In this document: piece after piece, positions 1 through 64,000 of the stretch
Numbering within the stretch: the stretch's first letter is position 1
Layout of the letters: every line of letters starts with the position of its first letter
Assembly: GCA_964455555.1 (NCBI GenBank)
Contig: CAYVXV010000004.1
Location: 7,771 to 71,770, forward strand
Length of the DNA: 64,000 bases
Reading direction: 5' to 3'
DNA from: an uncultured Pseudomonadales bacterium
GTDB taxonomy: Bacteria; Patescibacteriota; Microgenomatia; UBA1400; PJMF01
Program-made: the position numbers and the translations under genes
Notes under the pieces: model-generated
Told to the model about the DNA's origin: nothing
Seen by the model: only the letters and a program-made list of their open reading frames with translations
Database searches by the model: none

Positions 1-1412
1 TCGATCTTCAGGCTATTGATTTTGCCCAGCGCAAAAGCGGACTCAGGCTGATTACAAATTACGCTATGCCATCTGAGTTAGAGCGGGCTATTGCCGAGCA
101 TTACTCGCAAAGCCTCTCCAGCGAGGTTACTGAAGCCTTGGAGCAGACCAGCCAAGTGGTTGAGGCAGAGCTGGAAAAACAGGATCTGTCCGGCTTGGCC
201 GGTGAAACCATCCGCCAGGCTCCGATTACCAAGATTGTCCAGACTGTCCTCTCCTTTGCCATGAAAGCTAGGGCATCTGATATTCATATTGAGCCACAAG
301 AAGGGCGCACTAGAGTCCGCTACAGGATTGATGGTATTTTGCAGGAAAAATTAATCCTGCCCGCTTCGGTTCAAGAGGCCGTAGTATCCAGAATTAAAAT
401 TCTCTCAGGGCTCAAAATTGACGAAAAGCGCGTCCCTCAGGACGGCCGTTTTACCTTTATTGCCGGAGAGGAAGAAGTTGACCTGCGTATTTCTACCTTG
501 CCCACTATCCATGGCGAAAAAGTGGTGATGCGGCTGCTCAAGAAAAATGATTCAGTCCCCTCCCTGCCAGATCTGGGTCTTAGAGGGCTGGCTTTGAGGA
601 ATGTTGAAGATTCAATTAAAGTCCCTCACGGCATTATTCTGGTGACCGGGCCTACCGGCTCAGGAAAAACTACTACGCTCTACTCGATCCTGGACAAGAT
701 TAATACGCCCAAAGTCAACATTGTGACGCTGGAGGATCCCGTCGAGTACCAGATGAAAGGCATTAATCAGGTTCAAATCAACCCTCAGGCAGGCCTGACC
801 TTTGCTTCAGGGTTGAGGTCTTTTCTCCGGCAGGACCCCAACATCATCATGGTGGGTGAGGTCCGTGACGGCGAGACGTCTGATCTGGCAATCCAAGCTT
901 CACTGACAGGCCATTTGGTTTTCTCAACTTTGCATACTTCCTCAGCCGCCGGTGCCCTGCCCCGTCTGCTGGACATGGGTGCCGAGCCCTTCCTGTTGGC
1001 TTCATCAATGACTTGTGTAATGGCGCAGCGGGTTGTCCGGCTGATCAACCCTGATTACAAAGAAGAATATAAACCTGATCCTGAGGTACTGAAGGATATT
1101 AAAAATGTTTTAGGCGGATTTTTTGACAATTGGCTCAAACAGAACAATAAGACAGAAGCAGACGTGACTTTGTTTAGAGCCAAAGAAGACCGACCTCAGA
1201 CAGAGCCCGAGTACAAAGGTAGGATTGGCATCTTTGAAGTAATGAAAATCACAGAAGAAATTGGTACACTGATTTTAACCAGAAAACCAGCTGTAGAAAT
1301 TGAAGAGCTTGGGATTAAGAGTGGCATGCTGCTGATGAAGCAGGACGGCTATATCAAGGCACTTGAAGGCATAACAACAATAGAGGAGGTTTTGAGGGTA
1401 GCTCAAATCTAG
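1..1412 (+). CDS. pilB: Type IV pilus assembly/extension ATPase PilB (GspE family). 5' end truncated by window edge: the reading frame is open back to nt 3.
   Basis: Walker A GPTGSGKTTT; GspE-type Asp/His boxes; T4P ATPase architecture; followed by pilT and pilC. The frame upstream of the annotated ATG at 66 has no stop. Confidence 0.88.
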   Translation, partial: DLQAIDFAQRKSGLRLITNYAMPSELERAIAEHYSQSLSSEVTEALEQTSQVVEAELEKQDLSGLAGETIRQAPITKIVQTVLSFAMKARASDIHIEPQEGRTRVRYRIDGILQEKLILPASVQEAVVSRIKILSGLKIDEKRVPQDGRFTFIAGEEEVDLRISTLPTIHGEKVVMRLLKKNDSVPSLPDLGLRGLALRNVEDSIKVPHGIILVTGPTGSGKTTTLYSILDKINTPKVNIVTLEDPVEYQMKGINQVQINPQAGLTFASGLRSFLRQDPNIIMVGEVRDGETSDLAIQASLTGHLVFSTLHTSSAAGALPRLLDMGAEPFLLASSMTCVMAQRVVRLINPDYKEEYKPDPEVLKDIKNVLGGFFDNWLKQNNKTEADVTLFRAKEDRPQTEPEYKGRIGIFEVMKITEEIGTLILTRKPAVEIEELGIKSGMLLMKQDGYIKALEGITTIEEVLRVAQI

Positions 1413-1416
1413 GAGG

Positions 1417-2481
1417 TTGAGAATGAATATTCATGATGTTTTAGACAAACTTAATGAGTTGCAGGGATCTGATATCCATATTCTGGCCGGTGCCCCGCTA
1501 ACCCTGAGAGTAAATGGCGAGCTACTTGCTATGGATGGTTCTCCTGTTCTAGCACCGCAGGATACCGAAGCCCTAATTAATCCCCTGTTGACCCAAGAGC
1601 AAAAAGACTACATAAAAGTTAATAAAGAACTGGATCTTGGTTATCAGTATAAGGATATTGGCCGCTTCAGGATTAATGTTTACCACACTCAAGGCGCAAT
1701 GGCAGCTGCCCTGAGGTTGATTCCCAGTAGGATCAGGACACTTGACGAACTGCAGATGCCGGAGGTTTTTCATACTTTTGCTAAATATAAGCAAGGTTTG
1801 GTGCTTCTGACCGGTCCTACAGGCGAAGGCAAGTCCACCACCCTAGCCGCCATTATTGATGAAATCAACAAAGAACGCGCGGTTCATGTGGTCACGATTG
1901 AAGACCCGATTGAGTTTGTCTACAAACCGGTTAAGAGTATTATTTCCCAGCGGGAAGTTAATCATGATACCCATGGTTGGGATATTGCCCTCAAGTCAGT
2001 TTTGCGTGAGGACCCGGATGTCGTGTTGATTGGTGAGATGCGCGATTATGAGACTATTGCTTCTGCTATCACCATTGCAGAAACCGGCCACTTGGTTTTT
2101 GCTACTCTCCATACTGCTACAGCAGCCCAGACGATTGACCGGATTATTGACGTCTTTCCTTCTCATCAACAAGGACAAATCCGCCAGCAATTGGCGGCCA
2201 CCCTTAAAGTTGTAGCTTCGCAGCGGCTGCTTCCGACTACAGACGGCGGGCGGATTGCTGGTTTGGAAGTGATGATTGCCAAACCTTCCATCCGCAACTT
2301 AATCCGTGAAAGCAAGACTCATCAGATAGATAATGTTATCCAGACTTCGGCAGATGAACAGATGATGCTCTTTGAAACCCACCTGTACACCTTGGTGCAG
2401 CGCGGGACGATCACCAATGAAACGGCTAAAAACTTTGCCTTTAGAAGAGATGAAATTAATCGGTTAATGGGTAGCAGTTGA
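1417..2481 (+). CDS. pilT: Type IV pilus retraction ATPase PilT
   Basis: 354 aa; Walker A GPTGEGKSTT; PilT-like length; sits between pilB and pilC. RBS AGGAGG lies 6 nt upstream. Confidence 0.88.
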   Translation: MRMNIHDVLDKLNELQGSDIHILAGAPLTLRVNGELLAMDGSPVLAPQDTEALINPLLTQEQKDYIKVNKELDLGYQYKDIGRFRINVYHTQGAMAAALRLIPSRIRTLDELQMPEVFHTFAKYKQGLVLLTGPTGEGKSTTLAAIIDEINKERAVHVVTIEDPIEFVYKPVKSIISQREVNHDTHGWDIALKSVLREDPDVVLIGEMRDYETIASAITIAETGHLVFATLHTATAAQTIDRIIDVFPSHQQGQIRQQLAATLKVVASQRLLPTTDGGRIAGLEVMIAKPSIRNLIRESKTHQIDNVIQTSADEQMMLFETHLYTLVQRGTITNETAKNFAFRRDEINRLMGSS

Positions 2482-3683
2482 TGCCATATTTTAAATACAA
2501 AGTCAAAAATCAGTATAGCGACACCGTTTCAGGCAAGGTTGAAGCTGTCACAATTGAAGCAGCAGCAGCTGAGCTTTCCTCGCGCGGGCTGCTGGTTATT
2601 AATCTTCAGCCGCTATCAGATGACTCCTTTTCTGTCCTCAAGGGTGTCCTGATGGGTGTTAAGCAGGATGACATTGTTAACTTAACGCGTCAGTTAGCCA
2701 CTATGATTACTGCCGGCCTGCCCCTAGCCGGAGGCTTGTCGATCCTTGTACGCCAGAGCAAGGCCGAACTTTCCAGGTTGGTAGCCCAGATACTCCAGGA
2801 TGTTGAAGGCGGAACCTCTTTTAGCCAAGCCTTGGCCAAGCACCCCGACATTTTTTCCCGTCTTTATATTCAGCTAGTCAATGCCGGTGAGACTGGTGGT
2901 GTGCTGGACGAAGTGCTACAGCGGTTGGCAGACAACATGGAGAAATCCAAGGAATTTAAAGCCAAGACCAAGGGTGCAATGATTTATCCGATTATTGTGG
3001 TGCTGGCAATGGTGGCTGTAGGTTTTATTATGATGATTTTTGTTATTCCCAAGCTGACTGAAATGTACAAGGACTTCGATGCAGAGCTGCCAATGGCTAC
3101 CAGAGTGCTAATCGGCACCTCCAACTTTGTGACCCAATTCTGGTATATTTTTCTGATTGTTATTGTGGCCGGTGTTTATGGTCTTAAAAGATGGTACAAG
3201 ACTGAAAAGGGCGAGTTGGCGATTGATGGCCTAATTCTCAAACTGCCGATTATTGGGGTGCTGCGCCAGAAAATTATCCTGACAGAATTTGCCCGGACGT
3301 TGTCTCTGCTGCTTGGGGCGGGAGTTTCTTTGCTGCAGGCTTTAGAAATCGTTAATGAAGGCATAACTAATGTGGTTTACCGCAACGCTTTTAAGGAAGT
3401 TACCAACCAAGTTGAAAAAGGCATTTCCCTCTCAGAAGCCATGAGCCACTACGATATTTTCCCGCCTATCCTTTTCCAAATGATGAGTGTTGGTGAGGAA
3501 ACGGGCAAACTCGATGAAGTCTTGCTGAAAATGTCCACCTATTTCGAGCAGGAAAGTGAGCAAGCGGTCAAGAACTTAACCACTGCTATGGAGCCGATGA
3601 TTATGATTGTGCTGGGTGTAGGCGTAGGGGCGATGGTGATTGCTATAATTATGCCGATCTACAACTTGACCAGCCAATTTTAG
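2478..3683 (+). CDS. pilC: Type IV pilus platform protein PilC (GspF family)
   Basis: 401 aa; two GspF repeats each with TM helices; 4-nt overlap with pilT (translational coupling). Confidence 0.85.
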   Translation: MMPYFKYKVKNQYSDTVSGKVEAVTIEAAAAELSSRGLLVINLQPLSDDSFSVLKGVLMGVKQDDIVNLTRQLATMITAGLPLAGGLSILVRQSKAELSRLVAQILQDVEGGTSFSQALAKHPDIFSRLYIQLVNAGETGGVLDEVLQRLADNMEKSKEFKAKTKGAMIYPIIVVLAMVAVGFIMMIFVIPKLTEMYKDFDAELPMATRVLIGTSNFVTQFWYIFLIVIVAGVYGLKRWYKTEKGELAIDGLILKLPIIGVLRQKIILTEFARTLSLLLGAGVSLLQALEIVNEGITNVVYRNAFKEVTNQVEKGISLSEAMSHYDIFPPILFQMMSVGEETGKLDEVLLKMSTYFEQESEQAVKNLTTAMEPMIMIVLGVGVGAMVIAIIMPIYNLTSQF

Positions 3684-3795
3684 AAAAAGGCTGCCCAATC
3701 GCTCTGCACTAGGGGTTTACCACTTGCGGAGCCTAGAGATTTTAGTATAAATTAGTGTTACAGCCCTTTTTCGGCTATGAGCCTGTAATAATAGT

Positions 3796-4491
3796 GTGAG
3801 GAAACATATGAACCTGTCCAAGTCTTTTCTTCAAATCCTTGCGAAAGTGAGGCAGCATAACCAAAGTGCTGGATTTACAATGATTGAGCTCTTGATCGTG
3901 ATTGCCATTCTCGGAATTTTGGCGGTAGCGGTCCTGTCTGCCATTAATCCTATTGAGCAAATTAACCGTGGTCGGGATACCGGTTCAAGGTCAGATGCTG
4001 AGCAGCTTTTAAGCGCTGTGGACCGTTTCCACGCTTTCCAGGGTTACTATCCTTGGCAGACCGGGGTCAGTGATGTGAGCAATATCGAGGTTAACCCTTG
4101 GGTTCGGCTGACTAATGTTGCTGCCCTGGCTGATGCAAACGGTTGTAACATGCTGGAAAAACTCAGCTCTTTACCCAACACCAACGCCACCTGTACTACG
4201 GCTGCAAACGAGCTTAAAGGCAATTATGTGGATCGGGTCACCTCCAGTTCGTACAATAATCTGTACGTCTACCATGGCACAGGGCTAAGTGATTCCACCT
4301 ATGTCTGCTTCGCCCCTCAGTCCGATGCCTTCAAGCAGGAGGCCTTTGATAGACTAGACACAAACAGTGACGGCAATGTGGATGCTTCAGACAACATCCC
4401 AGCTGATTATCCGGCTGATGCTATAGATAATCCTACCTCAGGAAGTGACATCAACTGCGGTCCTGACGGCTACTGTGTCTGCTTGCCATAG
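3796..4491 (+). CDS. pilA: Type IV (major) pilin with class III signal peptide
   Basis: Prepilin cleavage motif QSAG/FTMIELLIVIAILGIL with Glu at +5; C-terminal Cys pairs; strong intrinsic terminator directly downstream, typical of a highly expressed major pilin. Confidence 0.75.
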   Translation: MRKHMNLSKSFLQILAKVRQHNQSAGFTMIELLIVIAILGILAVAVLSAINPIEQINRGRDTGSRSDAEQLLSAVDRFHAFQGYYPWQTGVSDVSNIEVNPWVRLTNVAALADANGCNMLEKLSSLPNTNATCTTAANELKGNYVDRVTSSSYNNLYVYHGTGLSDSTYVCFAPQSDAFKQEAFDRLDTNSDGNVDASDNIPADYPADAIDNPTSGSDINCGPDGYCVCLP

Positions 4492-4513
4492 CAAATTAAA
4501 AGTAGAAATTTAA

Positions 4514-4541
4514 CCCCCGCTCCGGCGGGGGTTTTTGTTTT
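4514..4541 (+). terminator. Rho-independent terminator after the major pilin gene
   Basis: CCCCCGC-tccg-GCGGGGG stem-loop followed by TTTTTGTTTT. Confidence 0.8.
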
Positions 4542-4612
4542 GCCAATTCTCTAGCGCCTCTCTGCTCTACCGACTTTCCCTCAGCCGACTTATCCTGTAG
4601 TATCATCTTAGT

Positions 4613-5431
4613 ATGATCACAGGCTGGTTTTTGTTCGGCGCATTGTTTCTTTTTGTTTTAGGGGCTGTCTTTGGCAGTTTTCTGAGTGTGGTAATCCTCA
4701 GGAGCATGCGCGGTGAGTCTTGGCTGGGCGGCTCTTCCAAATGTGACGAGTGCGGCGAGCCGATCCACTGGTATGACAACATTCCCCTGCTCTCCTTTCT
4801 TCTGCTCCGCGGCCGTTGCCGCAAATGCGCCAAGCCGATTCATCCCGTTCACTTTGTAGTGGAATTGCTGACCGGCGTGCTGTTTGTTTGGTGGTACTCC
4901 GGCTTTTTCCTTTTTTTCCAGCTGGCTGAGCAGCCTTTCCAAATTATCCAGCCGCTTTTCTGGCTGCTGGTGGCAGTGGTTTTGCTGGTTATCTTTTTTA
5001 CCGATCTCCTTTATATGATTATTCCCGACCAGGCTGTGGCGCTGCTTTTGGTGTTGGTTGTTGGCTACCGCCTGGCTCTTGTGATGGCCGGAATAATGCA
5101 GGTTGGAGACCTGGTGAACACGGTCCTGGCAACCGGTGTGGCTACCGCCGCTTTTCTGCTGCTGTTTTTTGCCACAAAACAACGGGGCTTTGGCTTTGGT
5201 GATGTAAAACTGATACTGCCGCTCGGGCTACTCCTAGGTTGGCCAAATACTTTGGTGGCGGTATTCTTATCTTTTATTTTTGGCGCCCTGGCTGGCATTG
5301 CCCTGCTTTTAGCAGGCAAACGCAAGCTGAAACAGCCTATCCCCTTTGGGCCATTCCTGATCATTTCTGGGTTTATCAGCCTTATCTGGGGTGAGGCGCT
5401 TTTCCGCTGGTATCTGAGCTTCATTTTTTAG
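4613..5431 (+). CDS. pilD: Prepilin peptidase / N-methyltransferase PilD (A24 family)
   Basis: Multi-TM protein; cytoplasmic tetra-Cys motif CDECGEP...CRKCAKPI; catalytic-Asp region FGFGDVKL. Confidence 0.85.
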   Translation: MITGWFLFGALFLFVLGAVFGSFLSVVILRSMRGESWLGGSSKCDECGEPIHWYDNIPLLSFLLLRGRCRKCAKPIHPVHFVVELLTGVLFVWWYSGFFLFFQLAEQPFQIIQPLFWLLVAVVLLVIFFTDLLYMIIPDQAVALLLVLVVGYRLALVMAGIMQVGDLVNTVLATGVATAAFLLLFFATKQRGFGFGDVKLILPLGLLLGWPNTLVAVFLSFIFGALAGIALLLAGKRKLKQPIPFGPFLIISGFISLIWGEALFRWYLSFIF

Positions 5432-5499
5432 CTGTCTATCAGAAAAATTCTAACATGTGCTTGTGTATCGAGTAGAAGGTGCGCTAAGATGTAGTAGAG

Positions 5500-6471
5500 A
5501 TGCGCATTATCAAGTACCTGCTCACTTTCTTCGCGCTGATCCTCCTTTTAGGCGTAGGTAGTTTTTTTATTGCCAGGGAAGTGTTTTTATTCTGGGGTTC
5601 AACAACTGTAATCGAGTCGCTCAAGGAGCTAAAGTCGGCTTCGATTAGCAATACATATGAACTGGAATGCGCCCGCCGGGGAGGCGGAACTGCTCCTGTT
5701 TCTTCCGGCAGTAATGTGGTAACTCAGCTCAGGTTCCTTTCTTCAACAGAATATGTCCTTGAAGCAGTCTGCGATCAGTTTCCCCAAAGCCCAATCTTGA
5801 TAAGGCAGCAGACCTTGCCAATGTTTATTACCAAAGTGCCGGGCACCTCTGGATTCATCTGGCGGGAATTTCATCAGTCCGGCATCGAACTGGCGGTTTT
5901 TTCTGACTTAGCAAGTTCACTAAAAGACTATTTTAAGTTTGACCCGGTTGCGTTGGTTAAAACTAAGGGAATAATTGTTGATGACCGGGTGATTGTGAGC
6001 GGAGGCTCGGTTGGCCTTCCTCTCTCTGAGGGCCCTTCAACTACCTGTGAAGGCTATGGTTATTTTTGCTGTGACCAGAATGCCCAAATGGGTTCTGGCA
6101 GCCAGGTGGTGGGTTTAGACAGCTGCCCGGACCGCTGTTATTCTGCCTGCGTGGCTAGACCGATGGTGCTATCTTTTAACAGCAACCCATTTTTTGATGT
6201 AAAAACCCGCGTGGTGACCATTCAGGACGGCGAGACGGTGGAGTTCCGCTATGTGGCTAGCAGCGATGCCCAGGAATTGCAGGCAACCATTGATTTTGGC
6301 GACGGCAAACAGGCTTATATTGTGGGTACTCAAGGAAGTTCAGTCCACAACTACAATTGCGACCGGGCAAAGTGCAGCTTCAGCGCCAGGATTCTTTTGC
6401 GGGATTTATGGGGAGTTGAATCTATTCCTACGCCAATCTCGAAGATTGGTGTAGAGGTTATTAAGCAATAA
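5500..6471 (+). CDS. Hypothetical Cys-rich membrane-anchored protein encoded inside the pilus locus
   Basis: N-terminal TM helix; 323 aa; many Cys (CEGYGYFCCDQ..CPDRCYSAC); no recognisable family; sits between pilD and the minor pilin array. Confidence 0.45.
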   Translation: MRIIKYLLTFFALILLLGVGSFFIAREVFLFWGSTTVIESLKELKSASISNTYELECARRGGGTAPVSSGSNVVTQLRFLSSTEYVLEAVCDQFPQSPILIRQQTLPMFITKVPGTSGFIWREFHQSGIELAVFSDLASSLKDYFKFDPVALVKTKGIIVDDRVIVSGGSVGLPLSEGPSTTCEGYGYFCCDQNAQMGSGSQVVGLDSCPDRCYSACVARPMVLSFNSNPFFDVKTRVVTIQDGETVEFRYVASSDAQELQATIDFGDGKQAYIVGTQGSSVHNYNCDRAKCSFSARILLRDLWGVESIPTPISKIGVEVIKQ

Positions 6472-6519
6472 AAAATCAGGAAACTAATCAGGAATTTAAA
6501 CAATAGCAGAAAGGCAAAA

Positions 6520-6960
6520 ATGAAAAGTTTAATGAGAACAAATAGCCAGCGGGGTTTTACATTGCTCGAACTCTTGGTGGTTATTTCAATCATCGGTATT
6601 TTGGTGACTATGGGCGTAGTGGCCTACTCTACTGCTCAGGTTAAAGGCCGTGATGCCCGTCGCCGGGCGGATATGCAGTCTATTCAGGATGCCTATGAGC
6701 AATACTATGCCAACGAGGGTGGTTATCTGGCCAGCGGGTTTGGCGGCACTCCTTGTACTGATGGCGGCCAACTTAGCGATTATATTGGCGTGTTTCCTCA
6801 CGACCCAAAACCAGGCACTAATTACACCTGCTCTGGAGATGCAGTTAGCTATTGTGCTTGTGCTGATGTTGAGGATGATAATGGCAACAGCTCAAACGCT
6901 TCCTGCACTTGGGTTCCGGGGGGAACGGGGGCTTATTATTGCGTAGGCAACTTACAGTAA
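6520..6960 (+). CDS. Minor type IV pilin-like protein
   Basis: Class III signal SQRG/FTLLELLVVISIIGIL, Glu+5; 146 aa; C-terminal Cys. Confidence 0.7.
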   Translation: MKSLMRTNSQRGFTLLELLVVISIIGILVTMGVVAYSTAQVKGRDARRRADMQSIQDAYEQYYANEGGYLASGFGGTPCTDGGQLSDYIGVFPHDPKPGTNYTCSGDAVSYCACADVEDDNGNSSNASCTWVPGGTGAYYCVGNLQ

Positions 6961-6975
6961 CAGCAAGGGAGAAAC

Positions 6976-7419
6976 ATGAAAAAAACATCAGGATTTACGT
7001 TTATAGAACTGCTGGTTTCGGCTACGATTATTATCATTATTTCGGCAATTGGTGTTGTTAGCTTCACTTCGACAGGCAGATCGGCCCGCGACGGCAAACG
7101 CAAGGCAGATTTGGAAACAATCCGCCAAGCATTAGTACTCTTAAGGTCGGATGCGGGGGCTTATCCGAGTGGTGGTTATAGCGACATGATAACCTCGCTG
7201 GTTTCAGGCGGTTACTTAAGCCAGCCTACTCCAGCTGAACCCAGGGTGGCCACACAGGGTGAGTATGCTTATTCCACCAATGGCTCTGGGACCAACTTCT
7301 GCTTGTGCGCCAACACCGAGGACGATGCCAAAAATGCCAATGCTGGATCGACGGGTGCGGGAGGTGTCTGCTCTTTTGGCGCTGCCAACAAAACCCATTA
7401 TTGTGTTTCAAATCCTTAA
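6976..7419 (+). CDS. Minor type IV pilin-like protein
   Basis: KTSG/FTFIELLVSATIIIII, Glu+5; 147 aa. Confidence 0.7.
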   Translation: MKKTSGFTFIELLVSATIIIIISAIGVVSFTSTGRSARDGKRKADLETIRQALVLLRSDAGAYPSGGYSDMITSLVSGGYLSQPTPAEPRVATQGEYAYSTNGSGTNFCLCANTEDDAKNANAGSTGAGGVCSFGAANKTHYCVSNP

Positions 7420-7422
7420 AAT

Positions 7423-7941
7423 ATGTATAAGCTGCCCGTCCGCACCTCTGGCTTTACCTTAATAGAACTCTTAGTAGTGGTAGCTATTTTGTTGATTATT
7501 ACCGGTGGCAGCATCGCCGCTATGATTAGGTTTAATGACAAGCAAAGAGTGCAGTTGGGCATTCAGGAGATTCAGTCATTTATCCAAGTGGCCCAAGCTA
7601 AAGCCAGGGTAAGGGAGATTCCCGGCGGTACAACCTGCAATTCCCTGCAGGGTTACCGGGTACAGAAAAGCGGTTCAACTTTGCAGATACACTCCAACTG
7701 CAACAATGGTGCCGGCAGTGTTTACACTTTAAGCCAGACCCACTTTATCCCTGTCAACCTTACGGTTACGCCTGACAGCTTTTCGGTAGAATACAGGACT
7801 CTTTTTGACGGGGCTGAACTGAGAGTGAACAACACGGTAGTTGCAGATTTTGAGGTCCGGGCAGTCAATTCAACTGGAACTTTTGCTTTTAGTTTTGAAA
7901 TTGATGGGAATGGCATTATGCATAAGCCGGTGCAGGAATAA
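7423..7941 (+). CDS. Minor type IV pilin-like protein
   Basis: RTSG/FTLIELLVVVAILLII, Glu+5; 172 aa. Confidence 0.7.
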   Translation: MYKLPVRTSGFTLIELLVVVAILLIITGGSIAAMIRFNDKQRVQLGIQEIQSFIQVAQAKARVREIPGGTTCNSLQGYRVQKSGSTLQIHSNCNNGAGSVYTLSQTHFIPVNLTVTPDSFSVEYRTLFDGAELRVNNTVVADFEVRAVNSTGTFAFSFEIDGNGIMHKPVQE

Positions 7942-8435
7942 TGATTATGACAACAAATTTTAAGCAAATCCTAAAAAGCCAAGATGGACAAACTATCCTT
8001 GAAGTTTTGTTGGCTGCAATGATTGTTGGCCTGGTGGTTACTGCTGCTGCTGTTGGCTTGACCTACTCTATAAAAAATAACGCAGAGGTCAGATATCGCG
8101 AGCTGGCTACTGCCCTAGCCCAAGAGCCGATAGAGGCTTTCCGCCGCGAGCGCGACAAGCAACACTGGACGCAATTTCATGCTGCTGTTACCAGCGCAGA
8201 GGTTTATTGTTTTGGTTCGTCAATTCCCAGCGACATGTCTGGTTTTACTACTCGAGCCAACGATGCAACCTGCGATTCTTTTGAAAATGCCAAAACAGAA
8301 TTCAGGCGTTCTGTTGCTGCTGCTAAACCAAATGATAACACTGTTGAGTTGACAGTTACGGTGACTTGGAATGTCGGCGATGATAAAAACGAGCGCTCCA
8401 TCACAGTGAATCATTGGCTTAAAAATTGGAATTAG
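7941..8435 (+). CDS. Minor type IV pilin-like protein (atypical +1 residue Q)
   Basis: SQDG/QTILEVLLAAMIVGLVV, Glu+5; overlaps the previous gene by 1 nt. Confidence 0.6.
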   Translation: MIMTTNFKQILKSQDGQTILEVLLAAMIVGLVVTAAAVGLTYSIKNNAEVRYRELATALAQEPIEAFRRERDKQHWTQFHAAVTSAEVYCFGSSIPSDMSGFTTRANDATCDSFENAKTEFRRSVAAAKPNDNTVELTVTVTWNVGDDKNERSITVNHWLKNWN

Positions 8436-8992
8436 TTTCTAAGTTGAATATTCGAAGTAAATTTTTCCAATGGACCTATGGCGTTGCCTGAGTCGCTAGA
8501 AGCTTGCATAGTAAAAGAGACTGTCACAAAGATTTTGCTGCCAGCTGCTGTGCACCTAAACAAAGCCGGTGAATCGGCTATCACGGATGAAGAAGTAATT
8601 CTGTTTAGGTCATGCAAAATTACGCTGCTAAATACCAGCCGGAAAGAATTTCGGTTTCCGCTGGGGTCTTCCACCATAAGATAGTTTGAGCCGGCTAGGC
8701 ACTCATCTAAATTAACCACCATTTTTGCATTACGGATATAGTAGTCCATTGTTTTTAATGCTTGATTTCCTTCGGTGGAAATCCGTTTTCTAAAAGTCAT
8801 GCTGGAATTGCCGATAATAAAGGTTAAGAACATGGCTGAAACTGTCAGAAACAAGATGGTTACCAGTCCTGTGGCTATGAGCATTTCGATCAGTGAAAAG
8901 CCGTTTTTCACGCGGCTGGAGGCTGCAGAAATAAGGCTTCTGAAGCGCTGTGATGCAGCTGCGGAATGGTGGTTAGGCTTGCACTTAATCAT
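8432..8992 (-). CDS. Pilin-like protein co-transcribed with the giant surface protein
   Basis: VKNG/FSLIEMLIATGLVTILFL class III signal, Glu+5. Its start overlaps the end of the 1388-aa gene by 8 nt, and its 3' end overlaps the convergent plus-strand minor pilin by 4 nt. Confidence 0.6.
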   Translation of the reverse strand: MIKCKPNHHSAAASQRFRSLISAASSRVKNGFSLIEMLIATGLVTILFLTVSAMFLTFIIGNSSMTFRKRISTEGNQALKTMDYYIRNAKMVVNLDECLAGSNYLMVEDPSGNRNSFRLVFSSVILHDLNRITSSSVIADSPALFRCTAAGSKIFVTVSFTMQASSDSGNAIGPLEKFTSNIQLRN

Positions 8993-11900
8993 TAGTTTGC
9001 TGCCAGACTACATCGGATTGCAAAATGGACGTCGGAGCATTTTTAAGGAAATCAGGCCGGTAGATAAAGACTTCCGTTGGGCTGGTATTGTGGAAAGCCC
9101 TTCCTAGTTCAGAATCATCAAAATCCCTGTTCAGCGAAACACTATTCCAGCCTACAAAACTGCCTGCCCCAATGAACTTGAGGTCAGTGGTTGAGCTGTT
9201 GTTGTCACTCTGAATAATGATGTTATTGGCAACATACACACCTTCAATATTTGCTTGGGTCCTGGGGTTATTGCTGGCAGTAATTCGGTGGCCGACATTT
9301 TGGTTGATATTAATGTTGTCCCTGACAATGAAGGCTAGGAAACCGCCCGAGGCTACCCTAATTAAACGCTCGTTGTCCGGTGTAGTGCCGCTAACACCAT
9401 CATCATCGCGGATAGTCAGGCTGCCGTCTACAAAAATAATGTACTTCTCATTGTTGGGAATCTGCCACCTTTGGGAGGCATTGGGGCTGATAGTAAGGTC
9501 TCCCTCAGTGGCAAAAATGCGGGTGGTCTTGCCGTCAGCTTCAGTGAAGTTTATTGAATATTGTGAACCAAGGTTGGTGAGCTGGGTTTGTTGGCTGTGG
9601 TCTGTGTTGGCAGGAATTTTGGTCAAGCTACTAAGGTCGTACCTAGTGCTCATAACAGTATAGTTTTCTACCGGCGCTGCACCAAAGTTAAGGTTGCGCC
9701 CGCGCCTTTCGGGGAAATTGGTTGGATTGGTTTGCCGCTGGGTCCAGCGGCTACTTGAACTGACAGAAGATGCGCCGGTTAAAGGCATGCCGGCAGTGGC
9801 AACATCAGAAACCCCCGAGGCATTAATGCCGAAGTATGGTGTGCAGGCTGATCCGGTACAGAGAGAAGTATCCGGAATGCTATTGGTGCCAAACCCTGTG
9901 CCGGCATAGAAAAGGCCGTTGGTGACCTGCCACCAAGGGTCATTAGCTAGGTTGTAGCGTTGTAGATAGAAGTTAGTGGATCCTGGTGAAGTTATGTTAT
10001 TTGACCTGGTGCAGTTGGTCAAACTGCTACCGCGGTTGCAAGGGGCGCAGACCAAAGTATCTGCGGGGTTGGGGTTGTTGATTCCAAGAGTAAGGATGAT
10101 ATTTCTGGTCCATGAGCTTGGTGCGTATGGATAGTTGTTCAGGCCGTAAGTCTGACCGCTGACACCCGAGCTCATATTACCCAGAGAGCCGATAACGCTG
10201 TTGGTTGCGTTAAGTGTTGAACCCGATTGCAAACCTGGGTTGACCAAGCCCTGAGCGTTGCCTGTACAAGTGTTGTTGGCATCAAGCACAAAGTTACCGG
10301 TTATGTTACCAGTCAAGTTAAAGTCCTCAGTCCTCCATGGAGTGGGTTGAAGGCTGCAGGTGTTGTTAACCGCCCGCACCGATACTCTCATCCGAAAACC
10401 ATGGGTTGCTGATGGTGTATATAGCTGTGATAGCGTGCTGGCAGAAACAACGGTGCAGTATTGGTTGGTTGCACAGTTGAATGATCCTGAGGTAAGTCCG
10501 GGGTTGACAGTTTGCGGGTAGATGGCAACCTCATAATTATTTGTCCTAGTTCCGCCGCTGGTCCAGTTGATTTGGACACGCTGGTCGGCATCTCCAGTCA
10601 TATTCACGTTGGTTCCTACCCTGCTTGGGGAACTAAAGCTAATTGTTGGTGTAGTCGGTACGCCAGAGTCAGTGTTGGCACAGGTGCCGCCACAGCCGTC
10701 CGGCTGGCCGCAGGCATTGGTGCAAGTGGGCGAACAAGTTACATTGATGGTTTTATTGTCTGCATTGCTGCAGGAAGTCCAGCCTGTACAAGAAGTGGTG
10801 CCCCCTTCATACGTGCAATTTGGATTACCGCTGCATTGATCGACATCACCGGGCATCTGGCAGAAGACGTTGTAAGTACCAGTGGTAGCCAGCCCGGGCA
10901 TGTTTATTGTCGAATTGCACAGGCCGGTAGCCGGGTTGGTGGTGCAACCTGTAAAGCGGTAATAGTAGATGTTGCCTGCTGAGTCATAAACCTCGGTGGA
11001 ACCTGCTGGTGTGGGAATAATCCTAGTATTGTTTTGGCGTTTTAGATAAAGTTGTGTCACTCTTCCGGCACTTAACCCTGGTTCTATCGAACCATTGACC
11101 GTTACCGGAATCTGAGCGTTTTGCTGATAATTGGTTGAGGTGGTGGAGACAGTACAGCTTTTTTTCTGGCCGCATTGGAATGGACCGTAGCTGCCGGTGC
11201 AGAGAGGCTGATCACTGAATGGATCGACAATTTGCACACTATATCCGTTGTATTGTCCGGGAGCCCATTGTTTGCCGGCGTCAAGTGTAGCAGTGCTGAA
11301 TTCACCGAAGCACTGAGCGCCCCAACAATAACCCATAGTTCCCGGTATCCAGCGGTAGTGATCCCAACGGCTGTCGGTTCCGCTAGGTGGATAGTTGGTG
11401 CCTGGACGCCAGCCGCCATCCACTGAATCATCGTAGTTTATCCTGAGAATGTGTCGGCTAGCATCTTCCTGACGTGGCCAGTAAAAGGTGCCGCTCTCAC
11501 GAGTACATAGAGGAGGTGGGGCTGGTTGGTCTGGGGAGATATAAAAAGGACTGGCACAGCGGTTTTCACGCCAGCCACCGTCATCACCCGGCCGCCAAAG
11601 GTTTGCTTGGGCAATAAAAGTGCCTTTGCCGTCTGCATCCACAGCCCGCAGTGCCGGGTCGTTGACAATGCTTGCCAAATTAATATTGCCGGAAAAGCTG
11701 TGTTGTGCGGGTCCTTCCGTTCCTTCAGGAGACAAATTAAATGTCTTGCTCCAAGATGTACCCTTTTTTACTACTGTGATACTGGCTTGATAAGCAAAAC
11801 TAGTGTCGGGAACCCTGACATTTAGGTCACCATAGTAACCACAGGCAGGTGAAGAAATAACCACTCCTTGGTTTCCACAGTTATAAAGGCCTTCCGGAGC

Positions 11901-13151
11901 AAATTGGCAACAGTCGTTGCTCCAACAAATGGACTTTCCGGTGCTTGAGTCACATGGTGTAGTACTGCCGCAGACACCTGGGTTGTCATGGCAGTTGGTG
12001 CCGCAGTTGGCATCGTGACAGGCTGGCGGTGGTGTGGCTCCCGGGGCACACTCCTGTTCTATCCAAGCCAGGCATGATTGATAGGTGGAGCGGCAAGCGT
12101 TGATACAGCCACCGCAATAAGTGGTGCCGGCTGGGCAGCCACCACCTCCACCACCGCTTGGGGGAGGCTGTTCCCATGAGCAGGTGTTAAAGAGTGGGTC
12201 TGGGCAAAAGCCGCTGCCACAGGTTGCGCCTTGAGCGTAGCAAGCGTCGGGAGAAGAGGAGCCGCCAGAGCAGGTAGACTGGGAGTAGCCTGCAGTGGTG
12301 TTACCATCGCAGATGGCTACTGATTGACAGGTGCCTGAACTACAACCGACCGTGGTCCCTGGTGAAGGACACCAACTGCCATCGGGACATCTATATGAGT
12401 ATGAGATATAAACACATGCCCATTTTCCACTACAGGCTGCATAGGCACTAGGTACAGTAAACATGCTTTTAAAATTTTGTATATATGTGTTAAAAAATGA
12501 TGATAGTCCTACCGGCTCAAGAGTAAAAAGTAAGCCCTCTGCATCTTGAAACTCAACCACTTTTTGCACTGAGGCAGTAATCATTTCATTATCTGTTAGA
12601 TTGCCACCGGCGCTTAAAAGCAAGATCTCATTGATGCTAAAAGTCCATACCATGGTCACTGTTTCTAGTGACTCACCTTCAAGCAGTTTGGGAAAGTCCT
12701 CCGACGAATAATAAATGCTGTAAACTAATGCCTGTGATTCGTTATCATAGTCTGCAGTGAAGCCACTTACGAACCAGTTGTTACTTGAACTCTGATGCAT
12801 AAGCTGAACATCTGGAGATTTTTCCCTATCTAAATAGCGAAAATAGATTTCTTTTGGAGTAATTCTTTGTGTACCTTCAAAGAGTAGAAATTCTGGCTCC
12901 TCTCTATATCCATGCTCATCAATCATTTTTGTTAACAGACTTTGATTCAATGAGTCGGATTGGATTTTGTAGAGAGGAAAATCAGAATTAATATGAATAT
13001 CTATTGAACCACTTTTAGTCTTATAGGTAAATCGTTCACCCTCTAAAGAGATTTGAGCAAGTTGTTGTTTCCAGATTAAAAATCCAGCAACTATTGAGGC
13101 GGCTAAAATAATAAAAATGACAACTAATCTGAGCAATTGAGGTTTCTGCAC
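8985..13151 (-). CDS. Giant (1388 aa) membrane-anchored Cys/Gly/Thr/Asn-rich surface protein; candidate pilus-associated adhesin
   Basis: N-terminal signal-anchor LLRLVVIFIILAASIVAGFLIW; central region extremely Cys-rich with a GGGGGG tract; low-complexity T/S/N/G repeats; C-terminal region with beta-helix-like NI/NN repeats; operonic with a pilin-like gene. Confidence 0.55.
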   Translation of the reverse strand: MQKPQLLRLVVIFIILAASIVAGFLIWKQQLAQISLEGERFTYKTKSGSIDIHINSDFPLYKIQSDSLNQSLLTKMIDEHGYREEPEFLLFEGTQRITPKEIYFRYLDREKSPDVQLMHQSSSNNWFVSGFTADYDNESQALVYSIYYSSEDFPKLLEGESLETVTMVWTFSINEILLLSAGGNLTDNEMITASVQKVVEFQDAEGLLFTLEPVGLSSFFNTYIQNFKSMFTVPSAYAACSGKWACVYISYSYRCPDGSWCPSPGTTVGCSSGTCQSVAICDGNTTAGYSQSTCSGGSSSPDACYAQGATCGSGFCPDPLFNTCSWEQPPPSGGGGGGCPAGTTYCGGCINACRSTYQSCLAWIEQECAPGATPPPACHDANCGTNCHDNPGVCGSTTPCDSSTGKSICWSNDCCQFAPEGLYNCGNQGVVISSPACGYYGDLNVRVPDTSFAYQASITVVKKGTSWSKTFNLSPEGTEGPAQHSFSGNINLASIVNDPALRAVDADGKGTFIAQANLWRPGDDGGWRENRCASPFYISPDQPAPPPLCTRESGTFYWPRQEDASRHILRINYDDSVDGGWRPGTNYPPSGTDSRWDHYRWIPGTMGYCWGAQCFGEFSTATLDAGKQWAPGQYNGYSVQIVDPFSDQPLCTGSYGPFQCGQKKSCTVSTTSTNYQQNAQIPVTVNGSIEPGLSAGRVTQLYLKRQNNTRIIPTPAGSTEVYDSAGNIYYYRFTGCTTNPATGLCNSTINMPGLATTGTYNVFCQMPGDVDQCSGNPNCTYEGGTTSCTGWTSCSNADNKTINVTCSPTCTNACGQPDGCGGTCANTDSGVPTTPTISFSSPSRVGTNVNMTGDADQRVQINWTSGGTRTNNYEVAIYPQTVNPGLTSGSFNCATNQYCTVVSASTLSQLYTPSATHGFRMRVSVRAVNNTCSLQPTPWRTEDFNLTGNITGNFVLDANNTCTGNAQGLVNPGLQSGSTLNATNSVIGSLGNMSSGVSGQTYGLNNYPYAPSSWTRNIILTLGINNPNPADTLVCAPCNRGSSLTNCTRSNNITSPGSTNFYLQRYNLANDPWWQVTNGLFYAGTGFGTNSIPDTSLCTGSACTPYFGINASGVSDVATAGMPLTGASSVSSSSRWTQRQTNPTNFPERRGRNLNFGAAPVENYTVMSTRYDLSSLTKIPANTDHSQQTQLTNLGSQYSINFTEADGKTTRIFATEGDLTISPNASQRWQIPNNEKYIIFVDGSLTIRDDDGVSGTTPDNERLIRVASGGFLAFIVRDNININQNVGHRITASNNPRTQANIEGVYVANNIIIQSDNNSSTTDLKFIGAGSFVGWNSVSLNRDFDDSELGRAFHNTSPTEVFIYRPDFLKNAPTSILQSDVVWQQTND

Positions 13152-13197
13152 TATTCCATGATATATGGTTTAAAGTCTAATAATCAAGAAGCGATTG

Positions 13198-15459
13198 TTA
13201 TTTTATTGCTCTGAGTTGTCCATCTAATTTTCGTTCTAACTGCCCCTGAATGGTGTTCTCATACCAAGCACCCTCATCTCGTGCTTCCTCTGCTGGCCAA
13301 GCTCCATCATTTAATCCAGGAATTTCAGCATATTCGCGAAGGGCTTGCTGAGCCTGTGGGGAAAAAGATAAGGATTGAAGAGTTAATAGAGGAAGGAATG
13401 GAAAGACATCACTCCTTGCAATTCCTGGCTGTTGAGATGGAAGTCTTACCACTATGAAGTATTTTTCGTTCTGCTGATCTATAACAGGAGTAAAGGCGAT
13501 GACACTAGAAGAGCCTCCTTGTTTGAGCCACAGGTTAATCTCAGCACCTTCTGCTTGGATTTTAATAGTATTGGGTCTCGCTCGATCGTAGGTGGTTCCA
13601 ATATCAACATAAATAGGGATAACTTCCTGAACAGGCAGTTCAACCTCCACATAGTTTCCCGTTTCACTGTCATAGCCGTAAACCATCCGAGTTGGCGTCT
13701 GACCTTGTTCTTTAAGATTTTTAACTTCCTCCATGTAATCACGAGCTTCTTGAATAAATTCATTAATATCTTTTTGCTTGAGATCCTCATCATTAGAGCG
13801 AACAACTCCGAGATAGTTCATTCCAATAACAAAATCTCGAAGATTTTGAGGTTCAAGTTTTCCAAGACTAGTTTTAGTATACTGAAGCATTTCTAAATCT
13901 AAGCCGCTAACCTCTGCATCATTAAACGATGACAACAATCGAATATCCACGCCAGTAAATTCAGGAGTTAACTCCACTTCATCTCCATTTTCATTGACGT
14001 AAACAAACGGATAAGGCCTACTGATTGCATCTAAAATTTCTTTGGCACTCATACCTTCAATGATTTCCCTGACTTCAACAAAGGTTGTTTCACCTGTTTC
14101 CGGCACCTCCGTTGCCGGTGGTGTAGTTGCTTCAGGTGTTGGTGGAACTGGAGAAGGTGTTTCTTCTGCTGCCGGAGTTACCGTTGGTGCAACCTGCAGC
14201 TGTTCGTCTTCGACCACATCCCGCCACTGGCCGTACTCATCAACCACTTGCACAACTACTCCATCCTTAATCCGTACTGACCTGCCCAGGGCACTTTCTA
14301 CTGCTACCCTATCTGCTTCTCCCGGAGTCAATGCCATAGCTTCGCCCTCATGCCCTGGTGTATTGGATATCCTCCAGGTGTAATCTCGGCCATAGGTTTG
14401 ATCGCCGGCGGTGATAATTGTGCCCTCAGCAACACTGACAAGATTTACAATGGTGCCATTGGCTAGGACAAACTGCTCTACGCGCACTGAAGGGCTGGTG
14501 CCCTCGGGTGACAAATAGACAATGCCTAGTTCCCCCAATTGGCGCAGGGTTTCCTCAGCGCTCTCTTGAGCCTGCTGCAGCTCTTCCCCTTCCAGGTTTT
14601 GGTTGATTATTTCAAAATCCGGTAGGTCGGTAAATCGCTGCCAGCCTTCGGGGGGCTGTTCACCGCCGCCTTCCGAAGTTGGTTCTAACTCAGGCGTTGT
14701 AGCTGGTGGTGCCTCTGTGGTTACGCCAATTGTGGGTTGGTTGTTTTCTGGCTCTACTGCCCTGCCATCGGAGCAAGCGCCGAGGGCAATAGTGGCACCA
14801 AGCAGGAGGGCTGAGATGAGCAGCCTAGCCCTTCTTAATCCCAATTTCGCTTTATTTTTAGCAGGATCCTCGTCTTGAGATTCACTCTGCTCTCCTTCAG
14901 CTTCTTCCGCTGCTGCTGCTCTAATTGCCTCCGGAGTTGTGCCCGACTCTGTAGCGGCAAACTCTATGGTCCTGATGAAAACTACACTATCAGGCAAACC
15001 CTCCGCCTGAAGTCTTTCAATCAGCCCCATTTCCTCTAGTGTGTCTATATACCCGCGAACAAAATCTTCAACCGGCAGGTGATCCTCAATTGATTGCGCT
15101 TCTAGTTTTGCAACTGCTTCTTCTAGTTTTGCATAGGCTTCGACAGTCATCAGTGGAAGCCTAATGCCTCTTTTTGCTTCAGCATACTCTGCTGTAAGCC
15201 GGATATCTGTTTCTTTGTCGCCCTCTTTATCAAGCTCAGCTATCTGCTCACCAGGTTGTAGGCTTTCCATTGCTGCAGCAAAAGGGCTAAGGTTGCCCAT
15301 GGTCTCACCCAAGTTCATTGGCTGAGGATCAACATAGCCGGGTTCTGGTCTGGCTCCGCTCAATGCTTCACGGGCACCTAAAAATCTTGGAGTCCTGGCT
15401 TCACTGTCTCCTCTTGCTTCTATTGAGAGGGGTGGATTTTGCTCTTTGGTTTCTGCCAT
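13198..15459 (-). CDS. Hypothetical exported/membrane protein with acidic N-terminal region and Pro/Thr/Glu-rich linkers
   Basis: 753-aa ORF; an internal RRARLLISALLLGATIALGAC segment looks like a lipoprotein signal with lipobox LGAC; PT-rich linkers (PTVTPAAEETPSPVPPTPEATTPPATEVPETG). Confidence 0.4.
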   Translation of the reverse strand: MAETKEQNPPLSIEARGDSEARTPRFLGAREALSGARPEPGYVDPQPMNLGETMGNLSPFAAAMESLQPGEQIAELDKEGDKETDIRLTAEYAEAKRGIRLPLMTVEAYAKLEEAVAKLEAQSIEDHLPVEDFVRGYIDTLEEMGLIERLQAEGLPDSVVFIRTIEFAATESGTTPEAIRAAAAEEAEGEQSESQDEDPAKNKAKLGLRRARLLISALLLGATIALGACSDGRAVEPENNQPTIGVTTEAPPATTPELEPTSEGGGEQPPEGWQRFTDLPDFEIINQNLEGEELQQAQESAEETLRQLGELGIVYLSPEGTSPSVRVEQFVLANGTIVNLVSVAEGTIITAGDQTYGRDYTWRISNTPGHEGEAMALTPGEADRVAVESALGRSVRIKDGVVVQVVDEYGQWRDVVEDEQLQVAPTVTPAAEETPSPVPPTPEATTPPATEVPETGETTFVEVREIIEGMSAKEILDAISRPYPFVYVNENGDEVELTPEFTGVDIRLLSSFNDAEVSGLDLEMLQYTKTSLGKLEPQNLRDFVIGMNYLGVVRSNDEDLKQKDINEFIQEARDYMEEVKNLKEQGQTPTRMVYGYDSETGNYVEVELPVQEVIPIYVDIGTTYDRARPNTIKIQAEGAEINLWLKQGGSSSVIAFTPVIDQQNEKYFIVVRLPSQQPGIARSDVFPFLPLLTLQSLSFSPQAQQALREYAEIPGLNDGAWPAEEARDEGAWYENTIQGQLERKLDGQLRAIK

Positions 15460-15741
15460 TATGCTGTCCTTTGCCTTTAAGCTTTATTTACTTCTTTAAT
15501 AGTGGATAACCTTATGTGACAACTATTATATGTTTTATCTTATAGTAAGTCGAGTTTAGCAGGAAATTAGCTAGTGGCGCAATGAGAATCAGCTCCGCTC
15601 CGCTCCAACAGCGTATTGATTTCAATTTGTCCAAACATCAGGTATTCCTATCATTATTTACGCAACTTTTTTGCCTTGCAGCATGATACAATACCGTACA
15701 ATTATTGGTCATAGCAAACTATTTAGCTGCCGAGAAAATTT

Positions 15742-16251
15742 ATGACAGCAAAAGAGGACAGAGATATTTTTTTCATGCACGAAGCTTTGCAAGAAGCAGA
15801 AAAAGCATTAGAAACCGGCAATTGGCCGGTTGGTTGTGTAATAGTACTTGATGATGAGGTTATTTCCCGCGGTTACAACCAAGTTTATTCCAGCTCAAAT
15901 AAAATCAAGCATGCGGAGATTGATGCCATCAGCAAGGTTTCCGGTGTATTAGCTGAGCGCGGGCATGAAGCCACCCTTTATGTAACTTACGAACCTTGCC
16001 CGATGTGCCTAGGAGCAATTTTACTCAATCATTTTAAAAGAGTAGTTTATGGGCCTGATTTGGATGGTACGGGTGCACTCGCCGTTAGGCCGCACCTGCC
16101 GGACAGATATAGTGAGAAAAAATATCAGTTTGAGGCCACCTCCGATGTGTTGGCTGAAGAATGCAAAACTGTTTTTTTGCAGGGCCAGCCACTGAGAAAT
16201 CACTATTATTTCCAGAGTAAAATCAAGACCAAGAGTGATAAAATAGGCTAA
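15742..16251 (+). CDS. tadA: Cytidine/deoxycytidylate-deaminase-fold zinc deaminase, TadA-like (tRNA adenosine-34 deaminase)
   Basis: HAEIDAI and PCPMCLGAI zinc-binding motifs; 169 aa; N-terminal alignment typical of TadA. Confidence 0.65.
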   Translation: MTAKEDRDIFFMHEALQEAEKALETGNWPVGCVIVLDDEVISRGYNQVYSSSNKIKHAEIDAISKVSGVLAERGHEATLYVTYEPCPMCLGAILLNHFKRVVYGPDLDGTGALAVRPHLPDRYSEKKYQFEATSDVLAEECKTVFLQGQPLRNHYYFQSKIKTKSDKIG

Positions 16252-16823
16252 TGAAAATTTACTTTTCGGTATCCTTGAGCCAGATGGATGAGCAGCTTAG
16301 GAAGAATTGCAAGCAGATAATTTCCCAGATAGAAAATCAAGGCCACACTGTTTTCAACAAAAGAATTTTGGATAAAAAACCTGATACTTATCAGGCTCAA
16401 TCAGAGAAGGAAGCCCTAAAGGCTCAGCGCGAGTTAACCAGATTAAAAAAACTTGCCGATGCAGTCTTGGTAGAAGTCTCCCGGCAGAGCTTGGGAATCG
16501 GTCAGGAAATTGCTTTGGCGCTTTCAATAAATAAGCCAGTTATTGCTCTCTATGAAAAAGGCCATCAACCTCATGTTCTGAGAGATGAAGGCAAGGAGCT
16601 TTTATTTCTCTCTCCCTATACTAAGGAAAGTCTCCAGAACGTAGTGCAGGAAGCCATCGAGTACGCCGCCGATCACCAGGATGTCCGTTTCAATTTTTTC
16701 ATTTCCCCTTCTATCGGTAACTACCTTGATTGGATTTCCAAAGAGAAAAAAATCCCGAGGTCGGTTTATCTCCGCAACCTAATAGAACAAGATATGGAAG
16801 ATAATGAGGAATTCGGCAAATAG
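16251..16823 (+). CDS. Nucleoside 2-deoxyribosyltransferase-like (NDT/DNPH1-fold) protein with possible C-terminal ribbon-helix-helix tail
   Basis: MKIYFS N-terminus; SLGIGQEIALALSINKPVIAL resembles the NDT motif D.GT.fElG.A.alGKPv; start overlaps the deaminase stop (TAATG). Confidence 0.4.
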   Translation: MKIYFSVSLSQMDEQLRKNCKQIISQIENQGHTVFNKRILDKKPDTYQAQSEKEALKAQRELTRLKKLADAVLVEVSRQSLGIGQEIALALSINKPVIALYEKGHQPHVLRDEGKELLFLSPYTKESLQNVVQEAIEYAADHQDVRFNFFISPSIGNYLDWISKEKKIPRSVYLRNLIEQDMEDNEEFGK

Positions 16824-16969
16824 GCCGATTTTTTTTCCGGTCTTGCCCCTCCTCTTTTAAAAACCCTGGTGAAACCTTGGCCGCCCCTGGTATTTTCTAC
16901 AATTTCCCGTTGCATCAGTAAGAGCCACTGGGGTATGATGAACCCAGTAACTTTAGCAGTGTCTGTCCT

Positions 16970-17791
16970 ATGCATTCAATTTTTAAATGGCAGTTATCTG
17001 GGCGGGAAAATTCCTCTGAGAGCGGTGTTGTGGCTGCAGCCGTAGCTTTGGTAGCGGTAGTCCTGCTGACCATTGGGCTTTCTCAAGGTGCTCAGGTAGC
17101 ACAAGACCTGTTTATCTCCGACCAAGAAGCTGAGTCAACTAGAGTTTTCAACGCGGCAGAAAGTGGCATTGAGGATGCCCTGTCGCAGGAGGCTCTATTT
17201 GCCCCCGATGCCGGCACTCAAACTATTAACCCAAACGTATCTGAGGGCATTGATAGCGAAGTTACTGTTACACCTCAAAATAGCCTGACTACGCGGGTGG
17301 TTCAAGGAGACACGGCGTCTGTCAAAGTCAATGGCGCTGGCAGCCTGCAAATAGACTGGTCAGATTTTGGTGTAACCGGCTGCAATGCCGCCGCTTTATT
17401 AATCTCTATTTATAAAACCACGGGCGGTGCAACAGATGTCAGATACCTATCAGCCGCTCCAACGGGCTGTTCGCTGGCGGCAAGAGTTGAGGATGGCTTT
17501 AATACAGCCAATGTAACTGCTTTGGCTTCTGGAAATTTTGCTTACCGCTATAGCTTAAGCACAGTGGCAGGAGATGAATTGGTGTTGATTAAACCTCTTT
17601 ACCAAGACACCAGCATTTCAGTTTCAGGCAGTTCATCAATTCAAGCGCATCTGATTAGGTCTGAATCAGAAACTTCAGTAGCTGCCGGTGATGATAGCCA
17701 GCAGCATCTAATCCAGGCATTGCGAACAATGCCCCGTGCTCCTAGGTTTTTAGAGTACGCGGTGTACTCAAACGGTTCTGTACAACATTAA
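16970..17791 (+). CDS. Hypothetical membrane-anchored protein, PilX-like, immediately upstream of pilMNO
   Basis: N-terminal hydrophobic helix SGVVAAAVALVAVVLLTIGLS resembling the PilX_N pattern; 273 aa; Ser/Thr-rich extracellular part. Confidence 0.35.
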   Translation: MHSIFKWQLSGRENSSESGVVAAAVALVAVVLLTIGLSQGAQVAQDLFISDQEAESTRVFNAAESGIEDALSQEALFAPDAGTQTINPNVSEGIDSEVTVTPQNSLTTRVVQGDTASVKVNGAGSLQIDWSDFGVTGCNAAALLISIYKTTGGATDVRYLSAAPTGCSLAARVEDGFNTANVTALASGNFAYRYSLSTVAGDELVLIKPLYQDTSISVSGSSSIQAHLIRSESETSVAAGDDSQQHLIQALRTMPRAPRFLEYAVYSNGSVQH

Positions 17792-17818
17792 TAGTAGTAA
17801 GTAAACTGAATACCAACT

Positions 17819-18826
17819 ATGTCTGCCCTAGCCCTAGATATCGGTACTTATTCCATTAAAGCTTTAAGTGGCAAGCCCGGAAGAAATGTAACAGTTGAAA
17901 AAGTAGCCGAGGTTTTCAACAGCACCGGCTATTCCATGCCTTCAGATGATGCTTCGCTGGATAAGTTGGCTTCTTTGGTTGAAGCAGTGCTTAATGATTA
18001 TGGTCTTCCCCGCTCGGATGTTAGGTTAAGCCTGCCGGAATCTGTCATTTCCAGCAAAGTAATTGAAATTCCGCCGCTGTCAGATGCTGAACTAGCCTCT
18101 GCTATCAATTGGCAGGCGGAACAGCACATTCCTATTCCACCGGAAGAATTAGCCCTAGAGTACCAAGTTTTATACCGCCCGCAGAAAAAAGACAAAACCC
18201 CAATGCGTGTTTTACTGATTGGAGCCAGGAAACAGATGGTTGAGCGCTATGTTCAGGTTTTTCATGCCCTCGGCATTGAGCCCAGCCTAATTGAAACTCA
18301 GGGCATTGCCTTACTGAGGTCGCTTCAGTTTGATAAGACAGATCCCAATACACTAGTGGTAAATATGGGCGCCAGTACTATGGATCTAATCATGGTTTAT
18401 GCCGGTGAGTTTCAGTTTGTGATTTCTCATATGAACGGCGGCCAACTGCTTACACGCGCTCTTGAGCAAAGTGTAGGTTTGGATTCCCAGCAGGCTGAGC
18501 AGTACAAGCGCGCTTATGGACTTGATGCCTCTCAATTCCAAGGCAAAGTCAGTTCTGCCCTTCTGCCAGCAGTAAATATGCTAGTGGCTGAGCTTAAAAA
18601 ATCTGTTCAGTTTTTTGTTAACCAGCATCCGCAAGAAACAGTCCAGCGGGTGGTGTTGTCCGGCGGCACGGCTTCATTGCCGGGGTTGGTTCAGCATATT
18701 ACCAAAGAATTGGGCGCAGAGGTACTGGTGGCTGCTCCCTTTACTGGTATCGAAGGGCAAATTCCTGAAAACGTAAATCACGCCAGTATGGCAATTTGCA
18801 TGGGTCTTTTAATGAGAGAGCTCTAA
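17819..18826 (+). CDS. pilM: Type IV pilus assembly protein PilM (actin-like ATPase fold)
   Basis: N-terminus LALDIGTYSIKAL typical of PilM/FtsA-like proteins; 335 aa; followed by pilN and pilO. Confidence 0.85.
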   Translation: MSALALDIGTYSIKALSGKPGRNVTVEKVAEVFNSTGYSMPSDDASLDKLASLVEAVLNDYGLPRSDVRLSLPESVISSKVIEIPPLSDAELASAINWQAEQHIPIPPEELALEYQVLYRPQKKDKTPMRVLLIGARKQMVERYVQVFHALGIEPSLIETQGIALLRSLQFDKTDPNTLVVNMGASTMDLIMVYAGEFQFVISHMNGGQLLTRALEQSVGLDSQQAEQYKRAYGLDASQFQGKVSSALLPAVNMLVAELKKSVQFFVNQHPQETVQRVVLSGGTASLPGLVQHITKELGAEVLVAAPFTGIEGQIPENVNHASMAICMGLLMREL

Positions 18827-18829
18827 GAT

Positions 18830-19414
18830 ATGTCTACATCTATTAACTTTGTCAGCACTACCCGCAAGGAGCTGAGCAAGGTTCAACAGCAAGATCGGGT
18901 TTTCTTTCGCTATGCGCTTATGGCCGTAGCGGTGGTTTTTGCGTTTTTTCTTATAGCCCTGGCCGGCCGGCTCTTTTTTATGTTCCAGCTAAGAAGCGTA
19001 GAGACCAGGCAGGAGCAAACTAGGAATGCCATCATCAGCCACGAACAGCTGGAAGCCGACTATACGGTTTTTGTTCACAAACTCAAAGCGCTTGGCCAGC
19101 TTTTTGGCAAACGCAAAGAAAAGCAGGAGGCTTTGATTTTCTTTAGCGAAGTCTTTGGCCCCGATGTCGAAGTCAGCGGCATTGATTACACCAGCAGCAG
19201 GAGTGATCAGCTGATATTCTCCATTAGGGCGCCAAGTATTTTTGTTATTGAATCTGTTTTTGAAATTCTCAAGCGTGATGATGTGGTTTCCAGATACAAA
19301 GAGATTTCTAAAGACAACCTTAGGCGTGGCAATGACGGTTCTTACAACGCTCATTTAACGGTGACTTTCAAAGACGACTCTAATCCGTTTGCACAGGAAG
19401 TGACAGCGCAATGA
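18830..19414 (+). CDS. pilN: PilN-like inner-membrane pilus assembly protein
   Basis: Short cytoplasmic N-terminus, single TM (YALMAVAVVFAFFLIALAG), coiled-coil periplasmic part; position after pilM. Confidence 0.55.
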   Translation: MSTSINFVSTTRKELSKVQQQDRVFFRYALMAVAVVFAFFLIALAGRLFFMFQLRSVETRQEQTRNAIISHEQLEADYTVFVHKLKALGQLFGKRKEKQEALIFFSEVFGPDVEVSGIDYTSSRSDQLIFSIRAPSIFVIESVFEILKRDDVVSRYKEISKDNLRRGNDGSYNAHLTVTFKDDSNPFAQEVTAQ

Positions 19415-20202
19415 CACAAGCCAAAGACAAAAAACCATTCAATTTTTGGATATTTTGGAGGACCAGAAGCTTCTTGGTTTTTACCATTGGCATTGGCATA
19501 GGTGCTTTGTTATTGATCACTATGGGTGTATTGCCTCAGCTGCAGGCCATGGGTGATTTGCGCACAGATGTGAGCAGAAAGCGCCCGCAGTTGGAAAAAA
19601 TTGAACAGAAGCTGGCGCAGTTGGAAAATGTACGCTACACGCCGGAATTTTCTCAGGTTGATGTGATCAGCCGGGCGCTGCCGTCCAGAAAACCGCTCTT
19701 AGAACTGCTCACCAATTTAAATCTTGTTGCGGTTACAAAAGAAATTGAAATAGTCGAGTTTCAAATCAGTCCGGGAATTGTCGCTACTGATAGTGCTGAA
19801 CTGGCCGCTGGTGCCAGGAGGACGCCACTGCAGCAAGAAATTGCCGGTATTGACTCACTTGAACTAGCTGTTTCAGTTAAGGGACCCAGAGAAAATCTTC
19901 ATGAATTTCTTAACGAGATTGAGAAGATCTCCCCTTTTACTACCATTGTGAAGCTCTCAATTTCCTCAAGAAAAGAAGGTGAAACCGATGCCCGCGCAGA
20001 ACTGACGCTCAACACTTTTTTCTTTACCCAAGCCATTAAAACCACAGTCGATGCACCGCTGCCGGTGTTGGCAGATCAGGACCTTTTTGTTTTGAGCGAA
20101 CTGAGTTCATTTGAAATAAATGAATTGCCAGAACAGGGCGATATCACCGGCGGTGGCCTTGAAGACCTCTTTGGCGTCGACCCGATCGAGTTTTTAAACT
20201 AA
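19411..20202 (+). CDS. pilO: PilO-like pilus assembly protein
   Basis: Single TM followed by a coiled coil (QLEKIEQKLAQLEN); 4-nt overlap with pilN; order M-N-O. Confidence 0.5.
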   Translation: MTQAKDKKPFNFWIFWRTRSFLVFTIGIGIGALLLITMGVLPQLQAMGDLRTDVSRKRPQLEKIEQKLAQLENVRYTPEFSQVDVISRALPSRKPLLELLTNLNLVAVTKEIEIVEFQISPGIVATDSAELAAGARRTPLQQEIAGIDSLELAVSVKGPRENLHEFLNEIEKISPFTTIVKLSISSRKEGETDARAELTLNTFFFTQAIKTTVDAPLPVLADQDLFVLSELSSFEINELPEQGDITGGGLEDLFGVDPIEFLN

Positions 20203-20269
20203 AATTTCCGGCTGGATAATAATATAGGCACCACTTTTTTATAGTGGCTTGCGGAGTGGAGTTGCCGGC

Positions 20270-20500
20270 TTAGTCAGCAATAGTAATTTGAGCGTGAATA
20301 CCCTCTTTGAGCGCCCTGACCTTGCCGATACTCCTGATGGCGTGGATGACGGAGCCGCCTTTACCAATCACTCTGCCGATATCATCGGCGTGGACTTGAA
20401 TAACATAAGTTACCCCTCTGTCGCTGGTTTCTTCGGTAATTGAAACCTCTTCCGGATGTTCCACTAAGTGAATCAGGATATACTCTAAAAGGTTTTTCAT
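20270..20500 (-). CDS. KH-domain RNA-binding protein (YlqC/UPF0109 family)
   Basis: 76 aa; VIGKGGSVIHAIRSI KH motif; downstream of rpsP as in the conserved rpsP-ylqC synteny. Confidence 0.7.
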   Translation of the reverse strand: MKNLLEYILIHLVEHPEEVSITEETSDRGVTYVIQVHADDIGRVIGKGGSVIHAIRSIGKVRALKEGIHAQITIAD

Positions 20501-20576
20501 GGGCTCCTTTTTCTTGAGGCTAAACTAAGCCTCATTATTCTATGCTTTTTATGCAAATGAAAGCAAGAAAGCAAAA

Positions 20577-21047
20577 TTATTTTGCTTCTTCTGGCTCGGT
20601 TTCGTTGGCTGGTTCAGTGGTTGGTTCGGCAGTTGGTTCGGCTTCTGAATCTGCCTGAGCAGTCTCGGCAGTTTCATCTGGGGTTGCCTCAGTTTCAGGT
20701 GCTTCCTCAGCCGGAGCCTCTTCAGCCGGAGCTGCTGCAGCTTCTTTTTCAGCTGCTGCTTTAGCTTTAGCTTTTTTAGAAAGTTTTTTCTTTTTTTCTG
20801 GGAAAGGGTTGCCGGATTCATAGCGGGCTGCCAGGGCTGCCACAGTGTCTGTGGGCTGGGCGCCTTTGCTAATCCATTCCTTGTAGAGCTCAAGATTTAT
20901 TTCGAGCAGTTTTGGCTCCTGAGCCGGTGCATAATGACCGATTAGGTCAGTGTACTGGCCGTCGCGTTTGCTGCGGGCTTCATTTACAACAATCCGGTAA
21001 TGTGGCTGGTTCTTCTTGCCAAACCGGGCTAATTTAATTTTAAGCAT
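20577..21047 (-). CDS. rpsP: 30S ribosomal protein bS16 with about 70-aa A/E/P/T-rich C-terminal extension
   Basis: MLKIKLARFGKKNQPHYRIVVNEARSKRDGQYTDLIGHYAP matches bS16. Confidence 0.85.
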   Translation of the reverse strand: MLKIKLARFGKKNQPHYRIVVNEARSKRDGQYTDLIGHYAPAQEPKLLEINLELYKEWISKGAQPTDTVAALAARYESGNPFPEKKKKLSKKAKAKAAAEKEAAAAPAEEAPAEEAPETEATPDETAETAQADSEAEPTAEPTTEPANETEPEEAK

Positions 21048-21167
21048 GATGGCTTTGTCCTTTAATTATGGTAAAAGCTTGAGAGGAGCTTTTCCTATTA
21101 CTTTCTTTGTTCTGACAGAACAGCAATTATACGCTACGGACTTGGTTTTCTCAAGTTGTTTGCTGAA

Positions 21168-22832
21168 TTACAAATTTTGGAGATCTAGCCCGCGGCGTTG
21201 GGCTTCCAGCACATATCGGTTAGATTTCTCCTCCTCCCCTAATTCTAGGTAGTAGATTGCCAGGTTTCTGTAGGCGGCAGCTGAGTCGGGATTAACACTT
21301 AGAGCGTCTAGCCACATTCTAGCCGCTTCCTCTTTTTTGTCTCCATTTTTATAGAGTAGAGATCCGTAGTTGATTAGAGTATTTTCATAATATGGGTTAT
21401 GCTCCAGTTCTGTCAGGTAAGCCTCCTCTGCTTTTTTCAGTTCTCCCCTCTTTTCAAAAATCATCCCTAGATTGTTATAAACCATGCTCTCAGTAGGATT
21501 GAGTTTTAAGGCTTGTAAATACGAGGCTTCAGCCAAATCCAATTTACCGTCAAGGTAATAGATCGACCCTAGGTTTTTGTATGCTAAAGGATGGCTGGGA
21601 GAATTTTCTACTGCATTAAGCCAAAAACTCATCCGATTTTGAAAGACGCGGCTATGATTGAGGTTAACGGCTGCCAGCAATGGAAAAATTATCATCAAGG
21701 CCGGAAGAAGGTATCGCCTCCACCTTATCTGTTGGAGAAATTCAGCCATTATCAGCAGGACGCCGATCATCGGCACATAAAGGCGATGCTCCAGGAAATC
21801 TGCTTGGTACTCTATATTGGGCCTCACGAAGGCTGGCAGGAGAAAAGCCAGAAACCAAGCCGCACCAAACAGTGCCAGGTAGCGCCGTTTGCCAAGGGTG
21901 TAAACAAAAACAACCAGCAGCAAAGCTGCGGCCACGTATCCTGCTAAGAGCGGACTGTCTTGAATTGTCGGCAGGACTGATAAATTAGCCGGATAGAAGA
22001 ATTTGCCCAGATAAAGAAAAATTGCCGGAGAGTTGGAAATAATGGTTTTCATCACGGCATCCAGAGAATATCCTGTTGAATTTACCAGAGCTATGGACCT
22101 CAGCAAAAACCACATCATCAAAATCAAGATCCATGACAAACCGAGAAAATAAAATTTTAAACCCTCTTGTTTAACAGCTTTCAGAACCTGGGAGCGTTTT
22201 ATTGCCGCATAAATGCTTATCAGCGGCAATAGCACTAAAGCGCTTTCTTTAGTGAATAGCGCCAAGGCAAAGCAACCTGCGTGGGCCATTAGATTGCGGA
22301 TGGTAGGTTTGTTAAGAAAGCTCAGCCCAAAAATTATGGAGGCTAGGATAAAAACTGCCAAAAGCGAGTCGTTCCGCCCCGGTATCCAAGCTACTGCCTG
22401 TGATAAGACGGGATGGATGGCAAAAAGCAAGGACAAGGGAAAAGCTATCTGTTTGCGGTAACCAAACATTTTTAACATCAAGAACACTAGGGTTGTGGCA
22501 GCAGCATGCAAAAGTATATTGGAAAAGTGGTATGCCCAAGCCGCCCCTCCGCCAAAAAGAGTATCTATCATAAAAGAAACAATCAGCATTGGCCGGTAGT
22601 AAAAGGCGCTCAAAGGGTTAAAAAATACCTGGAGGGTAAAGGTTTTAAAAATATTGCCCATATCCCTTAGAAAATAGAGCCGCTCCAGAATTAGAACGTG
22701 GTCATCCAGATAGGTAAAACTAAAGAAAATTGTTTGGAAATAAAGGGCGAAAGCAATGCCTGCCAGCCAAAAATATGGCCGGTGACCCCTGAGAACTGTT
22801 TCATCTAAGAGGGTTTCAAGTTTTTTAAGCAT
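21168..22832 (-). CDS. Polytopic membrane protein with C-terminal TPR repeats (PMT/GT39-like glycosyltransferase-family architecture)
   Basis: About 10 TM helices in the N-terminal 380 aa; C-terminal TPR repeats (YKNLGSIYY, YNNLGMIF, YRNLAIYY). Confidence 0.5.
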   Translation of the reverse strand: MLKKLETLLDETVLRGHRPYFWLAGIAFALYFQTIFFSFTYLDDHVLILERLYFLRDMGNIFKTFTLQVFFNPLSAFYYRPMLIVSFMIDTLFGGGAAWAYHFSNILLHAAATTLVFLMLKMFGYRKQIAFPLSLLFAIHPVLSQAVAWIPGRNDSLLAVFILASIIFGLSFLNKPTIRNLMAHAGCFALALFTKESALVLLPLISIYAAIKRSQVLKAVKQEGLKFYFLGLSWILILMMWFLLRSIALVNSTGYSLDAVMKTIISNSPAIFLYLGKFFYPANLSVLPTIQDSPLLAGYVAAALLLVVFVYTLGKRRYLALFGAAWFLAFLLPAFVRPNIEYQADFLEHRLYVPMIGVLLIMAEFLQQIRWRRYLLPALMIIFPLLAAVNLNHSRVFQNRMSFWLNAVENSPSHPLAYKNLGSIYYLDGKLDLAEASYLQALKLNPTESMVYNNLGMIFEKRGELKKAEEAYLTELEHNPYYENTLINYGSLLYKNGDKKEEAARMWLDALSVNPDSAAAYRNLAIYYLELGEEEKSNRYVLEAQRRGLDLQNL

Positions 22833-22843
22833 TTTGTTTTGAG

Positions 22844-23500
22844 TTATTCAAATCGCTCAATGGCTTTTTGGGCAGCATCCTGCTGAGCCAACTGTTTGCT
22901 CCTGCCTACTCCCGACCCCATAACTTTGCCGTTGACAAGCACTCTGACCGTAAATTCTTTGTCATGGTCAGGGCCAACCTCTGTCACTACCTCGTAGACT
23001 GGAGTTTCAAAACCTTGAGCTTGGACCACTTCCTGAAGATGGCTTTTAGCATCTTTGTAGAGCCGGTTTTCAAGGATTTCATCAAAGCGGATAAATAACA
23101 CTTCGCTAAGGAAATCGGTCACTGCTTTGTAGCCTTGGTCAAGATAGAGGGCGCCAATTAGTGCTTCTGTGGTGTCGGCCAGCAGACCAGCATTTTCGCG
23201 GCCGCCGGTTGCCTCTTCACCGTTGCTCATGTAAATCATTTCCCCTGCCCCAAGATCCTTGGCAACTTCTGCCAAAGTTGTAGTTTTGACAAGGGCGCTT
23301 CTGTAAGCAGTCAGCAGTCCTTCTTGGACATCGGGATAGCGAGTATAGAGATATTCTGTAGTGGCCAATTCCAAAACAGCATCACCCAAAAATTCAAGCC
23401 GTTCATTGGATTCAGTAAATTCTGAACCTTCATTGAGGGCGCTTCGGTGGGTAAGAGCTGTTTTTAGCAGCTCCGGGTTAGTAAATTCAGGTAATTGCAT
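22844..23500 (-). CDS. rnc: Ribonuclease III
   Basis: RNase III signature ERLEFLGDAVLE; C-terminal dsRBD; 218 aa. Confidence 0.9.
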   Translation of the reverse strand: MQLPEFTNPELLKTALTHRSALNEGSEFTESNERLEFLGDAVLELATTEYLYTRYPDVQEGLLTAYRSALVKTTTLAEVAKDLGAGEMIYMSNGEEATGGRENAGLLADTTEALIGALYLDQGYKAVTDFLSEVLFIRFDEILENRLYKDAKSHLQEVVQAQGFETPVYEVVTEVGPDHDKEFTVRVLVNGKVMGSGVGRSKQLAQQDAAQKAIERFE

Positions 23501-23515
23501 GAGGTTTGCGGCCTT

Positions 23516-23791
23516 TTATCCAAGAATAGCTTCTTCTGTAGCAATAAGAACAAGCTCTTTGACGGTTGAAACTTCTTCTTCAATAAGTGATCTGGCATCT
23601 AGGTCTATTTCGAATTGTTTGTTTATTTCTGCAACAAGCCTCCTGAAATCAATGGGAGTAATTCCCAACTCTTCTTCTAGCTGGGTTTGGGGCATGATGT
23701 CAGCAATGTCATTGCCGGTTAGGTCTGCAATTATTTGCTGAACCTGCGCCATTACCTCTTCTTGGGATATGTTGTAAGTTGCCATGTTCAC
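23516..23791 (-). CDS. Acyl-carrier-protein-like protein lacking the conserved phosphopantetheine-attachment Ser
   Basis: Aligns to ACP along its whole length (LEEELGITPIDFRRLVAEINKQFEID vs E. coli [24 protein letters not shown]), with DSL replaced by TPI; conserved acpP-rnc synteny. Confidence 0.6.
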   Translation of the reverse strand: MNMATYNISQEEVMAQVQQIIADLTGNDIADIMPQTQLEEELGITPIDFRRLVAEINKQFEIDLDARSLIEEEVSTVKELVLIATEEAILG

Positions 23792-23809
23792 TCTCTAACA
23801 CTAATATGC

Positions 23810-24208
23810 TTAATCGTTATTCTCAAGTAGTAATTTAGCCAGGACACCATTCACAAAGCGGGAAGAGTTGTCGCTGCCAAACTCTTTTGCCAGTTCAACT
23901 GCCTCATTAATTAAAACCTTTTTTGGGGTTTTCTTGTGCTTGGCTTCAAAAAGAATCGAGCGCAAGATGGCAAGGTCGATTTTGTTGATGTCTGATAGCG
24001 GCCGCTCCGGCGCAACTGCCTGAATTTCTTTATCAAGCTCTTCTAAACTTTCCAGGATTTTTAATACAGGCGAACCTTGTTTGTCTGTTAAAGCATTTTG
24101 CAAGTTTCCAGCAGTAAAGGTACTGGCGAATAGGTCTTGCATAACCTGTATACGCCTTTGATGCCGTGGATCAACCTGTTTGGACATAGTGTCACTTGCC
24201 AGACTCAA
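23810..24208 (-). CDS. nusB: Transcription antitermination factor NusB
   Basis: 132 aa; RHQRRIQVMQDLFA N-terminal NusB motif. Confidence 0.75.
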   Translation of the reverse strand: MSLASDTMSKQVDPRHQRRIQVMQDLFASTFTAGNLQNALTDKQGSPVLKILESLEELDKEIQAVAPERPLSDINKIDLAILRSILFEAKHKKTPKKVLINEAVELAKEFGSDNSSRFVNGVLAKLLLENND

Positions 24209-24223
24209 AAATAATCTTAAGCT

Positions 24224-24532
24224 TTATTTCTTGTCTGATTTTCTCTTGCGAGTTGTAATTGTTGATTTTGCCGGAGCTGGTGCGATTTTCTGGGTTGCCT
24301 GAACTTTTGGCTTAGCCGTTGTTTTTGACTTTGCCTCAGCTTTTTTACTAGCGGAGGTGACGGTTTCTTTCTCTGAAGTTACACCGAGCAGCTGCAAAAA
24401 TTCAGCGACCATGCCCCGCTTGTGCAACGGAATAGCGTTGGTGCTTGTGTCTTTAGTTAAGGTTGGCCTATTGCCCTGGCGGCGCTTGCCGCGCTCCACT
24501 CTGGTAATCTTGTTTTTTGGTAGTGCTCCCAT
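24224..24532 (-). CDS. Hypothetical small basic protein (Lys/Ala/Thr-rich tail)
   Basis: 102 aa; very basic; low-complexity C-terminus; no family recognised. Confidence 0.35.
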   Translation of the reverse strand: MGALPKNKITRVERGKRRQGNRPTLTKDTSTNAIPLHKRGMVAEFLQLLGVTSEKETVTSASKKAEAKSKTTAKPKVQATQKIAPAPAKSTITTRKRKSDKK

Positions 24533-24680
24533 AGCAGCCTTCTTTCTTAATTTTGGTTGTGCTCTTGATGTTTGTTAGTATATCACTTATGTTGAAGCGA
24601 TTAAGAGGGTGATTGTAGCGTATATCAGGCAGAAATACAAGAAAATGGCCGGCAGCTGCGGATTTTTGTGCTGTTTTGGG

Positions 24681-26762
24681 CTAATTGGCTAAAGGTATGT
24701 CAGTTTCTATTGCTTCTTGAGTTGCAAAGAGCGGCTTCCATTCGGGCGGCAGCTTCTCAAAGATGGTTTGTGCTGTGCCGATTAATTCTATGTTAGCCCA
24801 AGAAGCAAACTCAAGGCTGGAAAAGCCGCTTTGAACAGTGCCAAAGATTTCTCCCGACCCGCGGTGCTGTAGATCTAGCTCGGCTAATTTGCGGCCATCG
24901 TGAATATCACTAAAGGCTTTGAGCCTTTTTTTGGCAAGTCCCGATGAAGTGCTGGTAAATAATAGACAGTAGCTCTCTTGTCCGGCCCGCCCCACCCTAC
25001 CCCGAAGCTGGTGCAGGCTGGCAAGGCCGAAGCGCTCCGATGACTCAATGACAATTATGTTGGCTTGCGGCAAATCCACACCCACCTCGACAATCGGTGT
25101 TGTAACCAAGATGTCTACTTGTCCGCTGTAGAGTTTTTTAATCACTGCCGCTTGGTCCTTTTTATTCATCCGGCCATGCAGCAGTTCAATCTCAGGCCTA
25201 TTCTTTTTAGAGCTTTTCGCAAAAAGATCAATTAATTCTGTGTGGCGCTCGCTGGCAGCAGCGACTTTTTCAAAAGCTTCATGGTCAGATGGATCGATAA
25301 ATGGGCAAACTACAAAAGCTTGCCCTCCGCTGCTGCCAAGTTCTCCGGCAATCCAGCTGTAGGCATCAGCGCGCTTGGATTCAGGGACCAGCCAAGTTTT
25401 GATTGGTTTGCGTCCTTCAGGCAGTTCATCTATATAGCTAACCTGAAGGTGGGAAAAAATTGTCAGCATCAGGCTACGCGGAATAGGTGTGGCCGACATG
25501 GTAAGAATGTGCGGCATTTTTTCCAAGTTGGTGGTCTCAGAACGTTGTTTTACCCCAAAGCGGTGTTGCTCATCATAGATTACTAAGCCCGGACTCAGTT
25601 CGGTGAGCCGGTTGATCACGGCGTGGGTGCCGATGACCAATTTTGCTTGGGCAGCCGAAGCCATTACAGTAGGTGTTTTTTCTACTGCTGCTTTTTTGCC
25701 CGCTGATTTTTTGGTTTGAGCTGTAATCAGCTCTACCGGCAATTTTGGGAACAGCGAGGCAAATGTTTGATAATGCTGCTCTGCCAAAATCTTTGTTGGA
25801 GCTATTAAGGCTGCGTTGAACCCGTTTTTGACAATCTGTTCTGCAGCGATTCCCGCCACCACGGTTTTTCCGGAGCCAACATCGCCAATGAGCAATCTAT
25901 TCATGGGCGTGGTGCTTTTAAGGTCGGCTAGGATTTCAGCTGTGGAGCGTTTTTGGGCTCCGGTTAGTTCAAAAGGCAGTGACTTGGGCAGAGGCAGCAT
26001 TTTTTCCAAGTCCATGCTTTTGCCATCCGCTGTTTGAAGTTCGATGGCTGGTGCAGAATGCATTCTTTTCCATTCTTCTTTGATTTGAGCAGACGCTTGC
26101 ATAATCTGCAAAAACTCTTCCAACGCCAAGCGCTCGCGCGCCGCAGCTACGTCCTCTATCTCGTCGGGAAAATGCAGGGTGCGGATTGCTGTTTTAAAAT
26201 CCGGGAGCTTAGAGAGATCCTCAGCTTCAATAATGCCTATGATGGGATCCGGAATAGAGAAAAGCTGGTCCAGAATATGTTTAAGCACCCTGCGCAGCGT
26301 TCCCTGCATTAGAGGCACCTTGCTTGAATATAGGGGTACCAGCCGGCCGGTGTGGAGTGTGTCTGCCTTGGCAGCCTCAAATTTCGGTTGGGTAATGTTT
26401 TTATACTTACTGCTGTATTTGCCGCTGAACAGGTACTCTTCTCCCCTCTTAAGATTACTTAAAACAAACTTATTGTTAAACCACATGAGCTTTAGTTTGC
26501 CGGTGTCATCGGTGACTAAAGCGGTTTGAATACTTCTGCCGTTGCGGTAGAACTGGTTGATATCAATCACTTTGGCTTGAAGCGTAATCAGTTCACCTTC
26601 AGGCAGATCGGCAATGGTTGAAAAATGGGAGCGGTCTTCGTATCTAAGTGGTAGCTGGAGGATTAAATCCCGGACTGTACTGATGCCCTGCTCTTGCAGT
26701 TTTTTATAAAGTGCCGGGCCGATGCCTCGCACTGCTGTCAGCTTAGTCTCCAGTGAGTACAT
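24681..26762 (-). CDS. recG: ATP-dependent DNA helicase RecG
   Basis: N-terminal wedge/HhH-like region; Walker A GDVGSGKT; DEQH box (YDEQHRFGV); 693 aa. Confidence 0.85.
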   Translation of the reverse strand: MYSLETKLTAVRGIGPALYKKLQEQGISTVRDLILQLPLRYEDRSHFSTIADLPEGELITLQAKVIDINQFYRNGRSIQTALVTDDTGKLKLMWFNNKFVLSNLKRGEEYLFSGKYSSKYKNITQPKFEAAKADTLHTGRLVPLYSSKVPLMQGTLRRVLKHILDQLFSIPDPIIGIIEAEDLSKLPDFKTAIRTLHFPDEIEDVAAARERLALEEFLQIMQASAQIKEEWKRMHSAPAIELQTADGKSMDLEKMLPLPKSLPFELTGAQKRSTAEILADLKSTTPMNRLLIGDVGSGKTVVAGIAAEQIVKNGFNAALIAPTKILAEQHYQTFASLFPKLPVELITAQTKKSAGKKAAVEKTPTVMASAAQAKLVIGTHAVINRLTELSPGLVIYDEQHRFGVKQRSETTNLEKMPHILTMSATPIPRSLMLTIFSHLQVSYIDELPEGRKPIKTWLVPESKRADAYSWIAGELGSSGGQAFVVCPFIDPSDHEAFEKVAAASERHTELIDLFAKSSKKNRPEIELLHGRMNKKDQAAVIKKLYSGQVDILVTTPIVEVGVDLPQANIIVIESSERFGLASLHQLRGRVGRAGQESYCLLFTSTSSGLAKKRLKAFSDIHDGRKLAELDLQHRGSGEIFGTVQSGFSSLEFASWANIELIGTAQTIFEKLPPEWKPLFATQEAIETDIPLAN

Positions 26763-26971
26763 GTGACCTAGTATAGTAACGTTTTTGGAAACTTTATAGT
26801 ATTAGAATGCCCAATCATAGAATATCAAATGATATCGAAAGCGATTAAATGACATCAAAAAAGGATTGGTACAGAGCGAAAATTATAAAACATTGAAATT
26901 TAGCAGTCAATAGGGGAAACTGCTAATGTCTTATAACGATTATTTTATCATTTAGGTGTAACAAATATGTA

Positions 26972-27073
26972 TCAGAGCAGGAATAAGACGCTCGCAAAAC
27001 TGCTGGCCACCATGCCAAAGATAAAAAGAATGGCAAATATTTTAATAATTATTTGAGTGTTTCTCTTTGTCAT
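26972..27073 (-). CDS. Putative unannotated 33-aa hydrophobic micro-protein (MTKRNTQIIIKIFAILFIFGMVASSFASVLFLL) immediately after tyrS
   Basis: ATG 1 nt after the tyrS stop; GGGAG 4 nt upstream; single predicted TM helix; below the ORF-track size cut-off. Confidence 0.25.
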   Translation of the reverse strand: MTKRNTQIIIKIFAILFIFGMVASSFASVLFLL

Positions 27074-28276
27074 TTAACTCCCGCTCTTTTTTAATTTAAA
27101 GTACTGGCGCTTGCCCACCCGCACAACCTCAACTTTTTCCAAACTGATTATAGCGTAAGGGTCTGTCGGACGATCCTTTGTTGGAATGAGTTCGACCGCG
27201 CTCTGCTCTACTAACCGCTTGAGCTGGCCATTGCTTGCAGCGGGCAGCAGCAGTTTAAGCAGATCCAGAACCGGAGTATCTCCCGCAGGCACTGAAACAG
27301 TGGGCATTTCTGCAGGCAGCTCATCACCTTGAACAGTTTTTTCAAAATGTTCCTGGGCTAGCCTGGCTGCTTCAGTGGAATGGTACATTTCAGTGATAGT
27401 AAAAGCCAAGCGCTTTTTAAAGTTCATGGGATTTTCACCTGCAGCCATGGCATTTTCAATCTGGGTCACATCTTCGAGGGGTGTGTCTGTAAGCAAAGTA
27501 AAATATTCGGTAATTTGTTCATCCACGATACTCATCAGTTTGCCAAACATCTCTTGTGGCTCATCGATGAGGGCAATGTAATTGTTGAGTGACTTGCTCA
27601 TCTTGCGGCCGTCGGTGCCGTTGATGAGCGGTGTGGTTAGCACCCATTTTTCCCGGTTGTTGTAGCTTTTTTGAAGCTGTCGGCCCATCATCATATTGAA
27701 TGTTTGGTCGGTGCCGCCAATTTCTAAATCTATATCCATCACCACTGAGTCATATCCCTGAAGCAGTGGGTACATTAATTCATGGGCATGAATCGGGCGT
27801 CCGGCAGCCATTCTCTCTTGGAACATGTCGCGCTCTATCAGTTGCTGAACAGTGGCCCGGGACATCAATTGAATCAGGTCGGCAAAACTAAGTGCGTCCA
27901 GCCAGTCGCCATTATGGCGGATTTCGATTTTGTCGAAATCAAGAATTTTGCTGGCTTGCCTTTTCCAATCTTGAAAATTAGCTTCTATTTCCTGATCGGT
28001 CAGTACCGGCCTAGTTTTGTCCTTGCCGGTTGGGTCTCCAATTCTAACCGTGCCGTTGCCGATTAACAGAATCACCTCATGGCCTAGTTCGGTAAATTGC
28101 TGCAGTTTTCGCAGCACTACGCTGTGGCCAAGAGTGAGTAGGGGCCCTGTTGGATCGATGCCCAGATAGACGCGGATTTTTTTCTCTTGCAGCAAATTAG
28201 CCAGTGAAGCAGCGTCCGGAAGCACCTCTGCGACTCCGCGGGTTAAAATATCTGGCAGGTTTGTTTGTTCACTCAT
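27074..28276 (-). CDS. tyrS: Tyrosyl-tRNA synthetase
   Basis: HIGH-class motif (IDPTGPLLTLGH); KMSKS motif; 400 aa with C-terminal S4-like domain. Confidence 0.85.
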   Translation of the reverse strand: MSEQTNLPDILTRGVAEVLPDAASLANLLQEKKIRVYLGIDPTGPLLTLGHSVVLRKLQQFTELGHEVILLIGNGTVRIGDPTGKDKTRPVLTDQEIEANFQDWKRQASKILDFDKIEIRHNGDWLDALSFADLIQLMSRATVQQLIERDMFQERMAAGRPIHAHELMYPLLQGYDSVVMDIDLEIGGTDQTFNMMMGRQLQKSYNNREKWVLTTPLINGTDGRKMSKSLNNYIALIDEPQEMFGKLMSIVDEQITEYFTLLTDTPLEDVTQIENAMAAGENPMNFKKRLAFTITEMYHSTEAARLAQEHFEKTVQGDELPAEMPTVSVPAGDTPVLDLLKLLLPAASNGQLKRLVEQSAVELIPTKDRPTDPYAIISLEKVEVVRVGKRQYFKLKKSGS

Positions 28277-28334
28277 AATTATCCTTTGTGCCCTAATTAG
28301 CTTTTGTTGGCATCAGTTGTAATATGCCAGCAAA

Positions 28335-30332
28335 TTAAACTTCTCCTACAAGCTCTGCTGAAAACTGAGATTCAAGTGCGTTAGCAATTTTTTGCCTAAT
28401 TGGTTTAACCTCATCTGTACTTACAGCCCGCATTGGGTGGCTGTAGGTAATGGTAAAGGTGTAATTTTGCTGATATTTATCCTTAAGAATTACGCTGTCA
28501 ATTGCATCACCCTGAGAACGAATAGCCTCTAGGACTTGGCCGGAATAGGTTTTTTCTGGCAAGGTAAAAGTCATATCTTCGATGACAGGAGCAGATTTTG
28601 GAATCGGCTGCAGGCTTGGGTAGGCAGATGCAACACTGGCTAATTCATCCATAAGAATGTCAATGCCGGTGCGATTGCCGGGAAGTACTGAGATAATTCC
28701 GATTAAGTGCTCTTTTCCTTTTTTGACGGCAAACAACTCTCCTGCCTGAGATCGGTGGTTTTCCAGTGGCCTCACCATGGTATGAGCCAGGTATAGTGTG
28801 TCGAGCATTGCTTCCAAATCTCCCTTTACTTCCCTGTATGGTTTGCTGGAAACCATACCCAGCCTGAGCTCATGCCTTGGCAGGTCATTTTCAACCGGAA
28901 GGTAAGTGTTGGCTATCTCAAAGACAGACAGCTGTTCCACCAAGGGATTGTCATTTAAGAGTTGATTGAGCGAAGGCCAAAGCGACCGCCTGAGATAGAC
29001 ATGGTCCTCGGTTAAGGGGTTTTCCAATTTTAGATGTTTGTCCGGTGAATAACCGGAAGCTTCAGCTAAACTTGCACTGACCACTGAGTAACTGTAAACC
29101 TCCTGCCAGCCGATGTGCGCTAAGAAGTATTTAATCTTGGCTTCCAAAGTAAAATCAACCCCTTCCTGCTTGCTTAGTGGGATTTTGGTGTCCATGAGTG
29201 TGCTTGGCAAATTATGATAACCGTAAATTCGGGCAACCTCCTCGATCAGATCAGCGGGAATTTGCAGATCTGGCCTGAACGTTGGCGGTTGGACATCCAG
29301 GAAATTTTCCCGGCTGCTGACTTGGCAGCCTAGTGACTCTAGAATGGCAGCAATTTTGTTTTGTTCAATTTGAATGCCTAAGTAAGCCTCAATTTTTTCC
29401 AACGGCAAGGAAACCTGGTCCAGCTGACGCTGTCCCGGAAAGTCATCATAAAGAGGGCTGGCTACCTTGGCATTGCAGAGTTCGCGGTACAGCATTACGC
29501 CACGCTGCAGGGTTGGCAAGCCCAAGTGCGGGTCCACATGTTTTTCTTTAAGCTGGGCAGCCACAGTCCTAATTTGATGGGTCATAGAAGCAGTGCGAAT
29601 TTTTTTGGCTGCAATTGAATCTATGAGGAGCAAGACATTGCGGGTGCTGTCATCAATAGAGGTATTTTGGGTTCCTTTTATAGACGGCAGATCAATAATA
29701 TCGCCTTCCTGGTTCTCAAAAACTACTTCCCCACCGATTGTCTCATAGCTAATTCCATCTAGAGTGGTAAAGCTTTTACCAGGCTCGGCTTCCTTAACGA
29801 TAATTTCTCCGCCAAGAGCCATGAGCTTGTCGTAATCAAAAGCGTGAATTGGGTGCCCGGCTTCATGGGTTATATAGTTGGTGATATCGATGGCACTGTC
29901 GTGGATATTCATTTCTACTTGCCTCAAGCGTTTGGCCATCCACTCTGGCGTGGGCGTACGCTCAACATCTCTCAAGACTATTGCCATGACCCGTTCGCAG
30001 AGATCCGGGTTGTTTTCTATCTTGGGAAGCGGAAGCTCTTGGCCCTCGCTTGTATCTAGATCTAGCGGCACAGATTCATAAGCAGCATCCTTTAGCCTGG
30101 CATGAATTCCGAATTGTTCCAAAATCACAGCGGCTTCTCTAGCAGTGCCTCGAACAGACATGCTATCCACTCTATTGGAGGTTATTTCAATGTCGTAGAC
30201 ACTATCCCCTTCCCGTTCGTAGATTCTTTCTACAGAAGGACCAGCTAAAGAGAGGTTCTCCTGAATGATCTTTGGATCAGCATTAGTGTCCAGGTGTTCG
30301 AGAAGCCATGTATGTGGAATTAAAATATTCAT
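28335..30332 (-). CDS. pheT: Phenylalanyl-tRNA synthetase beta subunit (short form)
   Basis: B3/4 and B5 domain similarity; immediately downstream of pheS; 665 aa. Confidence 0.8.
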   Translation of the reverse strand: MNILIPHTWLLEHLDTNADPKIIQENLSLAGPSVERIYEREGDSVYDIEITSNRVDSMSVRGTAREAAVILEQFGIHARLKDAAYESVPLDLDTSEGQELPLPKIENNPDLCERVMAIVLRDVERTPTPEWMAKRLRQVEMNIHDSAIDITNYITHEAGHPIHAFDYDKLMALGGEIIVKEAEPGKSFTTLDGISYETIGGEVVFENQEGDIIDLPSIKGTQNTSIDDSTRNVLLLIDSIAAKKIRTASMTHQIRTVAAQLKEKHVDPHLGLPTLQRGVMLYRELCNAKVASPLYDDFPGQRQLDQVSLPLEKIEAYLGIQIEQNKIAAILESLGCQVSSRENFLDVQPPTFRPDLQIPADLIEEVARIYGYHNLPSTLMDTKIPLSKQEGVDFTLEAKIKYFLAHIGWQEVYSYSVVSASLAEASGYSPDKHLKLENPLTEDHVYLRRSLWPSLNQLLNDNPLVEQLSVFEIANTYLPVENDLPRHELRLGMVSSKPYREVKGDLEAMLDTLYLAHTMVRPLENHRSQAGELFAVKKGKEHLIGIISVLPGNRTGIDILMDELASVASAYPSLQPIPKSAPVIEDMTFTLPEKTYSGQVLEAIRSQGDAIDSVILKDKYQQNYTFTITYSHPMRAVSTDEVKPIRQKIANALESQFSAELVGEV

Positions 30333-30340
30333 AAATTTCC

Positions 30341-31420
30341 TTAGAACTGTTCCAAAAACTTCAGGTCTGTGCTGTAGAGCAGGCGGATGTCGTCCAGATT
30401 CAAGCCTTCTTTGAGTGAATATGTGCGTTCTACCCCCCAGCCAAAGGCAAAACCGGTGTATTCCTCCGGATCTATCCCTCCGGCCTTAAGAACATTTGGA
30501 TGGACCATACCGGCACCACCGACTTCGTGCCAGCCAGATTTGCAGAACCTGCATTTGCGTGGCTCGCCGGTCTCTTCATCAATCTGGCCTTCCAGGAGGC
30601 CGGTGCCGTGGCAGATGTGGCAGGAAAAGTCTACTTCGAAGGAAGGCTCTGTAAACTTGAAATGAAATGGCCGGATCCGGCTCTCGGCATCGGGCCCGTA
30701 GAATTCATGGGCAAAGTAATCGATTGTGCCCTTGAGATGCTGAATGGTTATACCCTTATCCACAACCAAACCTTCAAACTGGTGAAATACTTGGGTATGC
30801 GTTGCATCTTGCTGACGGCGGTATGTGCGGCCGATGTTGATCATCCGGATTGGCGGGCCGCCCAAGCGCTCCATTTCGCGCACTTGCCCATTTGAGGTGT
30901 GAGTAGTCATCACAACCTTGCCTTTTTCAGGATGGGCGGGGGCATCAACGAAAAATGTTTCCCATTCATCCCTGGCGGGGTGGTTTGGGGGCATGTTCAA
31001 GGACTCAAAGACGTACCAGTCCCAATCTACCTCAGGATAGCGGACGCGAGTGAAACCGATTCTTTTAAAGATATCTGTAATTTCTTCAATGGCTTGGGAG
31101 ATGGGATGGACATGTCCCACGCTTGGTTTAATCCCAGGAACTGTCAGGTCAACCCAATCAACGTGTCCCTGAGCCGACTCCAGTTTCTGAGCGATGGTTT
31201 CACCTAACCGGGTTTTGGCAGCATTCAAAATCCTGCCGGCCTCTGGCCGTGACTCTGCATCGAGATCACCAAGAACCACTGCCAGCGAGTTAAACAAGCC
31301 CTTTTTACCCAGGTATTTAGTTGCCAGTTCACTGGCCGGCAGAGATTGGTCATTCTCAAACTGCTGCTGCAGCTCATTAATCTTGGCTTCTAGTTCGGGT
31401 ATGGTCATAACAGTCATCAT
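30341..31420 (-). CDS. pheS: Phenylalanyl-tRNA synthetase alpha subunit with an inserted Cys4 zinc-ribbon-like segment
   Basis: Class II motifs (FHQFEGLVVD; GFAFGWGVER); CHICHG...CRFC insertion before the GMVHPNVL segment. Confidence 0.9.
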   Translation of the reverse strand: MMTVMTIPELEAKINELQQQFENDQSLPASELATKYLGKKGLFNSLAVVLGDLDAESRPEAGRILNAAKTRLGETIAQKLESAQGHVDWVDLTVPGIKPSVGHVHPISQAIEEITDIFKRIGFTRVRYPEVDWDWYVFESLNMPPNHPARDEWETFFVDAPAHPEKGKVVMTTHTSNGQVREMERLGGPPIRMINIGRTYRRQQDATHTQVFHQFEGLVVDKGITIQHLKGTIDYFAHEFYGPDAESRIRPFHFKFTEPSFEVDFSCHICHGTGLLEGQIDEETGEPRKCRFCKSGWHEVGGAGMVHPNVLKAGGIDPEEYTGFAFGWGVERTYSLKEGLNLDDIRLLYSTDLKFLEQF

Positions 31421-31445
31421 TATATCCTAACAACCCAGCATTCTG

Positions 31446-31757
31446 CTATTGGCCCATTGATGTTTTGTCAGCTCTCAATCCTTTGGCTTTGCGCTCTTGG
31501 ATTTCGCGCCTTCTCTCCGCTGGGGTCATCTTAGCCACCCTCTCCCGCTCTGCAGCATCGGCTTCAGCGTAAAGCTCTTCGATAGTTTTCTTTTCAGGCC
31601 TTTCTGGGAGCAGTCCGTACATTGTCCTAGTCCCGTAATGCCTTGCCAGTTCCATGGCTACTGACGCTTCCAACAAAGAGCTTGTAGGTTGCTCTTCTTC
31701 TGCCCTTAGCCCCAGTGCCTCCTTTGAGTGCTTGTTCATACTGCCTTTCTGTGCCAT
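31446..31757 (-). CDS. Hypothetical small charged protein (first gene of the pheS-pheT-tyrS transcription unit; real start possibly Met7 at 31739)
   Basis: 103 aa; Arg/Glu/Lys-rich; the first ATG has no SD, whereas the Met7 ATG has AAAGG 5 nt upstream. Confidence 0.4.
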   Translation of the reverse strand: MAQKGSMNKHSKEALGLRAEEEQPTSSLLEASVAMELARHYGTRTMYGLLPERPEKKTIEELYAEADAAERERVAKMTPAERRREIQERKAKGLRADKTSMGQ

Positions 31758-31764
31758 CCGGCAC

Positions 31765-31788
31765 TAAAAAAGCTCCCGGTGGGGAGCT
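31765..31788 (-). promoter_or_regulatory. Terminator-like hairpin plus T-tract in the 5' leader of the aaRS operon (candidate attenuator)
   Basis: Perfect inverted repeat AGCTCCC-ggtg-GGGAGCT followed on the minus strand by TTTTTT, 9-27 nt upstream of the first gene's start; upstream GGGGAGC could form an alternative pairing. Confidence 0.45.
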
Positions 31789-31894
31789 TGTTCATTACTA
31801 TTTAATGTTCAACGCGATTACCGCTCCCCTCCTAGATTGGGATTAATAAAATAGAAGTTGGTAAAACAGTAAACGCTGTTTAACATGTCAAAAA

Positions 31895-31922
31895 ATTATA
31901 GCCGATGAAAAAAATGATGCAA
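31895..31922 (-). promoter_or_regulatory. Candidate sigma70-type promoter for the aaRS operon (minus strand)
   Basis: Minus-strand TTGCAT (31917-31922), 16-nt spacer, TATAAT (31895-31900). Confidence 0.4.
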
Positions 31923-32058
31923 GTACAAATATTTTGCTGGTTTTGCATCTGCAAAAGTATTATACTCGATACATGTGCGCTCTGGACAGAAATGCACTAA
32001 AATACTAGAATAAACGCTCTTTCTGTTCCTGTTCAGGTAACTAAAGACTGCCTAATAT

Positions 32059-35058
32059 ATGCGCAACAACGAAAACCAGGATATACTGGGTAATGCTACT
32101 GACCCTGCTTATGAACCGGAACCGAAGCGGGCGGTTAGCCGGTTGATCTCTGAGACCGATGACTCAGCAGCCCGTGAAACCTCCGTGAAAACAAAGTTTT
32201 CACAAGGATTTCATAAAGTAACAACCCTGGTAGTAACAACAAAACTTCCTTTATTTAATAAAAATCTTAAAGAATTATTTCCTGAACTTGCACAAAAGAT
32301 TGAAAGAAGCCAACAAATGCTTAGAAGAAAAAGAGCTCGCTCTCGCAGGCTGTCAGCTGCCGAACTAGAACATAAGCGCCTGAGGACAATTAAACTAATC
32401 CGCTATGGATCTATGGCTGCTGCCATAGGTGCTGTAGCTATGGTCTTCGTATTTTTTGGAGCCTTTGCTTGGTATTCCAGAGAGCTGCCGAAGCCTGGTG
32501 AGGTAGTTAGAAAGCAAGGTTTCAGCACTCAGATTTTCGACCGGGAAGGTGTGTTGCTCTTTGACATTTATGACGAGGAGCGCCGCAATCCGGTCGGTAT
32601 CGACCAAGTTCCTGAACACCTTAAGCAAGCCACTATAGCTACTGAGGACAAAGATTTCTATAAACATGAGGGTTTTGACTTCATGACTGTAATCAGAATC
32701 CCCTACAATGTGATTTTCCGCCAGCGAGTCGTCGGGGGATCTACACTCACCCAGCAATTGGTGAAAAATGCCCTTTTAACCAATGAGAGGAGCATAGAGC
32801 GCAAGTTTAAAGAGCTGGTCCTCTCCCTGCAAATTGAGCGGAGCTTCAGCAAAGATGAGATTTTAAACATGTACCTCAATGAAGCCCCATATGGTGGTAC
32901 TGCTTGGGGCATTGGCACTGCCTCTGAAGTTTACTTTAATAAACCTGTGGCTGATTTAGACCTAGTTGAGTCGGCAATTTTGGCCGGCTTGCCCCAGCGC
33001 CCGACCGCCTACTCCCCATATGTGGGCAGGACTGATGCAGATGGGACTCCGCTTTGGAAAGTCCGCACCCGCGGTGTGCTTAGGAGGATGCATGAGGATG
33101 GTTATATTACTGACTTAGCATATGAAGATGCTTTAGGAGGCCTGGATAATGTTGAATTTGATCAGGCGCCGCTGACTATTAAAGCGCCCCATTTTGTTTT
33201 TTACGTCAAAGACCAACTCTCAGAAATGTTTGGTGAAGAGGTAGTAGAGACCGGCGGTTTTAAGGTCACTACATCCTTGGACTGGGAGATACAGGAGGCT
33301 GCCCAGCAGATAGTTGCAGAGGAGGTTGAATCAGTTGAAGAACGCTTCCACATAACCAATGGAGCTGCCCTGGTTATGGACCCCAATAATGGTGAAATTT
33401 TGAGCATGGTGGGCAGCCGAAACTATAATAATTCGGACATTGGCGGCCAGTATAATATTACTGTAGATGCCTTGCGCCAACCCGGTTCGGCTATTAAGCC
33501 TGTGACATACTTGGGTTTATTGCAGCGCGGATATACGCCATCAAGTTTAATTGTTGATGTGCCGACAACTTTTCAGCGAAATCCCAATGACAGGCCTTAT
33601 GACCCCAAAAACTATGACGGCACTTTCCGCGGCCCGGTTAATGTTAGGAACAGCTTGGGGAGTTCGCTAAATATTCCGGCTGTTAAAGCGCTGGCCACAG
33701 TCGGTGTAGACAATTTCCTTAAACTGGCTTATGACATGGGTTTGGAGACATTAGAACCGACTGCAGCCAACAAGCAGCGGTTTGGCTTGGCTGTGACGCT
33801 TGGAGGTGCAGAGGTCCGGATGATTAATTTGGTTACCGCCTATTCTGCTTTTGCCAACGAGGGGAAAAAAGTTGAGCCGGTGCCTATTCTAAAAGTTGAA
33901 GACAAGGATGGCAGGGTTGTTTTTGAACACCGCCATGTGGAAGGCCGCCAAGTCATCAAGCCTGAAGAGGCTTTTTTAATCAGCAACATTTTGTCGGACA
34001 ACAATGCCAGGCTGATGGCCTTTGGAGCCAACTCACTATTGAATACCGGCAGACCGATAGCAGTGAAAACAGGAACGACCAACGAAATGAAAGACAACTG
34101 GGCGATAGGTTGGAGCCGCGAGGTCGTAGTCGGTGCTTGGGTTGGCAACAATGACAATACCGCGATGAGAGCAGTTGCTTCCGGTGTTTCCGGTGCCACA
34201 CCTATCTGGCGCAGGGTTATTTTGATGGCTTTGGAGAAAGGTTATGGTGCGCCTGCTTGGGAGGTTCCCAGCAATGTTGAGCAGGTCGAAGTAGACCAAA
34301 TTTCCGGCTACCCAGCCCACAGTGGGTTTGGTTCAAGGGTTGATTATGCTATCAAAAATACCTTGCCTACAGGAGAAGATACTATTCATCAGTTGGTAAA
34401 GGTTTGTAGGGGCGATGACCGAAAGCTAGCCACCGACGCCGATGTCCGACGCGGCAACTACGAAGAAAAGGAGTATATCCGCTTACAGGAAAATGACCCT
34501 TATAGCGAAGACGGGGTCAACCGTTGGCAACTGGCTATCGATGCTTGGATCCAGAACATTGATGATGGCAAGTACCGGTATCCCACCGAATATTGCGGCG
34601 ATGCTGATGAAGTATATGTGACGATTAGCGAGCCGAGAAATGAGACTAATTTTGAAGGCGAAGATATCCGGGTAAAAATTGAAGCTGACCACCGTGAAGG
34701 CATCGAAAAAATTGAGCTTTATGTAAACGGCAGCAAGAGGGAAACTGTTGAAGGCAGGATATTTGACAGTAGAATCAACCTGCCCCGCGGCCAGTACACC
34801 CTAAAGGCTATTGCTTACCCCAGGAATGGTGAAAAGAAGGAAAGTTCTGAGCGGCGCATCGGCACCGGCGGGATGACTTGGAATGAAACCAAAACCTATT
34901 CCTGCAATTCAGAATGCGACAACAGCTCCCAGTGTAAGACTGCCAATCCTGCCTATGTCTGCTACAACAGCCGCTGCCGACTGGAAGCCAATAAATCTTC
35001 TGAAAGCTGTCAGCTGCTGCCGACGCCTACACCATCTCCAACTCCCGACCCCGATTAA
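32059..35058 (+). CDS. Class A penicillin-binding protein (PBP1A: glycosyltransferase GT51 plus transpeptidase) with N-terminal cytoplasmic and Cys-rich C-terminal extensions
   Basis: GT51 motifs EDKDFYKHEGFD and GGSTLTQQLVKN; transpeptidase SAIKP (SxxK), SLN (SxN), KTGTT; one TM helix. Confidence 0.85.
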   Translation: MRNNENQDILGNATDPAYEPEPKRAVSRLISETDDSAARETSVKTKFSQGFHKVTTLVVTTKLPLFNKNLKELFPELAQKIERSQQMLRRKRARSRRLSAAELEHKRLRTIKLIRYGSMAAAIGAVAMVFVFFGAFAWYSRELPKPGEVVRKQGFSTQIFDREGVLLFDIYDEERRNPVGIDQVPEHLKQATIATEDKDFYKHEGFDFMTVIRIPYNVIFRQRVVGGSTLTQQLVKNALLTNERSIERKFKELVLSLQIERSFSKDEILNMYLNEAPYGGTAWGIGTASEVYFNKPVADLDLVESAILAGLPQRPTAYSPYVGRTDADGTPLWKVRTRGVLRRMHEDGYITDLAYEDALGGLDNVEFDQAPLTIKAPHFVFYVKDQLSEMFGEEVVETGGFKVTTSLDWEIQEAAQQIVAEEVESVEERFHITNGAALVMDPNNGEILSMVGSRNYNNSDIGGQYNITVDALRQPGSAIKPVTYLGLLQRGYTPSSLIVDVPTTFQRNPNDRPYDPKNYDGTFRGPVNVRNSLGSSLNIPAVKALATVGVDNFLKLAYDMGLETLEPTAANKQRFGLAVTLGGAEVRMINLVTAYSAFANEGKKVEPVPILKVEDKDGRVVFEHRHVEGRQVIKPEEAFLISNILSDNNARLMAFGANSLLNTGRPIAVKTGTTNEMKDNWAIGWSREVVVGAWVGNNDNTAMRAVASGVSGATPIWRRVILMALEKGYGAPAWEVPSNVEQVEVDQISGYPAHSGFGSRVDYAIKNTLPTGEDTIHQLVKVCRGDDRKLATDADVRRGNYEEKEYIRLQENDPYSEDGVNRWQLAIDAWIQNIDDGKYRYPTEYCGDADEVYVTISEPRNETNFEGEDIRVKIEADHREGIEKIELYVNGSKRETVEGRIFDSRINLPRGQYTLKAIAYPRNGEKKESSERRIGTGGMTWNETKTYSCNSECDNSSQCKTANPAYVCYNSRCRLEANKSSESCQLLPTPTPSPTPDPD

Positions 35059-35081
35059 CCTCAAGCAGTTTTATTTTGTGT

Positions 35082-36413
35082 CTAATGTGTTTTTTGGTGG
35101 GTTAAAAATATCCCAAGAAATAACGCAGAGAGCAGTATCCCAGCTGACTGGCTAAGCAGATAGTGATCTAATGCAATCACCGGAGAAAGGATGGCCAGCG
35201 CTGCCAAGAATGAAAACATATATTTTGTTTTTTGAATCAGCTTCAGTGCAGAGGCAATAAGCGCGAGTCCAACAATGCCTGTTTCCGCCAGCCAGAGCAA
35301 GACAGCATGATGAGCCGGCTGTACAAATCTAACAACTTCTCTTGCCGGCGCGTAGGTTTCGAGCTGAGCAGTAAATTGATTCAACCCCACACCAAGCAGC
35401 GGAAAGTTAGAGAACAATTTAAGCGCAGCTGCAGAGAGGTAATTGCGCCTGATGATTGATGGATGTCCGGCAGCAGATTCGGCTGCAAGAAGCAGGATTG
35501 GGACTCCAATTATTATCAGCAGGGTGAAGCCGGCTAGTGCCTTTGAAGAAAGATTTTTTGCTTGCGGAAGAAAAATAAAGATCAGCCCGATTAAGAACAT
35601 AAGCCATGCACTAACTGAGAATGTCAGCAGTAAGGTTGGCACACCTAATAAAAAGGCAGCAATAATCAGCCAGTTAATTCTGCCGAGTAGTTTTTCTCTG
35701 CTGATTAAAAGCAGCAACAGGAGATAGCCGGCAATAATGCCCCCAAGCAGATTGGGGTGGGCGGTGGTTCCGTATGGTAGGACCATCTCTGCTCCTGAAA
35801 GTACAACTTTGGACAATCCAAGACTGGCTCCAAGTTGAGGTTCCCCTAACAAAAGATAGCCGAAGACTGAGCGCTGGTTGAGAAACTGGAAGAGCCCGGC
35901 TGCCGATTGGAAAAGCACGGTAATAGCTAGGGCGCTTGCAAATATTTTTTCAAACCCGCGCCCCTGCTCTGCTCTTTTTAGAAGATACCAAAAAAATATT
36001 CCGGCGGCGGCCAGTTTGAAAATATACCAGCTGTTGTTGAGCCCCGAAGCAGTGAAAATGAGCGAGTAAAGAGCGATTTCTAGTGCGGTTGTGAATGATA
36101 TTGCGGCAAGAACAGAGACTTGGAGGTTTGCCAGGATTTCGTGATGGGCTTTTTTTGCTTTTTTCAGGTTTAGATTGGGGGAGATCAATAACAGCCACCA
36201 GACTAGAAGTGCTGTTAAAGCCAGATCCACAAGATAGATTTTTGGCAGCAGGTAGTCGCTCAGCAGACCGTTGATATATCCTGGTTCAACAGCCAAGACA
36301 AAAAATAAGTTGGTGGGGATTAAGAAAATGATTAAAGTCAGCAGCAGCTGTTCAACACGCTTCATGAGGCTATCATACCGCAAAAATCCCCCCGCTTGGC
36401 GGGGGGATTTCAA
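35082..36413 (-). CDS. Polytopic membrane protein, O-antigen-ligase (Wzy_C)-like
   Basis: About 12 TM helices; 443 aa; loop architecture reminiscent of O-antigen ligase family; weak call. Confidence 0.35.
   Translation of the reverse strand: MKSPRQAGGFLRYDSLMKRVEQLLLTLIIFLIPTNLFFVLAVEPGYINGLLSDYLLPKIYLVDLALTALLVWWLLLISPNLNLKKAKKAHHEILANLQVSVLAAISFTTALEIALYSLIFTASGLNNSWYIFKLAAAGIFFWYLLKRAEQGRGFEKIFASALAITVLFQSAAGLFQFLNQRSVFGYLLLGEPQLGASLGLSKVVLSGAEMVLPYGTTAHPNLLGGIIAGYLLLLLLISREKLLGRINWLIIAAFLLGVPTLLLTFSVSAWLMFLIGLIFIFLPQAKNLSSKALAGFTLLIIIGVPILLLAAESAAGHPSIIRRNYLSAAALKLFSNFPLLGVGLNQFTAQLETYAPAREVVRFVQPAHHAVLLWLAETGIVGLALIASALKLIQKTKYMFSFLAALAILSPVIALDHYLLSQSAGILLSALFLGIFLTHQKTH
36380..36406 (-). 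terminator. Rho-independent terminator of the infC-rpmI-rplT operon (bidirectional)
   Basis: Minus strand CCCCCCGCcaaGCGGGGGG followed by ATTTTTG; 27 nt after the rplT stop. Confidence 0.8.
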
Positions 36414-36432
36414 ATTCTTTTTCGAAAAACGC

Positions 36433-36786
36433 TTAGTTTTTAACTTTGTTCACAATGGCTTTGAAATCATCAAAGTTGTGGATTGCCAGTTCTGAAAGCA
36501 TCTTGCGGTTAAGCTCAACGTTGGCCTTCTTAAGGTCGTTGATGAAGGTTGAGTAGTTGTAAGTCGGATCAACCTCTTTAACAGCAGCGCTGATGCGGGT
36601 TACCCAAAGTTTGCGGAAGTCGCGTTTTCTGAGTTTTCGCCCGATGTAAGCGTACTGGCCTGCGTGCAGGACTGCTTCTTTGGCTCTCTTGTAGAGCCTG
36701 TTGTTAGTGCCCCGGTAGCCCTTAGCGAGCTTGAGGACTTTTTTGTGCCTTGCGTGCCTGGTTGTACCAGTTTTTGTTCTTGGCAT
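36433..36786 (-). CDS. rplT: 50S ribosomal protein bL20
   Basis: MPRTKTGTTRHARHKKVLKLAKGYRG. Confidence 0.9.
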   Translation of the reverse strand: MPRTKTGTTRHARHKKVLKLAKGYRGTNNRLYKRAKEAVLHAGQYAYIGRKLRKRDFRKLWVTRISAAVKEVDPTYNYSTFINDLKKANVELNRKMLSELAIHNFDDFKAIVNKVKN

Positions 36787-36860
36787 ACTACTTTCTTTCG
36801 CCAGCGGCTATTCGCCGGAGGCCGGCAGCTCAAGCTGCCTGTTACTTTTACTAAAACAAA

Positions 36861-37064
36861 TTAAGCTTCTCCGAGCATTCTTTTAATCTTTTTTGCCCAC
36901 TTGCCCGTTACTTCAATTGGTTTGCGGTAGGCTCTGATGGCTTTTTTGCTTTTGTTGCGTCTGCGGTGGCGCATGTTTTGTGAGCGTCTTAAAACTTTGC
37001 CGGTACCGGTGATCTTAAACCGTTTGGCCACACCGGATCTGGTTTTTTGTTTCATTTTTTTCAT
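36861..37064 (-). CDS. rpmI: 50S ribosomal protein bL35
   Basis: MKKMKQKTRSGVAKRFKITGTGKVLRR. Confidence 0.85.
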   Translation of the reverse strand: MKKMKQKTRSGVAKRFKITGTGKVLRRSQNMRHRRRNKSKKAIRAYRKPIEVTGKWAKKIKRMLGEA

Positions 37065-37102
37065 AGAATTAATCCTTCAAGCTGTTTTTATGTTTGGCAA
37101 AA

Positions 37103-37642
37103 CTAAGACTTTTTGGCTGGCATGAGTTGGGCGATGAGTTTTTTGCCCATTATTTTCGGTGGCATTTCTACAGTTGAAATATCTGCAGTGCTTTCGAAAA
37201 CTTTTTCGAACATCTCGTAGCCGAACTCTTTTTTAGTGATTGCCCTGCCTTTAAAAAGCAGGCTAAGGCGTACTTTATCACCTTTTTCTAAAAATTGGCG
37301 GACCTTTTTAAGCCTGGATTGGAAGTCTGCTTCACCCATGAAAGGTGTGAACCTGACTTCTTTTATTTCCTGAGCCTTGGCTTTTTTGCGGCTGGCTGCT
37401 TCTTTTTGTTGAACCTGGTATTTGTATTTTGCAAGTTCAATGATTTTTGCAATCGGTGGGTTGGTAGTTGCAGTGACAAGAACCAGGTCCCTGTCTGTTT
37501 CTTTTGCCTGGGCAATCGCGTCCCTAGTGGACATGATGCCGACTTGTTCGCCTGTTTCGTCGATTACTCTTACCTCTGCTGCCCGAATGTACTGATTGTA
37601 GGCAACCCGTTTGCTTCTATTGTATTGATTTGGTCTAGCCAC
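37103..37642 (-). CDS. infC: Translation initiation factor IF-3
   Basis: IRAAEVRVIDETGEQVGIMSTRDAIAQAKETDRDLVLV; conserved infC-rpmI-rplT order. Confidence 0.85.
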   Translation of the reverse strand: MARPNQYNRSKRVAYNQYIRAAEVRVIDETGEQVGIMSTRDAIAQAKETDRDLVLVTATTNPPIAKIIELAKYKYQVQQKEAASRKKAKAQEIKEVRFTPFMGEADFQSRLKKVRQFLEKGDKVRLSLLFKGRAITKKEFGYEMFEKVFESTADISTVEMPPKIMGKKLIAQLMPAKKS

Positions 37643-37839
37643 TTTTTGTTACTATCCTTTCTCTGGTTTCTACGTGTAGACGGGTGGAATTATACCGTAC
37701 TTTGATTTTTTAACAAAGCAACAACCCCGTGTTTTTCAGAAAAAATATTATATCAAATTATTATGTTTCCAGCCAGGGAGAGATTGGGGGCGGTGGTTTG
37801 GCGCTCAAGCGGACTGATATGTCAAAAAACTATTGAAAA

Positions 37840-37848
37840 TGATATAAT
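37840..37848 (+). promoter_or_regulatory. Candidate extended -10 promoter (TGaTATAAT) upstream of the high-GC gene
   Basis: TGATATAAT at 37840-37848 in an AT-rich spacer; could instead serve the divergent infC operon. Confidence 0.25.
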
Positions 37849-37923
37849 AATAATAGTTGACAAGCTCTTTAAAAACCCGTGTGCCGGTCAAAAGCCGGCG
37901 CACCAAACAAATGGAGACTGGAA

Positions 37924-38685
37924 ATGCGTAAGAGCATCGTCCTTTTACTCGTAGCCCTGTTAATTCTGGGCAGCGCGGCCATTGTGGCCGCGAGCGGCGC
38001 TAGCACGCCTGTATCCGATGGGGGGGTCACCCCCTACATTATTGACGGAGCGAACCACGGTGGCAATCGCACCTGCGAGGAAGTAGGCATCGCCTTTTTT
38101 GGCGACGCGAGCTACTACGAATTCAGTAGCTACCGCGTCAATTACGACGAAGGTGTCTTTGACGCCAGCTTCCCCGCTGGCCTGACGGTGGACACCGACG
38201 GCACCTACGTGTCGTGGTCGTCAACGTTCGGCATCGGCGCTGCTATAGTCAAAGGCAGCAATGACGCCAATGTCTACGTGTACGAGCCCCAGTGGCTCGG
38301 AGACAGCGGCTTGGCTGCTCCGCCCAACGCGAGCGGCAATCCGGCAGGTCTCAGCAACTTAACCTTCTGCTGGAACCCGGAGCCGGATATGGGCCAGTGG
38401 TGCTCGCCAGGATACTGGCGCCAAGAGCATCATCTGGATTCCTGGGAGGCCACCGGTTTTAGCCCGGATGACCTCTTCAGCGACGCGGTAGGGTACGATG
38501 TTACCCTCTCCACCAAGGGCGTGAAGGACGGTGCCGAAACCGATCCGACGCTCTGGGAGGTTCTGCAGTCGCCGCAATGGTACGGCGGCGGCGACTTCAA
38601 CGCAGTGGGCGATCTCCTCAGCGCTGCGCACCCTGATGTAGATTTTCAGGGTGAACGCGTCGAGGACAGCTGCCCGCTCAACTAG
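37924..38685 (+). CDS. Secreted hypothetical protein encoded by a compositionally foreign (about 59% GC) gene
   Basis: Signal peptide MRKSIVLLLVALLILGSAAIVAASG; RBS GGAGA 7 nt upstream; GC-rich codons (GCC/GGC/GAC) against a 45-47% GC background. Confidence 0.6.
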   Translation: MRKSIVLLLVALLILGSAAIVAASGASTPVSDGGVTPYIIDGANHGGNRTCEEVGIAFFGDASYYEFSSYRVNYDEGVFDASFPAGLTVDTDGTYVSWSSTFGIGAAIVKGSNDANVYVYEPQWLGDSGLAAPPNASGNPAGLSNLTFCWNPEPDMGQWCSPGYWRQEHHLDSWEATGFSPDDLFSDAVGYDVTLSTKGVKDGAETDPTLWEVLQSPQWYGGGDFNAVGDLLSAAHPDVDFQGERVEDSCPLN

Positions 38686-38751
38686 TGCCAGAGCAGAGGC
38701 AGGCCAAGGCGGCCTAAGCCTCTGGTTTGACACAGCCCGCTTGTCAACTAA

Positions 38752-38784
38752 GGCCACACCCTAACAGGTGGGGCTTTTTCTTTG
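38752..38784 (+). terminator. Possible terminator after the high-GC gene
   Basis: CCACACC-ctaaca-GGTGGGG imperfect stem followed by CTTTTTCTTTG. Confidence 0.3.
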
Positions 38785-38830
38785 TCTGCCAACTGCTATA
38801 CTAACAATTCATAAAAATCCAGAAATAGCC

Positions 38831-39121
38831 ATGAAAACAGAATACATTCAACCCGGCATTGAAAAGGGATACGGTTATACTAGAAACGAAGAAACCGGGA
38901 TAATCCAGTTAACCAGCAAGACATTTCAGCAAATTTTTCAGTTATGCCAAGCTATGGAGGCTGGGACTTATCATATTCCTTTGGCAGAAAAAACAGTCGG
39001 GAGCGGCAGGATCAATGCAGTTACAGACCGCCTCAATGACATGGGCCTAGGCAAAAGCTTTTCTGTGATTGAAGCCTCGCACCGGCATGTGATCATAGCT
39101 TGCGTAATTGACAGCAAGTAG
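38831..39121 (+). CDS. Hypothetical small protein
   Basis: 96 aa from MKTEYIQPG; normal GC; no family recognised; the longer ORF start at 38768 overlaps the putative terminator. Confidence 0.35.
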   Translation: MKTEYIQPGIEKGYGYTRNEETGIIQLTSKTFQQIFQLCQAMEAGTYHIPLAEKTVGSGRINAVTDRLNDMGLGKSFSVIEASHRHVIIACVIDSK

Positions 39122-39171
39122 CCGTATATTCAAAATTTCAAATAAAAAATGCCCTTGCGGACATTTTTCTG

Positions 39172-39245
39172 TGAACTCGAGAGGACTCGAACCTCTGACC
39201 TCTTCGATGTCAACGAAGCGCTCTAACCAACTGAGCTACGAGTTC
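39172..39245 (-). tRNA. tRNA-Val (anticodon GAC)
   Basis: Cloverleaf read on the minus strand: acceptor GAACTCG/CGAGTTC, D-arm GCTC-AGTTGGTTA-GAGC, anticodon loop TTGACAT, T-arm AGAGG-TTCGAGT-CCTCT; CCA not encoded. Confidence 0.85.
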
Positions 39246-39326
39246 GTATCTTGAGGAATGCATTATAACAATTTATTGGAAAATTGGGTAGTTGTTGATT
39301 GGCGGGTTTTGAGGCTGCCAAACAGC

Positions 39327-39983
39327 TTAGCCGCCACTCCTGGCGTTGGAGACCTCGTGATGCATCATGTCGTAAACGGTTTTGGTTTTTTCATGGCCAC
39401 CTTTGCCTTCAAAATTAAGGCCGGCACTTTGTTTGCGTTTTTTGCCCTGCATTTGAGTAGCCCAAGTCCGGGCACTGTTGACTTGTTGGCGCAGCATCAA
39501 GATAAACGACCTCAGCTGCTGGAAGAAATTTATGTAGTAAGTGCCGTCTTGGCCAGGGTTTACCACTTCTCCCATCAGGGAAACTTCAATGCTTTTATTG
39601 AATTTAGCAATATCCCGAGCCAAGAGCTTTAAATCTTCCCGCAGTGAGGCAATCTCTTTTTCAACCTGTTTTTCGCGGGCGTCAAAAAGCTCCCTTGTGT
39701 CGACAGGGTTGACCTGGTCATGAAGTTTTTTTCTTAAGGCCTCTTGTTTCTGTTTTTTCTCAAGCTGTTCCTGTTGTTGTTTTTTCCAAAAGTCATCTTC
39801 GCCCATAGGAGAACCAAGATTGTTGCCGCTCCTTGCCAATGCTTCTGAAAAAGGGTCTAGAGGAAGTGATTTGTCACTATTATAGGCTGATTTTTCGGTT
39901 TCAGCCAGCGCACGAGCGAATGGATTGGTTGCCATCCCCTGTTTAGCTTTGCCTGGTGGGTTTTTTTGCCCGTTAGTGTTCAT
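39327..39983 (-). CDS. Hypothetical Gln/Lys-rich coiled-coil protein
   Basis: 218 aa; central EQLEKKQKQEALRKKLHDQ coiled coil; no family recognised. Confidence 0.35.
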   Translation of the reverse strand: MNTNGQKNPPGKAKQGMATNPFARALAETEKSAYNSDKSLPLDPFSEALARSGNNLGSPMGEDDFWKKQQQEQLEKKQKQEALRKKLHDQVNPVDTRELFDAREKQVEKEIASLREDLKLLARDIAKFNKSIEVSLMGEVVNPGQDGTYYINFFQQLRSFILMLRQQVNSARTWATQMQGKKRKQSAGLNFEGKGGHEKTKTVYDMMHHEVSNARSGG

Positions 39984-40088
39984 GATGCAGCCAGCAGCAA
40001 TAAAATTACTTAAATTTGGGTAATTATAGGATTACCTGAGGAAAAAGTCAATTATTTCTTAACAAATCGTGCTGCCAAAAACCCAAGA

Positions 40089-41108
40089 TTACAGCTTGAT
40101 AAGGAAGTCAACCACTTTTTGGCGTTTGAGGGTTTGGCGGACCAAAGCGCGGTATTGTTCACTTTTCATTTGCTCGCCTCTAATCTTTTCATCCTCGATT
40201 TTGTTAATTTGTTCATCGACGTCTTTTTCATCAACCTCTATACCCTCTTTCTGAGCAATGGCGTTAAGGATAAAAGTGAGCTGAAGCCTGCCGATAGCCT
40301 CTACAGCCAGTTGAGAAGAAAGCTGCTCAAAGGTCATACCCCGCTGCTGCAGGAAGGTTTCGATGGAAAAATTCATACTCTCAAGCCTGCGGGCTAACTG
40401 GTCCAGATCGTAGCGGACTTCCTCTTTGATTAAAAGTTCCGGAATGGCCGGGCCATGCTTCTCTATCAAGCCTTGGTAGATGTGATGAAGTTCATGATCT
40501 TTTGTCTGCTCTTCTGTGGGCTCAGCTGCCACTTGTGGGGCTGATTTATCTTCTTTGCCATCCTTGCTTCCTGAATCTTGCTTGGCCGCTTTTTTGGCTG
40601 CCTCACGGCGTTCTTTGGCCTGTTCTGCAAGATGAGCAGCCGCTTCTTTTTTAGCTGCTTTAATTACTGCGACGTAACCCTTGAGTTCAATCTGAGGAGA
40701 CTCGGCTATATGGGCTTCCAGCACCCAGTCGCCGCCTTTATCTAATTTGAGCGGCTTGAATTCTGGGTGGGCAAGCGGCTCCTTCTTTTCAGCTTTAATA
40801 GCCTCTGAATACTTATCGGGGACAAGCATCTGCAAAGCCTGGTCAATGATTTCAGCAGCACCGATTTTTTCTTCTGCGAGCTTGGTTGGAGCTTGGCCTT
40901 TGCGGAAACCGGCTACTACAACTTTATTTTTCAGCTTGTTAAGGACTTTGTCGTAAGCCTTAGCTGCTTCATCGGCTGGAATGGTGATGGTTAAAATTGT
41001 GTTGGGAGCGATCGGGATTTGCTTTTCCTGCGCACTGTCTTTTTTAGGTTTGGTTTTTTTGGTTTGGGTCATAACTGGTGCATTATATACTCCAGGCAAA
41101 AATTTCAC
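40089..41108 (-). CDS. tig: Trigger factor (short form lacking the PPIase domain)
   Basis: Ribosome-binding signature VAGFRKGQAP (GFRxGxxP) in the N-domain; TF C-domain-like helical region; real start probably MTQTKK (41072). Confidence 0.65.
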   Translation of the reverse strand: MKFLPGVYNAPVMTQTKKTKPKKDSAQEKQIPIAPNTILTITIPADEAAKAYDKVLNKLKNKVVVAGFRKGQAPTKLAEEKIGAAEIIDQALQMLVPDKYSEAIKAEKKEPLAHPEFKPLKLDKGGDWVLEAHIAESPQIELKGYVAVIKAAKKEAAAHLAEQAKERREAAKKAAKQDSGSKDGKEDKSAPQVAAEPTEEQTKDHELHHIYQGLIEKHGPAIPELLIKEEVRYDLDQLARRLESMNFSIETFLQQRGMTFEQLSSQLAVEAIGRLQLTFILNAIAQKEGIEVDEKDVDEQINKIEDEKIRGEQMKSEQYRALVRQTLKRQKVVDFLIKL

Positions 41109-41169
41109 AAACTCGGCTCCACTAGTATGCTACAATGGCGCTTGTTCTCATATAAATCAAAAGGAAAAC

Positions 41170-41988
41170 ATGACGGATACAGTGCTTCTCCATCATCTTG
41201 ATGATTACAAAGCCGGCGGTTTGGAATTTGCCGAAATTGCCACCAGAATTTACAACCACTTAGATCACCCCGCACAAGTTAAACTGCATGAAACATCCGT
41301 GCCTCCCCTGGACACTATGGCACTGGGTTTTGTGACCGGCCAGTTGGCTTTAGCCCCTTTTGAGGGAAAGATGTTTATCTACGGCAATTGTGCCCCCAGG
41401 AGAACAAGCGAAAAAGCCAGAAAAAACAACCGGGATCATGGCATCAAGTATGCCAAACTTAAAAACGGAGTTGAAATAATCAATGTCTGGTCTGAGTATG
41501 CCTTCGGTTTTGTAAAAGACCAGGTTGTTAAATACTATGACATTAATTGTCCAGCCGAAGGTTCCCAGTTCCGTTCCAGAGACTTTTTTCCTCAAGCAGT
41601 TGCAGAAATTATCAATGGCGATTATAGCCGGCTGGGCAAAAAATTGGACCCCGAGGACATTCCGGATATTCCCAACGATGAGGTTTCCTGGACCGACGGT
41701 TTTGGCAATATCAAAACCACTATGAGGATGTCAGATCTTGAAGCCCGGGGATTTAAGACTGGCCAGCAAGTGCAGGTAATCCTGAATGACGTCAGTATGC
41801 TCGGGGTGGTAACGGTCGGCGGTTTTCAAGTCGACCGCGGCGTATTGGCTGTGAACGCCGGCTCATCTGGTTATGACGATCCGTATATAGAGTTGTTTCT
41901 AAGAGTGCATAAAATGTCAGAAAAGCCGGCGGCGGAGCGGTTCGGCCATCCGGTCGGCGGCACAAAATTTGAAATTAAGCCGCTTTAA
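41170..41988 (+). CDS. SAM hydroxide adenosyltransferase-like (DUF62 / fluorinase-chlorinase superfamily) protein
   Basis: FRSRDFFPQAVAEI resembles the FHGRDIFAPVAAHL family motif; about 270 aa two-domain size; start taken at the ATG with RBS AAAAGGAAAA, not the longer ORF that overlaps tig. Confidence 0.4.
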   Translation: MTDTVLLHHLDDYKAGGLEFAEIATRIYNHLDHPAQVKLHETSVPPLDTMALGFVTGQLALAPFEGKMFIYGNCAPRRTSEKARKNNRDHGIKYAKLKNGVEIINVWSEYAFGFVKDQVVKYYDINCPAEGSQFRSRDFFPQAVAEIINGDYSRLGKKLDPEDIPDIPNDEVSWTDGFGNIKTTMRMSDLEARGFKTGQQVQVILNDVSMLGVVTVGGFQVDRGVLAVNAGSSGYDDPYIELFLRVHKMSEKPAAERFGHPVGGTKFEIKPL

Positions 41989-42059
41989 CCAAAGCTTTTG
42001 CTTAAGTACAGCTCTCCCTATAATTATTGGCGTGATACGCTATAATTTGACTCACATTT

Positions 42060-42133
42060 GGCGCAGTACCAGAGTGGTCTAATGGCTAGGTCTGCAAAAC
42101 CTCAGTTCACGGGTTCGAATCCCGTCTGCGCCT
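42060..42133 (+). tRNA. tRNA-Cys (anticodon GCA)
   Basis: Acceptor GGCGCAG/CTGCGCC, anticodon loop CTGCAAA, T-arm ACGGG-TTCGAAT-CCCGT, discriminator U73 as in bacterial tRNA-Cys. Confidence 0.8.
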
Positions 42134-42212
42134 CCCTAGTTAAAGTATCTTTTATCAGGTTGCCGAACAATAAGTGTGTTTTAAATCACAAAAATTGCGA
42201 TATACTAAGTTT

Positions 42213-42908
42213 ATGGCAACTTATTTGCAGAAGCACCTGGTCCCAGTCTTTTCAAAGAATCGGAAGCTGATTATTCAGATCTTTCAATTAGCAGAGCTCT
42301 CAACAATTTTTATCTGGGGTTTTGGCGGCTATCTACTAGCGCGCGATTTTCCTGAAAATTACCCAATTGTGCATAGGGTGGGAACTTGGTTTGGCCGAGG
42401 AGCGTTGATTCTGTATGTACTAACCTTGCTGCCGGGTATTATCCGCAGGGTTCAATTTTTGGTTGATGTCACTATTCCAATTGCAAGGATTTTAACAATG
42501 TTCCGCCGCCATTTAGGCATCCTGATGTTTTTACTAGTGTTTGTTCACATGGGTTTTGTGTACCTGATGCCGCTCGGGTTTACCAATCAATTATCGCTTG
42601 GAAATTTGCCGCTGGAAGTAGGGCATATTTTTGGCATCACTGCATTTATCATGCTCTTCCCGCTTTGGATTACTTCCAACGATATTTCTTTGAGGATCTT
42701 GGGACCAGTCCGCAATACTATTCACAGGTTGACCTACGTAATCCTATTCATCATCTTTCTCCACGTGTCCTTTTTTAACAAAAGTTGGGCTGTGGTATTA
42801 GGAATTCTTAGTATTGCCTTGTTGTTTTCTTGGGCTCGCCATCTGTGGCTACAGCGTTTTGGGAGTGAACAGCCGGAAAAAGCTGTTGTTGAAGATAGGC
42901 GCTCCTAA
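42213..42908 (+). CDS. Polytopic membrane protein with paired His in TM helices (ferric-reductase / MsrQ-like heme-binding TM domain?)
   Basis: Six TM helices; His pairs in helices (HLGILMFLLVFVHMGF, HRLTYVILFIIFLHVSF). Confidence 0.35.
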   Translation: MATYLQKHLVPVFSKNRKLIIQIFQLAELSTIFIWGFGGYLLARDFPENYPIVHRVGTWFGRGALILYVLTLLPGIIRRVQFLVDVTIPIARILTMFRRHLGILMFLLVFVHMGFVYLMPLGFTNQLSLGNLPLEVGHIFGITAFIMLFPLWITSNDISLRILGPVRNTIHRLTYVILFIIFLHVSFFNKSWAVVLGILSIALLFSWARHLWLQRFGSEQPEKAVVEDRRS

Positions 42909-42942
42909 TCAGAAGCACGGTCTTTTGTTACAATACAACCTC

Positions 42943-44109
42943 ATGCCGAAACAAGCTGCGAAGACCTACTATATTCACACTTTTGGCTGCCAATCCAACA
43001 AGAGCGACTCCGAGCGCATTTCCGGGGATTATGAAGCCCGTGGTTATCAGGAGGCGGAAGATTGGCGGGTTTGTGATGAGCTGGTGATTAACACCTGCGC
43101 CGTCCGCCAGCGGGCTGAAGACCGGGCAAAAGGTTTTCTTTACAACGTGGTGGTTCACTTTAACGGACTTGGCCAAAAAAGGCCAAAAATCATTTTAACC
43201 GGTTGCATGACGCATCATGGCAACGAAAAACTTTATGAAATGTTGCCCGAAGTAGATGAGATACTTCCAATCAATGAGGTTGGTTTTAACAATGCGGCGG
43301 TGCGAAAAGATAAAAAACACGCTTGGATTCCGATTTCTACCGGCTGCAATTCCTTTTGTACTTATTGTATTGTCCCCTACTCCCGCGGCCGCGAGCAATC
43401 CAGGCCGATGGCAGAGATTATGGATGAGGTGCAGCGCTTGGTGGACAGCGGCTATGAGGAAGTAACCTTACTAGGTATGAACGTAAATTCCTGGGGCTTG
43501 GAAAAGATTGGCATCGGTTTCCGCAAACTAATGATGGAAAATAAAAAGTTTACCCGCGAAGACTTGCCGGAAAATCAATCTCAATATCTTCAGCCTAAAA
43601 CCACTCCTCCGTTCGTAAAACTGCTCAGGGCAATATCTGAGTTCCCGGAAATAAAAACCATCCGTTTTTTGACAAGTAACCCCTGGGATTTTCATGACGA
43701 ACTCATTGAAGAAGTGGGCAAAAACAAAAAAATTGACCGCTACATTCATTTGCCGGTCCAGTCAGGCAGCAACTCGGTTCTTTACCGGATGAACCGCGGC
43801 TACACCCGCGAGCGCTATCTGGAGGTGGTGGCTAAGCTTCGTCAGGCAGATCCTGACATAATTATCGGCACTGATATTATTGTTGGTTTCCCTGACGAAA
43901 CCGAGGTTGAGTTTGAAGAGACGGTATCCCTGGCCAAAGAAGTTGGCTGGAAGGTAGGTTTTGTAGCTATCTACTCTCCCCGGCCCGGCACTGCTAGCTG
44001 GAGGATCTACGAGGACAATATTCCCCATGCAGAAAAAAAACGCCGCTGGGAGGTGTTGGATCAAATCATTAATAAAGACAATTTAACTATCCGTCCGGTT
44101 GTTGTTTAA
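42943..44109 (+). CDS. miaB: tRNA-i6A37 methylthiotransferase MiaB (radical SAM MTTase)
   Basis: N-terminal MTTase Cys (TFGCQSNKSDSE); radical SAM CNSFCTYCIVP; C-terminal TRAM domain; adjacent miaA. Confidence 0.8.
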   Translation: MPKQAAKTYYIHTFGCQSNKSDSERISGDYEARGYQEAEDWRVCDELVINTCAVRQRAEDRAKGFLYNVVVHFNGLGQKRPKIILTGCMTHHGNEKLYEMLPEVDEILPINEVGFNNAAVRKDKKHAWIPISTGCNSFCTYCIVPYSRGREQSRPMAEIMDEVQRLVDSGYEEVTLLGMNVNSWGLEKIGIGFRKLMMENKKFTREDLPENQSQYLQPKTTPPFVKLLRAISEFPEIKTIRFLTSNPWDFHDELIEEVGKNKKIDRYIHLPVQSGSNSVLYRMNRGYTRERYLEVVAKLRQADPDIIIGTDIIVGFPDETEVEFEETVSLAKEVGWKVGFVAIYSPRPGTASWRIYEDNIPHAEKKRRWEVLDQIINKDNLTIRPVVV

Positions 44110-44116
44110 GGCATTT

Positions 44117-45103
44117 ATGAAAAAGATTGTCATATCTGTTGTTGGGCCAACAGCCTCGGGTAAGACCAGTTTTGCCCTAAGCCTAGCCGAGGCGGCCATC
44201 GCCGGTGGTTACCGGGGATTGGCACTTATTTCTGCTGACTCCAGGCAGGTTTATATAGGTTTAGAGGTTTTGTCGGGTGCAGATGTTCCACCTGAATTCG
44301 CGCCTGCTGTTAGCACTGACTTTTCATACCCATTTTTTGAACACGGAGCGATTTCTTTGCACGGAATATCAGTTGTGACGTCGGAACAAGAGTGGTCGTT
44401 GGCTCACTTTAAAAAACTGGCGCTGCCGGTAATTCAGGATGCCTGGTCAAATGAGGTATTGCCTGTTTTGGTCGGAGGCACTGGCCTCTATCACCGACAT
44501 TTGTTTTCCTCTGATCCTGAACTCGCTGTGCCGCCCGATGAAGGATTCCGGACTGCGGCGGAGTCAATGACCGCCGAAGAGCTGCAACAAGTGCTTAGCG
44601 AGGAAGACAGCGAGCGGCTTAAAAAAATGAATCATTCTGACCTTAATAATCCCAGGCGGCTTATTAGGGCAATTGAGATTAGCCGGGCACTTGCTATCAG
44701 ATCTCAAGAAGAATCGGGCTCGAATTTTCAAGTCCCCACTCCACAGCAGCATCATTTTGTTGGCCTCCGCTTAGATTTAGACATAATAAAAGAAAAAATC
44801 ACCCGGCGTGTGCTCGACCGCCTGGATGCCGGCGTAGTTTCTGAGGTTGAGCAGGTGTTCAACTGTGCAGAAGGCCAAAAACAACCGTCATTCTCTGCTT
44901 TGGGATTCAAAGAAGTTTTAGCACTTTCTCAAGGACAAATAACCAAGGATGAGTGTTTGGAGCACTGGAGCCGCCGGGAATTTTCCTATGCCAAGCGGCA
45001 GTTTACCTGGTGGAAAAAGGACGATCAGATTAAATGGTTTGATGTTAAGGATGAAGGCTGGAGGCCGTTGGCACTTACTTATGTGAAAAGCTTATTGAAA
45101 TAA
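44117..45103 (+). CDS. miaA: tRNA dimethylallyltransferase MiaA
   Basis: P-loop VVGPTASGKTSFAL; about 330 aa; IPT family. Confidence 0.85.
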   Translation: MKKIVISVVGPTASGKTSFALSLAEAAIAGGYRGLALISADSRQVYIGLEVLSGADVPPEFAPAVSTDFSYPFFEHGAISLHGISVVTSEQEWSLAHFKKLALPVIQDAWSNEVLPVLVGGTGLYHRHLFSSDPELAVPPDEGFRTAAESMTAEELQQVLSEEDSERLKKMNHSDLNNPRRLIRAIEISRALAIRSQEESGSNFQVPTPQQHHFVGLRLDLDIIKEKITRRVLDRLDAGVVSEVEQVFNCAEGQKQPSFSALGFKEVLALSQGQITKDECLEHWSRREFSYAKRQFTWWKKDDQIKWFDVKDEGWRPLALTYVKSLLK

Positions 45104-45179
45104 GCTATACTTAATGCAGGCTTCTTCAGTTATCATTAATAGCAACTAGTAAAGCCAAACTTAAGCCTGCCCAAGCCAT

Positions 45180-46202
45180 ATGATCAAAGAACTATTTTCA
45201 AACCGGCGCACAGTATCAATTGACCCCACCAGTATTTTTCTGACCCTGTTTATATTGCTTACTCTTTACTTCCTTTATTACATCAAGGGTATTTTATTGA
45301 TGGTGTTGATGGCTTTTATAATTATGGTAGGCCTCCACCCGCTTAGCCACCTGCTCTACAAGCGATTCAAACTGCCGAAGGTTTTCAGCATCATCATGAC
45401 TTATGTTATTTTCTTAACTGTAGTAGGAACGTTTTTGGCATTTATTCTGCCTCCGTTGGCAAGTGAGCTCTATCAACTGCTCCGAATTATTGAACTGCCA
45501 GTTCTCAATGAGCAAATTAGGAACTTTAACTTTACTCTCCAGGAAATCAGTGCTATCGCAGACAAGGTCGGAAGTTCGGTTAATTTTGTTTACCAAATAA
45601 TCAACACGACATTCAGCAGCATTTTTACACTCTTTACCTTGTTGGTTATTTCTTTTTACATGATGCTCGAGCGTGATGATTTGTACAAAAAGGTTTATTG
45701 GTTTTCCAGAGATCCTGCACATCTGAAAACCGCTAAAGAGTTTATTGATTCAGTCGAGAGACAACTTGGCGGCTGGGTGCGAGGACAACTCATCCTGATG
45801 TTTGTGGTTGGTGCAATGACATATGTAGGACTGACTTTGCTATCAATACCGCATGCACTGCCGCTGGCAATCTTAGCCGGCCTGTTGGAAATTATTCCAA
45901 ATATTGGCCCGACCATCTCTGCAATTCCCGCCATTTTTATTGCTTACCTAACATTTGGGCCGCTGATGGCAGCTGTCACGCTCTTGCTTTACATCGTTAC
46001 GCAGCAGCTGGAAAATAACTTTTTGGTGCCAAAAGTCCTGGGTGCAAATGCCAACGTTAACCCGCTTACAGCCATTCTGGCTATAATTATTGGGTTGAAG
46101 GTTGCTGGAGTTGTAGGTGCCCTACTATCTATACCGATCTACATTGTCATTAGAACGGTATACTCAACCTTTTTCTATCCTAAAGCTCCTGTGGCAAAGT
46201 GA
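45180..46202 (+). CDS. AI-2E family (UPF0118/PerM-like) transporter
   Basis: 340 aa; about 8 TM helices in AI-2E-like arrangement. Confidence 0.5.
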   Translation: MIKELFSNRRTVSIDPTSIFLTLFILLTLYFLYYIKGILLMVLMAFIIMVGLHPLSHLLYKRFKLPKVFSIIMTYVIFLTVVGTFLAFILPPLASELYQLLRIIELPVLNEQIRNFNFTLQEISAIADKVGSSVNFVYQIINTTFSSIFTLFTLLVISFYMMLERDDLYKKVYWFSRDPAHLKTAKEFIDSVERQLGGWVRGQLILMFVVGAMTYVGLTLLSIPHALPLAILAGLLEIIPNIGPTISAIPAIFIAYLTFGPLMAAVTLLLYIVTQQLENNFLVPKVLGANANVNPLTAILAIIIGLKVAGVVGALLSIPIYIVIRTVYSTFFYPKAPVAK

Positions 46203-46227
46203 CAAATTGGGCTATAAATGGTATAAT
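46199..46227 (+). promoter_or_regulatory. Strong sigma70-type promoter of rnpB
   Basis: -35 GTGACA (46199-46204), 17-nt spacer, extended -10 TGgTATAAT (46219-46227); transcript start a few nt upstream of helix P1. Confidence 0.6.
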
Positions 46228-46233
46228 TTCAGT

Positions 46234-46605
46234 CCTTTGGAATTCGGCAATGGCCTTCTCATGCCTCGGCTGAGGGGGAGGAAAGTCCGGACAGCAGAAC
46301 AGATGGTGTTTCGCAGTGGTTTCCTATTGGAAGCTTAAGCGAAAGGTCCTGAGAGGCAGTTTTCTGCCAAACAGGATACAGTTAGAGCAACAGTGACGAA
46401 CCGGGTGGCGCCGGATGAAACGACCAAGCTTCAGGGTACCAAAGCTCATAGAGTGGCGGTGGCAATCCTCCCGGCTGCAACTGGCGAACTTCACCGAAAT
46501 GGACCTGTTCCCCTTTCTCCGCTTAGACGAAGAACGGTGATAGAGTTCCAGGCACTAGATAAATCATTGCCTTTCACACAGAATCCGGCTTATGATTTCC
46601 AGAGG
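46234..46605 (+). ncRNA. rnpB: RNase P RNA (bacterial type A)
   Basis: Universal P4 strands GGAGGAAAGTCCGGAC (5') and ACAGAATCCGGCTTA (3'); P1 pairing CCTTTGGAA / TTCCAGAGG at the ends; about 370 nt. Confidence 0.85.
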
Positions 46606-46613
46606 AAAACATG

Positions 46614-46645
46614 AAAAGCCCCCCGCTAAACGGGGGGCTTTTGTT
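46614..46645. terminator. Bidirectional rho-independent terminator after rnpB
   Basis: AAAAGCCCCCCGctaaaCGGGGGGCTTTTGTT. Confidence 0.8.
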
Positions 46646-46703
46646 CTATTTGCATCTAGGGTTTTTGCCGATAATTCGTATAATGGTTTAAAGGAGAATC
46701 TTA

Positions 46704-47386
46704 TGCAAGAAACTTGGATTGATTCAATTCTACTAGCAATAAGCCAAGCGTTTACAAACGCTGCAGTTTATTTTCCCAGATTATTGGCAGCAGTGCTTAT
46801 ACTCTTCTTCGGTACTTGGGCTGCGCGTATTTTCAGGAGGATGATCAGGAAGGTTTTTGTCTCCTTTGCCGGTTCAGACACTGTTAAAAAAACTCCGGCA
46901 GAACATTTTTTTGATGATGCTGAACTTGGGCACAAGTTAGAGGATGTCTTGGGCTCGGTAGTCTACTGGTTGATGATGTTGGTGGTTTTGTATGTGGCTG
47001 TATCAGTTTTAGGTATTGCTTCGCTCTCAATGCTGTTGGAAAAAATTATTAACTATATTCCACACATACTTGCAGCAATTTTGATCTTGGTTGTCGGTGT
47101 TTTGTTTGCTGGCATTGCTGAAGGGCTGGTAAAAAATGCTTTTAGAGCAATTGACACCGGCACTGCCAGGGCTTTAGGAAAATTGACAGGCTATGTAGTG
47201 GTCATAATTTCTGCCTTAGCAGCGGTTTCTGAGCTTGGTATTGCCAGGGAATTTATTTTGATACTTTTTGTCGGCCTGATTTTCATGCTGTCTCTAGGAT
47301 TCGGATTAGCAATTGGATTGGGAGGCCAAGACCTGGTCCGCGATGTTTTAAAGCATTGGTATGCCAGCCATAAGCGTCAGCACTAA
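46704..47386 (+). CDS. Membrane protein with MscS-like conserved TM-helix repeats (mechanosensitive channel-related)
   Basis: Start MQETW with RBS AAAGGAG; repeated TM-helix modules as in MscS N-terminal domains; the longer ORF at 46592 overlaps rnpB. Confidence 0.4.
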
Positions 47387-47425
47387 GACGATTAGCTAAC
47401 TTAATAACTATTAGATCTGCAAATT

Positions 47426-48220
47426 ATGCACCCTTTAGAAGCTATTCTCCTTGGATTCATTCAAGGCGTTACTGAATTCCTGCCTGTTTCAAGTTCCGGA
47501 CACCTGGTTATTTTCAAGCAATGGCTGTCTCTGACTACGCCATCTTTATTTTTTGAGGTTTTTCTGCATGCTGCTACCCTCCTGGCAATTATTGTTTATT
47601 TTTGGCATGACATAGTAAAAATTTCCAGGGATGAGCTCAAACTCGTATTGATTGGCAGCCTACCAATCGGAGTTGTGGGTTTTTTGTTCAAAGAGAGAGT
47701 TGAGCTTTTGTTTAATTCTACTCTGTTGGTGGGGCTCATGCTGCTGATCACCGGAACTGTTAATCTGCTTACAGATAAAGAGTTGGATAAACGCGATGAG
47801 AAAGGAAAAGATGAGGCTGAGAATGAGGCCGAACAGCTTACTTTCAAGAAAGCTTTGATAATTGGCTTTATCCAGGTTGCAGCAATTTTGCCGGGAATTT
47901 CCCGCTCAGGGTCAACGGTATTTGGTAGCATTGTTCAAAAGGTGTCTCGGGAAGACGCTTTCCGCTTCTCGTTTTTCTTGGCGTTGCCGGCCATTACAGG
48001 AGCCACTCTTTACGAGATGATTGGCGTGGACTGGGCTGCTGTGGAGCGGCTGGGATATTACAAGCTAATCTTGGGAGGGGCGATGGCTTTTATCACAGGA
48101 CTCGGTAGCTTGAAACTGCTGCACTACATGATTAAAGAAGCAAGCTTTCAATGGTTTGCATGGTATTGTTTCATTCTGGGAGGTGGTGTTTTAGCTTTGG
48201 AATTGCTGAGAGTGGTCTAA
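47426..48220 (+). CDS. uppP: Undecaprenyl-diphosphatase
   Basis: ILLGFIQGVTEFLPVSSSGHL N-terminal signature; PGISRSGST motif. Confidence 0.85.
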   Translation: MHPLEAILLGFIQGVTEFLPVSSSGHLVIFKQWLSLTTPSLFFEVFLHAATLLAIIVYFWHDIVKISRDELKLVLIGSLPIGVVGFLFKERVELLFNSTLLVGLMLLITGTVNLLTDKELDKRDEKGKDEAENEAEQLTFKKALIIGFIQVAAILPGISRSGSTVFGSIVQKVSREDAFRFSFFLALPAITGATLYEMIGVDWAAVERLGYYKLILGGAMAFITGLGSLKLLHYMIKEASFQWFAWYCFILGGGVLALELLRVV

Positions 48221-48228
48221 TCTATCTT

Positions 48229-48819
48229 TTACTGCAAACCCAGGTGAAGCACTATGATGCATCCGCCGTCTGCATACATGCTCAAGCTGGTGCAGTCTGC
48301 AGCCAGCCCCATATTCACATATAGCCCATCCAGCAGCTGTCGATTATGACTGTCACTTTCAATCCATGCCTGCAGCACCTGCCAGGGTGAATTGTAGCCG
48401 AAAGACAAGTTTTCCCCTGCTTTTTTGTAATGATAGCCAGCGTTGGTGAGCATGTACCAAGTTTGCCCGTCCTGGGCATCCAGGTGGCGAAAATATTTAT
48501 TGTCTACCATGTCCTTAAGTTTTCTTTGAGCACTAATTTCCAGGGTTGGATGGGCTATAAGAGGACTTAGCTTGTGCTCTTTGCGGTAAGCGTTAATTAA
48601 GAGATAAAGCGATTCAGGCTTGATTTCTTCTGCGCTTGTAATTTCTGCACCTTTTATGCGCTCGTCATTTGAGGCGGTCTGCACTGATGTCTGAGGAGAA
48701 ATTGACCCAACTACAAATGTTCTTATTTCAGAGTGATAAACCAGTACCTGTGATACAAGAAGAACAGCAACTACTAGCCCGCTCAGACGCATGACCTGGA
48801 TTTTTTTCATTGATACCAT
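48229..48819 (-). CDS. Secreted CAP/SCP-like domain protein
   Basis: Signal peptide; CAP-domain-like core (YFRHLDAQ...GENLSFGYNSPWQVLQAWIESDSH). Confidence 0.45.
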   Translation of the reverse strand: MVSMKKIQVMRLSGLVVAVLLVSQVLVYHSEIRTFVVGSISPQTSVQTASNDERIKGAEITSAEEIKPESLYLLINAYRKEHKLSPLIAHPTLEISAQRKLKDMVDNKYFRHLDAQDGQTWYMLTNAGYHYKKAGENLSFGYNSPWQVLQAWIESDSHNRQLLDGLYVNMGLAADCTSLSMYADGGCIIVLHLGLQ

Positions 48820-48839
48820 TGTAGCATCCGGTAGTTTTG

Positions 48840-50354
48840 TCAGTTTGTTGTGTAGTTTGGCCTGAATTGAAGCGCCTCAGCAATGTGGTCTGCATTGATT
48901 TTGGGCGCGGCTTCCAGGTCTGCTATGGTTTGGGCAATCCGGATGATGCTGAAGTATCCTCTCGAGGACAGGGCTAACCGCTCTGCTGCAGTGCTCAACA
49001 GTTTTTGTGCCATCGGTTCCAGCACACAATGCTCTCTGATTAATTTAGATGTTAGCCGGCCATTATTCTGAACTGTTGTGTTGGCAAACCTATCTGCTTG
49101 TTTTTTTTGTGCCGCCAAGACCTGAGCTTGAATAATTTCGAGACTCTCGGTATCTGATCGAGCTGATAGTTTGCTGTGTGCGGCCGGCAGAACGGTAAGT
49201 GACAGGTCTATCCTATCTTTAAGCGGGCCTGACAATTTGCTTTTATATCTCTTAATTTGGTCAGGGGTACAGGTGCAGGAGCGATAGCTAGACTGTGCAA
49301 AGCCACATGGACATGGGTTGGTTGCGGCAACAAAGGAAAATCTGGCCGGAAACCTAATGCTTCCTTGGTTTTTGGTAAGTGTGACACTGCCCTTCTCCAG
49401 CGGCTCCCTTAATGCTTCCAAAGTAGCCTTATTGAATAGGTTAAGTTCATCAAGGAAAAGAACTCCGCAGTGTGCCAGCGATATTTCTCCTGGTTTGATT
49501 TGAGTGCCGCCTCCGAGCAGTCCCAAGATGCTGGCAGTATGATGCGGCGAGCGGAATGGACGCGAACTGCTGAAGTTTCTTTCAATCCCGGCTGCTGAAT
49601 AGACCATTGCTACTTCCATTGCCTCCTGGCTTGAAAGCGGCGGCAGGATGGAGTTGAGGCTCTGGGCCAGCAGGCTTTTGCCTGCTCCCGGTGGTCCAGT
49701 TAACAGCAGGTGGTGACGCCCTGCCGCCGCGATAACAAGAGCTCTTTTGGCCACTTCTTGGCCCAAAATATCAGTGATGCTGACGGAATGTTCCCGGTTC
49801 TTTGATTTATGAATAAACTTTTTCGTTTGGAGGAAGCTTAATGGTTTGTGCTTTTGAGCAAACTCCAGATAATCCCGCAAATGCTCAATATACTTGATTT
49901 CGATGCCGGAAATGTATTTGAGCTGCTGAACACTTGAGGCAGGTACGACCACTTCTTTGAAGCCCATGGTTTTGGCTGCACAGACTAAGGCTAAAGCATG
50001 CTTGAGTGGTTTTAGCTCACCATTGAGAGAAAATTCTCCAAAAAACATAGTTTTGTCACTATCAAGCCTGATTTCTCCGTACTGTTTTAGCAAAGCAATG
50101 GCAATGGGAAGTTCGATGCAGCTGGCTGTTTTTTTTAGATCAGCTGGGGCTAAGTTAACAATAGTTTTTCGGGATTTAATTCTAATGCCGCAACTGGACA
50201 CCGCTGCCGTAATCCGTTCTTTGGCCTCAGCGACAGTGCGGGTTGGCAAACCGATGAAGATTAATTTTGGCTGCCCGCGGACGGTATCGACTTCAACTTC
50301 AATTTTAGTGGGGTTTAAACCTTGCAGGGTGGCGGTGTAGGTTCTGGCTAACAC
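48840..50354 (-). CDS. comM: Mg-chelatase-like AAA+ protein ComM/YifB (competence-associated)
   Basis: Lon-like N-domain; Walker A LLLTGPPGAGKSLLAQ; C-terminal Cys cluster; 504 aa. Confidence 0.8.
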   Translation of the reverse strand: MLARTYTATLQGLNPTKIEVEVDTVRGQPKLIFIGLPTRTVAEAKERITAAVSSCGIRIKSRKTIVNLAPADLKKTASCIELPIAIALLKQYGEIRLDSDKTMFFGEFSLNGELKPLKHALALVCAAKTMGFKEVVVPASSVQQLKYISGIEIKYIEHLRDYLEFAQKHKPLSFLQTKKFIHKSKNREHSVSITDILGQEVAKRALVIAAAGRHHLLLTGPPGAGKSLLAQSLNSILPPLSSQEAMEVAMVYSAAGIERNFSSSRPFRSPHHTASILGLLGGGTQIKPGEISLAHCGVLFLDELNLFNKATLEALREPLEKGSVTLTKNQGSIRFPARFSFVAATNPCPCGFAQSSYRSCTCTPDQIKRYKSKLSGPLKDRIDLSLTVLPAAHSKLSARSDTESLEIIQAQVLAAQKKQADRFANTTVQNNGRLTSKLIREHCVLEPMAQKLLSTAAERLALSSRGYFSIIRIAQTIADLEAAPKINADHIAEALQFRPNYTTN

Positions 50355-50437
50355 TGCCCCACTTTAACTCCAGATTCTTGCAGGAACTGGATATCCGAAA
50401 ACGTCAAGCAAAAAGTTGAAAATCAAGAGGTTGGTTA

Positions 50438-51496
50438 CTAACCAATCTGTTCAACCAGCCGGTTGCAATATCCCCATTCATTATCATACCAACTGACGAT
50501 TTTAACTAAGTTTCCTCCAATAACATTCGTAAGCGCCAAGTCCACAATCGATGATTCGCGCCTGCCAATGATGTCTGATGAGACCAGGGGCTCATCGGTA
50601 ACCGCCAGGATATTTTTCCAGCGCTCCTCCTGCGAGGCATCAATGAATGCCTGGTTGATTTCTTCAACAGTAACATCGCGGTCCAACAAGAAAGTAATAT
50701 CAGATATTGAGCCTGTTGCTGTGGGGACACGGATGGCAGTGCCGTCAAATAAACCTTGAAGTTCAGGTACCACCAAAGCTGTAGCTTTGGCTGCACCTGT
50801 AGTGGTTGGAACAATATTTTCTGCAGCGCTTCTGGCCCGGCGCAGGTCTTTATGTGAATTGTCTTGTGTGTTTTGATCGTCAGTATATGAATGTACTGTA
50901 CTGAGCATAGCCTTTTGTACGCCAAACCGATCAACCATGACTCTAGCCACCGGCGCCACACAGTTAGTGGTGCAGGAAGCATTAGAAACGATTCTTGTTT
51001 CCGGTGGGATATGATTAACTCCAACTACGCTGGTGATTACATTTTCACCTTTAGCTGGAGCGGAAATAACCACTCGGTTTGCCCCTCCGTTGAAATGCTG
51101 CGAAGCCTTTTCATCTGTTGTAAAAACCCCGGTTGATTCAATGACTGTTTCAACTCCATGGCTGCCCCAGGGAATTTTGTTCGGCTCGCGCTGAGCAGTA
51201 AAAACAATGGGTTCTCCCCCATCGATAGTGATTAGGCCGAGGATGGGATTTTCATCTGTAACTTCGTCTTTAGACTGATGCCTCGATATATTCATCGAGC
51301 TGCCAAATTGGCCATAATTTGAATCATATTTTATGAGATGAGCCCAATCTTCCAACTCCATTGAACCGGAAGTGTTTACAACTTTTAAGTCGTAACTGTC
51401 GCGGTAGAATTGCCACCAAACTCTGAGGGTGGTCCTGCCGATTCTGCCGAAACCGTTAATGCCGAAAGTTTTTTTCATATTAGTCCTTGCTCTCAC
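50438..51496 (-). CDS. gap: Glyceraldehyde-3-phosphate dehydrogenase
   Basis: NGFGRIGR NAD-binding; catalytic SNASCTTNCVAP. Confidence 0.9.
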   Translation of the reverse strand: MRARTNMKKTFGINGFGRIGRTTLRVWWQFYRDSYDLKVVNTSGSMELEDWAHLIKYDSNYGQFGSSMNISRHQSKDEVTDENPILGLITIDGGEPIVFTAQREPNKIPWGSHGVETVIESTGVFTTDEKASQHFNGGANRVVISAPAKGENVITSVVGVNHIPPETRIVSNASCTTNCVAPVARVMVDRFGVQKAMLSTVHSYTDDQNTQDNSHKDLRRARSAAENIVPTTTGAAKATALVVPELQGLFDGTAIRVPTATGSISDITFLLDRDVTVEEINQAFIDASQEERWKNILAVTDEPLVSSDIIGRRESSIVDLALTNVIGGNLVKIVSWYDNEWGYCNRLVEQIG

Positions 51497-51577
51497 AGTA
51501 TTGGTGCGGTTGAGTTCTCCTTAAGAATACCACTTATTCTCAGGGCAGCCAAGAATAGCCTTAGAATATGAATTGAA

Positions 51578-52318
51578 TTAGGCAAGTTCAGTTTTTACAT
51601 CACTGCCGACATAAGTGCCGACTGCTTCACCTTCGATGGCGCGGCTGAGGTTGCCGTCTTTAAAGAGCTCGAAAACCATTACTGCCAGGTCGTTTTCCTG
51701 TGCCATTGCCAGTGCAGCAGTATCCATAACATTCACCTCTGCTAACTCAATGGCATCTTTAAGGTTAAGGGTTTTAAAGCGTTTAGCTTTGGGGTGTTTA
51801 ATAGGGTCTTTTTCATAAATGCCATCAACTTTGGTAGCTTTTATTAAGACATCACAGTTGAGTTCAAGTGCGTGCAAGGCTGCTCCGGTATCTGTGGTCA
51901 CATACGGTACTCCGGTCCCAGCAGCGAGAATTACCACCCGGCCTTTTTCCATATGCCGGATTGCCCGGCGGCGGACAAAGCTTTCGGCAACAGCCGGCAT
52001 TTGCAAAGCGGACTGCAGCCTGGTCGGCACGCCGACTTTTTCAATAGCATCCTGAAGTGCCAGGCCGTTCATTACTGTGGCTAGCATACCCATGTAATCC
52101 GCTGTGGCCCGGTCGATACCCTGCTTGGCCCCGGCCATTCCCCTGAATATATTACCTGCTCCAATCACAAGGGCTATCTCAACGTGTTTGGTATAAATGT
52201 CTTTAATCTGCTCTGCCACAGCCTTAGCTGCCTTGGGATCGATACCATAATCTCTATCGCCCAAAAGCGATTCTCCCCCAACCTTTAAGAGGACTCTGTT
52301 AAAGCGTGTTTTTGACAT
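51578..52318 (-). CDS. pyrH: Uridylate (UMP) kinase
   Basis: VLLKVGGESL; 246 aa; amino-acid-kinase fold. Confidence 0.9.
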   Translation of the reverse strand: MSKTRFNRVLLKVGGESLLGDRDYGIDPKAAKAVAEQIKDIYTKHVEIALVIGAGNIFRGMAGAKQGIDRATADYMGMLATVMNGLALQDAIEKVGVPTRLQSALQMPAVAESFVRRRAIRHMEKGRVVILAAGTGVPYVTTDTGAALHALELNCDVLIKATKVDGIYEKDPIKHPKAKRFKTLNLKDAIELAEVNVMDTAALAMAQENDLAVMVFELFKDGNLSRAIEGEAVGTYVGSDVKTELA

Positions 52319-52359
52319 TTATTCCTTTCTTAATATGTGGGCGGTTTTTATGCCGCAGT

Positions 52360-53403
52360 TTAACCAAAGGGCAAACGGGTTCTTAGCCTCAACCATTTCC
52401 AGCGCAAATTTTCTGCAATCCTGAAAAGCTTATACAAAGATGGGTTAAGGACCAAATCATAGGTGCCGATAAACTCTACCAAATCTCCTCCATAGCCTTT
52501 TTTAAATTTATGAAAACCATACCAAGGATCTGATTTCTTGGGTTCCGGCCCCAGAGATCCCCACATATCCAGCATCTTGCAGTTCTCCCGTTTGCCGAGC
52601 TTGATCATTTCCCACATCATTAGGTTGCTGGCCATGATGTTTCTGTGAATGCTTCTTGAGGCTCCGTACGGATAATAGAGCGTGTTATTAAAAATAAACA
52701 TAATCCAGGAAACGATAATCGTGTCTTCATAAACCGCATGAAAAATTCTGATCATCCCTGAATCACCCAATTTATCCCACATTTTGCGGAAATAATCCGG
52801 AGTGTGCGCGTAGAAGCCCTGCCGCTTAGTAGTTTCCTCTAGTATTTCAATATATTGCTCCATACCTTCTTTGGATGTGTTCTCAAAGACTTCAGCACCT
52901 TTTTTTACTGCGAGCCTGACATTGTACCTGGTTTTGCTATCTAACTGCTTAAAAAGCTCTTCTTCAGACTTGCTTAGATCTAGTTGAAAAGTATATCTGG
53001 TAAACATAGGCCGACCAGGGACGGCACCATTATCCAAGAGGAATTTGGAGATATCTTTATGAGCTGAAGGCACACCGACCTTTTGAGCAACGTTCGGCTC
53101 CATCTTAATAAACAAAGCATTGTGCTGCTTGCCAATTTCCTTCAGAGCGTGAAGCTGCTCATCATCCGGCATAAAGGCTTTGGGAAGATAGCCGACATTT
53201 TTGTTTAAATGCGGGATGGGGTGAAAAGTTACTTGAAATGCCTTAGTGAGTTGATTGTCATGAAAAAAACCAATACGCTCAATTGCGGTACCGGTTTCCT
53301 TCCTGAACTCACCCCACTCCCAGGACTGAAGGGGGTGGCCTACTACAGTGTTATAGCGTTGGCGCTCGTTTTCCCTGATAACTCTAACAATCATATTGAA
53401 CAA
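52360..53403 (-). CDS. FemAB-family peptidoglycan aminoacyltransferase (FemX/MurM-like)
   Basis: N-terminal HPLQSWEWGEFK motif and about 347-aa size typical of FemAB. Confidence 0.6.
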   Translation of the reverse strand: MFNMIVRVIRENERQRYNTVVGHPLQSWEWGEFRKETGTAIERIGFFHDNQLTKAFQVTFHPIPHLNKNVGYLPKAFMPDDEQLHALKEIGKQHNALFIKMEPNVAQKVGVPSAHKDISKFLLDNGAVPGRPMFTRYTFQLDLSKSEEELFKQLDSKTRYNVRLAVKKGAEVFENTSKEGMEQYIEILEETTKRQGFYAHTPDYFRKMWDKLGDSGMIRIFHAVYEDTIIVSWIMFIFNNTLYYPYGASRSIHRNIMASNLMMWEMIKLGKRENCKMLDMWGSLGPEPKKSDPWYGFHKFKKGYGGDLVEFIGTYDLVLNPSLYKLFRIAENLRWKWLRLRTRLPFG

Positions 53404-53445
53404 TTATTATAAGTGATAATACTCTGGTGTGCCAGTTGGTGAAAT

Positions 53446-55392
53446 CTAACTGTCAATGAACGAGTCGATATCAAACTCACCGCTCAAAACCCCTTCTGCC
53501 AACTCCTCATCGACCGGCACATACCTTCTTTCAGAGGATGTATGCTGAGAATTTGGTTTAGAATCAAAAGTTGATTTGTATCCCCCTTCCAACACCAGCA
53601 GATCTTTGGGAATATCACTTAGAAAGCGGCTTTGCAGGCTATAGCTGCGGCTGCCATAAACATATCTGGCGCGCGCATGGGTAAAGTAGAGCCGGGTTTT
53701 TGCTCGGGTTACGCCCACATAGCATAAGCGGCGCTCCTCTTCCATTTGATCGGGGTCAAGGATTGAGCGTGAGTGCGGCAGCAGGCCATCCTCCATGCCA
53801 ACCATAAAGACCACAGAAAATTCCAAGCCCTTGGCAGCGTGCAGGCTCATAAGGTTGACAGCATCTTGATTGGAATCATCAGCGGCTACATCAACGAAAT
53901 TGTCATCTTGCAGCAATGCAATATTCTCCAATAGCTGGCGGACCGATTTAAACTGGGCAGCCACGTTGACCAACTCTTGGACGTTCTCAATCCTGCTTTG
54001 ATTTTCTTCGTTTTTAATTTTGAACTTTTTCAGATAGTCGGTAATATCAAGAATTGTTTTAATAATTTCAGAAGGATTGCTGTCAGAGCCTAATTCATTG
54101 CCGGCAGCCAGAGATTCGCGGTGCTCTGCAGACCAGCTTTCAAATTTCTCCAGCCTGCGCTTGCCGAGTTTTTCTATCCGGTTGTAACTGACCATGTCTT
54201 GGGGATTGGAAAAACAGCGGAGGTAAGCAATCAGGTCTCTAATTTCTTTTCTCTCGTAGAATTTGGTGCCGCCAACTAATTTGTAGCGGATGCCGGCATG
54301 GATGAGCGCTTCTTCAAATTCACGCGATTGGGCATTGGTGCGGTATAGGATTGCCATCTCAGAAAGTGGACTATCCAGGCTTTCTTTTTTGATGTATCTC
54401 ACAACCTGCCTGGCTTCGTCCCGGCCGTCTTCGGCATGATAAATGGTTAGCTTGTTGCCGGTGGCTTCAACGGTCCATAGCTTCAGAATCGGGTGCTTGG
54501 TGTTTTGAGAGATAATTTCGGTGGCAGCATCCAGAATGTTTTGGTTGGAGCGGTAGTTTTGTTCTAAGCGGTACTCCGTCACATCTTTAAAGTCTTGCTT
54601 CAAGAGCAGCATGTTGCGGTAGTCTGCCCCTCTCCAGGCATAAATGCTTTGGCTAAAATCACCGACTACATATAGATTATCCTGCGGCCTGGTAAAAATT
54701 TTAGTAAGCTCGTACTGGACTTTATTAGTGTCCTGATATTCATCAACCAAAACATGCGAAATCATTTGCTGATATTTATCCCTGACCTGAGACACCTGCT
54801 GTAGGAGATTGAGTGCTTTAAGAAGGAGGTCGTCAAAGTCTACAGCCTGAGCTTTGTTTAGTTCTTCCTGGTACCATTTGTAAACATGGCCGACATGAGT
54901 CTGATAATGCCCTTTGGCAAAATTTTGATAGGCGGTGGGAGTGATCATCTCATTTTTGGCATTGGAAATAGTGCTGCGCACTGCCTGCATGGCAAACTGG
55001 CTGTTTTCTAATCCTCGGGTTCCATAGATATCCTTGATGAGTTTTTTCTGATCGTCGGTATCGTAGATGGTAAAGTTTGGGTTTAAACCGATTAGGTGGC
55101 CATCGGTCCTGAGAATCCGGGCGCACAGGCTGTGAAAAGTGCCTGAATATGGAAGAATACTGCCGGTGTGCAGTTGAATTCTATCCCTAATTTCTCCGGC
55201 AGCTTTGTTGGTAAAGGTAACTACCAGCAACGATTGCGGGGAAACATTTTTTTCTGCAATCAGCCAGGCTACCCTGGTTGTAAGCACAGTAGTTTTGCCG
55301 CTGCCTGCTCCTGCCAGTACCATAGCAGCACCTTTTTCATGAATAACGGCTTGCTGCTGTTGCTTATTAAGCTTGCTCAGTAATGCTTTCAC
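53446..55392 (-). CDS. UvrD/PcrA-type ATP-dependent DNA helicase
   Basis: Walker A AGAGSGKTTVLT; 648 aa; SF1 motifs. Confidence 0.85.
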   Translation of the reverse strand: MKALLSKLNKQQQQAVIHEKGAAMVLAGAGSGKTTVLTTRVAWLIAEKNVSPQSLLVVTFTNKAAGEIRDRIQLHTGSILPYSGTFHSLCARILRTDGHLIGLNPNFTIYDTDDQKKLIKDIYGTRGLENSQFAMQAVRSTISNAKNEMITPTAYQNFAKGHYQTHVGHVYKWYQEELNKAQAVDFDDLLLKALNLLQQVSQVRDKYQQMISHVLVDEYQDTNKVQYELTKIFTRPQDNLYVVGDFSQSIYAWRGADYRNMLLLKQDFKDVTEYRLEQNYRSNQNILDAATEIISQNTKHPILKLWTVEATGNKLTIYHAEDGRDEARQVVRYIKKESLDSPLSEMAILYRTNAQSREFEEALIHAGIRYKLVGGTKFYERKEIRDLIAYLRCFSNPQDMVSYNRIEKLGKRRLEKFESWSAEHRESLAAGNELGSDSNPSEIIKTILDITDYLKKFKIKNEENQSRIENVQELVNVAAQFKSVRQLLENIALLQDDNFVDVAADDSNQDAVNLMSLHAAKGLEFSVVFMVGMEDGLLPHSRSILDPDQMEEERRLCYVGVTRAKTRLYFTHARARYVYGSRSYSLQSRFLSDIPKDLLVLEGGYKSTFDSKPNSQHTSSERRYVPVDEELAEGVLSGEFDIDSFIDS

Positions 55393-55433
55393 GCATCACA
55401 TACTAGCACATTACAGAAAGGAAATGATATAGT

Positions 55434-56123
55434 GTGTTCACTATGTCAAAACTAATCATTGCCAACTGGAAATCACATAAATCCCCTCAAGAAGCAGAAT
55501 CCTGGATGAAAGTAATCTCAACGGAGAAAAAACAGTTTTCTGAAAACGTTAAAGTGGTTGTGGCTCCGGCTTTCCCGTTGCTGCCAGTTGTTGCAGAAAT
55601 GGCCGAGTCTGCTGGCGTCCAGCTTGGTGCGCAGGATTTAAGCCCTTTTGAAGCAGGCGCCTACACTGGTGCCGTTTCAGCTCACAACCTAAAAGGCTTG
55701 TCTGTAAAATATGCGTTGCTCGGCCACTCGGAGAGGCGCCTGTATTTCAATGAAACTCACCTGGATGTAGCCCGCAAGGTGGTTCAGGCAGTTGAGCACG
55801 GGTTGACCCCGGTGGTTTGTGTCGACAGCGATTTTATCTATGAGCAGGCAGCCATGATTGAAGACGAATACTTGGAGCAATGCGTTGTTGCTTATGAACC
55901 GGCCGGTGCGATTGGCACAGGCAACAATGAAGACGTTGGCAAGGTCAGGCGCAATTCTAAAAAGATCAGGGATGCTTTTGGTGACGACATCAACATTCTT
56001 TACGGCGGCAGTGTTGCTCCGGAAAATATCGGCGAGTACATGCTGGTTACTGATGGAGCGCTGGTAGGCGGAGCCTCTTTGGATGCTGAAGAGTTTGCCA
56101 GGCTTGTTCAGGCGGTTGAATAA
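55434..56123 (+). CDS. tpiA: Triosephosphate isomerase
   Basis: IANWKSHK, GHSERR and AYEPAGAIGTG motifs; start may be GTG at 55434 or ATG at 55443. Confidence 0.9.
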   Translation: MFTMSKLIIANWKSHKSPQEAESWMKVISTEKKQFSENVKVVVAPAFPLLPVVAEMAESAGVQLGAQDLSPFEAGAYTGAVSAHNLKGLSVKYALLGHSERRLYFNETHLDVARKVVQAVEHGLTPVVCVDSDFIYEQAAMIEDEYLEQCVVAYEPAGAIGTGNNEDVGKVRRNSKKIRDAFGDDINILYGGSVAPENIGEYMLVTDGALVGGASLDAEEFARLVQAVE

Positions 56124-56145
56124 TTGTATTTTACCTTGGTCAACA

Positions 56146-57831
56146 TCACTTAGCTCTATAGATTGAATACCAGTAATCTTCGTTTATAACAGGAAATATT
56201 TTATTGTACCTAGTGTTGTCTGCTCCCCAAACTTCTATCTCCTGATGCCCTATAAAAACATAGTCCACATTATATTTTTCAAAAATATGCTCCGAGCTTT
56301 CGGGTTCAGCAAACATCATTGATAGATCGGCTTCAACCTCCAGATAATCATATCCATGTGACCACAGCCATCCTCGATAAGACATTATCGTCTGGCGCCC
56401 AGCCAGGCTGCCCAGCCAGCCATGATGGTCATCATGAGCAATCCATATTGAATCCGGGCTGGTATTTTTTCTAACCCACTCTGCAGCCTCAAGATCACGA
56501 TTTTGGAACATTGTAAAATTAAAGCTTTCAAATTGAATAATTCTAATTGCATCAAAGCCGCCTGACAGAATACTCATTGCAAACAGCAGGACAGCCAGGA
56601 ATTTTTTTAGAGTGTTCCCCTGCCATAGCCGTTGGAGAAAATAAGCAGCTAGGCCGGCAAAGCCAAGGGCGGCCCAGACAATTATTTTTGTGTTATCCCA
56701 GTTCCAAGGTTGAAACTTTACTAAGTTGGCTGCGGCAAACAGCAGAAAAAACGGCAGAAAAATCATTGCCAATCCACGTTTCTTCTGGTAAAGCAACACC
56801 AAGCCAATGAAAGCGAGTAGGGGGACAACACCCCAGTTCAGCAGCCAGAATTTTATCCAAGGCAGGTTGTACACCGGCGCCAGCCAACCCGGTTCCCAAA
56901 CAAAAAATTGTTTATTGAGAGTGCCTCTTATAAAAATATTGGTTATTAGTGCGCCGACAGAAGCCGCCAAGACCCCTGCCGCTGTCCAACGGGCAAGAAC
57001 AGGCAGCTTCCACCTGTTGGTGATTGCTGCAGCTAAAAACCAACCGGTCAAAATGACGGCCACAGCAATGGCGGTGTGGGTGTGAATTATCGGCAGAAAG
57101 CCAATCGACATTAAAGTCAGGAGAAAAAGCGGGTTTTTTGGAGGCTTTTTTTCAGTTGAAGTTAGGTAACGGAACATCAGTGTTAACAGAATCAGGGCTA
57201 TCGGCAGCCCTAAGGTAAACGCCCGCTGCGGCAGAAGCATGCTGTCTATGATAGAAATCCATTTAATCCCTGCCTCAGGGTTATTGGTTGCGGGTGTGGC
57301 GGCCAACCAAAGATTATTTCCTGATTCCCAGGCTGCAATCATAGATTGGATACTATAGATAAATCCTAAACCTCCATTGAGCATAAATAATGAGGCAGCG
57401 GCTGCAGCAATTTTTTTTGACCGGAAAATTGTGCGGTAAAACCAGTAAAGCGCTACGATCCCCAGGACTGAAAAAATCAAGCTGGGAATGACAAATGCCG
57501 GCACTAGCTTGACTCCAAATTTCATCAACAAACCGGAGAATACATCAGCGACAAGCGGATACTGCAGAGGCTCTGTTATCAGCAAGGGATTTTGTGAAAG
57601 AATTCCTGTCCCCCGCTCAACAAAAGAAGTGCCGATCATAAAATGAAGCACCCAATCCCCCCAAGTATTTACATGGCGGGCAATCAAATCTCCGGTTTCA
57701 GAATAAATAAATAGATTGGACCATAGGTAAATAAAGTAGGTAGCCCATCCGCCTAAGAAGAAAATTTCAAACCAATTTTGGCGAAAAAAAACACGGATCA
57801 ATTTTGGCAACAGTTTTTGTTTGGCTGTCAT
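56146..57831 (-). CDS. Large polytopic membrane protein with C-terminal extracytoplasmic domain (PMT/ArnT/YfhO-like glycosyltransferase fold?)
   Basis: 561 aa; about 12 TM helices; globular Trp/Tyr-rich C-terminal domain. Confidence 0.3.
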   Translation of the reverse strand: MTAKQKLLPKLIRVFFRQNWFEIFFLGGWATYFIYLWSNLFIYSETGDLIARHVNTWGDWVLHFMIGTSFVERGTGILSQNPLLITEPLQYPLVADVFSGLLMKFGVKLVPAFVIPSLIFSVLGIVALYWFYRTIFRSKKIAAAAASLFMLNGGLGFIYSIQSMIAAWESGNNLWLAATPATNNPEAGIKWISIIDSMLLPQRAFTLGLPIALILLTLMFRYLTSTEKKPPKNPLFLLTLMSIGFLPIIHTHTAIAVAVILTGWFLAAAITNRWKLPVLARWTAAGVLAASVGALITNIFIRGTLNKQFFVWEPGWLAPVYNLPWIKFWLLNWGVVPLLAFIGLVLLYQKKRGLAMIFLPFFLLFAAANLVKFQPWNWDNTKIIVWAALGFAGLAAYFLQRLWQGNTLKKFLAVLLFAMSILSGGFDAIRIIQFESFNFTMFQNRDLEAAEWVRKNTSPDSIWIAHDDHHGWLGSLAGRQTIMSYRGWLWSHGYDYLEVEADLSMMFAEPESSEHIFEKYNVDYVFIGHQEIEVWGADNTRYNKIFPVINEDYWYSIYRAK

Positions 57832-57865
57832 AAGGCAGGCTTAAAAGAAGAGTTTTTTTAGCGGC

Positions 57866-58789
57866 CTACTCTTCTAATGTTGTATATTGGCCGCTGGCCC
57901 AGCCTTCCTCGCCTTGAAAGCTAATTTTATGCCAGCCGGTAGTTGTTTCCTCCAGGTAAGGGTGAAAAGAGCCGACTTGAGCAAAACCAAGCTCTCGGCC
58001 ATTGGCGCCCGGCAGGTTTCTAATTCTTAGCACTTCCTCTCCATTTTGGAAAAAGTTGGTAGAGTTAATGCGAATTCTAGGCAGGCTGACTTCTGAGCTT
58101 GATTGGCCTGCAAGCTGCTGAGTTCTGGCAGATTGGGTGGCTGCTGAGGTTTCTGTATTGGTTGAACTTGTGGCAGTCTCAGAGCTGTCTAGGTCGCTGA
58201 GACCAATGCCACCAGCACCATTAGGATTTTCCTTTGCTAGTTTAACTGTCACCAGCATCCTGTATCCTTGTGCAACATCAACTGTGTACTCTTGAAATTC
58301 ATATGATGGCAATGTGACATTGAGTGAGTTGTGCCCCGGTTCAACATTGGTATAGAGCACGGGAGAGAACTCTTTTTCCCTTCCGGCTAGGGTTACAATT
58401 GCCCCATCCGGAATCGTGACAACAGAAATTTCTGCAGAAGATTTATTTTTCAAGGGTTCAAGTTCATAAATAACGCCTCCGCTGAACTCCGCCCTTGTTC
58501 CCGGTTTCCAGGTTACTACAGTCAGTGTTCCGGGGCGCAGATTAACAGTTGTCTCGTGAGGAACATAATCCGGGTTGTCAGGCTGAATTCGCAGGGTATA
58601 TGTTCCAGGCTGAAGGTTTTTTTCCACCAAAGGGGTTTTTTCCAAGTAAGTGTCATTGATAAAAATTGCACTGTCTACTTGGTCTGTAACAACTTGAAGC
58701 CCAGCCTTTTGCTTCTTATCCAACAAACTGCAGGCTGAAAAAATTGCACTGCTGCTTAGCAGGATCAGGATAACTACCAGTGTCCTCAT
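57866..58789 (-). CDS. Lipoprotein with PEGA-like beta domains and SH3b-like C-terminus
   Basis: Signal with lipobox IFSAC; PEGA-like segments (IFINDTYLEKTPLV...LQPGTYTLRIQ); C-terminal GWHKISFQGEEGWASGQY. Confidence 0.45.
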   Translation of the reverse strand: MRTLVVILILLSSSAIFSACSLLDKKQKAGLQVVTDQVDSAIFINDTYLEKTPLVEKNLQPGTYTLRIQPDNPDYVPHETTVNLRPGTLTVVTWKPGTRAEFSGGVIYELEPLKNKSSAEISVVTIPDGAIVTLAGREKEFSPVLYTNVEPGHNSLNVTLPSYEFQEYTVDVAQGYRMLVTVKLAKENPNGAGGIGLSDLDSSETATSSTNTETSAATQSARTQQLAGQSSSEVSLPRIRINSTNFFQNGEEVLRIRNLPGANGRELGFAQVGSFHPYLEETTTGWHKISFQGEEGWASGQYTTLEE

Positions 58790-58807
58790 ACCTAGTAGTG
58801 TACCATG

Positions 58808-61381
58808 CTAACTGACTAGTTTTTTAAAAGATGTAGGGGGTTTGGTTAAGGCCAGCATTAGCACCTCCGAGATATGGCTGACCGGCTTAAAAGTGATTTC
58901 TTTTTTTACTGCATCAGGCAGCTTGTCTAAGTCGCGGGCATTTTCAGCCGGTATCAAGATAGTTTTGCTGCCTGCTCTGTGAGCGGCAATGCTTTTTTCT
59001 TTAAGCCCGCCGATTCTTAAGATGCGCCCTCTCAGGGTAACCTCGCCTGTCATGGCCACATCTTTTTTAACCGGAATATTGGTAAAGGCTGAAACGATGG
59101 CGGTGGTAATGGTGACGCCAGCCGAAGGCCCATCTTTTGGCACGCCGCCTTCAGGTACGTGGATGTGGACGTCAGTTTTTTTGACCACCTCTTCATCTAT
59201 GCCGAGCCCATGGGCATTTGATTTGACATAAGTTAGAGCAGCTTGAGCTGATTCCTTCATTACGTCGCCAAGAGTTCCGGTTAGTTTAATTTCCCCTTTC
59301 CCTGGAGTCAGGGCAACCTCGATAAAGAGTACGTCTCCACCCACGCTGGTAAATGCCAGCCCAGTAGCCTGGCCAATGATATCCTCCTTTTCTGCCAAGG
59401 TGACATCAAATTTTTGTGGGCCGAGGTAATCTGTTAAAGTTTTCTTAGTGATTGTGACTTTTTCTTCGGTCGCCAGCTCATCACTGTCGCTTTCAAGTAG
59501 TTCGCGGGCAACTTTTCTCATGATTTTACTTAGAGTTCTTTCAAGATTTCGGACGCCGGCCTCACGAGTATAGTGGTCGATGATATCCTCGATAACTGCG
59601 CCGGATATAGAAATCTGCTCTTCACTCAGGCTGTTTGCTTCCAACACCTTGTTGAGCAGGTGTTTATTGGCAATATGAAATTTTTCTTCTTGAGTGTAGC
59701 CAGCATAGTTGATTATTTCCAACCTATCCTTGAGGGCAGGAGGGATGGTATCCAGCCGGTTAGCTGTGGTAATGAAGATCACCTTTGACAGATCAAAAGG
59801 AATGTCAATGTAGTGATCCTCGAATTTATTATTTTGTTCAGGATCCAAAGCTTCCAGCAGTGCAGCTGAGGGGTCGCCTTTGTAGTCGCCGCCGATTTTA
59901 TCAACTTCATCTAACATGAAAACCGGGTTTTTTGTGCCGGCATTTTTAATGCCGCTGATGATTTTTCCAGCCATGGCTCCGACGTAAGTTCGACGGTGGC
60001 CGCGGATTTCTGCTTCATCTTTAATTCCGCCAAGTGAGACCTTAACAAATTTTCTGCCCAGGGCTTCAGCAATTGACCGGCCGATGCTGGTCTTGCCTAC
60101 TCCCGGCGGCCCGGCAAAACATAGAATTGTTGGCAAGTTGGCTTTTGTGGAGGCAACGGAGTCTGTTTCATTACGCTGCTGCCTGAGCTGCATGACTGCA
60201 ATGTATTCGAGTATCCGGTCTTTCACTTCCTCCAGGCCGTAGTGGTTCTTTTCTAATACTGCTGCAGCTTTTTTTAGATCAACACTGCCAAGATATTCAT
60301 CATCCCAGGGCAACTCAAAAATTGTGTCGAGCCAACTGCGGACGTAGCCGGCCTCCGGGTTGTTCACAGACATCTGCCGCAAGCGCTTGATTTCTTTGCT
60401 GATTTTCTTTTTAGTGTCAGGTTCAAGATTTAATTTTTTAAGCCTCTTTTCATATTCGCCCACAACCTCTTCATCGTCGTCAATTTCACCAAGTTCTCGC
60501 TTAATGGTATTTAAACGCTCCCTGAGAATATTTTCCCTCATGCTTTTATCAAACTTTTCCTGGGTCTTATGCACCACATCTTTTTCAATCTCAAGCACTT
60601 TCATTTCATGAGTCAGGTGCTTGATGACTAATTTCATTCTGTCTTTGACCTCAACGGTTTCCAAGACGTGTTGTTTTTCTTGTGAGTCAATGCTTAGAGT
60701 GCTGGCTATTTGGTCTACCAGTTCGCCATGGGTGACCCCACCCATAAGCTTCATAAAGTTTAGGAACTCTACGGGTTTGCCCATGTGGACGGCCTTGCGG
60801 AACTCCTTTTGCAGGTGGGCAACCATTGCCTTCATTTCTTCATCTTTTGTTTCTATATCAGGAAGTTTGGCCACCTCTGTGGTAAACATTGGAGTGGTTT
60901 CAATAAAACGGAGAATTTTAACCCTGCCTATACCGCGGACCAGTGCATTGACACTGTCCTCTGTTTTTAGAGTTTTCTCAATAATCGCTAAAGTACCGAT
61001 CTCAAAAAGGTCGGAAGGCTTGGGATAATCAATCTTAGGGTCGCGCTGGGTAACCAGAACAACCAGTTTTTTGCTGCCGTTGGCTGCTTTCAGGGCGTTA
61101 AGAGAAACTTTCCGGCCGAAAGTCAGAACAGATTCGGTACTGGGAAACAGGACTCCTTCCCTAATCGGAATGGTAGGAAGTTTCAGCAGTTCTTCAGAGC
61201 GTTTTCTGATTGTTTTTTTTGATTTGGCGGCAGTGTTGTTGCCCTTCTTTGGAGTCATGGCATTGCTGGTTTGGTCTTTCATGACTTTGACCAAATCACG
61301 CACTCCTCTCTCTGGAGGAGTACTGTCTTGAGACTGTTTTTTATTCTTGGATTTAGGGTTTTTTGAAGTGTCATTCTTCAT
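58808..61381 (-). CDS. lon: ATP-dependent Lon protease
   Basis: LON N-domain; Walker A GPPGVGKTS; C-terminal Ser-Lys protease motif PKDGPSAG; 857 aa. Confidence 0.9.
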   Translation of the reverse strand: MKNDTSKNPKSKNKKQSQDSTPPERGVRDLVKVMKDQTSNAMTPKKGNNTAAKSKKTIRKRSEELLKLPTIPIREGVLFPSTESVLTFGRKVSLNALKAANGSKKLVVLVTQRDPKIDYPKPSDLFEIGTLAIIEKTLKTEDSVNALVRGIGRVKILRFIETTPMFTTEVAKLPDIETKDEEMKAMVAHLQKEFRKAVHMGKPVEFLNFMKLMGGVTHGELVDQIASTLSIDSQEKQHVLETVEVKDRMKLVIKHLTHEMKVLEIEKDVVHKTQEKFDKSMRENILRERLNTIKRELGEIDDDEEVVGEYEKRLKKLNLEPDTKKKISKEIKRLRQMSVNNPEAGYVRSWLDTIFELPWDDEYLGSVDLKKAAAVLEKNHYGLEEVKDRILEYIAVMQLRQQRNETDSVASTKANLPTILCFAGPPGVGKTSIGRSIAEALGRKFVKVSLGGIKDEAEIRGHRRTYVGAMAGKIISGIKNAGTKNPVFMLDEVDKIGGDYKGDPSAALLEALDPEQNNKFEDHYIDIPFDLSKVIFITTANRLDTIPPALKDRLEIINYAGYTQEEKFHIANKHLLNKVLEANSLSEEQISISGAVIEDIIDHYTREAGVRNLERTLSKIMRKVARELLESDSDELATEEKVTITKKTLTDYLGPQKFDVTLAEKEDIIGQATGLAFTSVGGDVLFIEVALTPGKGEIKLTGTLGDVMKESAQAALTYVKSNAHGLGIDEEVVKKTDVHIHVPEGGVPKDGPSAGVTITTAIVSAFTNIPVKKDVAMTGEVTLRGRILRIGGLKEKSIAAHRAGSKTILIPAENARDLDKLPDAVKKEITFKPVSHISEVLMLALTKPPTSFKKLVS

Positions 61382-61492
61382 AGATTAGCATTCTAACTTT
61401 TTGACTGCTAAAGTGCAAGTACGAGTCTTTCTATACCTTAAAACTTGTCACTCTACTGCATTGTTTACAACTGAAAACCTGATGAAATGGGG

Positions 61493-61566
61493 TGGGTGAC
61501 AATGGACTCGAACCATTGACCTCAGTCTTATCAGGACTGCGCTCTAACCAGCTGAGCTAGTCACCC
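61493..61566 (-). tRNA. tRNA-Ile (anticodon GAU)
   Basis: Acceptor GGGTGAC/GTCACCC, D-arm GCTC-AGCTGGTTA-GAGC, anticodon loop CTGATAA, T-arm AATGG-TTCGAGT-CCATT. Confidence 0.85.
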
Positions 61567-61691
61567 ACTTTGAGGTTAAATTGACGGGATAAACGAACCA
61601 CCCGGCGAAGTATTATTGTAACATATTAATTTTACTTGTCCGCCCTTAAACTCGCTGATAGCTTGAGGTGATCAATGGTTATAGTTATTGC

Positions 61692-64000
61692 CTAGGACTT
61701 CTTTTTCAGCGCTAGTTGCTCACCTTTTATCGAAGCGACAACCTCGTCCCCGTCACTAATCTCTCCTTCGATAATCATCATAGAGAGCTGATCTAGGATT
61801 TCAGTTTGTATAAGTCTTTTAAGTGGCCTGGCACCAAAAACCGGATCATAACCCTTTTTAGCCAGAAGATTGGCAGCTGCATCGGAAACAGTAATCCTTA
61901 TATTTTTTCCCGATAATCGCCTACTGACCTCTTGCAGTTGCAGTTTCACTACTTGGGCAATTTCATTTTCACTCAACGGTTTAAAGATTATTATTTCATC
62001 CAGCCTGTTAAGAAACTCAGGTCGGAAATGCTGCCGAACTACCTGGCGGACTGCCTCTTCCTGCTCCTTCGGTTTATCTTTTAATTCCTGAATTAGGTCA
62101 CTGCCAAGGTTGGAGGTCATAATAATAACCGTATTTTTAAAGTCTACCGTCCTGCCCTTACTGTCAGTGAGCCGCCCATCCTCAAGTACTTGAAGGAGGA
62201 TATTAAATACTTCTTGGTGGGCTTTTTCTATTTCATCAAAAAGAATCACGCTATAAGGATGGCGGCGGATTGCTTCAGTGAGCTGCCCGCCTTCTTCATA
62301 ACCTACATACCCCGGCGGTGAGCCAATTAATCTAGCCACAGAGTGGCGTTCCATATATTCGCTCATGTCGATCCGCACCATCATATCCTGGTCATTAAAT
62401 AGGAATTCAGCTAAGGCTCTGGCGGTTTCTGTTTTTCCCACACCAGTGGGGCCTAAAAAGAGGAATGAACCGATCGGCCTGCCGGTTGCTTGAATTCCGG
62501 CGCGGCTGCGCCTGACAGCATTGGAAACGGCAGTCAGAGCCTCCGACTGCCCCACCACTCTCTGCTTAAGTTCTTCTTCCATCCGGACTAGTTTTTCACT
62601 TTCTTCCGAAAGCATTTTTTCTACAGGAATGCCGGTCCAACGGGCAATGACCGAAGCAATATCCTCCTCGGTCACCTCTTCTTTAAGGATTTTTTGCCCG
62701 GCTTGAACCTTCTTTAATTCTTTGGTCAATTCGTCTAGCCGCCTCTGGGTTTCAGGTATCTCACCATAATTTATCTCTGCTACTCTCTGTAGATTAAGAT
62801 TGCGCTCTTCTTGGATCGCTTCTTCTCTCAGTTGATCCAGTTTTATATTCAAGTCTTTGACTTCGTCGATAACTTTCTTTTCATTTTGCCAATGCAGTTC
62901 TAATCTGGAATATTCCTCATTGAGCTCGGACAGCTCCTTTTCTAACTCTGCCAATCGTTGTTTCGATGTATCGTCCTCCTCTTTTTTTAAAGCCTGCTTT
63001 TCAATTTCTAGTTGGCGGACCCTTCTTTCCAACTGGTCTAAAACAGTAGGTTTGCTATCAATCTCAATCTTAATGCCGGAAGCAGCTTCATCCATGAGAT
63101 CTATAGCCTTGTCGGGAAGAAAGCGGTCGGCTATATAGCGGTCTGACAACCTGGCGGCTGCTACCAAAGCGTTGTCCCTAATCCTAACACCATGATGGGC
63201 TTCATACTTTTCTTTGATGCCCCGGAGGATGGAGATTGTATCTTCTACTGACGGCTCTTCGACCATCACCGGTTGAAAACGCCGCTCCAAAGCTGCATCT
63301 TTTTCAATATATTGTCTGTATTCTTTGAGAGTAGTGGCGCCGATAGTTCTCAGTGAGCCACGCGCCAGTGCCGGCTTGAGCAGATTTCCCGCATCTGTGG
63401 AGCCTTCGGCTGCCCCAGCTCCGACAATAGTATGAAGCTCGTCGATGAATAAGATTATTTCACCTTCGGCCGCTTCAATTTCGTTAATCACAGCTTTGAG
63501 CCTGTCCTCAAACTCACCGCGGTATTTGGCGCCGGCAACTAACGAGCCCATATCCAAAGCCAGAATGCGTTTGTTTCTGAGCAGGTCGGGAATATCGTTG
63601 TCAATAATTTTTTTTGCTAAACCCTCAATGATGGCTGTTTTTCCGACACCAGGCTCACCGACTAAAACAGGATTGTTTTTGGTTCGGCGGGAAAGGATTT
63701 GCAGGACGCGGCGGATTTCCGCATCCCGGCCGATAACAGGGTCAATCTTGCCTTCTCTTGCCAACTTAGTAAAATCCAAAGTGTATTTTTCCAGCGATTG
63801 ATATTTGCCCTCAGGATCTTTATCCACTACTTTTTGATTGCCGCGGACGTCACCTAAAGCTTCCAACACTTGTTTTTTGGAAAGCTTAAAAATTTCCTTA
63901 ATATTTTTTTGCCCAAGCAAGGCGAGGAACAGATGTTCGACACTCACGTACTCATCTTTTAAGTTATCTGCCTCCTGCTCAGCTTGGTCAAACACCTGTC
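61692..64000 (-). CDS. clpB: Chaperone ClpB (AAA+ disaggregase); partial, running off the window end
   Basis: Two AAA+ modules (GEPGVGKTA and GPTGVGKTE Walker A); coiled-coil middle domain; clpB-like signature; ORF open to the window end. Confidence 0.9.

Follow-up and report, generated by a model that had tools for sequence, protein, structure and literature searches.

An uncultured, ultrasmall member of the Patescibacteria (CPR) has, in positions 1-20202 of the window (the whole 64,000-nucleotide stretch of DNA that was analyzed), a complete gene cluster for a type IV pilus (T4P) without a secretin. Clusters of this kind are already known for the group. All the genes named in a preliminary description of the region are found where it had placed them. 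The cluster begins on the plus strand with pilB, the extension ATPase gene (1..1412, frame open from base 3; T2SSE E = 4e-123), the 5' end of which lies off the window so that the open reading frame (3-1412) runs to the window edge and covers only the C-terminal 469 amino acids. The PilB orthologues are 580-620 amino acids long with an MshEN-like N-domain, and in the window protein none of the four tetracysteine-motif Cys is present. The retraction ATPase gene pilT follows (1417..2481, plus strand), its product aligning end to end with the PilT/PilU model TIGR01420 at 436 bits against a cut-off of 319. The true start of pilT is likely the ATG at 1423, and the product contains SIRNLIRE, which we take to be the AIRNLIRE motif of PilT. 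The platform protein gene pilC (2478..3683, plus strand) encodes two T2SSF domains (E = 2e-67) and shares its first 4 nt with the end of pilT. The prepilin peptidase gene pilD (4613..5431, plus strand) encodes a product with A24_N_bact (E = 2e-28) and Peptidase_A24 (E = 2e-15) matches in which the CxxC...CxxC and GFGDVK motifs are seen, and PilD is probably an N-methyltransferase as well.

Between pilC and pilD lies the major prepilin gene (3809..4491, plus strand; N_methyl E = 2e-8, cleavage site G/FTMIE), a single gene followed by a terminator. The prepilin has a 22-amino acid leader and a mature protein of 205 amino acids, with the first ~75 mature residues near-invariant among relatives and a variable C-terminal head. 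The intrinsic terminator (4512..4543, plus strand) is formed by a hairpin at 4512-4533 with a 9-bp stem containing 7 G-C pairs and by a T-run, and the folding of 4495-4550 gives a ΔG of -24.4 kcal/mol (z = -4.6 versus shuffles). A hairpin and T-run of different sequence occur at the equivalent position in five relatives (L002, L003, L006, L010, and L016), so that the strong terminator proposed earlier directly 3' of the major pilin is borne out by both its stability and its conserved position.

Downstream of pilD, a conserved 323-amino acid accessory protein (5500..6471, plus strand) has an N-terminal TM helix, invariant cysteines, and a PKD-like C terminus, its only Pfam match being a weak one to PKD_4 (E = 0.003). 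In seven aligned relatives (L002, L003, L005, L006, L007, L009, and L016) the gene has the same place, between pilD and the first minor pilin gene, and the proteins are 32-65% identical. Four minor prepilin genes follow on the plus strand. Prepilin 1 (6520..6960; G/FTLLE) has a GspG-like N terminus with N_methyl at E = 5e-9 and a sub-cut-off TIGR01710 match of 34 bits, and prepilin 2 (6976..7419; G/FTFIE) is also GspG-like (N_methyl E = 3e-5, T2SSG E = 0.0017). Prepilin 3 (7423..7941; G/FTLIE; N_methyl E = 2e-6) resembles GspH/FimU with a sub-cut-off match to TIGR01708 GspH of 35 bits, and prepilin 4 (7941..8435; G/QTILE) resembles PilV/GspI with N_methyl at 17.3 bits, below the cut-off of 21.2, and a sub-cut-off TIGR02523 PilV match of 29 bits across its full length. 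The assignment of the minor pilins to H, I, J, and K types rests on such sub-cut-off family matches and is putative. Convergent with prepilin 4 is a sixth canonical prepilin, prepilin 5 (8432..8992, minus strand; G/FSLIE), which has a 31-amino acid leader and an N_methyl match at E = 5e-5 (23.2 bits against a cut-off of 21.2). The automatic gene call on the identical public contig also misses the gene at 8432-8992. The window thus contains six class-III signal sequences with Glu5, the number given in the preliminary description, which holds only if the minus-strand gene 8432-8992 is included; that gene is absent from the gene order given there. The shared motif proposed for them, G/(F or Q)T(L/M/F)IE, is approximate, as the actual sites include G/FTLLE, G/QTILE, and G/FSLIE.

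The spacer between what had been described as two loci is a minus-strand unit composed of a 753-amino acid protein, a 1388-amino acid Cys-rich giant, and the sixth prepilin. The unit, with the giant and the sixth prepilin, does not appear in the preliminary description. Its first gene (13198..15459, minus strand) encodes the 753-amino acid protein, which has no significant Pfam match and consists of an acidic N-terminal region, an internal TM segment with a lipobox-like LGAC, and an extracytoplasmic C terminus. It is weakly similar to the equivalent 631-amino acid gene product of L016 (E = 5e-8), and large genes without domain matches occupy the same position in L019, L020, L021, and L010. The giant (8985..13151, minus strand) is the less ordinary part of the cluster, a Cys-rich surface protein gene beside the minor pilins. 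It has a TM helix at its N terminus, a middle part that is variable and rich in Cys, Gly, and Thr, and a conserved module at its C terminus (residues ~925-1388), and no match was found in Pfam or among PDB sequences. A search with the C-terminal 389 amino acids retrieves 929 cluster representatives at E ≤ 1e-3, of which 110 reach E ≤ 1e-30; in the listed matches that align in full, the domain is C-terminal in proteins of about 140-1519 amino acids. The domain, about 390 amino acids long, defines a family without a Pfam model. The AF2 model of the domain (pLDDT 66 overall, about 80 in the last 220 residues) predicts a β-sandwich together with a β-solenoid-like region and not a PilY1 propeller.

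The plus-strand genes resume with a 273-amino acid non-canonical pilin of PilX_N type (16970..17791), which has no G-1/E+5 site. The earlier label PilX-like is retained for its family, in which 16 of 20 members match Pfam PilX_N (best E = 6e-7), but the canonical site is absent and the window copy itself is unmatched. Two homologues are named "Tfp pilus assembly protein PilX" by JGI, and the AF2 model (pLDDT 80.7) shows a 55-residue N-terminal helix and a β-sandwich head, so the protein is probably a GspK/PilX-like tip subunit. Its gene lies directly upstream of pilM in L019, L020, L011, and two JGI contigs. The actin-like cytoplasmic alignment protein PilM (17819..18826, plus strand) is matched by PilM_2 (E = 5e-43) and by TIGR01175 at 168 bits against a cut-off of 133. 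The next gene, formerly called pilN, encodes a 194-amino acid putative PilN-like protein (18830..19414, plus strand) that is named from position and topology; both agree with the earlier name, but neither the protein nor a three-sequence profile matches anything in Pfam, NCBIfam, or the PDB. It has a short N terminus with an (S/R)INFV motif, one TM helix, and ~140 extracytoplasmic residues, all conserved in L019 and L020. The last gene, pilO (19411..20202, plus strand), scores 27.5 bits on Pfam PilO (cut-off 22) and 23.8 bits on T2SSM_b (cut-off 21.7), and its L019 orthologue scores 32.9 bits. Of the profiles proposed earlier as a check on the gene assignments, T2SSE, T2SSF, Peptidase_A24, PilM_2, PilO, and N_methyl are matched by the genes of the cluster, and PilN is not.

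The two loci are better read as one conserved neighborhood of about 20 kb. The order pilB-pilT-pilC-pilin-pilD-323-amino acid gene-minor prepilins 1 to 4, followed by the convergent prepilin 5 and giant genes, is found in L002, L006, L007, L016, L019, L020, L021, and two JGI contigs, in all of which the prepilin 5 orthologue directly adjoins the giant-type gene. The related locus L003 stops short of the giant. In L009 and L010 the two genes lie in the same cluster without being immediate neighbors, and in the distant L010 they are co-directional with the other pilus genes. Altogether at least ten related loci, with PilC identity down to 45%, have a giant-type gene among their T4P genes, in one orientation or the other. 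In L011 the minor pilins lead straight into the PilX-like and pilM genes, and the two loci therefore form one system; of the earlier two-locus description all the genes stand and the division does not, since L011 joins both parts and the ~20-kb arrangement recurs. That the two parts belong to two separate pilus systems with partners elsewhere in the genome, as in the Saccharibacteria strain TM7x, where several T4P loci form two systems (PMC11623550), is very unlikely, as there is exactly one copy each of pilB, pilT, pilC, pilD, pilM, and pilO in the window and the parts complement each other.

The window PilC is 84% identical to PilC of the Patescibacteria metagenome-assembled genome (MAG) UBA1370 and 63% identical to those of Pacebacteria and Woesebacteria MAGs. 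The closest relatives are thus Patescibacteria, a phylum described as monoderm (PMC11665869), and the host is accordingly read as monoderm; published Patescibacteria genomes have T4P without pilQ (PMC7143001). Among window open reading frames of 300 amino acids or more there is no secretin, ComEA, or ComEC, which agrees, for the window, with the earlier report of no PilQ. As a whole, a type IVa-like T4P cluster of a Microgenomates-like Patescibacterium (CPR) with a single-membrane cell is, with high confidence, the best explanation. The data support a retractile pilus machine of T4aP-like type that works without a secretin in a monoderm cell and has a single prepilin peptidase and a major pilin gene flanked by a terminator.

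The main difficulty for this assignment is that GspE and GspF are the top-scoring models for the window PilB and PilC, both proteins scoring slightly higher on them than on the PilB and PilC models. Full-length PilB orthologues score 537-544 bits with the GspE model and 521-533 bits with the PilB model, in each case under the cut-off. PilB by itself is indistinguishable from GspE, and it is PilT, PilM, and the context that carry the T4P call. These scores, the sub-threshold GspG-, GspH-, and GspM-type matches, and the presence of comM in the window could indicate a T2SS-like or competence (Com) pseudopilus, a short periplasm- or wall-spanning fiber for protein export or DNA uptake in place of a long pilus. 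We consider this improbable because PilT and PilM score above curated cut-offs and the window has no GspC, GspD, or GspL; the T2SS uses GspL and has no PilT. The earlier T4aP reading thus stands, against the T2SS, on gene content and not on the PilB score. As to Tad/Flp, the scores of the Tad-type, VirB11-type, and ComGA models are far lower or fall short of the cut-offs of these models. The ComGA score is 257 bits where 300 are required, and Com operons are without PilT and PilMNO. An enrichment of DNA-uptake genes has been reported for Patescibacteria (PMC11665869), but T4P filaments have been imaged on related Saccharibacteria, where T4P-2 mutants retained full competence (PMC11623550), and the window has no ComEA/ComEC. 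The gene comM itself (48840-50354, Mg_chelatase family) is 28 kb from the pilus genes, is uninformative about this particular pilus, and is no evidence for DNA uptake. We infer that the pilus likely serves for twitching and for attaching to a host or another surface; DNA uptake is possible, without support from the window.

The giant is a candidate pilus-associated adhesin. The 753-amino acid protein and the giant might instead form an independent adhesin or envelope module, perhaps co-regulated, with the giant anchored through either the conserved domain at its C terminus or the TM helix at its N terminus and the T4P working without it. This is a possibility that we take seriously while leaning against it. 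The C-domain family occurs with a constant ~190-amino acid upstream TM partner and no prepilin nearby amid ParA, ArdC, Fic, restriction-modification, and AbiE genes (L015 and L017/L018), amid glycosyltransferases (L022), and amid housekeeping genes (L023), so the domain can do without a pilin partner. The giant also has a TM helix rather than a prepilin signal at its N terminus, and its C-domain model matches no PDB fold at E < 0.1, including PilY1 and any pilus-tip protein. Set against this, the giant-type gene of the T4P clusters at the ten or more Patescibacteria loci is in most cases the immediate neighbor of the prepilin 5 orthologue, and the window genes have overlapping reading frames, the prepilin 5 ATG lying 3-8 nt upstream of the stop of the giant. 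There is no obvious reason to couple a prepilin gene with an unrelated adhesin.

The system most likely works as follows. PilD would cut the leader peptides of the six prepilins after the conserved Gly, and PilB, seated on the PilC platform and kept in place by PilM, the PilN-like protein, and PilO, would polymerize the abundant major pilin, whose gene (3809-4491) would be insulated by its own terminator. The filament would cross the cell wall without a secretin and be depolymerized by PilT, and the pilus would therefore be retractile. The priming or tip complex would probably comprise four low-abundance subunits, prepilin 3 (GspH-like), prepilin 4 (PilV/GspI-like), prepilin 5 (GspJ-like by position), and the PilX_N-type protein, lacking Glu5 as in GspK. 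The giant would probably be displayed on or with this complex as the variable, target-binding part and in that role would be a functional counterpart of PilY1 or TM7x PilX2.

Gram-positive type IVa pili (Streptococcus sanguinis and Clostridium) are likewise built by monoderm cells from PilB, PilT, PilC, PilD, PilM, PilN, and PilO without a secretin, with several pilins per cluster, and include modular pilins, true pilins with class-III signals to which adhesive domains are joined. The large window protein differs in having an ordinary N-terminal TM helix, with its gene beside that of a small prepilin. The T2SS (Gsp) shares a homologous ATPase, platform, peptidase, and pseudopilins, but the window has PilT and PilM, is without GspC/GspD/GspL, and belongs to a monoderm host. 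The diderm T4aP of Myxococcus and Pseudomonas (cited in PMC11623550) resemble the window cluster in having GspH/I/J/K-like minor pilins (FimU/PilV/PilW/PilX) and, amid four or five minor pilins, a large non-pilin protein, PilY1, whose C-terminal domain is conserved and whose N-terminal part varies. In PilY1 the C-domain is a β-propeller, whereas that of the giant is predicted as a β-sandwich and β-solenoid without a PDB or Pfam match, its family occurs outside pilus loci too, and the window system has no secretin or outer membrane.

The same inventory without a secretin has already been published for Saccharibacteria TM7x and Microgenomates Ch65. The complete genome of Microgenomates bacterium Ch65, which shares the Microgenomates lineage with the window, has a single T4P locus in which no pilQ was found, is read by its authors as not Gram-negative, and has ComEC, ComEA, and DprA (PMC7143001). 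Compared by description, it differs in that no PilX_N-type protein, PilN/PilO, or giant Cys-rich gene is described (PMC7143001). Nanosynbacter lyticus TM7x belongs to the same phylum-level group, and locus one of its T4P-1 contains PilB, PilT, PilC, PilM, PilN, PilO, PilD, and five pilins, again with no secretin (PMC11623550). The window host is of another, Microgenomates-like class, the pilins of the two show no sequence conservation, and the window adds the 323-amino acid TM/PKD-like protein and the 1388-amino acid Cys-rich protein with its predicted β-solenoid-like C-domain. TM7x also has large non-canonical pilins without a PilD site, PilX1 and PilX2, proposed as tip adhesins (PMC11623550). 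PilX2 has a seven-bladed propeller in place of the predicted β-solenoid-like C-domain of the giant, and PilX1 is described with a β-jelly-roll domain (PMC11623550), to be compared with the long N-terminal helix and β-sandwich head modeled for the 273-amino acid protein.

The pilus region (1-20202) encodes PilB, PilT, PilC, PilD, PilM, PilO and six prepilins, which together make up a retractile T4aP-type machine, and the gene list of the preliminary description is confirmed by ORF listing, translation and profile scans. On the plus strand pilB enters from the window edge and ends at 1412 (T2SSE, E = 4e-123), with its frame open from base 3 and only the C-terminal 469 amino acids present. It is followed by pilT (1417-2481, +), which scores 436 bits on TIGR01420 against a cut-off of 319, spans model positions 2-342 of 343 and visibly carries the SIRNLIRE motif, and by pilC (2478-3683, +), in which two stretches match the T2SSF domain (PF00482, E = 2e-67). 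The peptidase gene pilD (4613-5431, +) has A24_N_bact and Peptidase_A24 domains with the CxxC...CxxC and GFGDVK motifs. Orthologues of PilB align end to end to the PilB model TIGR02538 with 521-533 bits, short of the equivalog cut-off (676) and next to 537-544 bits on the GspE model, and the window protein is best described as a member of the GspE/PilB superfamily, in which PilB and GspE are inseparable on sequence alone.

A C-terminal tetracysteine (zinc) motif is typical of PilB and GspE. All four of these cysteines are gone from PilB in the Microgenomates-like clade of the window (1-1412 compared with the related loci L002-L014), the window protein reading RLINPDYKE...AKEDRPQTEPE at this position, and CxxC...CxxC is kept in PilB of the more distant Patescibacteria L010 and L011. 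The N-terminal region of PilB lies off the window; full-length orthologues in three related loci (L005:7149-8927, L007:7024-8886 and L016) have an MshEN-like domain there, with a Pfam MshEN match in L016, NfrB C-terminal-like matches at E of about 1e-9 to 1e-10, and 21.7 bits on the MshE-related c-di-GMP motif in L007, below the cut-off. This domain hints at a possible control of pilus extension by c-di-GMP.

The reading of the system as T4aP, rather than as Tad/Flp or T2SS, holds on the defining features of both of these classes. There are no GspC, GspD or GspL matches in the window and PilT and PilM are present, which places the system outside T2SS. The TadA-family model TIGR03819 gives 45.6 bits against a cut-off of 373 and the pilins are of the GFxxxE type and not Flp, which likewise removes it from Tad/Flp, and membership of the ComG class fails with 257 bits against 300 for ComGA, 158 against 240 for ComGB and PilT, PilM and PilO present. 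No secretin domain is found in window ORFs of at least 300 amino acids or in the related loci listed, and neither ComEA nor ComEC occurs in the window, the remainder of which is housekeeping in character (PBP1, FemAB, BacA, RecG, UvrD, Lon, ClpB, tRNA synthetases, GAPDH and TIM). Rfam and tRNA scans of the window yield three tRNAs only, none of them within 1-20202. The T4P interpretation is supported, its secretin-less character as far as the window and these loci extend, with the exception of the argument that comM suggests DNA uptake; the comM homologue (48840-50354) encodes a Mg-chelatase-family ATPase at a distance of 28 kb from the pilus cluster and is not counted as evidence. This comM/YifB homologue (Mg_chelatase, ChlI and Mg_chelatase_C domains) is located directly upstream of, and on the same strand as, a gene for a secreted CAP-domain protein of the cysteine-rich secretory protein family (48229-50354 for the pair), neither gene being linked to the pilus cluster.

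Six prepilins with a class III G/(F,Q)xxxE signal, having Gly-1 and Glu+5, are identified by motif scan and Pfam, with N_methyl above the Pfam cut-off in five. The number proposed from the first reading therefore stands, but the gene order given with it lacks the minus-strand member, and the motif quoted as common to all, G/(F or Q)T(L/M/F)IE, is inexact; the actual sequences are FTMIE, FTLLE, FTFIE, FTLIE, QTILE and FSLIE, with Glu+5 in all six. The major prepilin (3809-4491, +) has a 22-amino acid leader and the site G/FTMIE, the minor prepilins mp1, mp2, mp3 and mp4 start at 6520, 6976, 7423 and 7941 on the plus strand, and the sixth canonical prepilin, mp5 (8432-8992, -), has a 31-amino acid leader, the site G/FSLIE and an N_methyl score of 23.2 bits against a cut-off of 21.2. 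The mp4 and mp5 genes are convergent with 3' ends overlapping by 4 nt (8432-8435), which leaves no space for a terminator between the two units. In the automatic annotation of a Logan SRR9016294 contig with the same sequence as the window (L001 and L024), mp5 is left out and a 110-amino acid plus-strand ORF (8775-9107) is called in its place. Scores below cut-off are obtained for mp3 on GspH (35 bits), for mp4 on PilV over its full length (29 bits) and for mp5 on PRK10557 (17 bits). These three, together with the PilX_N-type protein of 273 amino acids, which lacks Glu5, may assemble a GspH/I/J/K-like priming and tip complex, with mp1 and mp2 as putative GspG-like accessory pilins.

The top-listed terminator-like site in 1-20000 is a hairpin 3' of the major prepilin gene with a 9-bp stem, 7 G-C pairs and a T-run, and folding gives -24.4 kcal/mol (z = -4.6 relative to shuffles), bearing out the early observation of a strong terminator after the major pilin. 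A differing hairpin and T-run are present at the same position after the pilin in five relatives (L002, L003, L006, L010 and L016). The N-terminal ~75 residues of the mature protein are almost invariant across relatives and the head is variable, and with the terminator this pattern fits the product of 3809-4491 as the major subunit. The head of the window pilin contains an EF-hand-like 12-residue loop, DTNSDGNVDASD (4357-4392); the loop is not kept in orthologous pilins, and a conserved calcium site is ruled out.

Downstream, the four genes called PilX-like, pilM, pilN and pilO from the first reading follow one another on the plus strand. The PilX-like protein (273 amino acids, 16970-17791, +) has no Pfam match even at E≤10 and lacks a Gly-1/Glu+5 site, but the label is justified by its homologues, 16 of 20 of which match Pfam PilX_N (PF14341; best E = 6e-7) and two of which are named PilX by JGI, and by its AF2 model (pLDDT 80.7), which has a pilin-like 55-residue N-terminal helix and a beta-sandwich head. 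Foldseek comparison of this model with the PDB returns generic jelly-roll/cupin folds only (TM-scores ≤0.33) and no GspK or PilX structure. The pilM gene (17819-18826, +) scores 168 bits on TIGR01175 against a cut-off of 133, and pilO (19411-20202, +) scores 27.5 bits on Pfam PilO against 22 and 23.8 bits on T2SSM_b against 21.7. The 194-amino acid protein between them (18830-19414, +) is PilN-like by position, by a topology with one TM helix and by a conserved (S/R)INFV motif at its N terminus, which we take to resemble the PilM-binding INLLP motif, but has no match in Pfam, NCBIfam or PDB, with single sequences or with a three-sequence profile.

The arrangement of these genes recurs in relatives, as read from a tblastn search of the related loci with every window protein and from the gene tables of further contigs. 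The order pilB-pilT-pilC-pilin-pilD, a 323-amino acid protein and mp1 to mp4 is followed by the convergent mp5, a giant protein and a further large protein, then by one or two small housekeeping-type genes, PilX-like-pilM-PilN-like-pilO and KH/S16/RNase III/ACP/NusB/RecG, and the window has exactly this order. L010, a more distant locus, has its giant-type genes on the pilin strand, after the pilins, and L011 has PilX-like and pilM immediately behind the minor pilins. Taken together, these arrangements make the 7.3-kb spacer a conserved part of the cluster, and the two loci originally described are replaced by one conserved neighborhood. The 323-amino acid protein (5500-6471, +) has a TM helix, invariant cysteines and a PKD-like DFGDG...H.Y.C end; in close relatives it always lies between pilD and mp1 with 32-65% identity, and it is absent from L010 and L011. 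Between the giant's unit and the PilX-like gene, 15742-16823 encodes a CMP/dCMP-type (TadA-like) deaminase and a nucleoside 2-deoxyribosyltransferase-like protein; both are kept in one JGI contig, and a Nuc_deoxyrib_tr-like gene occupies this position in the related locus L020. Among GTDB species representatives, PilC has matches at 13 loci, the best of them in the Patescibacteria MAG UBA1370 (84% identity) and the next in Pacebacteria, Woesebacteria and Microgenomates MAGs (57-77%). Public labels of "uncultured Pseudomonadales" or "Gammaproteobacteria" are attached to clearly Patescibacteria-like MAGs (L003, L004, L005, L009, L011 and P0193) and look like placeholder or wrong taxonomy.

The cluster belongs to an already known kind of system, as seen from three comparisons. 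Locus one of the TM7x T4P has the same inventory, with the large non-canonical PilX1 and PilX2 proposed as tip proteins (PMC11623550), in Microgenomates Ch65 there is one T4P locus and no pilQ, which the authors read as reflecting a non-Gram-negative envelope (PMC7143001), and Patescibacteria are described as monoderm, with T4P essential in a Saccharibacterium (PMC11665869). Almost all of this phylum has T4P, and in the few members brought into culture both motility and host binding depend on them (PMC11623550, PMC11665869). By itself, one more complete T4P cluster of an uncultured Microgenomates-like lineage is a small addition, and its possible importance lies in the conserved extra content, the 323-amino acid TM/PKD-like protein and above all the variable giant, whose stop overlaps the start of mp5.

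The minus-strand unit is composed of a 753-amino acid protein (13198-15459), the cysteine-rich giant (1388 amino acids, 8985-13151) and mp5, with the stop of the giant 3-8 nt downstream of the mp5 ATG. No Pfam family matches the giant at E≤0.01, and there is no PDB sequence match. Searching with the full-length protein, where low-complexity words dominated the candidates, recovered itself and one relative only, whereas its last 389 residues alone match 929 cluster representatives at E≤1e-3 and 110 at E≤1e-30 among 1.84 billion. This domain is C-terminal in those of the listed matches that align in full, proteins of ~140-1519 amino acids, and no listed match has a Pfam domain for the matching region. 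The AF2 model of residues 925-1388 (pLDDT 66 overall and ~80 over the last 220 residues) has a beta-sandwich followed by short stacked strands resembling a beta-solenoid; its best Foldseek match in the PDB is a beta-helix antifreeze protein at E = 0.17, with bactofilin among the weak matches. Identity with the PilY1/Neisseria PilC tip adhesins (Pfam Neisseria_PilC) was rejected, there being no Pfam or PDB sequence match and the model not being a propeller. As far as Pfam and the literature compared extend, the family appears undescribed, its putative link to the pilus being one of gene adjacency alone.

That adjacency suggests that the giant is probably a variable adhesin presented together with the tip complex. 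In the fullest form of this proposal, which we put forward tentatively and consider rather unlikely to hold in every part, the family, with no Pfam model and a conserved ~390-amino acid C-terminal beta-solenoid-like domain, would be an exchangeable, pilus-presented host-recognition module in Microgenomates-like Patescibacteria, docking on mp5 and the tip complex of minor pilins through the C-terminal domain and binding the target through its hypervariable, disulfide-rich N-terminal part, as a PilY1 analogue of independent origin. The main rival, a serious contender if still short of probable, treats the giant cassette as a surface module of its own, merely beside the pilus genes, and it is kept alive by members of the family found without pilins among the some 15 loci covered. 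Their neighbors are ParA, ArdC, DUF2958, Fic, restriction-modification and AbiE genes in L015 and L017/L018, glycosyltransferase genes in L022 and housekeeping genes in L023, and each has a ~190-amino acid TM protein encoded just upstream. If the pilus instead presents the giant as an adhesin, this protein becomes a concrete candidate for host recognition by these uncultured episymbionts, and its variable region could serve for host-range prediction.

An origin of the giant by fusion of the ~190-amino acid TM partner with a ~580-amino acid family member is unsupported; BLASTP of residues 1-260 matches only the N termini of the L019 and L020 giants and not the 190-amino acid proteins. In L015 (6404-10022) and L017/L018 (4369-10099) the cassette consists of a ~365-amino acid lipoprotein-like protein, a 160-200-amino acid TM protein and a ~580-amino acid cysteine-rich protein, the C-terminal domain of the last being the same as that of the window giant. 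AbiEii, HerA-like and LexA genes are also neighbors, with no pilins, and the setting looks like a mobile element. Should the family prove to be a pilus tip module, such settings would suggest a horizontally movable pilus tip specificity. At 2.37 Mb, the L015 contig (32% GC) probably exceeds the size of a typical Patescibacteria genome.

Follow-up and report, generated by a model that had tools for sequence, protein, structure and literature searches.

The locus described here raises the question of how a single GC-rich gene for a secreted protein came to lie between infC and a tRNA-Val gene in the genome of a patescibacterium. We addressed it in a stretch of 64,000 nt (64 kb; the window), for which an earlier note, made from the letters alone, had proposed horizontal acquisition of this gene next to the tRNA as a classic integration site. 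Our analyses make it likely that about 0.93 kb of foreign DNA, with one secreted-protein gene, was recently inserted here by horizontal transfer, through a route other than the tRNA. The features of the locus are as follows.

37103–37642, minus strand: infC (IF-3; Pfam IF3_N/IF3_C), the native left neighbour, transcribed away from the island.
37819–37848, plus strand: promoter-like site ATGTCA, 18-nt spacer, TG-n-TATAAT (consensus scan, 10/12 matches, extended -10).
37854–37865, no strand: left arm of an inverted repeat, perfect over 12 nt, TAGTTGACAAGC (repeat search).
37861–38795, plus strand: probable inserted foreign segment, about 0.93 kb (GC profile and empty sites of sister genomes).
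37879–37903, plus strand: GC-rich stem-loop of the 5'-UTR with a 10-bp stem, GUGUGCCGGU-caaaa-GCCGGCGCAC (RNA fold).
37913–37916, plus strand: ribosome-binding site GGAG, with the ATG 7 nt downstream (sequence reading).
37924–38685, plus strand: CDS of the secreted protein, 762 nt, 253 aa (ORF, 489 homologues, alignment, AlphaFold2).
38359–38757, minus strand: spurious 132-aa ORF, a product of the GC bias, fully antisense to the conserved CDS.
38739–38750, no strand: right arm of the inverted repeat, 12 nt, GCTTGTCAACTA (repeat search).
38759–38783, plus strand: hairpin and T-run resembling an intrinsic terminator (sequence scan).
38831–39121, plus strand: native 96-aa ORF, function not assigned, which separates the island from the tRNA (42% identity to a 91-aa ORF of L011, normal GC).
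39171–39245, minus strand: tRNA-Val(GAC), its 3' end toward the island without adjoining it (ARAGORN; Rfam, 72.9 bits).

The junctions can be placed at 37861 and 38795 only to within about ±15 nt, since the nearest relative with an empty site has only 79% IF-3 identity. The terminator-like hairpin probably belongs to the insert, because it is still GC-rich. Folding of the RNA from 37850 to 37930 gave -25 kcal/mol (z = -3.5). The promoter-like site sits just upstream of the left junction in native AT-rich DNA, and the sequence around it aligns with the intergenic region of the sister loci L011 and L025; judging from this sequence context, it probably drives the acquired gene.

Base composition clearly set the gene apart from the window. 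The CDS has a GC content of 0.605, close to the roughly 59% first noticed, and a GC3 of 0.728, as compared with a GC content of 0.462 for the rest of the 64-kb window and a GC3 of 0.48 for the window. Sliding windows of 750 nt over the 64 kb had a mean GC of 0.464 (sd 0.031) and reached their maximum, 0.612, at 37951–38700, the runner-up being an unrelated peak of 0.549. With 300-nt windows, GC was 0.58–0.61 from 37900 to 38800 and fell to 0.39–0.47 on both flanks, indicating that the neighbours are of normal composition. The window has 53 non-overlapping ORFs that reach 100 aa; the gene was the sole compositional outlier among them (GC z = 4.4, GC3 z = 4.3; next GC3 z 2.2), and its codon usage agreed least well with that of the rest (z = -2.0). 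This last score is only about -2 because the codon bias of the host is weak, and GC3 is the sharper statistic for this gene. Its RSCU correlated poorly with that of native window genes (0.13), as compared with 0.75 for genes on a contig of Chloroflexota and with 0.72 for L019. The antisense ORF of 132 aa, previously taken as a by-product of the bias, is also present.

Homologues from nine other genomes showed that the composition is particular to this copy. Their GC followed that of their hosts (r = 0.91), with gene-minus-host differences from -0.067 to +0.016 as opposed to +0.143 for the window copy, which lies 5.9 residual SD above the trend. This offset implies a donor GC of about 62%. High GC as a lineage-wide or family trait was thus ruled out, since homologues in these nine genomes follow host GC.

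The product is a predicted Sec-exported protein with two domains stabilised by disulfides. By inspection, the n, h and c regions of a signal peptide can be recognised in its N-terminus, MRKSIVLLLVALLILGSAAIVAASGAS (MRK, then SIVLLLVALLILGSAAIV, then AAS), and alignment showed that a hydrophobic N-terminus is kept in 45 homologues, in agreement with the clean signal peptide read earlier. The AlphaFold2 model (mean pLDDT 90.6) has a helix at residues 3–16, and the protein comprises the signal peptide (residues 1 to about 24), a beta-sandwich domain (about 28–155) with cysteines C51 and C149, and a helical domain (about 157–253) with C160 and C250; this C-terminal helical module is highly conserved, H171, H235 and D238 being among the conserved residues. 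As already noted from the sequence, no domain could be recognised: Pfam gave no match, NCBIfam yielded a single sub-threshold match of 12 bits over the signal-peptide region, no profile of Pfam, NCBIfam or PHROGs was matched above threshold, no solved fold was matched, and a sequence-profile search of the PDB with the 253-aa protein found nothing. The two domains also occur apart from each other, as the N-terminal or the outermost C-terminal part of large surface proteins with repeat stalks (SpaA/prealbumin-like, SdrD_B-like, DUF11 and Big_3_5 repeats), all of which have signal peptides, like the 253-aa protein. Because each module also ends such surface proteins, the protein most likely acts extracellularly as a binding or adhesion module.

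The family to which this protein belongs is widespread yet has no description in any database. We matched 489 homologues in 90% clusters and at least 1669 representative clusters at 50% identity, most of the matches being metagenome contigs; the closest non-self protein was 79% identical. Identity among members from different phyla is 65–80%, a high value for secreted proteins, and the nearest DNA is about 71% identical and confined to the CDS. Distribution is patchy: named and inferred holders belong to Chloroflexota, Cyanobacteria, Proteobacteria, Desulfobacterota, Bacteroidota and Patescibacteria, with at least six phyla among the named. A scan of genome and metagenome contigs with very specific peptide patterns produced at least two useful and at least two distant loci. 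No conserved gene neighbours of the family were found: OmpR-type response regulators adjoin the homologue in L004 and L022 but are just 41% identical, and a 174-aa partner gene recurs only in Leptolyngbya.

The donor would have had a genome of about 60–62% GC, as judged from composition. The only classifiable high-GC holder, L004 (72% protein identity), was assigned by its ribosomal protein S4 to Chloroflexota/Anaerolineae. The homologue in L008 is 66% identical and has native GC; when this locus was compared by tblastx as a candidate patescibacterial genome, only generic PBP similarity emerged. There were no Actinobacteria among the named or inferred holders, which does not favour the actinobacterial donor or host suggested by the earlier note. 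Its comparison with Saccharibacteria was not supported either, the nearest named IF-3 relatives of the window organism (about 63–65% identity) being labelled 'Patescibacteria group' and 'Candidatus Pacebacteria'. The gene had no match in viral contigs, INPHARED phages or PLSDB plasmids, and there is hence no evidence of a phage or plasmid vector.

Since the contig derives from a metagenome and the gene resembles Chloroflexota-like genomes in composition and codon usage, we considered whether DNA from a GC-rich organism living alongside could have been misjoined to the contig during assembly or binning. However, an independent Logan assembly (SRR9016294, L001) reproduces both island junctions, and the insert is a complete unit (UTR, ribosome-binding site, CDS and terminator) placed exactly between genes, with synteny resuming on both sides. 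A double chimeric join sparing native and foreign genes alike is improbable, and an analogous island in the sister locus L013 is present both in its NCBI assembly and in a Logan assembly (SRR31189355, L014). We therefore give an artefact hardly any credence.

Comparison with sister genomes revealed an empty site. The order tRNA-Val, small ORF, infC, rpmI, rplT, Wzy and PBP is common to three sister lineages (L011/L012, L015 and L025/L026), in which the gap between the small ORF and infC measures 173–199 bp, as opposed to 1188 bp in the window, and the 253-aa gene is missing from the syntenic site. The orthologues of IF-3 on the syntenic sister contigs are 71–79% identical to that of the window (79% in L011/L012, 71% in L015). 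Elsewhere in the sister loci L011–L015, which cover parts of the sister genomes, the gene was not found either. The 96-aa ORF on the right has 42% identity to the 91-aa ORF at the same position in L011, and this position is occupied in all sisters, indicating that the ORF is native to the host genome. The empty site, the agreement of family GC with host GC and the 5.9 SD offset of the window copy together bear out the acquisition of a single secreted-protein gene by horizontal transfer.

Genomic islands associated with tRNA genes are inserted by integrases and are bounded by att repeats of the tRNA 3' end. Like them, the window island has an anomalous composition and a nearby tRNA whose 3' end is directed toward it; the distance from the stop codon of the gene to tRNA-Val(GAC) is 486 nt, very near the 0.5 kb first estimated. 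Unlike them, it does not abut the tRNA, from which it is separated by the native ORF at 38831–39121, and it has neither an att direct repeat nor an integrase. Probes of 16 and 24 nt, allowing up to three mismatches, detected no copy of the tRNA 3' end in the window other than the tRNA itself, and there was no direct repeat of this end at the distal island boundary. No tyrosine or serine recombinase was found in the insert, whose lone CDS lacks a Pfam or NCBIfam match and whose size, about 0.93 kb, leaves no space for an integrase; the genes flanking both sides are syntenic housekeeping genes. Integration at tRNA-Val, as the earlier note had envisaged, is thus contradicted at this island.

The picture differs in the relative L013, the only genome with an att-like tRNA-Val duplicate. 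There, the variable segment begins exactly at the tRNA-Val 3' end, this end is followed 143 nt downstream by a 19–22-nt copy of itself, and the 5' part is duplicated upstream, indicating that tRNA-Val has served as an att site in the clade. The notion of a hot spot retains some truth in a different form, as the interval between tRNA-Val and infC is variable in the clade. These observations in L013, and the orientation of the window tRNA toward the island, could suggest that the latter is the remnant of an integrase-mediated element that entered at the tRNA 3' end and has since lost its integrase and att sites. We regard this as very improbable, and as largely refuted already by the intervening 96-aa ORF, which has orthologues, normal GC and a position kept in all sisters. 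Furthermore, the tRNA 3' end is not repeated even when 3 mismatches in 16–24 nt are allowed, the small insert has neither an integrase nor a pseudogene of one, and a wholesale decay of att sites is unlikely because island GC has not drifted toward that of the host.

We propose instead that about 0.93 kb from a donor of about 60–62% GC would have entered the divergent, AT-rich promoter region that separates infC from the small native ORF, once the lineage had parted from the sampled relatives but too recently for the GC of the insert to have drifted visibly toward the host. A 5'-UTR hairpin, a ribosome-binding site and a terminator would have come along with the single, complete gene of the insert, which would now be read from the native extended -10 promoter just outside the left junction. 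Neither the nearby tRNA-Val nor an integrase would have taken part; most likely, a fragment was captured illegitimately, without homology, at a site prone to recombination, and this site has been filled by a different high-GC island in a sister genome.

Plain illegitimate recombination does not predict, however, the perfect 12-nt inverted repeat (37854–65 and 38739–50) that brackets the GC-rich gene (p ~1e-3). Of 1500 random segments, a single one was bracketed by a repeat that reached 12 nt, and no repeat exceeded 12. Of the inverted repeats that bracket a gene, surveyed for 176 genes in 10 loci, the one at the window island is the longest. In addition, the orthologous intergenic interval of a fourth sister (L013/L014) is occupied by another island, about 3 kb long, with a GC of 0.59 and an M23/SLT cell-wall (peptidoglycan) hydrolase as cargo, bracketed by a perfect 17-nt inverted repeat (3097–3113 and 6128–6144 of that locus) that lies exactly on the GC boundaries and extends, if a 2-nt bulge is allowed, to 22/24 nt. 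A transposase gene is absent from both inserts. As a side observation, comparison of the two islands brought up a shared 11-mer, AAGCTCTTTAA, and a GCCGGTC..GCCGG motif.

These repeats could be the signature of an insertion in which a cassette lacking a transposase, such as a mobile insertion cassette or some other element defined by terminal inverted repeats, was moved in trans by an enzyme encoded elsewhere, or in which foreign DNA was captured at the tip of a pre-existing native palindrome. Mobile insertion cassettes, such as MIC231, carry passenger genes between IS-type inverted repeats without a transposase (PMC4337579). Both islands resemble them in having passenger genes, short perfect inverted repeats and no transposase, and in the secreted or cell-wall-acting nature of their cargo, the L013 hydrolase being comparable to the lytic transglycosylase of a Xanthomonas cassette (PMC4337579). 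They differ from them in lacking target-site duplications (the window arms are flanked by the non-repeating ATAATAA and AGGCCAC), and in that the 12- and 17-nt arms are related neither to each other nor to any IS identified; neither a related IS element nor a transposase was detected. Local alignment scores between the flanks of the two islands fell within the upper tail of shuffles, no better than chance, and homologues in ten other loci showed only chance-level repeats of 7–10 nt. The window island is, moreover, single copy in the window, its left arm may be partly native, as the outer 5 nt (TAGTT) look native in comparison with L011, and about 45 nt of the GC-rich terminator lie beyond the right arm. 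On balance, a cassette or palindrome origin of the insert appears unlikely.

A broader reading, which we hold to be somewhat more doubtful still, is that the gap between the small ORF and infC, by tRNA-Val, is a dedicated capture site in this clade of Patescibacteria for transposase-less, repeat-bracketed cassettes of about 60% GC with exported or cell-wall cargo, through an undescribed mechanism. This may be, for example, capture at a palindrome tip or a new mobile cassette consisting only of passenger genes, and the cassette DNA may stem from the organism on which the symbiont lives.

Taken as illegitimate capture of a foreign fragment, our preferred reading, the case is one further horizontal transfer into a CPR genome, ordinary but clean. 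Hundreds of horizontal transfers, amounting to up to 13% of genome length, have been described in CPR genomes (PMC12455944). The window island is similar to these transferred genes and small islands in that foreign genes enter streamlined genomes, often from donors of other phyla, and are detected by composition and phyletic pattern (PMC12455944). It differs from them in that a single gene unit of 0.93 kb is resolved against an empty site in sisters, the GC contrast is unusually large (+0.14) and undrifted, and the site is independently occupied in a relative.

This locus is unusually clean: relatives show the site empty, the GC contrast is undrifted, and a complete transcription unit seemingly borrows a native promoter; the hot spot and its inverted repeats add an intriguing side observation to an ordinary case of transfer. 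Given the tiny genomes of Patescibacteria and their dependence on other cells, acquired genes for exported proteins are candidates for functions in attaching to or exploiting their partners. Were the pattern of repeat-bracketed islands to turn up in further genomes, it would suggest that insertion into CPR genomes follows a recurrent mechanism, and it could assist in identifying the hosts of these organisms.

The gene at 37924..38685, which encodes a secreted protein of 253 aa, has a GC content of 0.605 (GC3, 0.728) versus 0.462 for the rest of the window. As the earlier note had claimed, it stands alone against its background, being the sole outlier among 53 non-overlapping ORFs (GC z = 4.4, GC3 z = 4.3; second-highest GC3 z, 2.2). 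The 750-nt windows across the 64 kb averaged 0.464 GC (sd 0.031), peaking at 0.612 on this gene, with no unrelated maximum above 0.549; the 300-nt profile rose from around 0.39 to 0.58–0.61 near 37900 and returned to 0.43–0.47 near 38800. Its codon usage had the worst fit to the window (z = −2.0), and its synonymous codon usage correlated at 0.13 with native window genes and at 0.72–0.75 with genes of two contigs holding close homologues. Both island junctions were recovered in a separate Logan assembly of SRR9016294. The other features first noticed were also found: a spurious antisense ORF of 132 aa, a signal-peptide-like N-terminus, no recognizable domain (no match in Pfam and, in NCBIfam, only a sub-threshold 12-bit match on the signal-peptide region) and a tRNA gene approximately 0.5 kb away.

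37924..38685, forward strand, gene for the 253-aa secreted protein
39171..39245, reverse strand, tRNA-Val(GAC), 486 nt from that gene

Relatives of the protein are numerous, with 489 in a 90%-identity collection and 1669 matching representative clusters (E ≤ 1e-3). We compared gene and host GC using homologue DNA from nine other genomes, where homologue minus flank GC ranged from −0.067 to +0.016; the copies themselves ran from 45% GC (contig at 48%) to 65% GC (contig likewise at 65%). Gene GC regressed on host GC with r = 0.91, and the window copy exceeded the fitted value by 5.9 residual SD. High GC does not characterize the protein family as such, and the alternative of a lineage-wide compositional outlier fails because homologues track host GC in these nine genomes. 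Judging by its GC and GC3, the window gene came from a genome with ca. 62% GC.

Named homologue holders were Methylicorpusculum, Syntrophobacteraceae, Leptolyngbya, Chloroflexi/Anaerolineales, Saprospiraceae and Patescibacteria; none was actinobacterial, contrary to the donor first proposed. Likewise, nothing indicated that the window organism belongs to Saccharibacteria: it is a member of Patescibacteria whose closest named IF-3 relatives are 'Candidatus Pacebacteria' (ca. 63% identity). A 65%-GC contig (L004), assigned to Chloroflexota/Anaerolineae by ribosomal protein S4, carries a homologue that shares 72% identity with the window protein, and a Chloroflexota-like donor would be consistent with the data. 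With identities of no more than 79% for the nearest protein and ca. 71% for the nearest DNA, the donor itself is unsampled.

OmpR-type response regulators adjoin the homologue in two higher-GC genomes (L004:10882-11610 and, in a second contig, L022:1493-2203); they share 41% identity, differ in orientation and may be a sign that expression is regulated in donor-like lineages. In Leptolyngbya sp. BL0902 (CP046155.1; L006:10001-13691), two tandem copies of a gene pair are present, in each of which a family member (240 or 257 aa) precedes a 174-aa protein that lacks Pfam matches. The latter may be a functional partner; its gene is not conserved in the other genomes.

Sister genomes (IF-3 identities to the window of 79%, 75–77% and 71%) allowed us to delimit the insert. 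Contigs L011/L012, L015 and L025/L026 share the order trigger factor, DUF5660, tRNA-Val, small ORF, infC, rpmI, rplT, Wzy, PBP, and lack the island gene between the small ORF and infC, which are separated by 199, 173 and 183 bp, respectively, versus 1188 bp in the window. The window ORF of 96 aa is 42% identical to the small ORF of L011 and orthologous to those of the sisters, and is therefore native and outside the island.

Small ORF orthologues (91–108 aa):
38831-39121, window
L011:7526-7801, sister genome
L025:8506-8817, sister genome
L013:2317-2643, sister genome

The small ORF, invariably wedged between tRNA-Val and infC, has no Pfam match and evolves very fast (24–42% identity between genomes whose IF-3 is 71–79% identical to that of the window).

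Intergenic alignment with the relatives placed the left junction at ca. 37860, directly after ...ATAATAGTT, and the right one at ca. 38790–38800, ahead of the TATACT box of the small ORF. The insert of ca. 0.93 kb is thus one gene with a 5'-UTR hairpin, a GGAG ribosome-binding site and a terminator. Directly upstream, still within native DNA, is a promoter-like site with an extended −10 element (37819-37848), whose capture by the acquired gene is plausible.

The earlier note took tRNA-Val as the likely integration site. However, the island contains no integrase or transposase, the window no second copy of the tRNA-Val 3' end, and a native gene separates island and tRNA, so that tRNA integration is unsupported here. 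We found no target-site duplication at the island, nor any match to it in phage, plasmid and viral collections. It lacks what defines a tRNA-integrated genomic island, and corresponds only in part to a mobile insertion cassette (PMC4337579). The best reading is that a DNA fragment was captured by an illegitimate route in an AT-rich divergent promoter region, although a second island at the orthologous site and bracketing inverted repeats complicate illegitimate capture.

The second island (L013/L014, ca. 3120–6125; IF-3, 75%) occupies the orthologous interval from the small ORF to infC, with a GC of 0.59 versus 0.46 for the remaining contig. Its products are an M23 peptidase plus SLT transglycosylase of 575 aa, which has transmembrane segments, and a Cys-rich protein of 313 aa.

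L013:3097-6144, second island including repeat arms (GCA_964515115.1, CAZESB010000003.1; also in its Logan counterpart L014)

Because L025, a close relative of L013, has an empty site, DNA of ca. 60% GC has entered here on at least two occasions. L013 also contains partial duplicates of tRNA-Val (2017-2047 and 2295-2316), its 5' part being repeated 74 nt upstream of the tRNA gene and its 3' end (AGTCCTCTCGAGTTCACAA) copied 143 nt downstream. These duplicates are an att-like scar of past integration in a relative, indicating that integration at tRNA-Val has occurred in the clade, but not in the case of the window island.

A perfect 12-nt inverted repeat (TAGTTGACAAGC; arms 37854-37865 and 38739-38750) brackets the window island. 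It was the longest among 176 genes, and a bracketing repeat of this length occurred in 1 of 1500 random segments, i.e. more rarely than 1 in 1000. The L013 island has a perfect 17-nt inverted repeat (CAAGTACATGAAATCAG and CTGATTTCATGTACTTG) exactly at its GC boundaries. The arms of the two islands are unrelated, neither pair shows target-site duplications, and comparable repeats are absent around homologues in other genomes. The bracketing repeats may mark the ends of cassettes, may derive from a palindrome that existed beforehand or, for the window, may be coincidence. Separately, since the window arms lie at the predicted mRNA 5' end and in the 3' UTR ahead of the terminator, 5'–3' RNA pairing through them is conceivable.

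An AlphaFold2 model of the protein (45-sequence alignment; mean pLDDT 90.6) predicted, together with the alignment for the cysteines:

N-terminus, signal helix
Residues ca. 28-155, beta-sandwich with invariant C51 and C149
Residues ca. 157-253, helical domain with C160 and C250

The helical domain carries the motif WCSPGYWRQxHHLDSW...AHPDVNFxGERVEDSCPLN and might bind metal through its conserved His and Asp. Among solved and viral structures, only generic beta-sandwiches matched the model. Both domains also occur singly in proteins of up to 1238 aa, the N-terminal one at the start and the C-terminal one at the very end, with SpaA/prealbumin-like, SdrD-B, DUF11, DUF7507 and Big_3_5 repeats. Such repeat-built architectures are typical of cell-surface proteins, which suggests that the protein serves in binding or adhesion outside the cell.

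Three further window ORFs lack Pfam matches:

8985-13151, reverse strand, 1388 aa
13198-15459, reverse strand, 753 aa
40981-41988, forward strand, 335 aa, between trigger factor and tRNA-Cys

The first two have a strongly uneven internal composition (400-nt GC, 0.35 to 0.59), and for the third NCBIfam gave no more than a faint match to fluorinase/SAM-hydroxide adenosyltransferase-like proteins (E = 0.085).

What could prove new is confined to the recurrent hot spot and the bracketing inverted repeats, two cases being too few for a claim. Large-scale evidence of horizontal transfer into Patescibacteria, also of single genes with donors in other phyla, already exists (PMC12455944), and the window island thus adds a new and well-resolved case to a known process.
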